Shown here: positions 1-64,000 of the stretch, in pieces
How positions within the stretch are numbered: position 1 is the stretch's first letter
Layout of the letters: each line of letters opens with the position of its first letter
Assembly: GCA_035221665.1 (NCBI GenBank)
Contig: CM069159.1
Coordinates: 35,154,001 to 35,218,000, forward strand
DNA from: Okamejei kenojei
Taxonomy: Eukaryota
Length of the DNA stretch: 64,000 nt
Direction: 5' to 3'
Notes under the pieces: generated by a model
Databases searched by the model: none
Told to the model about the DNA's origin: nothing
Seen by the model: only the letters and a program-made list of their open reading frames with translations
Program-made: the position numbers and the translations under genes

Positions 1-159
1 AACTGATTCAATGACTTGAGACAGCCCATGGTCAGCTCCATCCCATCGTGGAGCGCAGGGGGAGCACACATTTCTATTCCACTTTTATAACGAATGCAGA
101 AACTATCCTTTACTGGAGGGAAAATTGGGAACATCGAGTGACAAGATTTATATTTGATC

Positions 160-730
160 CTTGTTTAATCTTCCCTTTCTGCTCCCCTTTATCCCACCAT
201 CCCTCACCCTTTGGTTTCTCCACTTTACACACCCCTTCCTCAGTAATGAACCATTCTACATTTCATTACCATTATCTGCTTTGATCTGTTGTTTTCACAC
301 CTTACCCTTCCATATCTCTAGACTCCCTCTCCCCTGATTCTCAGTCTGAAGAACGGTCTCCACCTGAAATGTCGCCTATTCCATCTCTCCAGAGATGCAG
401 CCTGACCCGCAGACGAGGAAACACTTTTTCTCACAGAGGGTTGTGAGTCTGTGGAATTCTCTGCCTCAGAGGGCGGTGGAGGCCGGTTCTCTGGATGCTT
501 TTAAGAGAGAGCTAGATAGGGTTCTTAAAAATAGTGCGGAGTCAGGGGTTGTGGGGAGAAGGCAGGAACGGGGCACTGATTGGGGATGATCAGCCATGAT
601 CACATTGAATGGCGGTGCTGGCTCGAAGGGCCAAATGGCCTACTCCTGCACCTATTATCTATTGTCTTACTTTAGCATGTTGTGTCTATCTTTAGTGTAT
701 AACGAGCACCTGCAGTTCCTTCCTACACAC
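160..730 (+). mobile_element. Penelope-like element (PLE) 3' end with degenerate hammerhead core (346-373), split by a CR1 insertion at 411-667
   Basis: Shares 3' UTR sequence (ccattctac..tgctttgatctg..ctagactccctctcccctga..cagtctgaaga) with the PLE at 24141-24525. The tail resumes after 667 (tactttagcatgttgtgtctatc..gcagttccttcc). Confidence 0.7.
411..667 (+). mobile_element. CR1 LINE, 5'-truncated 3' end
   Basis: Encodes RKHFFSQRVVSLWNSLPQRAVEA (CR1 ORF2 C-terminus), then 3' UTR and ctattgt-type tail. Confidence 0.9.
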
Positions 731-1233
731 TTCATTAATTTGGGAGGCTCCTGCCAATGCACCTTGATTAGTTCTTGCTGCTAATTGGAGGAGAGTATAA
801 TGGGTGGGATTGTGAGAATGATACACTGTGAACTGCCTTTCTGATGATTGGTCAACTTTGTGAGAGAGACGGCACTTTCCTCCCACTTTCCCGTATCGAA
901 GGATATTTGCATTTCCACAAAATCAGATGGCAGGGCACGCATTAAAGATTTAGAGTGCAGAAGAAGGAAGGTCAACCCATTAAACCCACTTCCAGGCTCT
1001 TTCTCCAGTGCCAGCCTTTCCCCTGCAGGTTTTCATTCAATTTTCGGGTATGCTTCCACCACTTTTGCCAGTAATGCATTCCAGATCTGAATGTCTCACT
1101 CTGTAAATATTTTACTTTTTCTCTCCTCTGGTTCTTTTGTCATTTTCCCTGAAGCTGCCCCGTGAGATAACGAAGCCCCCTACCATTTTATTTTGCATTG
1201 TAACAGTTACTGCTTATCATAAAGTATATCGTT

Positions 1234-1333
1234 TAAGAAGGAACTGCAGATGCTGGAAAATCGAAGGTAGACAAAAATGCTGGAGAAACTGCTGAGTTCA
1301 CCCGCTGAGTTTCTCCAGCATTTTTGTCTACCT
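1234..1333. mobile_element. Short inverted (fold-back) PLE-tail insertion
   Basis: Arms gaaggtagacaaaaatgctggagaaact / agtttctccagcatttttgtctaccttc; 17-bp TSD tcataaagtatatcgtt at 1217-1233 and 1334-1350. Confidence 0.85.
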
Positions 1334-2149
1334 TCATAAAGTATATCGTTAGTTGTAAAGCACTTTGGTGCTTCATTAAGGTAACTTGATGAGCATTGTA
1401 TAATTCTCTTTTTATTCCTTTAAAACACCTTCTTACTTTCTGAAGAACAGACTGAGGTAAGACCCATAACGTCGCCTTCCATGTTCTCCAGAGATGCTAC
1501 CTGACCTGCTTAGTTACCTCAGCACTAGAGTCATAGAATGATACAATGTGGAAACAGGCCCAACTTGCCCACACTGGCCAACATGTCCCACTACACCACT
1601 CCCACCTGCCTGCGTTTGGTCTATATCCCTCCAAACCTCTCCTATCCATGCACCAATTTTGAAACTTGGTACAATTCCACATTAAATTTTCCTTCTCAAA
1701 TAATCCCACATTCTCTCATCTCAGTACAAACAAACATACCCACTTTCACTGAATATCAAATATCTAAATGCTTAATTATTTCTCAGATTTGATCCCAGTT
1801 GCTCATTTCTAGATTTGGGAGAGCTTCTTCATTGTTTTAACTGCTACCAAGCAAAGAGGACTGTGTTGGAGTTTCCTGGTAAAGATCCCGGTAAAGTCCA
1901 TAGTCCAATCAGACTCTCATTAACATTGCATAGCCTTGCAAATTTTGACTGTTAATTCATCAAATGATTGTGACTTCATGAGAGAAAGCCAATCCAACAA
2001 GTTTTTTTCTCGTGTTCCTCCAGTTCTCCCTCTCAGAACTAATCGGAATCAAAATATCTCCCCGCCTTCTGTTGATATTATGAACATTTCTCCAGCAGAT
2101 GTTCACTGTCTGATGTCCATAAAGTCCTAATTGGATTTTTAAGTTGATT

Positions 2150-2530
2150 ATTATCCCATTGTCGGAGTGTAGGCATCATTGATAAGGCAGGCATAAAGAT
2201 GGTGATGAACCATCTTCTTAAACTGCTGGAGTCCATGCAGTGTAAATGCCCCTACAGCTCAGTTTCAGAAACGGATCTAGAGTTTTGGCCCAGCTATGGT
2301 GAGACATTGCCCATGTCAGAATGGAATATGGCATGGAGGCAGCTTTGGAGATGCACCTGCTCTACTTGTCCTTCACTGGGAGATGCTGTTGAAAGAGCTT
2401 TGGAGTGTTCTTGCATTGCATCTTGCAGTGATATGCACTGCAGCTATGCTGCACGCGTGGTGGGAGAAATGTATCTTACAGTGACGGAACTGGGACTATA
2501 TTTCTTGTCCAGTTTGCTGAGATGTGTCCT
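2150..2530 (-). mobile_element. Old CR1-clade LINE 3' fragment
   Basis: Degenerate similarity to the relics at 14990-15360 (+) and ~45470-45720 (-); recognised by eye. Confidence 0.45.
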
Positions 2531-2539
2531 TTATTAGCC

Positions 2540-3100
2540 GAGTGATAGAGTATAAAAGCAAGAAGATTTTGCTGGGAATGTACCGAACACCAGTCGAATC
2601 ATAGCTCCTGCATTCTGTGCTGTTCTGGAAACCACATTACAGGAAAGATATAAATGCATTGGAGAGGTATTGAGAGGACTTTTGAACGTTGCCAGGACTG
2701 GAATATTTTAGCTTTGATCCTAGCGTTGGCTCAAGATTGGATAAACTAGGGTTATTTATAAAGGAAGCTGAGGGGAGACTAACTTGAGATGTATGAAATT
2801 ATGAAGAGCTTTAGTGTAAATAAATTGTGTTCCTTTAACAAGGGGTCATAAACCAAGCAGATTGATTAAATGTATTAGTTGGGCGGGAGAGGAGAAGAGG
2901 AAAGGGTGTCTCCATCCAAAGGGTAGAGATGATCTGGAACTCATGGCTGAAAGAGTGGTGGGAAGAGAAACCATGAATGTGTTTAAAGGATACTAATGTT
3001 TACTTGAAGTACCTTGTCCTGTCGGGCTACGGATATGTGCTGGAAGAGGAAAAGCTAGAGAGACAATAGGTCAAATTACCTCCTTCTGCATATTTTATTA
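2540..3100 (+). mobile_element. Old CR1 ORF2 3' fragment
   Basis: Decayed CR1 motifs (gatagagtataaaagcaag..ttctggaaaccacattacaggaaagatat..gctgaggggagact..ctggaactcatggctgaaagagtggtg). Confidence 0.65.
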
Positions 3101-3559
3101 TATCACATTTTTATGTATCATGACCTTACTTCCCATTGGTGACATCCAGCTTAGCTCTGGATTCCAGGTAACTTTGACTGCAGCAGTTCGGGAAAGAAAA
3201 ATCCCACAGCAGGGAAGTAGATTAATTGACTTTCAGGGAGCCTGTACCACCTTAATGGGCAGAATGGCCTTTTCCTTTCACTTTAGGAAGGTGGGCCTCT
3301 GCGAGTTATCAGGTGAAAAAATTCTGCTGTGCCAGCAACACTCTTATCCTAAGAACTAATTGAAAAAAATAACCGGCTGGGAAGCGAGGTCAAAGATTTG
3401 AGTTGAGGACATCCTTTTAATTAACGGGTGGTGACTGGGGGAGGAGGGCTGGAGTGCAATGTTTACTGCACAATAGTTTGTCCAAACTAAGTTGTAACAT
3501 ACTTAAAAAAAACATTATTTTGCTGGACATTTTTTTTCCTGGAAGGAAGTGTCTCTTTA

Positions 3560-4795
3560 AGACAAAGAATTAAAATGAAATAAACATTAAAAATCACAAA
3601 TACAGCAGAAACCATGGGGCCAAATGACCCGATTCAGCACGCTAATGAAATGAAATAGCGCCAGGTATCAATTTAAGCCGAGGTTTCATCAGTAGATTAA
3701 CAACAAAAAAACAGAAAAGAAATGCCATTTAAAATCAAAAGAAAGGTTTCTTTTATCCCCTTGGGCTCCACATAGTTGCCCAGGGAGCAACCATCCTTGG
3801 TGTGATAATCGATGAGCACAAGCCACTGTCTGCCTGGATGAGGGGGGGAGGGGGGAGTGGGGTGGTGGGGGGGGGGGGGGTGGGGGGAAGCCTGGTGATG
3901 TCATGCAGTTGGCACCACGAGCGTTGGCACATAGGTCAGATGCAGTCATTTCCCAGCTGCTGCCATCCAGCTGAACAAGCGCTTATTGTTGGGGAGTCAT
4001 TTGCCTTGAATCCACCACCGAGAATACAGAAACCGGGAAAAGAAAAAGGAGGAGGTTTGTGATCCGAGTTCCTTTTTTTTATAAACGTAGTTTCTGTGCT
4101 TGTTGTCGAGAGGATTTCTGTTGAAGGTCGTGTCAGCGTTAATCTGGGAGGCACTAAAATTTTTTTTTTTTTTAAATATAAGTGAATACATAGTCAAATG
4201 CTTAAAACGATTCATGAATAAATCTTACGATGGGTTTCTTTTTTTTTGGCTTCTGAGAGCAGGTTCTATCCTGTGGCGATTATCATGCTGCTGTTGAATT
4301 CTCTTTACGAGAGGACACAGAGAAAGCCTTTTATCAGATTTATTTTTTGATGTGTTTTTTCCGCCTCTTCCTCCTGCCCACTCGGTGCCAGGGTCTGGGT
4401 CCCTTCCGATGCGGCGGCTAGTCAGTCGCGGCCAGGTCCTTCGTGTAACGTCTGGTGGGACAATGAGTCAGAGACGAGGCTAGTCTGCGCCCCCCCCCCC
4501 CCTTTTGTCCCTGGAGCTGGGAAGGGGGTTGGGTGAGGAAGGAAGATTAAGACCATCTCTTTTTTTTGCTGATTGCCAGCCTTCCCCTTGGGTGTCGAGT
4601 CACAATCGGAAGCTCATGCGCACACGCTCCACAATATGATACCCAAGTGAAAGGGTACTGCACGTCCTACTCAAGCTGCATTCTCCCAGCCTTCCTATCC
4701 GCTCGATGCCTTCCCCGCGCTGTCCACAATCCAGATGGGTACGAACCAGTCGATTTCCCCAAATCAGAGGCGCGCGTAATGACTAGCTGACTCAG
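3560..4795. promoter_or_regulatory. Candidate conserved non-coding element / distal promoter of the miRNA host locus
   Basis: TE-free and locally CpG-enriched. G-runs 3841-3888, TGATGTCA 3896-3903, CAGCTG 3954 and 3968, AP-1 TGAGTCA ~4464 and TGACTCA ~4788. Confidence 0.4.
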
Positions 4796-5060
4796 GGCGC
4801 AGTGGTTTGGTGGTTATGTGGCTGGACTAGTAATCCAGGGGCATCAGTAATAATCCGGTAGCAATGCGTGTCCAGATCACATTGTGACACTTTGAGAATT
4901 TAAATTTGGGCTTTAAATAATTCTATAAATAGAAACTAAGGCTCAGTCAAAGTGACCACAAAGACGCTTGCAAAGACCCATTTGGCCGTCTCTAAAGATA
5001 AAATCTGCCATTTTTACCCACTCTGGGCCAATATGTAACCATTCCATTTTAGGAACCATT
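4795..5060 (+). mobile_element. tRNA-derived SINE relic (LF-SINE-like chondrichthyan family)
   Basis: Head gtggtttggtggttatgtggctggactagtaatccag and body gtgaccac..aaatctgcca..tacccactctgg resemble this family; degenerate. Confidence 0.5.
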
Positions 5061-5071
5061 TTAGGAATTTT

Positions 5072-5203
5072 AGGTCTGAAAAAGGGTCCAGACCTGAAAC
5101 ATCACCCATTCGTTCTCTCCAGAGATGCTGCCTGTCCCGCTGAGTTACTCCAGCGTTTTGAATCTATCTTCGGTGTAAACCAACAATTGCAGATCCTTCC
5201 TAC
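5072..5203 (+). mobile_element. PLE tail insertion with degenerate hammerhead core (5076-5103)
   Basis: ctgaaaaagggtccagacctgaaacatc followed by the family tail ccagagatgctgcctgtcccgctgagttactccagc. Confidence 0.8.
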
Positions 5204-6159
5204 CCATTCAGTTTTAATTCCCTCTAAAGTTTGTAGCAAGACACGGTTCTCCCAGATACGTACGGAACAAAGGCCCCCTTTGATCAACCTAAAACTCCAT
5301 ATTAACTCCTCACCCGTTCATAAATAGTCTTAAAGGGACTCAGATATAAACCTACTCCAGGTTCTCCATTTTTGAATTGGCTATAGTTTAATTTATAACA
5401 TGCAAGTGGTCCACATTCTGACATGCAATTATAATTAATATATCTTTGTATGAAATGCTGAGCTGAGTGAACCGGAAGGACTTACGGAGTTCCCCACAAA
5501 TGGGTCAAAAACCAGGCACATAAATTTCAGATAATTAGTTGGATTAGAGAGATCATGAGGAAAGAGTCGTTTTCATCCAGAAGGTGAGGATGGCTTTTTG
5601 GAGAGGATTTGCAACAAGGTTTCATAAAGCTGAAAACTTATTTGTAGAGCTGGTGTTTTCTTCAGAGGCAAAAGGATATAATACAACTTTAAAATGCTGC
5701 AAGACTGAAATGGATGTTAATTGGCTTTTCAATTTTTAATTGCCTCATTTGGAGGAGTATGTTGATTACAGGATAATGCAGGTCAGAAAAACCAGGAGTT
5801 AAAACCCCACCCTGACATTTGTGCATTTTAATTCACTTTTAAATAAAAGTAACGAGATTTAATTCAAATCTGATATCTAATGGTTATCCACAGTGCTATG
5901 CAATAGCCACGTAAGACTCAGCTTATTCACCCTGGTGTCCTATTTGGAAGGACATGTGGATCTATACAGGGTATGGACCTCTACATGAGGTCCCACATTG
6001 CTATTGCCCCAAAATTGCTCTCTGCAAAAGCACCACTGGGTTACAAACTGATAGGTGACTAACCAACATCTACAAGTTCCATGCATGTCCATGGATCAGT
6101 TAGCTTTTGCCAGCCTTCACAGCCAACAAACTTTGCCACCATCAGTGTAGATAATGGGT

Positions 6160-6353
6160 GGGAAGGAACTGCAGATGCTGGTTTACACCGAAGATGGACA
6201 CAAAATGCTGGAGTGAAGGAACGGGTGACGTTTCGAGTTGAGACCCTTCTTCAGACTTCGTCCTCGAAGGATCTCGACCCGAAACCTCACCCATTCCTTC
6301 TTTCCAGAGATGCTGCCTGTCCCACTGAATTACTCCAGCTTTTTGTGACTATC
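6160..6353. mobile_element. Inverted pair of PLE tails joined at the hammerhead motif
   Basis: Minus copy ends gacgtttcgagttgagacccttcttcagac; plus copy gaaggatctcgacccgaaacctcaccc; degenerate TSD gtagata(t)..atgggt. Confidence 0.8.
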
Positions 6354-7379
6354 TGCGTAGATTACATGGGTCAGCCTCACAGTTAAACATACAGAGAAAG
6401 GAAAGTGGGTAAACTGGCATCCATCTTGTCCCTTCAGGTTCCAGCCAGATGATAACATCGTTCCAGCTCTATTTTGAGCTAATCCACTGTAATCTACAAT
6501 AGAATTTATTTTGTACTGATTGACTGCTTATACATGCTGGTGTTTTGAATCTAGCTGAAACAGCTGGGAAAGGGCAAGGTCTGTTGTGTGCAGTGACGTT
6601 CATGTAAGCAACTCCTATCTGAACTAAAGACATGGAATGCAATCTTGGAACGATGGAATCCATTGTTCAATGTGTCGTACTGCTCATTCCCTACTGTTCC
6701 AAGTTGGTCAAACGTCAAGAAAATGGACAGATTAATACTGACCCTTTCTACATTATCAAATCACTCACACAGGTAATGCCAGGTAGCTCTGCACTTGTTC
6801 TGAGACTTTATTTTATACATAAGATAAGAAGCTATGTACATTGATACCCAATATATGGTACAATAATAGTGAATCTTGCATATCATATTTTAATCCTACT
6901 GTACAGAATGGAATAATACAATTTGTCACTGTATAAAAATGTGTAGTATGCATTATCTAGTGTTAAATGACCATTTTGTGTTACAGCAATATGATTCAAA
7001 GGGATCACATGGAATTGGAATCAGTTCGTAGGTGCATAGGTTCTAGGTGTTGAATCAGGTCAATCGGCCCATCATGTTTTCTCCGCCATTCAATTATGAC
7101 TGATCTATCTTTCCCTCTCAATCCCCAATCCCCATAACCCCGACCCCTCACCAATCAAGAACCCATCAATCTCTTCCTTAAAAATATCCATTGACTTGGC
7201 CTTCTGTTTGGCAAGTCCATTAAATCATTGGTGGAAGAGATGTGAAGGGCTGAATGGTGTCCATTTCTATGATGTAAAATCAGGCTGTGAACACATCAGG
7301 CAAGCATTGATGTTGTCATTAATGTGTGATGTTGTCGACAGCTTAGGAGGAAGACCAGAGGAGAAGAGGGTTTGAGGAA

Positions 7380-7900
7380 AGATGACAAAGACGAAGAGAG
7401 GATTCCATCATGATGCAGGTAAGATTATTAAGTAAGGAGGTCAATTAATTCTACGTTGTCAAAATGGACAGAACAACGTGAGAAACAACGACAAAGTCAA
7501 TAGGCTATGGCATATAGAGGGATGATATTTGAAGCATTATTATATAATATAAAATGGTACGAGAGAAATATTTGGAGCAATTTTCTGAAGGATGAACTGA
7601 TAATGTCAATCATCCACTTGGACAAAGGCCAGGGATGAAAAGACAGAAGGATTGGAGAGCTCTGTGTCTGCGGGTGGGAATGAACAATAGATGATGAAGA
7701 ATCTGGAAGCTTGTGACGAGTGGTGTCCCCCCCACATGCCACTACTTTAAGTCTTTAACTATTATGCAGGTTAATTGGAACATGATTAGGAGCTTTATCT
7801 GATACAACAGTTAAATAGAAGAGACAGAGAGAGCTATTATTAAAGTAAAGCATAATATAACTCTCTGTTAAAATGGGCTCTTGGATAGTGACCTTCCTAC
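7380..7900 (+). mobile_element. Very old CR1 RT-region relic
   Basis: Decayed RT-like segments (atctggaagcttgtgacgagtggtgtcccccc; agctttatctgatacaac). Confidence 0.4.
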
Positions 7901-8093
7901 CTGGTTGATCATTGGGTCATGCATATTATTCTGCATCAGGTCATCTCACCAGAAACTTGAGTGCATAATCCAGGCTACTGTCTTGTGCAGTGCTGAGAAA
8001 ACCGTACACCGTCAGAGGTACAGTCCTCTAGATGTCTTGTTGAGCCTACTCTCTCTTTTAAATCATATGAAAGTTGGATAGAGCTCTAGGGGA

Positions 8094-8540
8094 CGATCAG
8101 CCATGATCACAATGAATGGCGGTGCTGGCTCGAAGAGCCGAATGGCCTCCTCCTGCACCTATTTTCTATATCTATGTCTATAAGGGGTTGGACAGGCTAG
8201 ATGCAGGAAGATTGTTCCCGATATAGGGGAACTCCAGAACAAGGGGTCACAGTTTAAGGATAAGGGGGAAGTCTTTTAGGACCGAGATGAGAAGATCTTT
8301 TTTCACACAGAGAGTGGTGAGTCTGTGGAATTCTCTGCCACAGAAGGTAGTTGAGGCCAGTTCATTGGCTATATTTAAGAGGGAGTTAGATGTGGCCCTT
8401 GTGGCTAAAGGGATCAGGGGGTATGGAGAGAAGGCAGGTACAGGATACTGAGTTGGATGATCAGCCATGATCATATTGAATGGTGGTGCAGGCTCGCAGG
8501 GCCAAATGGCCAACTCCTGCACCTATTTTCTATGATTCTA
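8094..8540 (+). mobile_element. CR1 LINE 3' end (8181-8540) preceded by an extra CR1 3' tail (8094-8180)
   Basis: ORF2 end ..FRTEMRRSFFTQRVVSLWNSLPQKVVEA.., 3' UTR, tail cctattttctatg. Confidence 0.9.
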
Positions 8541-8609
8541 TAAAGATTCCATGGCACCATTTTGTGCATGGGAGGGGGGGGGGGGGGGGAAATTCTGTGT
8601 GGTATCTTG

Positions 8610-8800
8610 GCCAATACTGATCTCTCCAGCAGAACACCTCCCGTTCCGCTGCCACAAACATCCACCAGTTTCACGATGCTGTTTGTGGCTCTCTGGAGCG
8701 TGCAGATTGGCAGCCACGTTTCCAACATTACAACAGCGACCACATGTCTAAACTATTTCATTAGCTGAGGTCATGAAAGGCGCTACAGAAACGCAAACCA
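8610..8800 (+). mobile_element. Deu-domain SINE (SacSINE1-like) 3' part
   Basis: gctgtttgtgg..gtgcagattggcagccacgtttccaacattacaacag..gaggtcatgaaaggcgctac. Confidence 0.6.
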
Positions 8801-9524
8801 CCCTTTCCTCACTGATCCCGTCAGTGAATGCCTCCTTACTCACATTTATAAAAGCACTTTTCTCTCGTTGCCGTTTGAGGCACTTTTACCAAATCTCGTT
8901 TCTCCAGAATTCTCAGTCCATCGGTTTCCCTAAACACGAGGCAATACACGATGGATTGGTGTTGTTTGTTTATACTAGGGGGACATGTATGGGCTGACAT
9001 TATAGTTTTAAGAAACTCTGGTGTGTTCCCAATTTTGCTACCAGCTCGGGCCTCAGCACCATTGGGAGTGGGTGGGGAAACTATTCCTCCTCTCCACCAC
9101 ATGTTGGAAAATTCCATGTTTTGAGCTATTTGCATGTGAATACGCACGCATTCAATAATCCAACAGCATTGCCTTCACACAGCTATAACATGTGGGGAGG
9201 ATCCAGTGCCAAAGCCAATGAATGCACGATCTACATGAATAAAGCTATTAACAAATTGGAGAGGAAGTTTATTACTCAGAGGATGGTTAGAAGATGGAGA
9301 TGGTTATCACAGAAGCATTTCTTCTCTTTTGCTTAAGCAGTCCCTCGGGATCAAAGATGACTTGCTTCCACTCCAGCCTTGAGGATTGGAAGGTGCTATC
9401 TAGCAACGTGGGAGATTGGTGTACACCAGCCAGCACACAGCATTGACAGACCAAAGTCCTGGTGCATTGGTAAGGAGATCCAAAATGACTGGAAAATATC
9501 TGCTGCATGGATTCAGATCAAATG

Positions 9525-9800
9525 TATCTCTCTATCTCTACCTCTATCTCCCTCTCTCCCTCTCTCTCTCTATCTCTCTCTTTCCTCTTTTTTTCTTTCT
9601 CTCTTTTTCTCTCCATGCATCAGTAACTTCTCTCACAGCCTCTTAACCATGTCCACTTCCTAACTTTCCCCCACAGTCGATGCCCTCCCTTGGTTCCCTT
9701 CTCTCTTCACTCTCTTCAACTTCACTCACCCCATTCCCTCTTAGCATTTTCCCCTTCCCTTTCTCTTTCAATTCTCTTGCTCTCTCCCCCTATCTCCAGC
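9525..9800. repeat. CT-rich low-complexity polypyrimidine tract
   Basis: Degenerate (CT)n/(CTTT)n runs. Confidence 0.8.
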
Positions 9801-10868
9801 GGCGACCTGCTTGCTGCCTCTCCCAGAATAAGGTCACCTTCCATCATTGCTACGGCTTACCCTCTTCAGAAAAGCAATAGTTGCTGACTGCCCTTCCCTC
9901 ACCATCCGATCCCCACCTTGGTCCCAGGGAGTAGGGCTGCCCAAAGCTGGTTTCCTACATTAGATCTCTTCCAGAAAACTTTGAAAGAATCTTCCACCAC
10001 CAGCCTGGTGTTGCTTGGCATTGACAGCTCACAGTCTCCCCGTGGGCTGTGGGCAGACTAGTGGGTTATGGTGTATGGTTTCTTAGACAACGGAGACAGA
10101 TTCAACCTGAACAATTGGAAGCCAGTCACTCAGTCACTCCCATCGCTCGGCATATGCAATGACACTAAACTCACGGGGCCTCCTGCCTTGGCCCAGACTC
10201 ATAGGGACTCTCTTCCACACTATCCTGGTCACCCAGGTTTAGAGGTCATGTGAGAACGACAGAGGGCCTAAGAAGTTGAAGATGGGTTCTGATGGTCACA
10301 AGAAAATAGGGACAGGAGCAGACCTGGCTTTTCAAACCTGTTGTGTTGATCAATGCCATCATGGCAGATCTCCCGCAGGCCTCAATTTCTTTGCTGCGCT
10401 GGTTTCATATATCCCCCAGATACAAACTCACTGCCCAATGCATTACATGCAATTGGATACAAGATAAATAGGCAGAACGGGAAATTGCTTAATAGGTATG
10501 ATAAAGAGCTTTTGTGGAATTAAATTGTGACCCATTTCTGGACTGTAAGTTCTATGTCATTACATGAAGACAGGTGACCTGGGCAACGTACCAGAGGAAT
10601 GTCAACAGACATAAAAAATACATCCCCTCAGGGGTAAACATCTACCTGAAAGAGGAAGAATTTCATTAGAAAATAAATGAAACAACTCTTCCTATTTTGC
10701 AGTTCTGATTTTCCTATCTATTTCTTCAGACACTCAAACTTGTGCTGTGCTGATTCTTCTCAGAATGCCAAGGAATAAGCCAAACCATCTACAAAAATAT
10801 GGAAATGTGCTGAGTGGTAGCGATGGTGAGTCTTATTTTATTTTGCAAGAAAACAGCAGGTATTTTCA

Positions 10869-11150
10869 ATAGACAATAGGTGCAGGAGTAGGCCATTCGG
10901 CCCTTCGATTCAGCACCGCCATTCAATGTGATCATGGCTGATCATCCCCAATCAGTACCCCGTTCCTGCCTTCTCCCCGTATCCCCTGACTCCGCTATTT
11001 TTAAGAGCCCTAACTAGCTCTCTCTTAGAAGCATCCAGAGAACCTGCCTCCGCCGCCCTCTGAGGCAGAGAATTCCACAGACTCACCACTCTGTGTGAGA
11101 AAAAGTGTTTCCTCGTCTCCGTTCTAAATGGCTTACTCCTTATTCTTACT
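10869..11150 (-). mobile_element. CR1 LINE 3' end (young)
   Basis: ORF 10952..11245(-) includes RIRSKPFRTETRKHFFSHRVVSLWNSLPQRA; tail aatagacaatagg on +. Confidence 0.9.
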
Positions 11151-11331
11151 CCTCGGATCATATTCAAATTCCATGCCTGAACATAGTCATGACTCTCGCT
11201 GTCAACACTCCAGCATTGCCACTCAGTGTCCAGGCATAATGACATGTTTTGCTACTTTCCTTGAACATTTAAAAATGAAAGGATGAAAATATTGGAGGTC
11301 AAATAAATGGTTTAATAGGATAGGGTGGATG

Positions 11332-11510
11332 GAGTCAAGAGTCAAGAGTGTTTTATTGTCATATGTTCCAGATGGGATAATGAAATTCTTACTTGCTGCA
11401 GCACAACAGAATATATATATATATATGTGAACATTGAATATAAGGGGGGGAAGAGAAAAAAAAAGAAAAAGTTCAATAAATAACAAGTATAGTGCCATAA
11501 TAATATAGTA
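11332..11510 (-). mobile_element. Rex1/Babar-type LINE 3' UTR fragment
   Basis: (agtcaag)n tail plus tttattgtcat..aatgaaattctt..gcacaacag, matching the 3' UTR at 59180-59260. Confidence 0.7.
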
Positions 11511-11889
11511 TTTTGCAGGTGAGAGATGATGTGACAACATCTCCAGTAAGTCGTTCAAACTTGGCTACTCCTTACCCATTGCAGTGGCTTTTTGAAAATC
11601 CACTGACAACCTTAAACTTTGCAACATCAATTAAAAAATAAGGTCAAACTAATTGCGGCTCCAAGAATGATCAGTTTCTGCAAGAACATATGCTTCCAAT
11701 ATTGGGCTCCCATTTCATTGAGTCTATCCATCCTTGTGGTCACAGACTGAGGCTGAACCAGACCGTTCGTAATCCCGTGTCCTACTTTCCTGCAGGATCA
11801 TTTTCCAATCCCACTTTAAGTCGGCTTATTTCTAAGACCCATCTCTATGTCAGCCAAAGTTCTCATTTTTGGACTTGTAAGTTCGAAGC

Positions 11890-11950
11890 CCTCCTCACCA
11901 GTCCCCCCCTCCTCACTAGTCCCCCCTTCTCAACAGTCCCCCTCCTCACC
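11890..11950. repeat. ~17-18 bp minisatellite (cctcctcacyagtcccc), 3-4 copies
   Basis: Direct inspection. Confidence 0.75.
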
Positions 11951-11954
11951 CTAT

Positions 11955-12075
11955 TTTGTGTTTTTTTTGTTGTTTTTTTGTTATATTATTTATTATGATT
12001 ACATATTCTGTAGTGCTCCTGCAGGTAAGAATTTCACTGTTCTATCTGGGACATAAAACCCTCTTAACTCTTGAC
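11955..12075 (+). mobile_element. Rex1/Babar-type LINE 3' UTR fragment, opposite orientation to 11332-11510
   Basis: ctg..gcaggtaagaatttcactgttctatctgggacataaaac..actcttgac. Confidence 0.6.
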
Positions 12076-12825
12076 ATCCTCTCCCAAGACTATGTGATTT
12101 AACTCAAACTGAGCCTCATTCATTTATATTACTTCCTAGTCTCGTGTGTTTTCAAATCGATTCAGAGTCTTCTTCCAATCGATGCAACCTTCTCCAGTGT
12201 GACAGACATTCAGCAACTCATCTCTTCTCTTCTGTGTACATGCCCTGACAGATGTACCTTTTGATACCTAGGACCTGAATTCTGGAGATATTTCCCAAAA
12301 CCTCATGAACTGCCTACCACAATCTCATTCTTTATTTTGCTCTCAAAACCTGTCACTTTTGGCAAACCTTGGCTCACTTGCCCTAATGCTTCCAAAAGTA
12401 ACTCTGACTTTTTTTGGATGAGACTTCGGTGAAGTATCCTGGAACATTTCACTGCCCAAAAGGCACAATAAGATGATGTTGATTGTGGATGTAGGAAAAG
12501 GAGTTGCTCACTTTAATGTCAGACAGTCTCTGGGCAAACCAATGAACAGCTTCATAGCTGGCTACCATGTTTAGTTTTCCAATGGCCAGTATCTTTTTTT
12601 CCCAGATGTTGTGGGTCGAGGTAAAACACAAAGGCCAAAGGTTATGATAACTATTCAGGCTAAAGGTGGCCAATTCAGTGGAGCAGTAGCCATAGTGAAA
12701 AATTGAGAGATGACAAAGGAATTAGCAGTTTGGTAAAACTCTCAGAAATATGCGTTTTAATAGTATCGTACATTTCCGTTTCCAAGAAATCATATTACGG
12801 TAGAACACAGAAACTGATCAGTCTG

Positions 12826-13124
12826 CCTTTAGACTCTGGAGATACAACGCAAAAACAGGCCCTTCAACCCACCGAGTCCGTGCCGACCAGCGATCGCCCC
12901 GTACAGAAGCACTACCCTACACACCGAGGTTAATTTACAATTTTTACTGAAGCCAATTAACCTTCAAACCTGTGCGTCATTGGAGTGTGGGAGGAGACCG
13001 GAGCACCCGCATAAAGCCCACGCGGTCACGGGGAGAATGTACAAACTCCGTCCAAGCAGCGCCCGTAGTCAGGATCGAACCCGGGTCTCTGGCGCTGCGG
13101 CAGCAACTCTAGCGCTGTGCCGCC
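12826..13124 (-). mobile_element. HE1-type V-SINE (tRNA-derived), near full length
   Basis: Minus-strand B box GGTTCGATCC (13072-13081), V-domain gtttgtacattctccccgtgaccgcgtggg, CR1-like tail. Confidence 0.85.
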
Positions 13125-13526
13125 ATGTCTGCTGTAAGCACGTTGACTCTTTGAAAGAGCTACACAATTCGTCACGCATTACAGCACTTTCATCCTAACT
13201 TCACAAATTGATGCACAAACCCAAGTACATCGGTGTGTCATTGACAGCACCAACATGTCAAGTGGTCAAAGCACGCATGTTCTCCAACAATGGGAAATTA
13301 TCGCCAAACCGCAGTTATTGTAAGCCACTCAACCCACACTGTGGACCCTGAAGTCAGCCACTGTATTCTATCCTCCATTAATGGAGGGTAAGCAGGTGAC
13401 ACAAATTCTCTCCTGAAGTGTTTTGAGTGGTTATGAGAACTCCGCATATCTGCCAAACCTAAGAAATCAATGTGTTTTGTTTAAACTCCTGTTAAATTTG
13501 TTTCAAAAGCACCATGAGACGATGCG

Positions 13527-13799
13527 TTCCAGCTGCAACATGAGAAAACCACTTCATTCCCCTCATTCCTTTACTGTTTAGTTTGACTTGTAACCGCTGG
13601 TTACCAAATATTTCCCAAAAGAAACAGTTCCTGGCTCCTTAGTGTATCGGAACTCTCCATGATAGGCTCCCCTTCTATTGCATTTGATGGGCAAAAGTAT
13701 TTGGCCCATGGGATTGGGCCAAATCCATCCAACCTGCCCTCAGTATGCAACAGGTTCCTTCAAACTCAGTGCCCCGCACATCTCCACACCTCCACTTCA
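13527..13799. repeat. Left arm of a long diverged inverted repeat
   Basis: Reverse complement of 14684-14932, with indels. Confidence 0.9.
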
Positions 13800-14329
13800 C
13801 CTAGCTCATGCACCATTCCCTCACATGCAGCACTAACAAGATGACTGAAGTGGATTCATCCAGAAAATGCAGAACCCCCCCACCCCCCACACCTCCAGAA
13901 ATCATTTGACTGGTGGTTGGGTCATAAAAAGGGATCATGATAGGAGCAGAATTAGGCCATTCAGCCCATCAAAACAACTCCGCCATTCAATCATGGCTAT
14001 TCTATCTCTCCCAACCTCATTTCCCCATAACTTCTGACACCCATATGGGATAGAATGTTTGTATCTCTAACATTTGCAAATTTCCCAAACGTATTCCAAG
14101 ACTATTAAAAGCTAAGCATCTTGTTAAAAATTTAAAGATCCATGTAAAAAAATCAAAATACCTAAAAAAAATTCAAATATTATTTGGTAAAAAACATAAT
14201 TAATTTAACTAAATAAATTTGAAAATGTCAATTATTACAAACATGCCTACCTCCCCATGGTCATTGTTGAAAACAATGATATCCTGTACTTAAAGCCCTT
14301 TATGCAGAGTGAAATATCCCATACCCTGA

Positions 14330-14513
14330 AGATGTTGGAGTAACTCAGCGGGACAGGCAGCATCCATGGAGTTGGATCTCCAGAAATGCCTATAGCTATG
14401 ACTTGGAGGAAGCGGAAGGAGTCGAAGGAAAAGTTGTTGAGGGTGAGGATCAGCTCCGCTAGGCGGAGTAGAGTGTTAGTAGAGGGTAATTGGATGGTTC
14501 TGTGGTCGAGAAA
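14330..14513 (-). mobile_element. Penelope reverse transcriptase fragment (14388-14513) abutting a PLE tail piece
   Basis: FLDHRTIQLPSTNTLLRLAELILTLNNFSFDSFRFLQVIAIG resembles the PLE RT region preceding the G(V/T)AMG motif; adjacent to the ggagtaactcagcgggacaggcagcatc tail. Confidence 0.8.
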
Positions 14514-14683
14514 TGCCCTACCATTATTAGTCATTTCCAAAATGCACACGTAGGGTCCTCTGCTTGTAGGTTAGTTTAGATGTTAACATATCCCCAATGG
14601 TTCTCGTATGTTCTTCAGTTTATGTTACCCTGTTGCTGGAAGGGTAACATAAGGATAACATGACATAAGGGTAAGATGGTTGA

Positions 14684-14932
14684 TGAAGTGGAGGTGGGGG
14701 GATGTGCGGGGAATTGAGTTTGGAGGAACCTGCTGCATACTGAGGACAGGTTGCATGGAAGGATCCCATGGCCCTTTAAATTAAGACTTTAGCCCATCAA
14801 ATGGAATTGAAGAGGAGAGTTTTGATACACTACGGAGCCAGCAACTGTTTCTTTGTGGTAACCAGCGGTTACGTCAAACTAACAGTAAAGGAACGAGGGG
14901 AATGAAGAGGTTTTCTCATGTTGCAGCTGGAA
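14684..14932. repeat. Right arm of the long inverted repeat
   Basis: Reverse complement of 13527-13799. Confidence 0.9.
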
Positions 14933-14989
14933 TATTATGTTACCCCCCCCCCCCTCGTCCAGTCATTATATATAAGGAAAAGGCAGGAT

Positions 14990-15360
14990 CAATGTGGCAT
15001 CCCATTCCCTCCCTGGCCCGATGGAATTGTTACTGTCACGCTCTAATTTATTCTGTCTACAGGATGCACAACAGCCAAGTACAGAGTGCTCCTCTAAATC
15101 TATTACCTTCATCACCAAGGCGGACAGGAGCAGCAACTGCACAAGAACACATCCAAATAAGTCTCACTCAGTGGTAAACCAGCCATCCCTTCCCTTGTCG
15201 CGGGTTCAATATCCTAGCACTCCCGATTAATTTCTTTTCTGTGTTTTGGGAGCACATTCATCATATAGACCGCAAGAGTTCAAAAATGCACAGCTCCACC
15301 GCCATCTTAAGGGCAACTAGGAATTAACGATGATGGCAGGCATCGCGTCCTGGAGAATAA
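14990..15360 (+). mobile_element. Old CR1-clade LINE 3' fragment
   Basis: tctacaggatgcac..aaggcggacaggagcagca..gttcaaaaatgcacagctccaccgccatcttaagggcaactagg. Confidence 0.5.
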
Positions 15361-15935
15361 AAACCATGACGATCCTGCTCCTTCTTGGCGAGCGGCCGAC
15401 GGTGCTTTCAATGTTCTGCAATTATGGGATCATCTTATTTGTTTTTGACACTGGCTGTACTGGAAGGGATTTTAGGCCTTGGCATTCATGGTGCATGCAA
15501 GGAAAGTATATTGGGAAATTAATATTCCAACATGAGATTCTGCCAGGTATTTTTACAGAACGAAAATGCCGTGTTGGCATCATTTTCCATGTTGGAAAGG
15601 ACAGGAAGAACAGTTAATCTTCCCCGTGTTACCGATCTGCTCACTCCCATCATTCCAGCCGATCACAAAGTCAGTCATTAATGAACGAAGATTCAGCTGG
15701 TGCTGCTGTTTCTCAGGATAGTTATTTTAATCCACTTTTACCATTGACGTCAAGTGGAGGTAATGTTGAAGAGATGTAAAATAGGTAGTTATATCCAAAC
15801 GGAAGATCAGGCAAGCTGTAAATCTGGACTATTTAGCAAAACGTGCCTTAATTCAACTTGCTGAATTGTGTTAAAAAGTTTCCATTGGTTTCTGCAGAGT
15901 TTGAATATATAATTGAGTTACAGGGGCACACAATC

Positions 15936-16133
15936 AGTTTGGTTTAGTTTATTGTCACGTGTATCGAGGTACAGTGAAAAGCTTTTGTTGCGTGCTAACC
16001 AGTCAGCGGAAAGACAATACTTGATTACAATTGAGCCATTTATAGTGTACAGATACATGATAAGGGAATAACATTTGATGCAAGGTAAAGCCAGCAAAGT
16101 CCGATCAAGGATAGTCCGAGGGTCACCAAAGGT
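15936..16133 (-). mobile_element. Non-LTR retrotransposon 3' UTR (Rex1/Babar-like); second copy at ~55757-55860
   Basis: tttagtttattgtcacgtgtatcgaggtacagtgaaaagctttt..ccagtcagcggaaagac recurs at 55757-55860. Confidence 0.6.
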
Positions 16134-17431
16134 ACAACTATTTGCCTGTTGCTGTTCTGAGTTGGATGTCACTATAATAACATGCTCTTATTCCGTGCTC
16201 TAGTGTGTGTGTTAGTGTAAAGCCCTTGCACCCATTTATTCTGCCATGTACACTAATTAGTCCACTGCATCTGAGTGTATTACATGACTTATGGTCATTG
16301 CGCCAGCTGTCTATCCTTGCTGCTTTCTCTCGTCTCATTAGAGACTTTGATGGCCACTCGCATATCCTACAAAGCCCCCTCGGACAGCAGACCTGGAGGG
16401 GTTCATTGTAAAGGAAGGATCGCGCTAAATGTGACTTTTGAGAACCAATGCATCTCACAATCGGAATGTTTTTCTTCTTCAGACGATTGCACTGGTGAAT
16501 AGCAAATTAATCAAGTCTCACACATGAAACAATTATTTTACAGGTAATCTTCCTGGAGGAGGTCCGTCACTTCTTTGAGTGTGCGATGCCTTTTTGGTAG
16601 GTAAATGTCTGAATTGTATCTCAACTTCATTTGCCAGCCCTTGTTCCATATGCCTTGGTACCTGTACATCCTATAAATCTATCCATGCCCTTGGAAATTT
16701 CTCAGAGTCCACATGGACAACTGAGTTCTGGATTCCTCTCTGTGGGGAAGAAAAGATTTTGGCACCACATTGATAAATTAATCTTGTTCTGGACTCTCCC
16801 AACATGGGAATGGTTTCAATACATCACCGTATTAAGTTTCTTTATTCATTATAAAGTCCTTGATTAAATCACTTCTTACAAACAGTGCTGCAATACTATT
16901 TTAACACTACGCAGAATTGAAAACCCAAGATCAATTCTGGAACTGGCGAAGGCATTACTAATTTGGAATTTTTTTGCACCATCAATCATTCCTGGTGTCA
17001 CCTCCAAACTCTGGGACAATATGAAGAATATTTATTAAAACATTAAATCTGGGCTTCTGTCAAAAAATATTGAAATAAACAAACATTGGTTTCATATTCC
17101 TTTGCACAAGTTGGAACAATCTAATCGTGAATAGAAATTAGATTTGATTGGTGTTGCATGAGAAATGCTAAACGGGACCTTATTGGCGACTGGCCTTTCC
17201 CCTTTGCTCTGCAAACTTTTCTCATTCTGTCATTTATCCAATTATTTTTGAAAATTATATTTGAAGTTGTTTCCACTGCCCTTTGCATGCAGATCATGAT
17301 AAAAATCACTGATTTACACTCATAGAGCTGTAAAATATGACAGTACAGAGAGGGCCCATGTTGAGTCCATGTTGGCTCTCTTCTTCACAATGTAATTAAA
17401 CCCACCCTGTCTTTGCCTCATAGCCTCACTT

Positions 17432-17605
17432 TGCCACAGACGGCTGTGGAGGCCAAATCAGTGGATATTTTTAAGGCAGAGATAGATAGTCTTGAACAGT
17501 ACAGGTGTCAGAGGTTATTGGGAGAAGGCAGGAGAATGGGGTTAGGAGGGATAGATCAGCCATGGGTTGAATGGCCTAATTCTACTCCTATTCCTTTTGA
17601 CCATA
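17432..17605 (+). mobile_element. CR1 3' end
   Basis: LPQTAVEAKSVDIFKAEID plus CR1 3' UTR. Confidence 0.8.
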
Positions 17606-18354
17606 TGACTTTTTTTTCTCTGTACTTGCCACATTAAGACGTTTTACCTGGCTGGTTCCTTTGCCGCTAAATTGCCCTTCTGCCAACCAATATTTGTTGG
17701 TATTTGACAATTCAAATTAGCAGTTTTTATCAATGTTGGTCAAATCATAGGTGTTGGATAGTAGGGAATGGGGGGGGTGTTGACATTTACCGATCTCCAC
17801 ATTCCGACAGACAAATTAAATGTTGGATTCAATTGAACTTAGTTCCATTCAGCCCAACAATCTGGTGGGACTCAGTGGGTCAGGCAGCATCCATGGAGGG
17901 AAATGTACAACAGTGTTTCATGCCGAAACCCTTCTTTACTTTGAGGAGGGCTAACTTTAACCCAACATTTAACTCATCAACATTAACCACCATTGACTTC
18001 AATGATACAAAACATGAGGCACCCCGTACAACTGAAGTTACTATTCTGGCAAATGTTTAGCATTAGAAACTGAAGAGGAATCTCTCCCTTAATATTAAGC
18101 AGTGTTAACAATGCGGTAAAGGCCAACGCACCCACCAGGTCGGTCCTGCTTGACTGTAATCTGGTCTAGCCTTGCTGCAGCTGGGAGGAACGGAATTTGG
18201 AAGAGAATCAATTGATCTCATGTCTTTGTGAGCAGTGGGCTACAGGCCCGGGGTGAATCAATCCCAGTGCAGGGGATATATTGCAAATCAGAATGTGGAG
18301 TGATGCAAATCAACCGAGAGGATTGTCGGCATCTTCAGAGATAATAAACACTTG

Positions 18355-18517
18355 TGTGTTGGGAGGAACTGCAGATGCTGGTTTACACCGAAGATAGACA
18401 CAAAATGCTGGTCAAGCTTCTTCAGTCTGAAGAAGGGTCTCGACCCAAAACGCCACCCATTCCTTCTCTCCAGAGACGCTGCCTGTCCCGCTGAGTTACT
18501 CCAGCACGTTGTGTCTA
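18355..18517. mobile_element. Inverted PLE-tail pair with hammerhead-like core (18427-18454)
   Basis: Junction cttcttcagtctgaagaag; family tails on both sides. Confidence 0.8.
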
Positions 18518-18750
18518 TGAGAATAAATGCTTCACTGTTTTTGAAACTTCTTCAAATTTAAACTACAGTTGGTAATATTAATACAAAGCCAAATGCACAG
18601 AACAAGATCTCACACATTCTATTATTGTGACCACTCCTCGTCCTTCATTATCTTCTACATTCCTCACAGCGCTCCTCATTCCCTTTGGAAATTCTGAATG
18701 ATTTATCTCAGCTATCATGCACAGTGAGTGAATGCACCTTGCATTTTAAA

Positions 18751-18842
18751 TCTGAAGAAGGGTTTCGACCCAAAACGTTGCCTATTTCCTTCGCTCCATA
18801 GATGCTGCCGCACCCGCTGAGTTTCTCCAGCATTTTTGTCTA
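18751..18842 (+). mobile_element. PLE tail insertion starting at the hammerhead core
   Basis: tctgaagaagggtttcgacccaaaacgtt..; TSD accttgca(t/a)tttaaa on both sides. Confidence 0.85.
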
Positions 18843-19600
18843 CCTTGCAATTTAAAGTTGGTTAAAGATGTGGAGACACCTTCCACGTGAGTCACCAGGG
18901 ACTGGCGGCAGACAGAGTCCAGGGTTAAACCATGGTGATGGGCTTCCAGCTCCCGACCTTTCTTCCTTCCTTGTTATCCCCTACTTTGACCTCGGAGGTG
19001 ACTCTTTCACCCAGGCAGTGCCAAGCTTGATGTTTTAAAGTGCAGCCTTATCTTCCACTGAATGCTCGTGTGGTGAAAGGACATCACTGAGAAAACAGAT
19101 CAGTGTAAAGCAATGGATGTAAAAATACAAATCTTGAAATGCAGGAAACGGAGCAGACTTTGCAGTTGTAATGCAGTGTGATTAACCTTTAGACCATAAG
19201 CACAAAATGGAGGTCAAAAGTTTAAAACCTCAGGAAAGATAAATATTTTTAGAACAATTCTCTTACTTTAGTCATCTGTGTCTAAGTGCCACCTCTCACT
19301 TCCGGTGTCTTGAATCAATTCATCTTTCTCACTTTCATATTTTTTTTTCATTCTTTGTTTTGACTTCCTTTTTCTCTCTTTTTGCCTTTTCCCCTTTCTC
19401 TCTCCCTTTCTTTTCGAGGTCGGATTCATTTTTTTAATGTAAAGGGAACTGTTAGATATGTAATATCCACGGGCAAACAGTTGCATCACAGTCACAGGGC
19501 ACGGAAACAGGCCCTTTGGCCCAACATTAATGCTGACCAAGATTCCTCACCCAAACTAATCCCATTTGCCTGCATACCCCCATATCCCTCGAAACATTTC

Positions 19601-20063
19601 AATAGACAATAGGTGCAGGAATAGGCCATTTGGCCCTTCGAGTCAGCACCGCCATTCAATGTGATCATGGCTGATCATCCCCAATCAGTACCCCGTTCCT
19701 GCCTTCTCCCCATATCCCCTGACTCTACTATTTTTAAGAGCCCTATCTAGTTCTCTCTTGAAAGCATCCAGAGAACCTGGCCTCCACCGCCCTCTGACAC
19801 AGAGAAGTCCACAGACTCACCACTCTCTGTGAGAAAAAGTGTTTAATCGTCTCCGTTCTAAATGGCTTACTCCTTATTCTTAAACTGTGGCCCCTGGTTC
19901 TGGACTCCCCCAACATCGGGAACATGTTTCCTGCCTGTAGTGTGTCCAAGCCCTTAACAATCTTATATTTTTCAATTAGATATCCTCTCATCCTTCTAAA
20001 CTCCAGAGTGTACAAGCCCAGCTGCTCCATTCACTCAGCATAAGACAGTCCCGCCATCCGGGA
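19601..20063 (-). mobile_element. Young CR1 3' fragment nested in an older CR1 tail (~19490-20145)
   Basis: ORF 19743..20030(-) LGLYTLEFRRMRGYLIEKYKIVKGLD..SRTRGHSLRI..HFFSQRVVSLW. Confidence 0.9.
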
Positions 20064-21239
20064 ATTTCCTATCCATGTACCTGTCCAGGTGTCTTTTAAA
20101 TGCTGTTATAGTACCCGCCTCAAGTACCTCCTCTGGCAGCATGGTGGAAAGCAAAAGATTTCATAAGTGGACAAAGGTTTTGTAAAGGAAAATGCGAATG
20201 GAATTTGATGACTATCTTTACCTGGAACTGATCCAGAGCTGGGCACTGGTCTCCTTCCGGGCTCCAAATCTCTTTGGGTCATTACTTTCAATAGGCGTGG
20301 GTTTTGAAAGCAGAATGGAAAGTGCCCTTGCTGCTATGCAATGGGGGTTAGCGCTACCTACTGGGCATGAGTTTCCAGGCAGATGACTCTACTCTCTCTT
20401 TCCCACTCTCCCTCTCTCTTCCCTGCTCTGTTTTAGTCCATGCTGCTCTCCAATTTCAAATAATTCTCTGCTGCTCTTCTTGCCACCTTTTCTATTTGTA
20501 TATGTGCATAGTTGATTCGGACTCGCTTTCACGGCCTGCTTCTGCCACCCTCCCTGTTTTTTTCCTCCAGTCTTTCCCTTTCTGTTTGCCTATCCCACAC
20601 CCTTTCATCCCGTTATGCACTTTATATGATATCAACTGAAACCTACACAACAGCGCAAGAGATCTTTAAACAAATGCTTTAAATGTATTGAAAATACAGT
20701 CTGAAAACTGCATCAAGATCACGTGCAGAGGTTAAGTTTTTGTCGGCACTGATGGAGAATAGGTGTCCACCCCTTGAAGTAATTTATCATTGCATGTAAA
20801 AGATAATTATTTTTCAGTCGGAATTGGATCAACAAGTCAGTATACATAATGATATGAATTCAAGGGGAGGGTGGCTGACGTACTCATGGACTGTGGTACA
20901 GTTTATGTGGCACGTCATGAAGACAACTTACATGCTTATCATTGTTTAGATAGGAAAATAAATGGGGCGGAGTGAGCTTGCCTGTATTCAGGTCAAGGAA
21001 ACATCTATAAGATACAGGGATTTTTTTTTAAAGCAATGTATTGTTATGAACCGGAGCACACATCCTGAAAGGCCAATGGAAACATGTAGGATAGATCGAG
21101 AGTACTGAATATATACTTGGAAAAATCAATCGTTTGACGGATTTGAGGGGAAAGTAGTGAAGGTGGGACAAATGAGAAAGCTCACTAATGGAGCATCACA
21201 GACTCGACAAACTCAATTGCCTCCCACTGAGCAACGTAC

Positions 21240-21630
21240 GGTGCTGACTCGTGGTCAAGCTCGCTTCTTGAGTCAGATATGCATGGGTTCAACTTGCACC
21301 CCAGAGTTAGCTGTAAACTTGAGGATTGCAGCCCGGTACAGTACTGGGACATTATTGTGTTAATCTTTCAGATAAGATGATAAAACCAGACCTCTGTGAC
21401 CTTTCAAGTGGATATAGATTTTTAGGCCAAAATGATTATAATCTTTCTAATTGTCCCTCGTCATGAAGCTGTAAGTGCGTTAGCAATCATTATCACAGTT
21501 CCATTTATCAGATGTTGCTTCATTCAAACTGGCCACTTTGTTTCGGTATAACTTGAACTAAATTGCAATATAAGAAAAGTGCTTTGGGATCTCGTGAGAA
21601 AGGCACCATGCAAACGAAAGTCTTGCTTTT
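21240..21630 (+). mobile_element. Deu-domain SINE relic
   Basis: tRNA-like head (gagtcaga..gggttcaac), cagtactggg..tctttcagataagatgataaaaccag..caagtggatatag, tail aagtgctttggga..gaaaggcaccat. Confidence 0.55.
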
Positions 21631-21774
21631 GTTTGATATGTTCCATATTGCATATTTCATTAGGGTGCAAAAGGAGGTCAGTCTAGCCCATTCTATGTCA
21701 CCTCCTCTTCTGGTTAATATACTCTGTAAACTATCCTCCCCACATTCTCAACTACTCCCTGCTTGCTTACACGC

Positions 21775-21945
21775 TAGGAAGAGTTGAGGGTGGCCAATTA
21801 ATCTATAAATCCTGTGCATTGTTGGGATGAAGGAGGAAACCAAAGCACCCGGGGGGAAAAAACAGGAAGAACATGCAAACTCCAGACAGATAACATCAGT
21901 GGTCAGGATCGAACCCGGGTTGCTGGTGCTGCGAGGCAGCTGCTG
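21775..21945 (-). mobile_element. V-SINE fragment
   Basis: ggtcaggatcgaacccggg (B box on -), gaacatgcaaactcc. Confidence 0.7.
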
Positions 21946-22229
21946 CTCCAGCTATCAACCTCGCTGCTCGTGCACATTCTGCTTGTTGATATAAGCCGGG
22001 CCAAAGGCAAGAAATAACATCAAATAATTGCAGGCTAATTGAGTATGCAGGACAGAGACACATGCCTGTGCAGTGCTGAAACAAATGGCTCTGTGTTTGT
22101 CACCATTAACCTCAATGTTCCCAGAGTGTGGGAGGAGGAAATATTCAGCCTGGATATCTCCACCATCTTTAAGTGATGTTACAATTTCTGTGTGCTCTGT
22201 AGTAACGTTCTGGCTTGTTCTATAAACCC

Positions 22230-22560
22230 CACCTTTGTGAACTGCAGCAGGTTAAGATAATGAACAAAGCTTGTCAAATTTCATGCAGATAATGAGCGCA
22301 GCAGGAACTTTCAGGCTGAACAATCTTTAGCCCTTCCCCTGCGTGTTTGAATTGGTTAGTTATGAGGCCAGTCAACACTGAGTGCATTTGCCAATGAGAA
22401 TAGCTGTGTGGTTCTCTGCGATTGGTTTCCCGGCGCTGGTGATATCGGAGCGTGGTTGGGTGTGTACCAGTTGGAGAGCTGCCTTCTTGCAATGAGTCGA
22501 ACCCAAAGGGAAAAGAAGGCAAGGAGGGAAAATAAAAACAACCACAGCTGCAACAAACAG
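22230..22560. promoter_or_regulatory. Candidate conserved non-coding element
   Basis: Non-repetitive; Sox-like AACAAAG/AACAAT, octamer-like ATGCAGAT-AAT, CCAAT/ATTGG boxes. Confidence 0.3.
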
Positions 22561-23059
22561 AATTTAAAAGCAGTAATCCATCATTTCATGATTCCACGAG
22601 GTTATGACCCTGCCCATAACCTGAAAGGTCAGGGAGATTTGAGCTTTAATTCCGGATTTGTGGCAACAGTAAAAGTCATTGCATGAACCTTTTACATTAG
22701 GGAAGCAGGAACATTTCATGACATCCTGAGTGCTGCTTTATGCTGGTGAGAGCGAGGGCCATGTGTATTGTTTGTGGCTAGGAGGAGGAGGGGGTAATGA
22801 TGTGGGTCAGTGTCCTACGCTTTATTCCCGTGCAGTCACTGTGTGTGTGAGACTGAATGGGCACGGCTGTCCCTGGACAAATATCCCAATATCCCATTAT
22901 CGCTCTAAACCCCAGTTGGATGTGGAAACAAAGGGGTCGATACCCCCTGAATCCTTCATGCAGCAAGGCAGTATAACTTCAAAGACTTGAGGGCAACACA
23001 GAGCTGGGGGCACAGGGAAACACAGGCACAGCTGCCAATGTTACAGTAATTAAAATAGA

Positions 23060-23300
23060 AGAACGGGCAAGAGGCCAGATTCGAGTAGTTCATAGATTGT
23101 AGAAAGATTGTAGGGCTGGAAGAAATTCCAGAGATAAGTTATGAAACAGCTGTGGAGAGATTTAAACGCACAGATTAGAATTTTTAAATTGAGATGTTAC
23201 TGAGCTGGGACCTAATGCAGGTTCAGTGAGCACAGGGCTGATGACTGAACAGGATGTAGGAGAGAGGAGGGTTCAGGGAATAAAGCTTTAGAGGAACAGG
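23060..23300 (-). mobile_element. L2 LINE relic
   Basis: ggagagatttaaacgcacagattagaatttttaaattgag..gtgagcacagggctgatg is the antisense of the L2 ORF2 HITPVL..FKIL region. Confidence 0.55.
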
Positions 23301-23650
23301 CTTTTACTTTTGAAAGAAATGGCGCTGAGGAAGGTCCACCATTACTAACTTACCATGGTAACCGAGGACAGGCAATAAATGGCTCTGATAGTATCTCCCA
23401 GATCTCAAGAACAAAGCATTATTTTTAAAACTGGGTCCACTGCCAATGAAGAAGAGTAGGAAAGGGTCATTGGATTGCTTGCAGTCCGGAGACTGCAGCC
23501 TCTCTGATTCCTTTGAACTGAAGTCTTGGTGACAGTGCAGTGATTCACTTCAAAGAGTAAATATCTTACCCAGCCGGCATCTAGTTATCAAGTGGACTTT
23601 AGCTTCAGAGTTGGTGGCTTCTTGCCAATGAAAGGATGGTAGACTGATTG

Positions 23651-23836
23651 TAGACAAAAGTGCTGGAGAAACTCAGCGGGTGCAGCAGCATCAATGGAGC
23701 GAAGGAAATAGGCAACGTTTCGGGCCGAAATGTTGCCTATTTCCTTCACTCCATAGATGCTGCTGCACCCGCTGAGTTTCTCCAGCACTTTTGTCTACCT
23801 TCGATTTTCCAGCATCTGCAGTTCCTTCTTAAACAC
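23651..23836. mobile_element. Near-perfect palindromic PLE-tail insertion
   Basis: ~60-bp arms centred on tttcgggccgaaa (~23708-23720); TSD tggtag(a/t)ctgattg at 23637-23650 and 23837-23850. Confidence 0.9.
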
Positions 23837-24140
23837 TGGTAGTCTGATTGGTTGCATTGCCATCTCTACGAGGGACAGAGGTTTTGACTGTCTTGTCTAA
23901 TTTTAAAGTGATCTAACTGCAAATAGATTTTTTGAGCATTAGTCAGTGGAACTTTGGGTTCCTAGTTCAGTGGTGACTCAGGATTCCTGTGTGTGGTCAG
24001 CCCATTTGTTAAATACTCTGTGAGCAATGATCTCCAGGGGAGTGTCTCCCTCCACAAGTCATATTCTCTAACAACAGGGAACCGGACCATTCAATCCAAC
24101 AAGTCGACATTGGCACGAGCCCTCCCCAACTTGTCCCCAA

Positions 24141-24525
24141 TGCAAATTGGAGGAACAGCACTTCATATTTCACTCGGGCAGCCTACAACCCAGCGGTATG
24201 AATATTGATTACTCTAACTTAAAGTAACCCTTGCTTTCCCTCTTTCTCCATCCTTCCCCCACCCTAGTTCTCCGACTAGTTTTACTGTCCTTCTGATTAA
24301 TGTTGCTGATTGTATGCCTTGTCATCTTCCCCTCCAATGAACCATTCTAAATTTTCTTAGCATCATCTGCTTTGATCTGCTTTTTTCACACTTTACCATT
24401 CCATATCACTAGACTCCCTCTCCCCTGATTGTCAGTCTGGTGAAGGACCTCAACCCAAAATGTCACCTATTCCTTCTCTCCAGAGATGCTGCCTGACCTG
24501 CTGAGTTACGCCAACATTTTGTGTT
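24141..24525 (+). mobile_element. Penelope element 3' end: ORF C-terminus (24141-24227), 3' UTR and degenerate hammerhead (24437-24464)
   Basis: CKLEEQHFIFHSGSLQPSGMNIDYSNLK* matches the end of the PLE GIY-YIG endonuclease (E..I..L.S..P.G.N). Confidence 0.85.
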
Positions 24526-25015
24526 TGGCTTCATCTCATCCTGTTAGCTTACTTCTATTGCTTCCCCCCTCATGTTTGGCTGCTATCTCTTTAGCTCCAG
24601 CATACAGGATTGTTGCAGTACAGGGAAAGGCCTTGTATCTGTACTACAATGCTTGTATTTCACCCAAACCTCCCCTTGTGGTAGGTTGACATAATAATCA
24701 ATGGGTGAATATATCCCCCTTGAACATTTATTGGATTAATGGCTATTTTATATGTATGAACACACATTTTGAAAAGGAAGCTGCAACGAACACAATAATT
24801 CTGTGTGTTTATGGTTGAGGTAGAGGGGGAGATGCAGGTTGGCGTTCAAACCAAGAGCCCAGGACCTGCACACTGGGTTTGTTTATGAGGAGCAGAAGCA
24901 GAAATCCAGCAGTGATCTTGTCTCCTCCCTTCCTTATTCATTGAGTTCACAACCAAGTTAAATATTATTCTGAAGAGGTTCACGCGTTGAATCAACACTC
25001 AGTATAATATTTAAA

Positions 25016-25620
25016 TGATACAGCTCCACAATTAGTACAAAAAGGCGAGGTGTGTGTGTGTTAACGTGTTGTCTATGAAGTGAAGTCTAGCACCATCGTC
25101 CACTGCACCCCGCCAGCTGACCACCCAGGTCGGCGTTGATTGGTCGGCCCAGATCACGACAGGTCCACGTGAGTGCTCGAGCTCGATGATCGACGGTTCG
25201 AGATCAAATTGGCTCTGCCCGCCACATGACCCCTCCCCTCCCCCAGAACCAGAGTATTGGAGGCAGTTAGGGACCAGATCTTGTGTACGTGTCTCCTGTG
25301 TTCGGGGTTGCGGCTGGTTGAGTTGAGGGCGGGTTTGTTCGTGATGGTGGACACCCTCCGTGGCGGGGTTGTGCCACCTGCACCGGTTGGTCAATGTCCA
25401 ATTGTGCCGGCTTAAGACGGTTCACGGAGACAATCTCGTGTCTGCCGCCCATGGCGATGATGAAAGCAGTGGCGTCGTTTTGCAGTACACTGTAGGGTCC
25501 CTCATAAGGCTTTTGCAGTGGTGAACGGTGGGAATCTCGGCGAAGGCAGGCGTACTGGCAGTCATGGAGGTCGGGTGGGACGTACGTGGTTGTGAGACTG
25601 TGTCTGGACATTGGGACTGG
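25016..25620 (-). mobile_element. Gypsy LTR retrotransposon 3' fragment: integrase C-terminus, PPT and 3' LTR
   Basis: ORF 25267..25611(-) LQKPYEGPYSV..VSVNRLKPA (GPY/F module). Polypurine tract ~25230-25244. LTR begins TGTGG at 25226 and probably ends CA near 25016. Confidence 0.8.
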
Positions 25621-26079
25621 AGAAAGATGGCGAAAGCTTTTTTACACAATTCCATATTTTGAAGTTTATCTATTCATTGGTATCATGCAATGTACATGTG
25701 ACGCGGGGACCACAGGGTCTGGCTGATGCTTGTTACTGTATCCAGCTCCATATTCATGACAAGATCCCAAAAAGAGCTCTGTACCTCCATCTGACATCCA
25801 GCCACTTGGGAATTTGGTTGGAGCTAAAATTATAATTTAAGAGCAGTACTATTTCTTTAGCTGAATTAAGCTGGAGCTGTTTCAATTCACTCAAAAACAT
25901 TGCATTTCCTCCAGGATTGCCTTGAGGTTTCAGGGCCTTGATAATTAACCTTAAGCCCTATCACATGATCGGAAATTTTTTTTAGGCTGTTATAAATCTA
26001 ATAGGTTTGATAATTTTCTTTTCACACATATATTTCTTGGTCATACGTATTTCTAAAGAAACTGCAAGTCTAAAGAACT

Positions 26080-26265
26080 GATAGACCCAAAATGCTGGAG
26101 GAGCTCAGTGGGACAGGCAGCATCTCTGGAGGGAAAGGAATGGGTAACATTTTGGGTCGAGACCATTCTTCAGGCCTGAAGACCTTCTTCAGTCTGAAGA
26201 AGGGTCTCGACCCGAAACATCACCCATTCCGTCTCTCCAGAGATGCTGCCTGTCCCGCTGAGTTA
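26080..26265. mobile_element. Inverted PLE-tail pair with intact hammerhead core (26194-26221)
   Basis: CTGAAGA AGGGTCTCGACCC GAAACATC; mirror copy at ~26146-26173. Confidence 0.85.
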
Positions 26266-26329
26266 TAGCCCTGTCCCACGGTGCGAGTTCATTCCAATGC
26301 ATCCTGTCTTTTAAAACTGAGGTGCTTAA

Positions 26330-26572
26330 AAACATTATCTCTCAGAGGAAGGTAAATCTCTGGAATTCATTGCTCCCGAGGGTGGCAGAGGCTAGATCAT
26401 TGGATATATTTAAGGTGGAGATAAATAAATATTTGAAAGATCAAGGAATTGAGAGTGGCAGGGAACTGGCACAGAAGAGGATTTGAGGTCAGAGTAAAGC
26501 AGCCATGATCATAGTGAATGGCAGAGCAGACGAGAGGGGTCCGATACCCTACTCCTGCTGCTACTTTCTTGT
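26330..26572 (+). mobile_element. CR1 3' end (older)
   Basis: ctcagaggaaggtaaatctctggaattc..atatttaaggtggagat..cagccatgatc. Confidence 0.75.
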
Positions 26573-26929
26573 CATTGAGTAAACCCTGCTCTAATTGAAA
26601 ACGGGTTGCATTGCTCTAATGGAGGGCTGCCAAGATCATTCTGAACAAAATTTTCAGAATTTTAAGTGATTTATGGTTGAATGTTGGTTCTGATCTTGAC
26701 AGGTATGTATCCATTAATCCATTTAACCTGTTTGTTGTGCCAGCAATCATCTTTGAATCCTGACATGACTACTGATGCCTGCCACTGTGTTTATCTCCAT
26801 GCTCAAGGGCTATGTTGACCCATCGGAAACCAGATTCACAGCAACAACCATGTGATTTCTCTAGTCCTGAAGGACCCCTGAACATTTTCTTTCATCTTGA
26901 AAAAAATGTGACAGATTATCAAATACTTG

Positions 26930-27340
26930 GGCAAAGGGTTAAGAAGGGTCTAGTGGGAAGCTGAGAGATTTTTACAGAGGGCGAGAGAAGGTGGGATTTC
27001 AAAAAATTAGGGCCTGGGCAGCTAAAGATATGGCCTCAAATATTTAAGAGTGAAAGAGGAGAGATATGAGAGGCCAGAACTGGTCGATGCAGCAGCCTTG
27101 AAGGGAAGGTTTGGGAGACCCGGGGCTTGGAGCGATTTGTAAGCAGAGATGAGAATTTTGAGACTTAGGCATTGTAGCATGCTGAGCCTACACAGGTCAC
27201 AGGGGAGATGAATGGATGAGATTTGATGCCAGTTAAGATTAGGTAGCTGAGGTTTTGATGACTTTAAGTTCACAGAGGGTGCGAGGTTAGAGAGAGTATT
27301 GCAGCAGTCTTGATGCATTAAAAGGCATATACCCTGCAAG
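26930..27340 (-). mobile_element. L2 LINE ORF2 3' relic
   Basis: ORF 27022..27339(-) ..LKILISAYKSLQAPGLPNL.. resembles L2 FKILILVYKSLHGLAPPYL. Confidence 0.6.
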
Positions 27341-27397
27341 CATTTCTGCCAAATGCCTGAATCTCTATCATCGATTCAGGGAACTTGAGTATTTCTC

Positions 27398-27497
27398 AGT
27401 CTGAAGAAGGGTCTCGACCCGAAATATCGCCCATTCCTTCTCCCCAGAGATGCTGCCTGTCCCGCTGAATTAATCCAGCATTTTGTGTCTATCTTTG
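27398..27497 (+). mobile_element. PLE tail insertion beginning 3 nt before the hammerhead core (27401-27428)
   Basis: TSD gag(t/c)atttctc at 27387-27397 and 27498-27508. Confidence 0.85.
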
Positions 27498-27879
27498 GAG
27501 CATTTCTCCCTGATTTTCAAATACGATATCAGAATTCGCACACTACCATGATGGTCCTGTCAAAAAACATATTCATCAATTTTGACAAGTAATTTATTTA
27601 TATCAGTAGTTGTAAAATAATGTTTAAAAATGTATGGCATGCTTCATAAATTAGAATGCAAAGTTTCATTGCTACAAACAAAGACGTTGGTCTTCCACTC
27701 TCCTGAAACAATTATGTTACAACATTTTTGGGACTAGCGTAGATGGGACATGTTGGTCGGTGTGGGCAATTTGGGCCGAACGGGCCTGTATCCATGCTGT
27801 ATGACTCAGCTATGATTTCGCAAATTTTGACCATAACGCTGCAATTAAACCTTGACTGAGTGCAAAATGTCTTTATTGA

Positions 27880-28910
27880 TGCCACAAATATATTCTGTGA
27901 CCTTAAGGTGAAAAGGTGGACAAGTGTGATTAGATAGAAGAAAGACAGCACAGATTTGTTAATGAACATATGGTTCTGAACTAATGATTGTTTTTTGTAT
28001 TGAGACTGTAGAGAGGGTTGATGAGGGCACTATAGTTGACGTAATGTATATGGAGTGCCAAACAGTTTTAATAAAATATCATATTAGTGCATTGTCAGTA
28101 CAGTCAAAGGTTAGAGAATAGAAATAATACGGGCATATAGATAATAAATTGGCATGGGGACAGAATACAAAGAGAAGTGGCAAATATTTGTTTTTCAAGC
28201 TAAACATAGAAACATAGAAAATAGGTGCAGGAGTAGGCCATTCGGCCCTTCGAGCCTGCACCACCCTACAGCCAAGAGGATTGTTATTCTCTATCCTTTA
28301 ACTGTATTGACAATGCACTAATATGATATTTTATTAAAATCCTAAAGGAAGGAGAACATCGGTGTTCTGCAGGATTTCATTCTGGAACCACAGTTTTCCT
28401 TGGTCAGCGTTAGCTAGTTGGGCCAAAGGGCCTGTTCTCACTCTGTATGACTGTATGACGGGCTTGGGTGCGCTGTTTCAATATTTAGTGATGCAGAATT
28501 TGGAAGGATAACAAGCACTGATGATGTCTTCCAAAAGGATAAAGACAGGCCGGTGAAATGGATGGGCAAGTATAGCAGGTGGAATATGACATTGAGCAGT
28601 GAGAAGTACCATAATGGTTTGGAAGAATAAGGGGTGACAATACAATGTAAAACTGTAGTTCAAGGCTACACATCGTAACAAAGTAGAGGAGAGGTGCAAA
28701 AGGAAATAAGAGGGTCAATGTGATAATAGGAGTATGAATGGCAAATCCTTAAAGATAACAAAACAGATTGAGAACGTACTTATAAAGCATATGGGTTAGG
28801 CCTTTATAAATAAAAGTATATAAAAGCAAGAAAATTATATCATATCACAACAAAAAAAAACTTATTTGGACACAACTAGTGTATAATGCAGAAATCTGAG
28901 CACTGAATCC
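27880..28910 (+). mobile_element. Old CR1 RT relic interrupted by a young CR1 tail (28203-28263, -)
   Basis: RVDEGTIVDVMYME-like segment at ~28014-28055; later decayed RT motifs; (aaacatag)n tail. Confidence 0.6.
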
Positions 28911-29416
28911 TCAGAAAGACATGTTCTACGTAGCAACTGTGTTATAATACTATTAAGTTGAACAATACTCCTCTCACTTTTAAATAAGGAATTGTATGAC
29001 TTACTGCGATTGATGCAGACCGTTAATTTGTCCTGACTATTTGCTTGTTTTTTACTGGCATAGGAAGGAACTGCAGCCACTGGTTTAATCGAAGATAGGC
29101 ATAAAATGCTGGAGTAACTGCAGCGTCCGTCTCGACCCAAAACGTCACCCATTCCTTCTCGCCAGAGATACTGCCTGCCCCGCTGAGTTACTCCAACATT
29201 TTGTGTCTAGCTGCTATGTAATTTGGAAATAGAATATTTTTCTCCTTTTTCCTGCCGGCCTCCAGACTCACTCCGGGAATGTGGCACCAAGTGGAGAGGA
29301 TAGGGCAGCACCTTGACGTAAAGAACGGCCTCGCTTGTGATGGTAGACACTGAGACTTCACCCACTTCTCATCCAGTGTCACACATGTGCCCCCAGCAGG
29401 ATTGACTGGAGAGTGT

Positions 29417-29553
29417 AGGAAGGAACTGCAGATGCTGGTTTATACTGAAGATACACACAAAATGCGGGAGTAACTCAGCGGGGCAGGCACCCATTCCTTC
29501 TCTCCAAAGATGCTGCGTGTCCCGCTGAGTTACTGCACCATTTTGTGTCTATC
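29417..29553. mobile_element. Inverted PLE-tail pair
   Basis: 15-bp TSD ttgactggagagtgt at 29402-29416 and 29554-29568. Confidence 0.85.
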
Positions 29554-30204
29554 TTGACTGGAGAGTGTGTAGGCTTCCTTGGTGTTGCTGTCAAACACTA
29601 TGTCAGACTAAAACTAGCTGTTATTCTTCAACTAAACAGCAGTGCCTGATACGGCAGTGCTTCAAGGTCATAGCACATAGTACACTAACTCGTATAAGCA
29701 CATTTATACTTGCTGGACTGTATTCCATTTGAAAAGTGATATCTACATTCTGCAAATTATACCATCAGATCACTATTTACAAATATTAAATGATACAATA
29801 ATTAACTGTCTACAAAGAAAAATATATAATAACCTAATACTAATTTACTCAGTCTGTTAGTCTTCTCACCTTACCCACAAGCTGTACTTAACATTTCTGT
29901 GGTTGGTGCCATTACAAATTTACTTCCATGCCTTTGAGCCACTAAACTGTGTGCAGTACGCAATCTAAATAAACATCAATACAAGCACCTGATAACTCTC
30001 ATCAATAATTACAACAAATGCAATATATTTGGCATATTATGCATTCAGGAATCTAATGATGCTGTCCCTATATTTTAAAAATGGTTGTCTTTTTTTGCTT
30101 CCATGCTGTCTTCCTTCTATAATTTGCTTATTTTCTTTCAATGATCAAACTATGCTTTTAACATTTTCTTCTTTCATTTAACATTTCTAATTTTTTCTTT
30201 GATA

Positions 30205-30503
30205 TGTTTAGAGTTTAGGTTAGCGTTTAGAGATACAGTTTTGAAACAGGCCCTTTGGCCCACCCAGTCCACGCTGACCATCGGTCACCCGTACACTGGC
30301 TCTATCCTACACACAAGGGGCAATTTACAGACGCCAATTAACCCACAAATCTGCACCTTTTTGGAATGTGGGGGGGAAATCGGAGCACCCGGAGAAAACC
30401 CATGCCCTCACAGGGAGAACGTACAAACTCCATACAGACAGCACCCATAGTCAGATCTAACCTGGGTCCATGGCGCTGTGAGGCAGCAACTCCACCACGG
30501 TGC
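30205..30503 (-). mobile_element. HE1-type V-SINE
   Basis: Homologous to 12826-13124. Confidence 0.8.
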
Positions 30504-32496
30504 TATCACTGTGGCTTTCTCTTCATTATTAGTCAAGGTGTCCACCTCAACAAATAGTTCTACACATTCCACAGATAGGCTGAAGGGACTGATAGGCATA
30601 GTTCCCACCATTCTCACAATGCCTGTTTTTACAGAGAGAACCCAGTCTTCTACTTTCGCATCTTGGATATCCATCTCCTATCATTCTCACAAGCAACATC
30701 ATCCCACATTTCTAATCAGTGTTTCACCAATGGCTCAAGTCCCCAGACGAGAGGAATTAACAGCAGACCCTTGAAGGACACAAAGTGCAAGAGTAACTCA
30801 GCAGGTCAGGCGGCATCGCTGGAGAACATGGGTAGGTGATGTTTTGGGTCGAGACCCTTCTTCAGACCCTTTAATGAAGGCAGCCATTTTTAAACAAAAT
30901 AGTAGTCTGGTTCAGCATGCCGGCTTATACCATCTGGTGTATACAGTTCTTGAAGGGCTACTCATGCTCACAATGTTCTTAAATAAGGACTTGTATTTCT
31001 GTATTGGCGTTCTAATCTTGACATTGCAAAAAAAACTTACATTCAAACAGTTCCATCCAACCACTGTTTTGATATAATAAATCTGTTAACCAGTTGGTAC
31101 ACACCAGGTTCCCTCACACAGTATTGAGATAAGTAACCAAACAATCTGTGTCCAATATCAATGCTTGGGAGAAGCACAATGACCAGGAACTGTGAAGTAT
31201 CTTTACCAACCACCTAAGGGCAGATGGAAGTCTTGGTTTAGGTTTCATCTGTAAGATTGCAGCTCTGTGTGTCGTGAGTATCACCCATGGTTCTGTACTC
31301 GCACTAGGAAAGGATAAGAGCAGGGAAAGGCATTTGGTCCTTCAGACCTGCCCTGCTGTTTCATATGATCATGGCTGATCGATGCCGGCCTCAACATTCT
31401 CCATATTCATATTTCCCACCATCTATTAAATACTTATCGACCTCCACTTTAACTACTTTGTTAAAGTATCAGGGTTCCAGCTTCCACCACCCACCATGGC
31501 AGAGAATCCCAGAGATTCACCACCCTCCGCTGAGCTTTCAACTCGAGTCCGAGGTGCAGGTGTGAAGAGGTGGAAACCCAGGCCGATGTTTTTTTTTGGT
31601 GCCAATAATCCAGGAGTCCTGCTGGGGTCGGAGTTGCCAGATATCTTAACTCCAATTCCCCAGGCCTCAGCTGTACATTGACAATCAGGGGAAAAGACCC
31701 CAGATGTTGGAAATTTAAATAAAAGCAGAAAATGCTGAAAAATGCCCTGCTGCTTTCTAACCCTGCGTGGTTTTTGCCCGCAATTCCTGTTGCCATCTTA
31801 GCTGTTTATTGTTTTATTCTATCTGAGCGAATCTGCTGTCAACTTTGAGATATTTCAGTATTATAAGCTGGCAGTGAAGGGAGAAGTCATACATACCACA
31901 ACATCACCACAGGAGAAGGAATGTGTTTAGAATGCAGCAGGCCTTCCCGGCACAGGCTACATTTTGGCCAAATTTATCCTGAAATTATGGCAATGGCCCT
32001 TTAATATACATCCCTTACTCAAGCAAGACAGGAAGTGATTCAATGCCCAGAAATGATTGAATTCTCCTTAAAGAGGAAAAGGAAGAGGAAGCTGGTGTTA
32101 GCAGAACAACTATTTTATAAAAGAAATGTGTTTGTGTAGAAGTGACTCAGACTGGAGTTAATGTCAGCCTCCTACACAGCCATGGGTCATTGCAGCACCT
32201 CGCAATTTTTCCCAGATTTGTGTGTTTTTCAAATTTAAGATATGTTTGTTTTCTTTCCAAATATTCCACACACCCCCTAAGGCTTTGTGCCTCAGGGTAA
32301 TTCTGTTTCTGGAGGCATAGATTGGCAGGACACAGTTAATTATATCACAGATCGTTAGTAGGGCACGGTTCCTCATTACACACACAACTGGACTCGAGTT
32401 TCTGAAGCTAGTGTGTGCTGGGTTATAACTCCTGATTGCACAGGGTATTAGAGTACAGTACCTAAAGGTACAGTGTGTTGCATTACAGCCAAAATA

Positions 32497-32626
32497 AAAA
32501 TTATAATAAACTTTATTTCGGACTCAAGGTCCAGACAAGGGACAGCATTACATAAAAATACATTGCATATAAAAACATCATAAAATACATATAACATCTT
32601 AGTATATCACTTATAAAAGCATCGTA

Positions 32627-32675
<49 letters not shown>

Positions 32676-32865
32676 AACTACAATACATGAATTAAAATCC
32701 AGAATAAAAAATGATCAATGTCCGACAACGATACCAGTGTCTCCACAACTGGGATTGGTAGCGTGTAGTGCTAAACTTTCAGTACCGTTCCCACAGGTTT
32801 CTTACACCATCTAGTCTCTGAGTCAGTTTTTGCCTCCTAACCGAATTGCGAAGTACCTTCGGCGT
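32497..32865 (-). mobile_element. RTE-X-like LINE 3' end
   Basis: Minus frame VLRNSVRRQKLTQRLDGVRNLWERY*KFSTTRYQSQLWRHWYRC; 3' end tggaccttgagtccgaaataaagtttattat. Confidence 0.55.
32630..32669. repeat. (TA)n microsatellite
   Basis: Direct inspection. Confidence 0.95.
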
Positions 32866-33109
32866 GGGCAAGTTGGGTTACCGCGCCTGTTTTTGTTCTG
32901 TGTAACACCATGACTCAAAGACTCCTGACTTCTTTAGCAAGATTAGGGGACGCTATTTAAATCCGAGTTGTTGTAGCTGTAAGATGGACTTCTTTGCATG
33001 ATTTCCTCTTTTTTTCAAAGGTTCTGTCATGCAAGTCAGCAGCTGATTCCAGCGTGCAAATTGAAGGCATCACTGGTTCTACTAATTATAAATCAGAGGG
33101 AAAAATAGA

Positions 33110-33890
33110 AAGATCAGAATCACCAGAGGACCCTGACTAGATGTTTTCCACCCTTAAACCTGTTTCAACATTAAGTGGCATCATGACTGTTTTGTAGTCT
33201 TACTCTCTAAACCCACATTTGCTCCAAATCCTTTAACTTCTTTTATTAACAAAAGTATGTCAATCTCAAATTTTAACCTGGCAATTAAATGCAAACACTT
33301 GTGGAAAAGAGTTTTAAATGTATTCTTCCCACAGCGTTTGGGTATTTTCTAACCTCTCCCCAAAACCCTAATGTTAATTATTAGCCAATGCTCACCAAGT
33401 CCAGATTCCAAAATCAATGGAACGTTTTCCTCTAGTTCAACTCTATCGGTTGCCATTAATATCAGGACAACCTCAATTAAATGACCCTTAACCTAAATTC
33501 CAGAGAAACAAATGTAATTTGTGTATTGTCTTTTGGCAACTTAACTCTTGGGATCTATTCGAGAAAATACATGGTGCATTCTTAAGGCCAAGGTGCCCAA
33601 ACTGTTTTTGATACTCCAAGTAGTTAAATTGGGTTTAGTGTGGCTGAAGCATCTCTTCTATTCACTTGTATCCTGGACCTATTGATATAAATCCAGCGTA
33701 TCATTAGTTTTTTTGAAATTCCAATGACCATGAGGTTTCAAGACCAAAAGTGACTTGGTCTCTTTGAACCTCTCCTGCTCCATCATTCAGAAATGACTTT
33801 GTTGTGTCCTTTTCAGATCTAAAGAGGATGATCTCATGTTTGGTTAAATTGAAACCATTTACCACAGTTTTGCCCACTCACTTCCTCCAC
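33110..33890 (-). mobile_element. Very old CR1 relic
   Basis: Decayed antisense CR1 motifs (ggtgcccaaactg..atactccaagt; attgatataaatccagc; tttgcccactcac). Confidence 0.5.
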
Positions 33891-34229
33891 TGGTCCAAGA
33901 CCCTCCAGCTCTCTGATCACTTTCATGGTGTGTAAAGGACTTCAGTTCATTGGCTCTGTCACCGTCAACAGTCAGCCATTTTTAAACAGCAAGGTCTTGT
34001 GTGGTGATGAGACCTTGTCCGACATTATTGCCTCAATTGGTCAGCCACCAACTAGATGAAGGGAGCTTAGATGACAGGCAAAAGCCGCATCCCTGACATT
34101 TGGAGACATTAAAAAACTGACATAAACTATTAAAATGCTATGAAATGATCAAATCGTTTTCACACTTTAAAATTCAAATCTTGAAACTATTACTTCAAAA
34201 ATCTTTTACTTCACAGCAGTAAAAACTGG

Positions 34230-34590
34230 TATTTTTAGACCTCCAGTGGGGAAGTTACAGAGCTCAGCAGTACTAGAAGGAGTGCTATGCTGTCAGAGAT
34301 GCTGCATTGCATATGAAGCATTAAACCTTCTCAAGTTTATGTACACGTTGTATGGCCCTATTCTGAAGAGAGCAAGGAAGATCTTCCTGGTGCCCCGGCC
34401 AAGATTTATCTCTCAGTGAATATTAATATAATTATGAAGTTGCTGCTTACAGGAGTTTGCTGCGCACAGAACGGGCATCGTTTTCCATTTGTTATAACCG
34501 TGACAATACTACAATGGTATTTTATTGGCTGTAAAACACTTCAGAGTGCCAGAGTCGGGGAAGTAGTATAAAGTTGAATTCTTTCCGTAT
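34230..34590 (+). mobile_element. Deu-domain SINE relic
   Basis: cagtactagaaggagtgctatgctgtcagagatgc..tcctggtgccccggccaagatttatc..attggctgtaaaacactt. Confidence 0.65.
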
Positions 34591-34799
34591 TTGGTTAGAA
34601 AATCATCCAAGCCCGATCATGCTTTATTGATCTGCTTTCTAGTGTTGCATTGAATAACACTGAAAAAAATTGGTTTGATCCACAGATTAAATCTGGTTTA
34701 ACCAGAGGAAGCTATGCAATGAAATTATTTTTCAGTTTCATTCATAGGATAGAACCACTTGATCAAATTGGTCAAATTTCTAATGAGTAACTCTTCTCC

Positions 34800-35300
34800 A
34801 ATTTACTCTTATCGTTTATTTTCTAAGTTGTGGTGGAACAGCGATTTCTCTTCTTCGTGCAAGGGGGACTGAGGATTCAAATCCCAGAGGTTTCCGCATT
34901 GATTGTGCTGCAGTTAATGTAACAGCTCGTTCAGCTTATTGTTCCGATGGCTCGTGAGTGAAGAGAATGTTTAATGGCTAGTTGGCAGCAGAGATTTTAC
35001 TCCAATTAAACAGGCTGAGGCAACAGAGAAAAAAAAGCTAAAGAAATAAATTCTTTAACGCTTGGCTGGAGCTTCAGGAAAAATGATTTGAATGCATTAG
35101 TCATCTTGCAACATGAACCCCTTGCAACCAAACCGCTGTGTCCTGTGGCGTATGTAGGTAAGGGAAATGGGAGGTCAGGGTTGCTCTTCAAACCAACAAG
35201 CCCAGCTTATCAAACTCAACATTTTTGGAGCTTTCAGCTGGGTTTTTTCCAAACTGAATTAACAAGTCTGTAATTAGCAAATTAAAGCATTGCAGATTTT
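34800..35300. promoter_or_regulatory. Candidate conserved non-coding element
   Basis: Non-repetitive; TAAT/ATTA-rich with Sox-like ATTGT motifs. Confidence 0.3.
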
Positions 35301-35969
35301 GTTTGAGTTCCAATAATGGGTGTTTGGGCTGGAGTTTGCGTTTTCTTTGGGCCCTGTGGTCTGCTCCTGATTGAGGGGTCGATGGTGTTCTGGCATTGTG
35401 TGCCGGGCAATGGATTCGAGGCAACAACTCCTTTTCACTTGCAGATGCCCCTCAAGCCAGTGACTTTCTCCAACAGTGTCTTTTTAGACTGTGACCACGA
35501 AATGCTGTGCCATACCTTGTAGGTTATAGAGGTTTCCATGCCATAACCCCATAACCTACAAGGTTTTGGACTGAGAACTGGAAAGTGCATCAGTCTCAAT
35601 AGCCCTTTTGTAGCCAGTGTGGATACAAACATCCCTCTGTGCCATAAATGTTTAACATTTCACCACTCAAGATTCCATGACTCTAAACATTAAGTACAGG
35701 CAAACGAATAAAACACATCTGGTGCTCATGCATTGACTTCCACACAAGGCTTCAAATTCAGTAGAGAAGATCCCACGCATACAGCATGGGAATCAACTTA
35801 GCAAACTCTGCCTATGCTGGTTGCATATTCTTGTACTGGTTACATTAACACTCTGTCTGTGACGACTTACTTTTCTGTTGTTGGAAAGAGTTTTTTTTCG
35901 TCAAAGCCCTTCATAACTTTGAAGACCTCTATTAGATCTCTTCTTCATATCAACCTTTCTTTGGAGAAT

Positions 35970-36405
35970 CGTTAGGGAGAGGTTGAGCAGGCTAGGACTT
36001 TATTCCTTGGGGCGCAGGAGGATGAGGGATGATATTATAGAGATGTACATGATAATGAGAGGAATATGTAGGGTAAATGTGCAGAGTCGTTCACCAGAGT
36101 GGGGGAATCGAGAATAGGGGGACATAGGTTTAAGGTGAGGAGGGTGGTGGGGGGGGGGGGGGGGGGGAGATTTAATAGGATCCTGAGGGCCGACTTTTTA
36201 ACACAAAGGGAGGTAAGTGTATGGAACAAACTGCTGGAGGAGTTAGTTGAGGCAGGCACTATCGCTGTGTTTAAGAAAGGTTTAGACAGGTATATTGAAT
36301 AGGAGAGATTTAATGGGATATGGGCCAATTGTAGGCAGGTGGGACGGATCATGTGTAGATGGGACATGTTGGGCTGAAAGGCCTGTTTTCACGCTGTATC
36401 ACTAT
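35970..36405 (+). mobile_element. CR1 3' fragment
   Basis: RLGLYSLGRRRMRDDIIEMY..; ORF 36099..36302 SRIGGHRFKVR..FLTQREVSVWNKLLEELVEAG. Confidence 0.85.
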
Positions 36406-39400
36406 GAGAATAATTCCTCCATCATCAGCCTCTCTGTGTTTCTGAAATCCATCACCCCAGAATTCCCCCTTAACCTTTAGAGATGCCTTTTCTAACCCCT
36501 TGCACCCCTCCAGACATGTAGTGCCCACAATTGAACACAATGGGAACTAACTAGGGATATTTAAAATTCTGATGTAATAAAGCAATGGAAGAAGAGAGGG
36601 AAATCATCACATCTTAGCTTCAGAAAGACAAATAGAGCAGAGGTATTGGAAGATTTCATTTGCTTGAGTAAGGTTAACTCGTTTTCCACAGAATTAGCCA
36701 CTGCTGACCCTTCACCGACGTTGAGAAAAAACCACCATTGATGAGTGAGCCTGTAATCTTGTGGCTTTGGAGGAGAACACACAGCAGATTGTTCTAAGCT
36801 GAAACCGAACACCAGGAGAATTTGCACAAATACTAGGGAATACAATTAAAGCAAAACATTGAGCGAAATGTTCAAAGATAATTGTACTTCAAATTGACTG
36901 CAATTGTTTTTTTCATAATCGTTGTGAAATAAGTTGACCATAGAAACCATTCTTCATTGAGTAAAAATTTATTTTTCAATATTTTGGGTCTGATGACCGA
37001 ATGATTAATCATATCTTGCGTGTGACTCATGCTTTTGCTTTTTCCTTTTCTGTTCTTGCTCAACCCTTCCTGCTTCAACATTTTTTCCATCTTTCTCTGT
37101 GCCATAGCTTTCATTTCTTCTTAAAACCAACCCCAGTCAGTGCCATCTCATCCCTCTACCTTCTGGTTGCTGATCAGAAAATGCAGATTTAATTTAGGGC
37201 CCAAGGAGACGGGTTTATTGTCAGGCTAGTGGAAGTGGGATCAATGTAAACGCATCGGATGTGAGAGAGATCAAGGGCTGAGGTACCTATTGAATTGTTC
37301 GTTCAAAGTGCTACCCCACAGATACAACGCACCAAATCACCTCCATCATTGCTATCTTCACTGATAATATGATTCTTCTTTCCCAACTTTTCTATCCCAA
37401 TCCATCTGTCCCAATCAGCTGTTTTCCATTCTCACCTCATTCATCCTTCCTTCCCAGAAAGATGTGGCACAGAGGGGGGAATAAAATCATCTAATAATCA
37501 TGTAAATCTGGGGAATAGTAATGAGCTAACGTGAATGGGTGGTTGATGGTCCCTGTGGATTCAGTGTGTTGAAGAACCCATTTCCATGCTATATCCCCGA
37601 AACTAACCTGAATTAAACCACTGGACAAATACCATACCGCAGGACAAATCTTTGCACTGACACATATTCTTTGAAATAGTGTACAGGTCATCTCAGGAAC
37701 TTGTCTGTATGGTCTAGAGTCATGTGGAAAACCCTAGCAAAACCCAAACCCAGCATCAGTGGGTAGATTATATACAACAAAGAGACGTTGGAAAGACTTC
37801 AAAGCTTATGTTTTGCAAAGTCAGAGTGTTGTAAGTCCTTTATAACCCACAAAGTACATTTTGAATTAGATTTATTGTTGTAAAAGAGGAAATGAATCAG
37901 ACAATTTGCAGCAAGCTCCCAGAAATATAAATGGAGTAATTATCAATTAACTATTTTTATGATGTTGGTTGGAGAATACATATTGATTAGAACATGAGGA
38001 AAAACTCCTTGCAATGTAGAACAAAAAAGGATAGAAGCAGAGGAAGTGCCCCTGAAGACTTTCTAATATTCAATAAGACTTTGGCTTATCTGCGATTCTC
38101 TTCACATTCCCACTTAATTCGCACGGTGTCCAAAAAACTATTATTCCTTGCCTTGAATCTACTCAATGACCAAGCATCCATGGCCCATTGGAGTACAGCT
38201 TTAACACAATTCACCCCTCTCAGGTTAAACAGGTTTCGTACCACAGACATAAAGGCCAGACTCTACCTTAGACCGAAGCCCAAGGTTCTTCACAATAATG
38301 CCTTGGCATCTATAACCTGTGAAGACCATCTGAGGAAGGGTCTTGACCCGAAGCATCACCCACCCCTTCTCTCCAGAGATGCTACCTGACCCGCTAAGTT
38401 ACTTCAGCATTTTGTGTCCATCTTCGGTGTAAACCAGCATCTGCAGTTCCTTCCGACTCGAGACAAGGAGAACATAGGACTGTGTGGAAGACTGCAAGTA
38501 GTGCAGAAGCAGTGTTCTTGAAATGAAGCATCTGCAATGAGTGGGAGGGAGGGGAAAGTTTCTGTGATCTAACAACAACCACACATTCCGGTGGTTGGGA
38601 CTGAATAGGCAAGAGTGTGTGCAGTAAATGTAGGGAGGAGGGAGGAAGAGTTAGTGGGGGGTGTACATGATCTGAAGAGAAATACTGTAAAGGACTAAGA
38701 CCCTCCTGCACTATCAGCAGTGTGGGAAGTAAGAAAATCGAGAAGATAAACGGCCAATTGTTTCAGAAGGATAGTGTGGTGAATGCTTTCCCACTTTGAT
38801 CTCAATCTTCCGAGATTGGAATTCATGAAAAATGTTCCCCAGACACCAATCCATATACCATGCACTTTTTACATGAGCTTTGTGTAACCATGAATGCAGC
38901 ACTAATCCTGAAGGTGCCACGATTCTGGCTGCTCTTGGTAACAGACAGTTGGTGTCAGCTTTGTATTCCCTTCAATTTTTGCGAGCATTAAAGAATAGGC
39001 TTGGGTGATGGGGGGGGTTGGGGGCAAGGGGGGGGGTTAACTCTCACATTGGATAAACTCTGCTTTCCTTTCTATCTTTCAGTTTATCTCTTCCCCTGTC
39101 GTGCCTGCAGCTGCTGCCACCCTGTGCTCTGAAAATCCCTTCTTAAACTTTCCTGCTTCCCTGCCGGTCCGAGACACTCCTTAAACCCGGCCCCTTTGAT
39201 CAAACTTTTGATTATCTGCCGTATGTAATTCGGTGTAAAATTTTGTCAGATTCGGTTGCTGTGAAGTGCCTTGGTGACTTTTTACACTGTTAAAGTCTCG
39301 TAAAAATGTGTGTTTAAGAAAGAACTGCAGATGCTGGAAAAATCGAAGGTAGACAAAAATGCTGGAGAAACTCAGCGGGTGAGGCAGCATCTATGGAGCG

Positions 39401-39860
39401 AAGGAATAGGTGACATTTCGTGTCGTGACCCTTCTTCAGACTGATGTGTGTTGTTATTTCAAAGCGTACTGGTTTCTCCTGATATGTGGCATCTCACCAT
39501 CATTCCAAGAGAACTGGGCAGTGAGCATCAGCAACCTGTGGCAGAGGACAAAAGATCAATAATATTTCCCGGTTACTCGATAGTGGGCATGAATGGGAGT
39601 TGGGATATTTTTTATTATGCCCTTTGGCTCAGTGATACTGAAATGAATGTCTAAATTCCCAAACTCCTGATAATCTCAGAAATCAAATTTGGCCCAAGGT
39701 GTGGATCAGCACAGAGCATTCATTCATTGTCCATGCCTGAAAATGACCTCTCCTCTCCTGGAGAAGCCATTTTGCTGCCTGTTAGAAAATCTTTTAAAAA
39801 GCAAAAAGAAGTTGAATGGAATTTGTTGCATTATTCCATTATCATTTCCATTATCTTTCA

Positions 39861-39986
39861 AGATAGACACAAAATGCTGGAGTGGCTCAGCGGGACAGGC
39901 AGCAGCTCTGGATAGAAGAAATGGGCGACATTTCGGGTCGAGACCCTTCTTCAGACTGACGTTTCGGGTCGAGCCCCTTCTTCAGA
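39861..39986 (-). mobile_element. PLE tail insertion with two tandem hammerhead cores
   Basis: Cores at 39958-39985 and 39927-39954 (31-nt period); TSD ccattatc(t/a)ttca at 39848-39860 and 39987-39999. Confidence 0.85.
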
Positions 39987-40036
39987 CCATTATCATTCAG
40001 CCCATTTATGGAGGCTGATTTTAATTTCTGTCTGTT

Positions 40037-40340
40037 GAGTTTAGTTTAGATTAGAGATTCTGCATGGAAACAGGCTCTTCAGTCCACCTAGTCACGCTGA
40101 CCATCGATCCCCCATTCTAACCAGCTCTCTGTTATCCCACTTCCCCACACATTAGGGGCAATTTTACAGAGGACAATTGACCTACAAACCTGCACCTCTT
40201 TGGGATGTAGGACGAAACCAGAGCACCCGGAGGAAACCCACCTGGTCACAGGGGGGAAAGTGTAAACGCCACACGAGGTCAGAATCGAACCGAGTCTCTG
40301 TCACTGTGACAGTAGCTTTACCAGCTGCACCACAGTGCCG
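40037..40340 (-). mobile_element. HE1-type V-SINE
   Basis: Homologous to 12826-13124. Confidence 0.8.
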
Positions 40341-41926
40341 TCCACAAATGACATCATGCTGGTTAATGCAGCACTGTAATGAAACGGTCAGTGAATTACC
40401 AGGGCTATGTGTGTTTTGTGTTGGACTTTCATAATACTTATCATTTGCACAGTCAAATGAATTAACATGAAAAATGAAGATGATAGTTTCCCGTTCTTTT
40501 CTTCTGGGATTTTGGAAGATCGTACAGGTCAGGGCGAGACAAAGAAACACAGAATCATTTCTCAATTTGTCCGTGCTGAACATTCTAACTCCTGTGGATT
40601 TTGTAATTGATCATTTAGCAGCAGGAAATTAAAGTTACTCATTGGTATCTGTCTCAGAATGAAGCAAGCGGGTATCAAATGGGAAAACGAGCATTTCCGT
40701 AGCTTTAGAATGTGTCAAAGTATTTAACAGGCAATGAAGCACTTTTGAAGTATGGTCAATAGTGTATCGTAGGAAAGGCAAGATTCCACAATAAGTGGTG
40801 GAATAAAGGAGCAGGTCATCTTGCTTGAGAGGTTAGTGCAAAGTAGAACTCTTGGAGACTGTGGTGTGGCATCCTTTACACCATCAGCATTGTATGAAAA
40901 GTCAAGGCTTAACGCTCCACCTAAATTATGAACTGGGCTTCCCTCCAAATCTCTTCATCAATGTGGTGAAGTGTCAGATAGGATCATATGCTGACCTTTC
41001 TGGCTTAGGCTGGAGTGTTGATGGTGTGAAGAATCTCAACGCAACCTGACCCTTCCATTTGGCCATGGATACTATGCATGATTACTCCATCTAGGGCAAG
41101 GAGGGGGACAGCAAAAAGGTACTGGGACTCATCATTAATTACAGCACTTAAATGTTTTCCTCCTCTCCCAAATGCACTGTTTGTTTTGCAGGTAATGAGA
41201 ACTCCAGGAGAATCACCGCTCTCTCATGAGGGTCTGTGACAGAAGCACGAGTTAGCTCGTGAAGTAGATATGAGCCCTGTTCTCTCTCCTACCAGAAACC
41301 AATGGGTGAAAGTAGGAATGGTCGTCATTTCAAATTTGTAATTTTCCAAATTTATCTTAAGATGAAAAGTTACATTTTAGGAAAAAATAAAGCAAATATA
41401 GATTGCACTATAAAAGTCCTTTATCGCGGTAAACATACCAAAGACCTTAATTGGGGTGTATTTCAGCAAAAGTTTGACCTGTACGCCATATCAGAGGAGA
41501 TTATGATGGACGGGGAAAAGGTTAACCCAGAAGGTAGCTTTTCTTGGGGGCACCTTAAATGAGGTGAAAGATGTTGAGGCAGTTTTCGCAAAGTGCTGGG
41601 CGAGGCTTGATGGATTGAAAGGGCTCCAGCTTAGTAGTGAGGGTCTGCCATGTGCACAGGTTGTCATGGAGACGTGCGTCAAGAATGGCGCCATCGGACT
41701 CTATGTCTATGAGGAGACTTTGCAGAGTTAACCCGCCAAGCTCTTAGAAATTGTTGCACTAAATTGGACAACAAGGAGCTGACACGGTTTTAGAATTGGC
41801 AAATGTGCATGGATCAACTACAACCTTTTATTGGGTATTGCTTCCAAATGCAAGATATAGGTGAATTACCTTTCTTTGGACCGACATCCACAGGCCTCAG
41901 TGGTCATGAATGAAGGGCAGATTCTC

Positions 41927-42600
41927 TTATTTCTTTTTTTCTTTTTTCTTTTTATTTATTAGAAGCAAATGTACAAAAATAGAACCAACGGCATATAAAA
42001 TTATACAGTTATTGTACAGCTTCAATTTTAACTTTTTAGCTTTGAATTTGGGGAAAAGAAAGGAGAAAAAGCAAGAAAGAGAAAAAGTGAGATGTGCAAA
42101 GATAGAACCCCTAGACTACCAAAGTAGTGTAGCCAAAGAGTGAATAAAAGAAAGAAAGAAGAGAGGTATAGAAAAAAAAGAAAAGGACAACAAGTGAAAG
42201 AGAAAAAAGTGATGATATACCTGCCTCTCATCCCTCCCCACCCACCTCACCCAACCCATAATTAGATTTAGATCCCAAAGTTGTGTTGCGCCATACTATC
42301 CTTGTAATAAATCAGTGAAGGGTGTCCGTGTCTTGGATAAATTATCTGGGTTTTCTGCCAAGACAAGTCTAATATTTTCAAGATGTAGTGTCTCGGACAT
42401 GTTTGTAATCCACATCTTAAGAGTAGGGACTGATGTATGTTTCCAAAATTTAAGTATTCGTTTTTTCGCCATTATCAGGCCATAATTAAGGAGCCGTCTT
42501 TGGAATAGTGATAGCTCAGAACAGGCTTCTGAAGTATCGAGGGTGATCAGTTCCATGTTTTATTTGTAGTGTTTTTGAAAAAATTTCAAAAATTGATCCT
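41927..42600 (-). mobile_element. L1 LINE 3' end (ORF2 C-terminus, 3' UTR, poly-A)
   Basis: ORF 42296..42556(-) LIMAKKRILKFWK..PTLKMW..LHLENIR..PF is typical of fish L1 ORF2 ends; AATAAA and A-rich tail at ~41927-41960 on -. Confidence 0.8.
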
Positions 42601-43379
42601 TGTCCAATTTACAATGTCTGGTGGTGTGGTTGGGCCGAAGGGCCTGTTTCCACACTGTAGGGCTCTATGGCTCAGCTGAGGGGTCTGAGATGAGGTACTA
42701 GATCTCAAACTAGGGCATATTACAATCATTTCTGGATGACTATCTTTCTGGTTGTCTTTTGAACACAGCCCAGCAACCTAGCAACGGGCACAACGAGATC
42801 CAGTCTGGTTCTGCTCCTTCACTGCTCACACAGATACTTGAGATGGAGGAACATCATTGGAAATCTCATTCTCTGCACCCCATAATTCGATCTGTAGCTC
42901 TTCATTTCCAGAAACACTAAGTCATAAACCAATATAGCACATTAGGGAGGTTCTGGAGTGCCTTTTCAGTGCATTAAACCAGACCAGATGGATTCTGGGA
43001 GGGCATTAATCCAGCTTTTGGGTTGTGCAACTGCTTTTAATCATAGCTTCATGAGTACAGTTTGCGGTATTGTTCAATCTTTTTGATCAAGTCCCAATTC
43101 CGGAGGCCGTGAAGATCAGAGATATTCGATGCCATCTCCACACCTCACCATAGCTCTCCGCCGATCCATTAATGAAACCATCATTGCGTCATTGTGGCTT
43201 AGTGGCTCATACTTCCTCTTCAAGTTGAGAAGGTTCGGGGTTCAAGTCACACTATAGAAACTTCAGCACATAGGAAAGGTTAACATTCCCAGTGAAGTGC
43301 ATTAACCTTCATTTCATTCTTTAAAATGCCTGAAGAAGGATCCACGTTAGATGTTTAGGGCCTAAACTAACAATTAAGC

Positions 43380-44665
43380 AAGTCACACATGGAATATAAA
43401 ACTGTACACATTGGATCTATGTGTCTCCCATTTGGTCTATGATATCTGTGCCAAACACTATGCCTAATTAAACTAATACCTTCTGCCTGCTCGTGATCTA
43501 TACCCCTTCATTCCCTGCATATTCAAGTGCTGGCCCCTTAAAACACCACTATCGTATCTGCTTCCACCCCCACCCTTGGCAAAGTGTTCCAAGCATCACC
43601 ATCCACCAAACAAAACATTTGCCCCCGCACATCTGTAAATGTCCCCCCCCCCCCCCCCCTGACTTTAAAACGATGCCCTCGAGCCTTTGACATTTTCACC
43701 CTGGGGAAAGGACTCTGAATGTCTATGTCTCTCTTACTTTTATTATTCTTCTATCAGGTCTCCCCTCATCCTCCAATGCTCCAGAGAAAACAGTCCAAAT
43801 TTGTCCAACCTCGATATATAGTTAATACCCTCTAATCCCGGTAAATAACAACTGCACCCTCTCCAATACCTCCACATCCTTTCTGTAACGGGATGACCAG
43901 AATTGCATACAATGCTCCATAGGTTTTATGAAAATCTAATGTGACTTCCTAACACTTCTAATCAATGTCCTGAATGATGAAACCAAGTATACATATGTTT
44001 AAGAAAGACCCGCAGATGCTGGAAAAATCGAAGGTAGACAAAAAATGCTGGAGAAACTCAGCGGGTGAGGCAGCATCTATGGAGCGAAGGAAATAGGTGA
44101 CGTTTCGTGTCGAGACCCTGAAGGAATAGGTGACGTCACCTATTCCTTCGCTCCACAGTTGCTGCCTCACCCGCTGAGTTTCTCCAGCATTTTTTGTCTA
44201 CCTTCCAACTACACATATCCCTTCTTTACCATTCTACCTACTTGTGTTGCTACATTTGGGGAGCTATAAGCTTGGACTCCAAGATCCCTTTGAAGGTCAA
44301 AGCTATTGAGGCTCGTTATTAACTGTCTACTTTCCCCCGGCAGTTCACCTCCCAAATTGCAATACCTCACACTTGCTCCGATTAAACTCCACCTGCCGTT
44401 CCTCCATCCACATCAGTCACTGACCTATATGTACAAACTTACTAACCGGCCATTTACATTTTTGTCTAAGTCATTTATAAATAAATCACAAACAACAGAT
44501 ATCCCAGTACTGATCTTGGCAGAACACCACTGGTCACAAACCTCCAACCAGAGTAACACCCTTTCACCACAATCCTCTGTCTTCAATGTGCTAGCCAATT
44601 GTGATACTAAACTGCCAGCTCAATGTGTTTCCCGAACATCTTAGTCTTCTGGATCAGCCTCCCAT
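43380..44665 (-). mobile_element. CR1 fragment interrupted by a PLE insertion
   Basis: Antisense CR1 motifs (tctcccctcatcctccaatgctccagagaaaacag; gaccagaattgcatacaatgctcca; ccagtactgatcttggcagaacaccact). Confidence 0.75.
43996..44205. mobile_element. Inverted PLE-tail pair nested in CR1
   Basis: Internal palindrome gaaggaataggtgacgtcacctattccttc; TSD ccaa(g/c)ta(t/c)acatat at 43983-43995 and 44206-44218. Confidence 0.85.
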
Positions 44666-45080
44666 GTCACAATGGATACTAAAATGAAACAATTTTATAC
44701 TGGGTCACAGTCATAATTCCTATCCTTTTTTAATAATCGTACAGTTTATGTCTACGTAACACTTTTGACAAATGTCAGATCCCGTCAAGGTAATCTTCAG
44801 TCTATTAAGTACTTAGATGTACACTCACTGATACAAATGCATGGCCAAAACCCATGGTTAACAAAATGACAATGATGGGATAACTTATTGTCTTGAGGGA
44901 ACAATATCTGTCCCAGGAATACCAAGCAGAATCTATCACTCCCTCTGTCCTGTCTTCAAGATGGTCCTATGTGGTTTTTCCATACACCTATCGAGTAGAG
45001 GGGAGGGGAGTTAAATTGCAGTGGGTATAAATGTGGCCATAATCTAGCTCCATTTGTTACTGTGCTGAACATTTAAATGT

Positions 45081-45217
45081 GTCTGAACAAGGGTCTGGAT
45101 CTCAACCCGAATCGTTCACCCATACCTTCTCTCTCGAGATGCTGCCTGTCCCGCTGAGCTACTCCAGCTTTTTGTGTCCATCTTCAGTTTGAACCAGCAT
45201 CTGCAGTTCCTTCCTAC
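45081..45217 (+). mobile_element. PLE tail insertion
   Basis: Starts at a degenerate core ctgaacaagggt..; TSD acatttaaatgt at 45069-45080 and 45218-45229. Confidence 0.8.
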
Positions 45218-46593
45218 ACATTTAAATGTATGTGACTGAAGATGGATTTTTACCCCAGGAATCCCAACAAAACAGTATTCCCTCAATATATCATCCCACA
45301 TGGAGCTCTTTTGTACTCACAGAAATCAATAGTTGCAGAATGAAAGCCAGACCTACCTATTCATCAATGTTACGTTTATTCCAGCACCTTCCATTAGTTG
45401 ATGATTCCTATTGACCTATGGTTTTATGCATTGGAGCCTACTGCCAACATGAGATGTAGTTATCAAAGGCAAGCTCCAATATTTATTGCTCTTCCTTGCT
45501 TAGCAATGGGAAGGTTGTGGTTCTTATTCATAAGCTACTGTGGCCCTTGAGGTGAAAGTCATCTCACTGCTGGCAGGTAGGTAGTCTCAGAATTGTGACC
45601 CAATGATGTTAGGCATATCTATCTAGGTCTGGATGGTAAGTGACTCGGAGGGGAAAGTAGAGTTTGTGCAGTTCCCATACCTCTGCTGACCTCAGTCATC
45701 TAGTTGCAGTAGCCAGCTCCCACGGGCAGAAAAATAACAATGATTGTTTTGAGGAACGAATATTTGTGCTGGGGATACCAAGAAGAATCCATCCCCTCTA
45801 CTGTCCTGTCTCCAAAGTGGTTCCATGGGGCTGTTGCATACCAATGAGCTTGTATCATTTGCTATTTGAAGAAGAAAGTTCCAATTCTCTGCCCCCCCCC
45901 CCCCGTATATTGAAGTATTTTCAAATATCACTACTGTAAAGTGTGGTTCTAATTTTTTTTTTAACCTCCTTGGTCCCAGCCACAGTAGCTAGTGGAGATA
46001 GTTTATTTCCATCTACCCCACCTTTTGTCATTAAGATATTGAACATTTGAATCAAATGATGCCTTGGTTTACTGAATTCAAGGGAAAACAATTTAGCTTC
46101 TGTAATTTCTGCTTGTAATTTAGCCCATGGATTCTGGGTTTCCTGTTACCCTGGGTAACATCTTCAAGGACTTTGTGCCCTTCTTAAGGTGTAGTGCCCA
46201 ATCTTCATATAACTGTAGCATGATGTCTACCCACATGCACTTCAGTCAGCGAGATGGAATAATTCAGTCTTCCTCAACATGTTCTGCTGTTACAGGTGAT
46301 TCTTGTAAGAGACCCTCTGGTTTCTTTGAGCCTCCATGGGTTCTAACTTTCCAACATTGTCTTATTCCAAATGGAAATGCAAGCTATTTGCTTTGGTTTT
46401 GTCACTACACAAGCAATTAATATTTATTTTGTCCTTAAATTATTGCATTGAGAAGTTGTCCCAAAGCTGATCTTTGCAAGTGGCCACAACCACGGCCTGT
46501 TCTCTTCCTACGGCCGCTTAACACACCAATTCACTAATACTCTTGCATTTCCGGGATCTTTTTTAAACTGACAGACTGTTATTACCAAATGCT

Positions 46594-46751
46594 GGTAGCC
46601 AAAAGTGCTGGAGAAACTCAGCGGGTGCAGCAGTATCCATGGAACGAAGGAAATAGGCAACAGGCAAAGGGTTTCAGCCCGAAACGTTACCTATTTCCTT
46701 CGCTCCATAGATGCTGCTGCACCCGCTGAGTTTCTCCAGCACTTTTGTCTA
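46594..46751. mobile_element. Palindromic PLE-tail insertion
   Basis: Same architecture as 23651-23836, turning at gtttcagcccgaaac; flanking caaatgct repeats. Confidence 0.85.
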
Positions 46752-46819
46752 TTGTCAAATGCTTTCTGGCGATCCATATTAAGTGCATCCATTGACATAT
46801 TGTTTATCCTGTATTTTAG

Positions 46820-47130
46820 GTTCTCACGCACACACAAGCAAACACTGAATCACACACACTCAGCTCACACCTATGTCAGAATTATTCTCACAATCAGCTT
46901 GCTCTCACTCATCCCAGACTGCCACACACACACTACTCACACTCACCACCTCGTGATCACTCGCACACTCAGCTCACCCATGCTGGGCTCACTCTGACAT
47001 TAGTCACACTTACTTTTACATTGAGATTACACTGAGACAAGCACACTGTCACACTGACCTCACACTCACACTGGGATCACTCTCACTCTCACTATGATTC
47101 CCAATCAGGCTCGCACTCACACCAACATAT
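46820..47130. repeat. Degenerate (CACT/CACA)-rich low-complexity repeat
   Basis: Repeated actcacac units. Confidence 0.7.
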
Positions 47131-47859
47131 AATTGCAAGTTCTGCTGCTGTTTTTTCCCTTTTTTATTCGAAGGGACACTAATGGGAGAGTGACTTTGGT
47201 TTTGGAGAAAGAGGAGTTGCCACCGATGATAGTGCAAGGACATGGCGACAGATTACAACTGTGTTTGAGAAGAAACATTGTTGATGCAGCAAATAACTCT
47301 TTAAATGCAACAATGCTGCTCCCTTTGAAAAGATAATTAGAGAAGAGGATATAAATTTACTCAATTTAAACTATGTTGGGAAAACAAAATGTGAATGAAT
47401 GAAAGGTTCAATGGCACTGCTAACAGCACTGACCATCTGTTAAAACATGCAAGAAGATGTGGAAATATGACTGTGTTGATTGATTTCCTTGTACATCTCT
47501 AATCAGGAGATTTATATTTTGAATCAGAAACTTTACGCTCACAAGAGAATCCGATCTTAAGCAGGAGTTGGTATTGGTTCCCCAATCAGAGAATCAACTG
47601 GAAGTACTAATGCAGCTTTAAAAATCCATTTAACGAGCGGGGAGGAAAGTTCAGAGGTCACTTTGTCGCCGTAGGTGATCAGCGTTTGCACTCAGCACCC
47701 TGCTTCCTCTGGCTTGCAAAGGGCTGTAGCCAGAAAAGTGGGTGGAGAGTTAACTAAGGTTAGGGAACAGTGCATAGCCGAGTGCCGTCTAATGCTTAGT
47801 CTCGTGGTTTATTTGCCAGGGTACATACTGACAAATATGAAGTCATGTGAAGCAGGCTG

Positions 47860-48500
47860 ACAAGTGAAAAGGGAAATATATAAAGTCATGTAGAAAGAGA
47901 GAGCACAGACATCTCGTTGCTGCCTGGCCAGGTATTATCTTTCATTTTAAATCAGCATTTAGCAGCTCGCCATCTCTTGTTCTCCCTCTCTCTCTCTCTT
48001 TTAATAGAGAATTTATCCTTGGCAGAGAGCCAGGCTGTGAATGTCAGATGCATGATGGTACTGGTCTTTGAGGCCCTGGTCTGATGGCTAAGTGCCACAA
48101 TCAATTGCTAGTGAAATGAGTTGGCTGCCTGCCAATCTCAGGTTGCTATGCAGCCAGCTTGTCTTGCGCTCTTTGCTGTTAAATCACAGAAGGCAAGAGT
48201 TTGGTTCCAGACAACTTTTTTTTTCTCTCTTTTCAAAAAAAATTTTTTTTAACCCATTTCAGGCAGTTTTGCACGGAGAGATCAGAATACCGGATCTGAG
48301 GCCAGAATCACGGAATGGATGCTCAGAATTAGATGCGTGTGCTTGCATTGTGTGTACCAAAACTAGAAATAAGCGATTTTTGTATAATATGAAGATTAAT
48401 CTAACATGCAAATCTAAATGTGGTGCGGGAGACACAGTTGGGGGCCAGGGTGACCACAAATTGTTGCAAGGCCAATATTTTATTCTTGATCTTTGAACGT
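47860..48500. promoter_or_regulatory. Candidate enhancer/promoter element with paired NFI sites
   Basis: TTGGC-N5-GCCAA exact at 48121-48135; TTGGC-N5-GCCAG at 48019-48033; TATATAAA at 47877-47884; TE-free. Confidence 0.45.
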
Positions 48501-49200
48501 ACTCTGTTTACTGAAGAAGGAGTGGGTTGAGGACGAGGAAGGACATTATTTTCCTGTATTATTTGACTCTGAATGTTCCAATGTTTTCAAGGCTGGAAAT
48601 GTCTCTGGCACTAGCATTAGCACAACCGTAATACTCAATTCACCCCTTCACTAATAATGTGGACAAAGTTTAATTGGATATCTGAACATGTTAATGCCTT
48701 CTGCTAATCACGCTGTTGGAAGCACCACGGGGACGTGGATGGCGGCAAAGATTGCACGGAAAATGTAAACAAAATCACGGCATCTACAAAAATTGAAAGC
48801 GCTAGTTTTTGCGTCTTCTCTTGAAGACAAAAAAACCCAATTGAAGCTTGCTTATCCCGCACGGCCTGGGGTTTTGCTTGGCTGATGTTGCCTTCACATA
48901 TGTCGCTGCCGTCCGACCACTGACCAGACCGTAAGGGTGTGAACAATTCATTGTTCCTGCCTGTTAAAAATGTTCACCACTCTCACAAGAGAGCCAGTGG
49001 TTCTTCCGACGTTTCATCCGCCTGGCACCAGACCTGGGCGTTGGAAGACTAGGTGAGCGAGCGCAGGTGATAAGTCAGGCAGATACAGTATGTGGAGAAG
49101 AGGGGAGATGGAGAAGGGCGGTGCAAACTCACACTGTACTCCATTTGAATCCTCCCTTTGCCTAAACAGCCCTTTATTTTTGATTTAGCTTCCTGTACAC

Positions 49201-49247
49201 TGTGTGTGTGTGTGTGTGTGTGTGCCTGCCTGCCTGCCTGCCTGCCT
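49201..49247. repeat. Compound (TG)n(TGCC)n microsatellite
   Basis: Direct inspection. Confidence 0.95.
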
Positions 49248-49855
49248 GTGCAAAGCTGCAAATTAGGTTTTCAGTTTGAAAAATGATCCCGAGCTGCTTC
49301 CTTCCCAGTCAGCACATTTGAAGGTGGAGATTAATGTCCATGATTGGTGTAATGCTGCTGCAGTAATCCGTGAGCAGAATGCAAGATGGGAGATGGGGGA
49401 AAGGCCAAGATTCACGCCTATGCTCAGGAGTTTACACAAGTCTCCATAGTAACATGCCTGGTTATTTTGTACGTATTTGTTCTGTGTGAGGGCATTTTAG
49501 GAGTATATATTCATTTACCCAGAATATTTTATGTCTAATTATATGCTGTATCTTTCTTTATCTATTGAAAAATATCCCCCAGTATTTTTTTTAAATGATT
49601 GAAGCCGTCTCTGATGCACGCCGCGTGTAATTTTTTGTTTTCTCTTGCCCTTCCTTTCATTGTCTCTCATATTATCATCTTTTCTCTCTACTTCTTGCTA
49701 TTGCACCCTCTTTCCTCATCATTTATCTCTTCATTGCTTCTACCCTCTCCTTTCTTCTTCACATTCTCTCTCTCTCTCTCCCTATCTTCCCCTTGCGGTC
49801 CTGCTCTCTCCCCTTTTCTTCTCTCTAACAACCTCTCCATTTTCTCTCGGTTGCT

Positions 49856-49988
49856 NNNNNNNNNNNNNNNNNNNNNNNNNNNNNNNNNNNNNNNNNNNNN
49901 NNNNNNNNNNNNNNNNNNNNNNNNNNNNNNNNNNNNNNNNNNNNNNNNNNNNNNNNNNNNNNNNNNNNNNNNNNNNNNNNNNNNNNNN
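49856..49988. other. Assembly gap (N run)
   Basis: Run of n. Confidence 1.
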
Positions 49989-50035
49989 TCTCTCCGTCTC
50001 GATCTCTGCCTTTATCATGTCACCATGGTCCCTCA

Positions 50036-50039
<4 letters not shown>

Positions 50040-50103
<64 letters not shown>
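50040..50103. repeat. (CT)n microsatellite within a long pyrimidine tract (~49650-50105)
   Basis: Direct inspection. Confidence 0.95.
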
Positions 50104-50109
<6 letters not shown>

Positions 50110-50286
50110 CGTATGTTCCACACCGTTCCCCGTCGATCTCAAGCCGTTTCTGGCTACAGTTCGCAAACCCCTTCTGTGCTGGCTCTTTATCCGCCCCCAC
50201 CCTGCACCCCCCACAAGCCCCTTTTTTCCCCTCAGTTGGTACCGAAAAGATTGTGCAAAGAAGCATCAGTCTTGCACTGTGCCACA

Positions 50287-50317
<31 letters not shown>

Positions 50318-50451
50318 ACGCACCCAAACACTCCCCCACCCCTTTCCGTGCGTACACACATACAATAAAAATTAGTCGTTGACATCGCAAGAGAGAGGGG
50401 GAGAAAGAGCTCCTTCAGGAACTGCCTTGTCCTTACTGGGTGAAGGTATGT
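50110..50451 (+). promoter_or_regulatory. Candidate proximal promoter / first exon of the pri-miRNA host transcript
   Basis: GC box ccgccc ~50191, poly-C 50289-50317, donor GAAG|GTATGT at 50446; same strand as the miRNAs 3.4 kb downstream. Confidence 0.35.
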
Positions 50452-52817
50452 TGGAAATCTGTGCCTCCAATCCAGCTGTTATTTCATAGGAAGAGGCCGC
50501 TTGTTAAACCTGAACGACAGAGAGGAAAAAATGGGATTATGAAATGCGTTGTGGTGCTGTGGAGCTGCTTGTCTCTCCTCCCTGTCATGGCTCTCTGCTT
50601 CTAAAACGCATGCCAAAAAAAAATCGAAAGGCTCAGTGTTGGCGATTTTACAAACAGATGTTGCCTCTTGATGCGCAGTTAAACCAGACACCAGAACAAC
50701 AGTTCTGGGACGCTAGATGACTTTTTGGGGGGTGTTGCTTTTAGGTGTGAGGGGTTGGAAGGTTAGTTTCAGTTGGCGTTAAAAAACAAATTTTATTATT
50801 TTTTTCTCATCAAGGTGTGAGCTCACTACGGCCGCTTTATTTACTTATTTATTTTGGTGTAAAGAAACCGCCTTTTTTTTTCATCTGTTTGCATCGACCG
50901 CGACTGGACAATCGCTGAATGAATCCTTGGCCCTTCTTCCATAAAGACCCCAGCTTTTCACCCCTCTGTGCAGCGTAAAGCAATATTGGGAATGTTTGGA
51001 CGTTCCTGGTGAGTTAAAGACAATCGTGCCTCGGACACAGAGTGCCCGGGTCATTTTTTGGGGGGGCAAAGGGTTTATTTCTATTCGTTTTTCGTTTCCG
51101 TTTTCAAACATTTTCCCCTTTGTACTTGCCCGTTGCCATTGTGTTATTAAACGGCAGTGAACACTGTGAATGTGGATCTCAATTTATAAGGCTTGACGAA
51201 AGTCTCCGTTTTGAACGGATAAGTAATGGGTGCAAATCGGGACAACTGTTAATATCTTTACAGAACTAGAGTTACTTCATATTGTTTGCCTCTGGCACAG
51301 TGCGAGCATGCTAACACGATAGACTGTGATCACCCTATCTTGTTTTGCTTTCCTGACCTGGGCCTCTTGACTCGAAAGTGTTAAAATTACTTGGCACCAG
51401 AACTGCATTTCAAAGCAGTTTTGTCCTCTCTTTGCATTCAAGATTCACAGGGTACCATCTGATTTTGAAATTCAGATTGTTAGGCTTCACGTATTGTGCC
51501 AAGATCCACAATAAGCCCTTTGCGCGCTCTCTCGCTCTCTCGCTCTCTACCTCCTTTCTATCCAACCCTTCGTCCTTATTTACAGCTTAAGATCTGGACG
51601 GGGAGAAGAGTTTACATATAATCGTGTAGCAAAGTTGGTGCGTTTGGGTGCACGCGAGTGTGTGTGTGTGCGTATTCTCCAGTCTTTGTGAGGCAGCAAG
51701 TAATTTGCTCACTCTCTCTGCCGCCGGGTGTCCATTCACCGTGATTCTGTCACTGAATTGGGTAAGAACGTGCCGAGCCTGGCCACTGCCTGGTGCCTGC
51801 GTTCCTTGGTTAGCGCAGCATCAGAATGGATGGGGGCCCATTTCTAACCTCAATATCATTTGACAATTCCTACTCCTCTTTGTTTTGCTGCCTTTTTGTC
51901 GAACGGCCGTGGCAAACATCCCCGTTCTAATCCTCAGTCAGGCAGGAAAAATAATTGTAAGTGCCATTTTTTTTTTAGTTAGAAAGAAGAAACAGCTGGC
52001 TTATGAAGTCAGTGAATTCAATTACTGGGGAAAGCGATTCCATGCGTAGGATAAAAGTCTATTGGGTGACCTTTATGGATTACAGAATGGATTCCAGCGG
52101 TCCTTCACTCCCCCCTCCACCCCTGCCCCACCCCCACCCTCCAATGCTTGTGTCTCTGTTTCTCCTCCCTCTTTTCTGCAATGTGGAACCACATTGGAGC
52201 ACGCTTGCGTGTGGGTATGTTTGCATATGTGTGTGATTGCGCACATGCATGTGTGTGCCCATGCGCGCACGATGGCAGTGCTGCGTTCAACATTGGTTGT
52301 CTTTCTCCGTGTCGCAGGTTAGGCCTTCTGGTCACAATCGGCAGAATGCTTTAAAATGGGGCAGGACGTATGCTGAAGAAATGGGGGTGGGGGGGTGGGA
52401 GAGGGGGGGTATGGGTTGGATGGGTGGCAGCATGGTGAGTAGAGGGGATGCAGGGGAGATGGGAGTGCGAACGGCTGTGGTGAACGTCTTCCCGTTGGAA
52501 TCCCTTCCCTCCTCTCACCCAGTTGTCCAGCGTTTGGAATTTGTGGATGTGAGTTAGATTGTATTATTGTCATTCGTTACATCCTCGCGGCAGAAAGCGA
52601 GGATAAAGGTGAGGCGATTGTCTCTGCATTCATCGGAATGTTTTCTTAGCATCGCTTCACCATCTGAGATGTGGCGGTGTAGGCCGGCCACAGCATTTCA
52701 GATCCCTTTCGGAGTTTTATATTCAGTGGGCGTCTGTCTGTTTGCGAGACTTAAACTGAAAACCTCCAGTAAAATTAATCCAAGTTCTTTCTTTCTGGGA
52801 ATAAGAATGAAGGCGGG

Positions 52818-52948
52818 NNNNNNNNNNNNNNNNNNNNNNNNNNNNNNNNNNNNNNNNNNNNNNNNNNNNNNNNNNNNNNNNNNNNNNNNNNNNNNNNNNN
52901 NNNNNNNNNNNNNNNNNNNNNNNNNNNNNNNNNNNNNNNNNNNNNNNN
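52818..52948. other. Assembly gap (N run)
   Basis: Run of n. Confidence 1.
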
Positions 52949-53861
52949 AGAGTAAAAGACAGCAAGACAAAGCCTGTGTCCAGGCTTGGCAGACAGAAGG
53001 AGCGTGGATTGCCAGCCAAGGCGCCTGCTTTGGTACAAAGCAAACACTCCAGAATTCTCCCAATAACAGTTGCACTCAGATGAGGACATACTTTTCACTT
53101 AATTCTGTGGCTTCATCTCTCAGCTATAACCAATTTTAAATAAGAAGCTTCATTTTGACTGCGTACAAACGCGCGGCCATCTAACATTTGATCTCGAAGA
53201 TCAGAGGATTAGATATTTTTTATATTCATGTTTTAGAAATCGCGAAGCAATGTCGCACTGAATTATACCAAGTTATTGATCCTGGTAGTTAAAGCAGTCA
53301 ATTATTATTAAAGCCTTTTTACAATTTGTTGTTGTTGTTGTTACTTGTACTATAGGACCACAAACTCCAGAGGTTTGCCCTTGACAGACAAGACGCCGCT
53401 TCCTGAGGCATCGACGCCCTTTGCCAGGAATTGAAGCTGGGAGCCAACAGACGTCCCTGCATACATGCAAGAGCAGCCAGATTGCAATGTTGGTGTTTTG
53501 GGTTTAATGGTATTTTTATATTTACTATCAAAAGTATTTATTCTGTCCTTTTTTGGTCTGCTTTCATCTGAGAGATATAACGATGTGTAAATTTAAAACT
53601 GCGCTAAGTGAAAGGAAAACGCTATATTACAGTATGTTTACCTACACGTTAAGCTTTTGGGATTTACTGCTGAGGTGTTTTTTCTTTGCCGAAACAAAAT
53701 GGGAAGGTGGGGGGGGGGGGGGGGGGGGGGGGGGGATTAGAGAAAAGAGAATGGAGGTAGGAGGAAGATGGGCAGAGGCTTGGTGTCAGTGATAAGGGAT
53801 AGAAGATGAGTGATGTCGGAAAAGAGAATCAGGAGAGGCCAGGAGGACTGGAGATTGCAGA

Positions 53862-53944
53862 GCCAGCTGCCACTAACCCGTAGATCCGAACTTGTGTTTC
53901 AAGTATCTCCCAAGCTCGTGTCTATAGGTCTGTGTCTACATGGT
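53862..53944 (+). ncRNA. mir100: microRNA miR-100 precursor (miR-99/100 family); mature 5p 53875-53896, star 53911-53932
   Basis: Exact mature AACCCGTAGATCCGAACTTGTG; complementary arm CAAGCTCGTGTCTATAGGTCTG; flanks (tgccac../..tgtgtct) as in vertebrate pre-mir-100. Confidence 0.97.
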
Positions 53945-55160
53945 AAAGAACCAACCAGCCATCGACATTAGATATTGTAATGGAGCTCTCCTGCAGGGTC
54001 GAGAGGTTTAGGGTGGTGGTCACCATTAGCTCTACGAGAGCATGTTGAAGCTGTAGGTGTGGAAGAAATGGGTTGCAACAACAAATCTTTGATGATGATC
54101 GTTAAAATAAAACGACATAAGAGTTGACAGGTCATTTTGCCTAACCGGTTTAGTGCTCCAGACAAGCCTCCCCAAATCTGAAGCAAGTTGGGCCAACTTT
54201 AGATCATGTGCTTTTTGCAGCAGGGTGGGGCGAGGATTATGGAAGTCCCAATCCATGAGTCAGTAATGATGTGGACCTCCCAGCTGGCAACTCCCAGCCA
54301 AGTTTAACCATTTCACCCAGTCATACTCTCATGCCTCCGGTAAGAGTATCCCAAAAAGCTTAAGGTTAATGACTCTGTAATTCCCTTGATAGAGTCTAAT
54401 GAATCAGTGTGAAATGTGGTTTCTATTTGGGATTAGCCATGAATGGGGACATGTGAGGGACGCGATTTAGGATAGCAGTTTACTCAGAAGCAAAACGACT
54501 GTGAAAACGACTTGTGCAGATTCACTGGGGCAGCCACACCTTGGCCCATAACAGGTTCCGAGAGCTGGCTGCACAATAACCCCCACTGAACATCACGGGG
54601 GGCTACGAGGCTTCCATTAGGTGGAGGTGGGATGGGTGAAAAGCACTTGGGTGATTAACATGGAGACTTCTGATCATTAATGGCTACGTTTGTCAATGGC
54701 TATTTTTCTTAAAATTTGAACTGAATTTGTTGAGTACCAAAGATAGACGCAGAAAGCTGGAACCTTCTTCAGACTGGTCTATGCACGTGGGGATGTATGT
54801 GTTAGTTTGGCGAGTGTGACACGTGTGTGAGTTACGTGTGGTTTGCCTGCGTTGATGAGGGTGTGTGTGTGTGTGTGTGTGTATGTGTTAGTAAGCCATA
54901 TGTGTTGCTGGTCGCTGCATGTAACAATATCATTGTCTGTGGTTTTCTCCATATATCTTTCCCAGGGTATATGGGTGTGACGAGGCCCTGCGTTTAGAAT
55001 GTGTTGGTGTGTAGGGTAAGTCCAGACATTGGACCAACAACTTCCCCTTGCTTATTCATCGCGCACCACCCTTATCTATCCCTGACCTTCTCTCACTATT
55101 TCCTTCCCCTCAACCCAACTGCTTAAAGCTTCTGATGCAGTAGTTGATGAGGCCAATGAC

Positions 55161-55254
55161 TGTGTGCACCCAGGCTGAGGTAGTAGGTTGTATAGTTTAG
55201 AATTATACCAAGGGAGATAACTGTACAACCTCCTAGCTTTCCCTGGGGCATGCA
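55161..55254 (+). ncRNA. let-7a: microRNA let-7a precursor (let-7a-2 type); mature 5p 55176-55197, star 55221-55242
   Basis: Exact mature TGAGGTAGTAGGTTGTATAGTT; loop TAGAATTATACCAAGGGAGATAA; star CTGTACAACCTCCTAGCTTTCC; basal stem tgtgtgcacccagg/ccctggggcatgca. Confidence 0.98.
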
Positions 55255-56157
55255 TTTACCAACGGCGGGAGCAACGCATGAATCGTCAAAACAAAGAGAA
55301 AAATAACTCCGAAAATGGTAAGCCTTTTGATCTGCTCCCTGAGGTTGAAGCCCACCAATGTAGCTGCAACGATAACGGGCACAAACATATTTCTCAAAAG
55401 TCATCCTTTTTTTATTGAGAAAGATAGCAATGTTTAAGATGGTAGTGTTAACCTTTTGTTCCCTGCAGGTCTCTTTGTCCAGTGATTCATTTTCAAACAG
55501 AGCTGCATTATATTGGCAGAGTACTTTGCTCTTTGTACAATTCATGCGGTCCAAGCCAGTAATCCTGCAGAACAAGAAACCAAACGGTTTGTAATCAGTC
55601 TGAACCTCAATGTGTGCTGAATTATAGAGACTTACATCAGAGACATTCACAGAGTGCCTTCAATTGGATTCTGCCTTCTTGGTAATGGAAATTGGGAACA
55701 ACAACTAGAGTTGCACTATTGATTGCTATCCAATAATTCCATTGAAATTCCACGATCTAGTTTAGTTTATGGTACTGTACAGCGAGGTACAGTGAAAAGC
55801 TCTTTTGGTGCTTGCTATCCAGTCAGTGGCAAGACTGTACATCAACACAATCAAGCCCCTGGGAGCTTTCTCATGGAGAAAAAAACTGAGATCTTTTAAG
55901 CCATGGACTGCAAGCTCCTATTGGCCCACTTATGGTGCCCTTTGGCTGGTGCGCGCATGTGCCTATTGAACCAGCGAGGTTTGAGTTTGTACACCCACCA
56001 GCCCACGTTTGGCTGAAATCCCTGGTAACCCTGAAGACCAAGTAATTGTTATAAATTATTGGAAATTCTTGGTAATTTCTAGGAAGAGCGCCCACAGGTA
56101 TGCATGGTCAAGATGGGCCTAACTGCATGATTCTGTGAAGTGCTAGAACACTTCCGT

Positions 56158-56572
56158 CATAGAGACATACAGCATGGAAATAGACCCTTTGCTACTATTT
56201 ACGCTTGCCGACCAACATGCTCCATTAGTCCCACCAGCCTGCATTTCGCCCATATATCTCTATACCTTTCCTATCAATATACCTGTCCAAATATTGTTTA
56301 AATGTTGCTATAGTACTTGCCTCAACTACCTCCTCTGGCTACTCATTCCATATACCCACCACCCTCTGTGTGAAGAAAGTTGCACCTCAGGTTCCTATTA
56401 AATCTTCCCCTTTCACCTTAAACCTAAGTTTTAATTTCCCTACTCTGGGCAAAATACTCTGTGCATTCACCCTATCTATTCCCCTCGTGGTCTTATACAC
56501 CTCTATAGGATCTCCCCTCATCCTCCTGCGCTCCAGGGAATATAGTCCGAACCTGCCCAACCTTTCCTTATA
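56158..56572 (-). mobile_element. CR1 3' fragment
   Basis: Antisense of the same CR1 subfamily as 35970-36405. Confidence 0.85.
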
Positions 56573-59179
56573 TCATAACAAATATATTGTCCAGTGATGC
56601 ATATATCCCAGTAACAAATAGAAATCTGCTTGAATCCATGCTGATAAAATAGTCCCAGTAAGTGAAGCTTCATGGATCTGCAACTAATGAAACATGTGGA
56701 AGGCAGTACTAAATCAATTTCCTTCTCATTACTTCTCCATCTAAATTCCACTCAACTCTTGATAACACAAAACCACATAGTTAGATATTAAGCTTCAGCT
56801 GTACAATTGCAATGGTGAGAATAATTAACCATCATTGATGAATGTATGCAATCTGTCCTTGGCCTCTCCAAAGTTAGTACTTGCCAGGTTGGTAATATTT
56901 GGCCCTGTATCAGCTCCTCATTTCTTCAGGTCAATGCATGGAAATGGATGACACCTCTCTACCACTGTTTAATAATGCACTCTTCAAAATTATATTTTAA
57001 TTTAAATTCCAAGTTCAAAGTTTTCCCTCATTCAGTGTTAAAGCACTGATGGTGTGGGTGACCTGAACAATCTATTCCATTAATGGCCAAACCAGGATAT
57101 TGATGAAAGCAAACTTCAGACTTCACTTCACATGCAACATCATTACAATGAAATGACAGCGACATCCTTCTGTAATGAGGTTTTGGAGTGTCTGCAACGA
57201 TTGCTAGGCGAGACTCTGGTGCAATGGGTGGTGCATCAGTCTGATCGACATTTGTCAGTTATTGCGTCTATTCAAGGCTGAGATGCTCAGTCGTTGAGTA
57301 TATTCAAGCGTATGAAAGATACAATTTTTGGGCACTGAAAGAAATCAAACAAAATGGAAATAGAACAGGAAAATCATGTTGTTGGAAGATCAGCTCTGAT
57401 GTTGTTGGTTAGTGGACCAGATGCAAGGGTTGGGGGCCAATTTTGCTTCCATTTCCAGTTACATATTATGCAAAGTGTATGCTTTTCCTCTCCGTTGTCA
57501 TGTATAGAGGGGAGGATGTTGCGGACCACATAATCAGCTGCTAATTTGCTATTGTTCATCATCCACCCCTATTCAGAGTTTTTCAACGACTAGGTCCATT
57601 CCATGTAAAGGAATATGAGCTTAAATTGGCACAGAATAACTAAAGAGCAAACGGTTATGGTACAATGTTTAAGATGGAACTGCAGGTGCTGGTTTAAATG
57701 TGAGGATAGACACAAAAAGCTGGTGTAACTCAGCAGGACAATGGTACAATATTTGACTTCACTTAATTGGATCGGGTTGATAAGAGGTTAGATTGGTAAT
57801 AATGGTTATAAGGTGATAAACAACTCGGAAAGGCATCACAGTGCCAGGATTGTTCTGAGAGCAAGGTTCCCCGTAGGACAAGAATCCAAAGTGGAAGATG
57901 AAAGAATGAAAAGACATTGGTAGATGAGCAGACTATTTCACCTTTGTGAGCTTGTTCTGCCATTAACTGAGATCATGACTCAACTCTGAATTAACTCCAC
58001 TGTATGAAAAGATAGAAAAGTGTTTAGTAGTCCTCTTTCACATTTCCTGAAGGACACAAATTAAAAAAGCTCTCCGCTTATGTTAGACATCCCCTTTGTG
58101 ATATCCATTGAATGTTCGCAGATGGTAATTGAACCAGAAAATCCACATTTAGTGAAATCTGTTCAATTGTATGTTGCAAGTCAGGAAATGGCTGGTGCTT
58201 AACGACGTCTCCGCTAGAAATACCTACTCCTAATAATCCATCCATACGAAATACTCGCGCTGCTGAGATTGTTGGCGGGGCATTTGGATGAGCAACGAAG
58301 CCAATTTCAGATAGTAAACTCCACACAATCTATGGAAGGCATCCTAGGAAGTCTTATTTGAGTCGTTTGATGGAAGTCTTTTTTGAGTCATTTAGGTTTT
58401 CATAATGCTGCAATTATAGTATTACCAGCATTTTTTGTTCGATTTCAGATTTCCAGTATTTGTAGTTTCTGTTATGTTTGTGTTGATCAAAGGTAACGAG
58501 AAAAAGGAAAGTATAGATCCTTCATACCTTCAGAATATCTCAAAGTACTTCACAACTAATTACATGTTTATCAAATGGAGCAATTATTGTTTCATAAGAT
58601 AACAGGCCATCTGGACACAGAAAGATCCTATGAAATGAAATAAAGGTTGGATTTTTTAAAAAGTGTGATACCATCATTCGAGGATGTTATGAAATGAGAG
58701 GATCGTTCATCCATTTCTATGGATCTTCCTTCACCCAATACACTCATTCATTCGTGGAGCAGCTTTGGTTTAATAAAGCATCTTATGCTGCAGCACTGGA
58801 ACAAAGTCAGGCAAAAAGCCACAGCGAGTCGGGGGAAATGACTCAATGATCAGTCTAAAGGCGGTGGTTTTAAGGGGAGAATGAGCGTCCCCTGAGATCT
58901 TGTGGGGAAATCCCAGGGATAGTATTATGGTCAACTGAGGCAAATCCATGGCTGATGTAGGGAAGGGAGCAGGGATGCAGCAGTGACCAGAACTAAAGGA
59001 ACACAGAGAAAAATAATTTTTTCTGCTTAACAAAACTGAATTTGCAGAAGGAATTAGTTTTTATTTACAGAGTTGCCCTTGAGTAATTTTAAGGTGAGGA
59101 ATGATTTAGGCATCCACTTGCATCGGACATCGGACCAGAAATATATGGGCATTATTTGGAGGGAGTACATTCTTCAAGC

Positions 59180-60216
59180 TCAAAGTCAAAGTCAAAAGAG
59201 TTTATTGTCATGTGTCCCTGATAGGACAATGAAATTCTTTCTTTGCTTAGCACAACAGAACATAGTAGGTATTGACTGCAATTATATACGTAAATACACA
59301 CATTAATTAATAACTTAATAAAGTGCAAATAACAGATGGAGGGGTATTAATTTTCAGAGTTTTGTCCGAGACAAGTTTAATAGCCTGATGGCTGTGGGGA
59401 AGTAGCTATTCCTGAACCGGGTTGTTGCAGTCCTCAGGCTCCTGTACCTTCTACCCGAAGGTAGCAGGGAGATGAGTGTGTGGCCAGGGTGGTGTGGGTC
59501 CTTGATGATGCTGCCAGCCTTTTTGAGGCAGCGACTGTGGTAGATCCCCTCGATGGAAGGAAGGTCAGAGCCGATGATGGACTGGGCAGTGTTTACTACT
59601 TTTTGTAGTCTTTTCCTCACCAGGGCACTCAAGTTGCCGAACCAAGCCACGATGCAACCGGTCAGCAAGCTCTCCACTGTGCACCTGTAGAGTTTAGAGA
59701 GAGTCCTCCTTGACAGACCGACTCTCCGTAATCTTCTCAGGAAGTAGAGGCACTGATGTGCTTTCTTAATAATTGCATCCGTGTTCTCGGACCAGGAAAG
59801 ATCTTCACAGATGTGCACGCCCAGGAATTTGAAGCTCTTGACCCTTTCAACCATTGATCCGTTGATATAAACAGGACTGTGGGTCCCCATCCTACTCCTT
59901 CCAAAGTCCACAATCAGTTCCTTGGTTTTGCTGGTGTTGAGGGCCAGGTTATTGTGCTGGCACCATATGGACAGTCGCTCGATCTCTCTTCTATACTCTG
60001 ACTCATCCCCATCAGTGATACGTCCCACTACAGTGGTGTTGTCAGCGAACTTGATAGTGGAGTTCGCACTATGACCGGCTACGCAGTCATGAGTATAGAG
60101 TGAGTACAGCAGGGGGCTGAGCACGCAGCCTTGAGGTGCTCCCATGCTGATTGTTATCGAGTCTGACACATTTCCACCAATACGAACAGACTGTGGTCTG
60201 TGAATGAGGAAGTCGA
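59180..60216 (-). mobile_element. Rex1/Babar non-LTR retrotransposon, 5'-truncated
   Basis: RT C-terminal half, 3' UTR with AATAAA and (tttgac)n tail at ~59180-59200. Confidence 0.92.
59354..60216 (-). pseudogene. Truncated Rex1/Babar reverse transcriptase ORF
   Basis: DFLIHRPQSVRIG..GAPQGCVLSPLLYSLYTHDC..KFADNTTVVG..LNTSKTKELIVDF..YFLRRLRR; catalytic FADD reads FADN. Confidence 0.9.
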
Positions 60217-61519
60217 CCTATAGCTGACCTTTTAGAAGGGCAGGATTTTTATCCCTGACACACCGGATAAAGCCCTGAAACAAAAAAATGCATTGCAAAA
60301 TCGATTATCTGAGAATAATTACATCTCTATACATATGTATAATGTGCTTCTACATTAACCCTTTAAACGTACTTTAAAATGTGTTGTGACACTGAGACAA
60401 GTGCTAGATAATTGCAAGGGACTTTCCACTTTCTTGCCCCATCACCCATTGTCCCTTTGCTCTCCTTCAGATGGGAACATCAGCCACAGTGAGTGGTGCC
60501 CCACACGGACTCAGTCAGCCAGGCAGAGTGGAACCCTTGAAACCTTCTTGCCCCTACTTCAGTTGCCCCTTGTGGCATATGTATAATCCAACTATCAACC
60601 CCGTTTCTTTACAGATCCAAACCTGGACAGGGAAGTGGAGCAAGTTTGCTGTTGGTTGGCAGAAGTTCTTTGAAACACTCAGCTGCTAACATGTGATGGA
60701 TGATTGGATTTGGAAATAAGCAGCCCCTTATTTTGGGGATGGTGTTTGTAGGATCAATATTTGGCATTGTGTGAATACCTCTACTCCTCTTTGAAATGCC
60801 TTGCAATTCCATATGGCTCCTCCAATATAGCAGCAGTCCAGTACTGCAGCATTGGATCCACACACAGTCTTTGACTCAAATACAGGAATCCCATTTGGAC
60901 TAAACCAGAGTGTTCTTCACCCGCTATTGATCAATAATCTGATCCCTAATATAGAGTTGAACAGGAATAATCAGTGAATGTATTGCCTCAGTAGTGAAAG
61001 TCCCAAATGTTCATTAGATGAGGCTGTGCCTTTAAATCCCTTGGATGTTTAGATGTAGTGTTTTAGTCTGAGTACTGGGTTGAGTGATGAGGAGCTAAAT
61101 GGAGCTGTTAAAAGGATCAATTAGCAGATTAGCATTTTGCAGAGAGTCAAACATTAATCAACTGCCCTGTCCATTTATTTTTGTACATTGGGCTTAGTGG
61201 AAAGTATAGAACAGGAACCCATCACAATGACTGAACAGAGTTACTAGCCAGAGGGAATCACAGACATTTTGAAAGAAATTAATTTGACAGTTCACCCCAA
61301 AGAAACATTCTGCACCCTTGTTAATTTTAAACCAAAAATATACGGTTAATGTAGAACAGTCTTTCCTTGTTTCAAAATCACCAGAGACAGAACAATGGTT
61401 TTAAGACATAAGATGTTTATTTAAAGCCATGAACCATGCATCATATAGTCTCTGAGCTACACGTTATTTAATTCTATATCCTCGTTAATGTCCATGTTGT
61501 AAGGTAGCGGACACCAGCG

Positions 61520-61870
61520 TACATGTTTGAAGATATGATTCAGACTGACATACCACCATGTAAGGAGTGCGTGCTCCCTGTCAATAGTGCCAGCTGAACG
61601 ATCAGAACGTTAAGCTGAGGCACAGTCTGTCTTCTCGGGTGGATGTGAAATATCCCATAGCATTCTTTTGAAGTAAAGTAGGGAGCTCTGCGCCGATCGA
61701 TACCCTTTTACCAATATCCCTTTGCCATTCTCTGCATGCTGCCAGTGTGAGCTTGCTGAGTATAGTTTATCCATTATATCTCCTCCATTATAATGGGAGT
61801 TAACACTTAATAACACTTTACTGGCTTTAAAGCACTTTGGGATGTCTGAGGTCATGGAGATGTTGTCGAG
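61520..61870 (+). mobile_element. Deu-domain SINE relic
   Basis: acgttaagctgaggc..tctcgggtggatgtgaaatatcccatagc..aagcactttgggatgtctgaggtcatg. Confidence 0.65.
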
Positions 61871-62394
61871 ATCAGGTCTGTCATGGTGAGAAGTTCTTCC
61901 TGGATGATAGTGTGTCACCAGGCCACCTGCAAGCTGACGCTTTTTTTTTATTTCCACCAACAGTCTTCCTCTGAATGATTCACCAAAGATGCTACAGTAA
62001 TAGGAACAGTTTCGTTCCAAATCTCCAGCCAAGAAATTTGATTCAGGACAAATCAGTGAGTAAGAAATCATTTCACAAGTAGGATCGGGTTACCTGGGCT
62101 TACAGGCTCGTTTGGTCACTGCTCCATAAGCATTCCAGCTCAAGCTTGGTTTTGGGATCAGCAGACAAAATCGAGGAATACAGGGGGAAGAAATTGCAGG
62201 ATTTTCACTTAAGACCATTTTTAACGCAAGTTTAGTACTTTGCAAAACCTTGACCCAGAGTCATTTCCTCCTCGAATCTTAAAGGTTTGAAGTGGACTGA
62301 GCTTTGATCTAACCTGGGAGTGTTGCGTGCTTTTACCAAGAACAAAAATATGGGTTCACGCACATTTTAGCAAAAAAACAACTGAACTGTTTAA

Positions 62395-62566
62395 GGTAGA
62401 CAAAAATGCAAGGGTGGGGGGAGCACCACCCTCATATCAGTCTGAAGAAGGGTTTCGACCCGAAACGTTCCCTATTTCCGTTGCTCCATAGATGCTGCCT
62501 CACCCGCTGAGTTTCTCCAGCATTTTTGTCTACCTTCCATTTTCCAGCATCTGCAGTTCCTTCTTG
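62395..62566 (+). mobile_element. PLE tail insertion with intact hammerhead core (62442-62469)
   Basis: CTGAAGA AGGGTTTCGACCC GAAACGTT; 18-bp TSD aacaactgaactgtttaa at 62377-62394 and 62567-62584. Confidence 0.88.
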
Positions 62567-64000
62567 AACAACTGAACTGTTTAACTCTGTTTTACTTTCA
62601 ATAATGACACATTTAATTTGACACACCATTTATTCTCCATCCCTCATAGAGTCGTACAGTGTGGAAATGGGCCCTTCAACCCAACTTGCCCACACCGGCC
62701 AACATGTCCCAACTACACTAGTCCCAGTTGCCTGCATTTGGTCCATATCCCCCCAAAACTGTCCTATCCACCATGGCCCCAAGAAAAGGAAAAACATGAA
62801 ACAGGTTGGTGGGAAGGGAATCAAACATAGGTCTGACTGTGCTCGGATGATGGGTTTTCTTCCCTGGGCAATATTAGCGAACATGTTTGTTTTTGCAATA
62901 ATGTCGTGAAGGTATTGTCATCACAGATGGATTTAAATTGGAATCCAATTTTAAAATGTCATAGTGAAACTTGAAGTCCCTGCATTATTAGTCTAGGTGA
63001 TAATATTATGAATCTAAAAATTGAATCACTATCTATGCCTTCATATTAAAACTGCATTTTAAAATGTCTTTCTGCATCTCTATCCTTTTCCAGTCTCTAG
63101 GCTTTTTAAATGCGCTTGATTGTCATCTGGCTTCTACAGTTCTTCTTTGACTCATGCTTTTCTCTCTCACTCTTATCTGGGTTCCTCTTTACTGATGATG
63201 CAGAATGGATGTTTCCACTAAAACCGATGTTCCAAGGCACGGGAGATCTGTCCACACATGCCAGACTAGTGTAGCCCAAGGTGCGGGACTATGCACTGTG
63301 TGACGCATTGAAGCTTGATGAATCCATTGTAATGGCTCCATGAGGATAGGCTTAAGGATTAGAACATTTCCATCATTGAAAACCAAAGGACAGGAGCTTA
63401 TGTAAGAACCTCTTTGACGTATTACTAGTGAATTGTATGTGAAAGGACTGCTCTAAACACAGTGATTAACATTTATATGGGTTGCATATTTTTGTTGTAT
63501 TTTTACCCGCAAAATGTATACAATTTGCAACATACTCTACATTCATATGTAAACATTCACAATACAAGACGTATTCTATTTCCTTATAAGATTTACAGTT
63601 TATCATTGGGACATTCATTTTTCTTTCACCTACATTCCATGTGTGTACGTCTGAGAGGTTCTTGAACATGGGCTTGCACAGCTCCTCAGTTTTCAATGAC
63701 AGAAAAGTGCTAAGCCTTAAACTTTTCATTGTGAATCCTTTGCAAAGACTGTACCCAAACTTCAGTGCGTCCCTCGTCACATTGGACTAGACTTCTCCGC
63801 AACATTTGGCCGCAGACAGCTGCCTGCCTTGAAACACCACTAGGTTTCAGACAGTAAGATGCACCATTTACCAAGTTGATTAACTTTCTTGCAGCTATTG
63901 AACCTACTTGAGTCCGTGTCCGCAGGAACAGTCTATAGAGCACAAACTCTCACGTGATGGAGCTGGGTGGGATGAACCTTGACAAAGACCACTAAATCCC

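Follow-up and report, generated by a model that had tools for sequence, protein, structure and literature searches.

The short repeats crowded into the stretch of DNA analysed here (64,000 nt, hereafter the window) are very probably insertions of one end of a Penelope-like element (PLE), its hammerhead motif plus the tail that follows, bounded by TSDs and likely laid down by the element's own reverse transcriptase (RT)–endonuclease through target-primed reverse transcription of uncleaved RNA. Because one copy retains the end of a PLE protein gene, the repeats are most likely PLE stubs rather than a separate ribozyme replicon. What we observe directly is homology to the end of the PLE open reading frame (ORF), TSDs, two discrete 3′ ends, inverted arms and a clustering of 5′ ends just upstream of CUGA. 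Hammerhead-bearing PLE ends, their tails and their inverted arms are already published, and the discovery is a modest one. Less ordinary is that most single-arm copies begin just ahead of the ribozyme motif, a boundary that may mark the start of the element RNA.

A profile built from six window copies and searched over the window at a threshold of E ≤ 1 returned 38 matches, and the reversed window a single one (E 0.98). With arms merged and two weak matches left out (36226–36267 and 58425–58469, E about 0.55), there are 25 loci totalling 3586 bp, i.e., 5.6% of the window or one locus per 2.6 kb, each carrying a minimal type-I hammerhead motif and/or the 100-nt tail downstream of it. A descriptor for the minimal hammerhead matched the window seven times, against a mean of 0.04 (maximum 1) in 100 Markov controls. 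The dense family of short repeats with a common tail reported in the initial annotation is therefore real, whereas its two subfamilies are, by diagnostic columns, at least four. Inserts measure 70–208 bp from TSD to TSD, and two copies are longer (245–729, with another repeat inside, and 24136–24524). Among the profile matches are a diverged copy with a degenerate hammerhead (1438–1525, plus strand), a short tail fragment (14329–14371, minus strand) and an older, diverged relative (17850–17937, minus strand). Summed contig depth (X3) was about 21 on unique flanks, 0.9–2.1 million at the ORF end and 29–38 million at the tail; this depth is not copy number and varies with likeness to one diverged copy, and we take it as no more than a rough hint that copies consisting of the tail alone predominate. 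In viral and metagenome contigs, pattern scans for the repeat gave 0 matches.

The link to a protein gene lies in the longest copy (24136–24524, plus strand), which is repeat-derived throughout and runs from a PLE ORF end through a pyrimidine-rich UTR and a mutated hammerhead (24437) to a short 3′ end; the same insertion is in place in organisms A, B and C. Positions 24144–24227 (plus strand) hold the last 27 codons and the stop of a PLE GIY-YIG endonuclease, recognized by similarity to the ends of P0004 and P0005: the 27-residue peptide (24144–24224) is 63–70% identical to their C-termini, and the Penelope derivation proposed in the initial annotation stands. P0004 and P0005 are ray PLE proteins with an RT of YIDD type, a CX4CxxC linker and GIY-YIG, although their Pfam GIY-YIG matches (E 5e-4 and 2e-3) fall short of the curated cut-off. 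Judged from sequence, the ORF end would be that of a ray/shark RT–GIY-YIG protein of Neptune/Nematis type; the CX2-5CxxC motif placed between RT and endonuclease (EN) in these clades occurs in the homologues P0004 and P0005, the window piece covering the C-terminus only. Contigs of other genomic copies join the ORF end to the UTR and the UTR to the hammerhead (e.g., X16 records 5, 6 and 8, from contigs flagged "probably DNA", and X9 records 30 and 32). Within the window, another copy (245–729, plus strand) has 100 nt of UTR (89% identical to 24336–24436), a hammerhead at 346 and a long 3′ end, and is split at about 414–666 by another repeat.

This link was obtained by an HMMER library search followed by a region search with P0001. 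The latter is a receptor gene model with the repeat fused to its end; P0002, a repetitive, unrelated match, was set aside. Pfam found 0 families in window peptides of 30 and 51 residues, and a word-indexed protein search with 40 residues gave no match. In tblastn of five PLE-derived queries against the window, the fragment at 24144 was the only convincing match; with these queries, tblastn alone might overlook fragments of ORFs from PLEs that are more distantly related. P0005 found one weak locus in metagenomes (L001), without a hammerhead motif. The ORF link concerns one of the 25 loci, 27 residues and one subfamily.

No upstream ORF was seen in the window for subfamily B or for the commonest A type, so these may have a short non-autonomous master. 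This bears on a reading that we consider unlikely, in which copies of 100–135 nt are themselves a self-propagating, non-autonomous, SINE-like mini-PLE. Such copies would contain both of the RT start sites as well as an internal promoter, would be transcribed in their own right and would be re-copied in trans by the PLE protein. The 5′ boundary is sharp and common to copies, their density is high, and subfamily B has almost no upstream extension within the window; moreover, an internal promoter is known in D. virilis Penelope, and pLTR sequences are enough for mobilisation in trans in Adineta. On the other hand, an ORF-bearing element is colinear with the same tail and hammerhead, and run-off from its full-length mRNA would yield the same product without a separate master. 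A tRNA-like head is also missing: TSDs directly adjoin the hammerhead, nothing like the Pol III RNA-derived head of tRNA-derived SINEs precedes the tail, and an Rfam scan of the window gave no tRNA, 5S or 7SL match. The mini-PLE and the PLE stub are not mutually exclusive.

The ends of the inserts speak for the PLE stub. TSDs of 9–18 bp flank 13 of the 25 loci, compared with 5 of 200 control pairs, with A+T at 68% versus 57%. Counted from CUGA, with −1 the base just upstream, the 3′ ends of 30 arms (positions entered by hand) fall into two discrete groups about 35 nt apart, 16 short (+90 to +98) and 14 long (+128 to +132), with none between. Ten of the 25 loci are two-arm inverted, head-to-head insertions; these and the TSDs were absent from the initial annotation. 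One long and one short arm are paired in eight of nine two-arm inserts (binomial p = 0.02), and a palindrome centre of at least 5 bp was found at only 5 of the 10 junction regions.

Subfamily B supplies a two-arm insert without a hammerhead at 1234–1333 (ends +128 and +95; TSD 17 bp, 1217–1233/1334–1350) and, at 62395–62566, a short inverted arm (end +94) joined to a complete B copy (hammerhead 62442, end +129; TSD 18 bp). The fold-back centre is the T just before CUGA at 18355–18518, lies in stem II at 23651–23836 (ends +91 and +130; TSD 14 bp) and is the ACGT palindrome at 43997–44204 (ends +129 and +95; TSD 14 bp with 2 mismatches). Two fold-backs at the 5′ edge of the hammerhead occur at 26050–26265, where a later insertion cut the plus arm (hammerhead 26194). 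The insert at 29417–29553 (ends +128 and +95; TSD 15 bp) has a plus arm whose first base lies at +28 to +30, where the ribozyme is predicted to cut. Long and short ends are combined at 29060–29208, and both arms end short at 46594–46749 (TSD 14 bp with 2 mismatches). The tenth, 6153–6354, has a weak TSD, and its minus arm bears the best-preserved hammerhead (6224–6254).

Taking the anole PLE protein (PMC11167929) as a model, we propose that both kinds of insert would arise from one reaction. The PLE protein would nick the two target strands 9–18 bp apart, and cDNA would begin at either of two internal sites, +95 or +130. Extension of one target strand would leave a single-arm insert; if both were extended, one per start site, microhomology or palindromes would serve to join the two cDNAs head to head. 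The hammerhead would travel as pseudo-LTR (pLTR) cargo and would not set copy boundaries.

Single-arm copies show where such cDNAs would stop. Nine of 13 have their 5′ end at −4 to −1 (1–4 nt upstream of CUGA), and so do six of the seven that are bounded by TSDs. Two start without microhomology: a B copy exactly at −1 with a short 3′ end (18751–18841, plus strand; TSD 15 bp, 18736–18750/18842–18856) and an A copy exactly at −2 with a long one (45081–45217, plus strand; TSD 12 bp). Other starts are at −2 (5074–5205, plus strand, a complete A copy with a mutated core and long 3′ end), −1 (38329–38454, plus strand, complete, long 3′ end, no clear TSD) and −3 (27398–27497, plus strand, an A copy with upstream microhomology, a short 3′ end and an 11-bp TSD). 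Two copies start at −4, one base ahead of the supposed +1: a complete B copy with a long 3′ end (39315–39443, minus strand; TSD 9 bp) and a copy with an internal deletion (54730–54776, minus strand). A copy of a further subfamily (30773–30862, minus strand; TSD 9 bp) has a 5′ junction placed by microhomology within −2 to +3, and a tail-only copy with a long 3′ end starts at +58 (57671–57740, minus strand; TSD 14 bp).

The cluster sits at an initiator-like TCAGTCT, and the least certain step of our proposal, on which we are evenly divided, is that the concentration of 5′ ends at −4 to −1 reflects the 5′ end of the RNA. Most inserts would then be run-off cDNAs of the first 100–135 nt of the transcript. 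Since YYANWYY turns up every 78 nt on average across the window, this match to an initiator carries little weight by itself. In contigs from the whole genome, agreement among loose ends breaks down directly ahead of (TC)AGT (814–1827 contigs per row, three DNA runs), and their majority would blur likewise if subfamilies just differed in UTR. Counting against the run-off step are the two starts at −4 and the two-arm insert at 62394, which reaches about 17 nt beyond CUGA on the upstream side. D. virilis Penelope also has another layout, in which transcription starts some 120 nt ahead of the hammerhead and helix I marks where an intron ends.

Alternatively, and in our estimate somewhat improbably, the cluster would be a hot spot and not an RNA end, with RT being stopped, or joining promoted, by the quasi-palindrome TCAGTCTGA, by a 3′ splice site (CAG) or by some structure where the hammerhead begins. 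Fold-backs at 18353 and 26047 are centred on the cluster, a pyrimidine tract and CAG lie just ahead of it, and the D. virilis intron ends at the corresponding helix. However, single-arm copies without an inverted partner share the start, including the two at 18751 and 45081, and no upstream exon sequence is common to copies, though spliced templates would share one; the idea of a spliced template was rejected on this ground.

Returning to the RNA end, we tentatively hypothesize that the stubs record the PLE mechanism itself. Transcription would start at TCAGTCT, and internal RT initiation on the first pLTR of the mRNA would give a "strong-stop-like" run-off cDNA of 100–135 nt, whose insertion would greatly outnumber that of the full element. 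A dimeric protein would prime the two target strands from the two different start sites and so produce long and short inverted pairs. A single-orientation insert with a short 3′ end (39861–39986, minus strand; TSD 13 bp) carries a tandem 31-nt hammerhead duplication (39927–39987; unit one from −1 to +28, unit two from −3), and the 31-nt unit at 39958–39986 could be the 5′ product of a self-cleavage event (−3 to +28) that was then captured, a fossil of cleavage in vivo.

The hammerhead itself appears worn. The minimal type-I motif with a palindromic ACGU stem III, as initially annotated, has its core features in place: the invariant CUGANGA/GAAA/UH in the majority sequences of subfamilies A and B, the extra base between 9 and 10.1, G10.1–C11.1 and the palindromic 15.2–16.2. 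Genome-wide majority letters from contigs give an intact core where the copy at 24437 is mutated. Within the window, 7 of 16 full-span cores are formally intact. None of the five cores initially singled out as cleanest is perfect: the 15.2–16.2 pair is lost at 26194, both CpG changes are present at 27401, stem I has zero pairs at 62442, 39927–39954 has U–G at 15.2–16.2 and 39958–39985 a stem II of 3 bp; the best preserved, 6224–6254 (minus strand), was not among them. Stem I drawn from element sequence has 0–2 bp; two copies attain 3–4 bp, but just with the help of bases from the flank. Stem II has a probability of at most 0.05 in the predicted folds of six inserts. Window copies lack the combination of a 4–5 bp helix I and a stable helix II, and, with practically no helix I or loop 1, the loop 1–loop 2 contacts of canonical type-I hammerheads. 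An Rfam scan of the window placed no hammerhead family among its 21 matches at E ≤ 5. With fewer than half of the cores intact, no more than 2 bp in native stem I and a stem II predicted to stay unfolded, self-cleavage of the window copies seems doubtful. Between subfamilies A and B, the majority sequences show 0 differences over the 11 invariant positions of the core and 21 over the 100 tail positions, a non-significant contrast (Fisher p = 0.12); within subfamilies, CpG decay dominates the comparison of core with tail, and we propose that most genomic copies lost the hammerhead in this way.

The "non-coding, retrozyme-like mobile unit" of the initial annotation is not supported. Such a unit, in which the hammerhead would cut a short RNA and close it into a circle for reinsertion as a monomer or as tandem repeats, is in our view very improbable. 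A core unchanged between subfamily majorities would suit it, as would the tandem dimer with a junction at the cut site, and animal retrozymes are reportedly derived from pLTRs. Yet the window holds no tandem arrays of the repeat unit, with the 31-nt dimer alone among 29 tandem-repeat rows; the 5′ boundary of the copies precedes the core, and their 3′ ends coincide with the two PLE start sites instead of GUC; TSDs and inverted arms are present, and one copy runs colinear with the end of a PLE ORF. The poor stems just described count against it too, and the anole PLE uses uncleaved RNA as template. Insert ends are not at the ribozyme cut site, and the two junctions found there (39958 and 29488), each inside 2–3 nt of microhomology, are no more than chance could give.

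At this density of loci, a genome of the skate/ray type would be expected to yield PLE insertion products with exact ends in very large numbers. Clean TSDs at such a density lend themselves to tests of RNA start and pLTR regeneration in PLE transposition, and the same sample bears on a possible assignment of the two start sites to opposite target strands and on possible hammerhead cleavage in vivo. Scans for ribozyme or retrozyme motifs in cartilaginous fishes, a group without mention in the available text of PMC4209133, will mostly return decayed PLE stubs.

Among known systems, retrozymes are described in the accessible part of PMC7229834 as tandem 150–450 bp repeats with canonical hammerheads. 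As far as that text and bioRxiv 10.64898/2026.07.22.740005 go, non-LTR retrozymes share with our repeats a type-I hammerhead, a relation to pLTRs and a short non-coding unit; unlike them, the repeats have TSDs and a PLE tail, form no tandem arrays, and have neither a canonical hammerhead nor ribozyme-set ends. The minimal type-I hammerheads of metazoan PLEs (Cervera and de la Pena 2014, PMC4209133) are closer, sharing, in the available text, the extra nucleotide between 9 and 10.1, G10.1–C11.1, the palindromic 15.2–16.2 and mostly single, dispersed motifs, whereas stem II is just 4 bp here; the native stem I of 2 bp resembles helix I of D. virilis and is below the 4–5 bp of Schistosoma. As in Poseidon of Anolis carolinensis (PAc; Frangieh et al. 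2024, PMC11167929), two RT start sites define the tail, targets are AT-rich, both target strands are extended, and the hammerhead lies upstream of the start sites and is unnecessary for insertion. PAc belongs to a different clade (the ray proteins have the linker motif) and has an ATG at stem II, while our motif reads CUGAAGA and not CUGAUGA; short run-off inserts and long and short inverted pairs are absent from its description in the accessible portion of that paper. Canonical EN+ PLEs of Neptune/Nematis type (Craig et al. 2021, PMC8557442; Arkhipova et al. 2013, PMC3846280) likewise have a hammerhead in the pLTR, an optional tail of 30–40 nt at one end, TSDs, an inverted 5′-truncated copy, palindromes at inverted junctions (at some of them here), a C-terminal GIY-YIG and the CX2-5CxxC linker, here in the homologous proteins. 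TSDs are mostly 11–18 bp in the window, compared with 8–10 bp in Adineta PLEs as far as available accounts of them go. What sets the window apart from canonical EN+ PLEs is the extreme excess of stubs of 100–135 nt and their sharp 5′ boundary at the hammerhead edge.

A search profile built from six window copies gave 38 matches at E ≤ 1, against one marginal match in the reversed window; with two weak ones removed, the remaining 36 merge into 25 loci, or stubs (short repeats with a minimal hammerhead motif and/or the downstream tail of a Penelope-like element, PLE), which make up 5.6% of the window. A minimal-hammerhead descriptor matched seven times versus a mean of 0.04 in 100 Markov controls, which bears out the minimal hammerhead in dense repeats described in the initial annotation. 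Numbering from the C of CUGA (+1), with hammerhead cleavage expected after +28, the motif opens with CUGAAGA and a single additional A, followed by stem II (4 bp, capped by CUCG or UUCG), GAAA, an ACGU palindrome and C or U at position 17. The core is formally intact in 7 of the 16 core-spanning copies and perfect in none, the losses being mostly CpG transitions, at G12 and 15.2-16.2; where the diverged copy at 24437 deviates, contigs of other genomic copies in run X3 carry the core letter at 58–91% of their summed depth. Stem I formed from the element's own sequence has at most 2 bp, stem II is predicted with a probability of at most 0.05 in six folded inserts, and the proposed check against Rfam hammerhead models gave no match to any of them in the window. 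Diagnostic columns split the stubs into at least four groups, not the two subfamilies first claimed. Between the majorities of the two main groups (A and B), differences occupy 0/11 invariant core, 2/28 hammerhead and 21/100 tail positions, which is suggestive only of less change in core and hammerhead than in the tail (p = 0.12 and 0.10).

The claimed Penelope derivation holds at 24136–24524, where an ORF end matches RT/GIY-YIG proteins; the direct ORF-to-hammerhead link concerns this one locus and one subfamily. Upstream, this copy carries a pyrimidine-rich stretch (89% shared with the copy at 245), then 27 codons and a stop. Contigs of four runs mapped onto 23960–24620 showed single-copy depth outside 24136–24534 and repeat-level depth inside, and contigs of other copies cross the boundary between ORF end and UTR as well as that between UTR and hammerhead. 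Because orthologous contigs from organisms B and C (coded run sources) enter the 24136–24534 repeat, the 24136–24524 insertion is shared with these organisms. The ORF-end peptide matches 3 of 1.84 billion protein representatives, and the closest named protein matches are from one skate, two rays and one shark, which points to a skate-like cartilaginous fish as the host. A region search with the best match, P0001, yielded ray and shark proteins with C-termini 57–74% identical to the window peptide and with RT YIDD-type, DKG, CX4CxxC and GIY-YIG motifs. Pfam GIY-YIG scored E 5e-4, 2e-3 and 0.047 in these proteins, all below the curated cut-off, and did not match P0007, another of them. Under the linker definition of PMC8557442, their CX4CxxC linker points to a putative Neptune/Nematis type, as judged by motif. 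P0001 itself is a skate NCBI gene model for neuromedin-U receptor 1; its last 70 residues (within 428–499) belong to a PLE endonuclease, and the terminal exon has probably been joined on in error.

Target-site duplications (TSDs; flanking direct repeats scoring ≥8) border 13 of the 25 loci versus 5 of 200 mismatched flank pairs, and are 9–18 bp long with an A+T content of 68% versus 57%. The 3′ ends of 30 arms (single hammerhead/tail copies within inserts) fall at +90 to +98 in 16 cases and at +128 to +132 in 14, as entered by hand to about ±3 nt; loci 1438, 14329, 17850 and 54730 were left out of this count, as were the first tandem unit and the plus arm at 26188, which is cut, and for the minus arm at 26047 the end is ambiguous. 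Head-to-head two-arm inserts, with sequence overlap between the arms, occupy ten loci. One long and one short arm are combined in 8 of the 9 with both ends intact (p = 0.02), and five of the ten junction regions contain palindrome centres of ≥5 bp, which lie at the 5′ edge of the hammerhead, in stem II and at ACGT. Folding predicts that the conserved GAUGCUG strand pairs with the second CAGCAU in four tail-bearing copies (0.72–1.0) and with the first in a tail-less copy; these helices might set the two start sites of reverse transcription.

Single-arm copies begin at −4 to −1 in 9 of 13 cases (the others at −299, −101, +41 and +58; 1438 and 17850 were too diverged to count), a clustering with a chance of ~1e-7 under uniform truncation over 100 nt, window choice allowed for. 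The same start is seen in 6/7 TSD-bounded single-arm copies, two of them lacking any microhomology. The site, TCAGTCT, fits the initiator consensus YYANWYY, matches to which occur once every 78 nt; it doubles as a quasi-palindrome and, like a splice acceptor, is preceded by a pyrimidine tract. In three DNA runs, loose-end majority letters (814–1827 loose ends per row) match the element as far back as AGT or TCAGT, beyond which agreement is lost; this might reflect an RNA start, but mixed UTRs would cause the same blurring. We infer, at about an even chance, that the RNA's 5′ end lies at TCAGTCT just before CUGA, most inserts then being run-off cDNAs whose synthesis was primed on the first pseudo-LTR of the transcript. 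The first unit of the tandem at 39927–39987 (−1 to +28) matches the expected 5′ cleavage product and would fit such run-off synthesis; TCA microhomology would produce the junction equally well. A small hairpin with purine- and pyrimidine-rich arms (62395–62436), between a short inverted arm and a hammerhead, seems to be upstream sequence of subfamily B that has folded back, and its insert is the sole B copy reaching upstream of the 5′ cluster. Our literature search, by titles and abstract openings, returned no description of the stub family or 5′ cluster, which Repbase, Dfam or 2026 preprint supplements (one chondrichthyan species) may cover.

Elsewhere in the window, plus-strand mir-10-family (53868–53938) and let-7 (55170–55246) precursors exceed Rfam gathering scores, with mature sequences resembling those of the miR-100/let-7a-2 cluster; stubs upstream of them may lie in introns of the cluster's host transcript. 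Self-comparison revealed a second abundant repeat class (414–666, 8089–8541, 10864–11148, 19597–19956, 26320–26571, 35973–36407, 56228–56570 and others), which we take to be CR1-type LINE or HE1-HER1 SINE ends of cartilaginous fishes; since one copy splits a PLE stub at 245–729, it was inserted there later. It also gave three locally paired repeats, each with one other occurrence in the window (13527–13799 with 14684–14932, 44887–44985 with 45743–45841, 28066–28120 with 28285–28339), two of them inverted as judged from pair ends. Two runs of N, which are assembly gaps (49856–49988, 52818–52948), lie outside the elements.

Retrozymes are tandem 150–450 bp repeats with canonical hammerheads and circular RNA products (PMC7229834; bioRxiv 10.64898/2026.07.22.740005; review PMC6765202), whereas the stubs include a single 31-nt dimer and it is not the ribozyme that fixes their ends; we therefore rejected the retrozyme-like identity initially proposed. 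A self-propagating mini-PLE is a less probable reading of the stubs. PMC4209133 assigns dispersed single minimal hammerheads to PLEs that have been truncated, and describes their activity as dimers as weak. D. virilis Penelope, according to PMC2377424, has an internal promoter and starts 46 nt ahead of a 75-nt intron ending at helix I, unlike the stubs, whose 5′ ends cluster at the hammerhead edge. For PLEs, the literature reports an optional 30–40 bp tail and an inverted truncated copy (PMC8557442), inverted junctions with palindromes and TSDs of 8–10 bp (PMC3846280), and a tail length equal to the spacing of two internal RT start sites, cutting and extension of both strands at AT-rich targets, and an uncleaved RNA template with a protein-assisted hammerhead (PMC11167929). 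The stub anatomy, with its two 3′ ends and optional tail, inverted arms, junction palindromes, TSDs and AT-rich targets, is thus one already published for PLEs.
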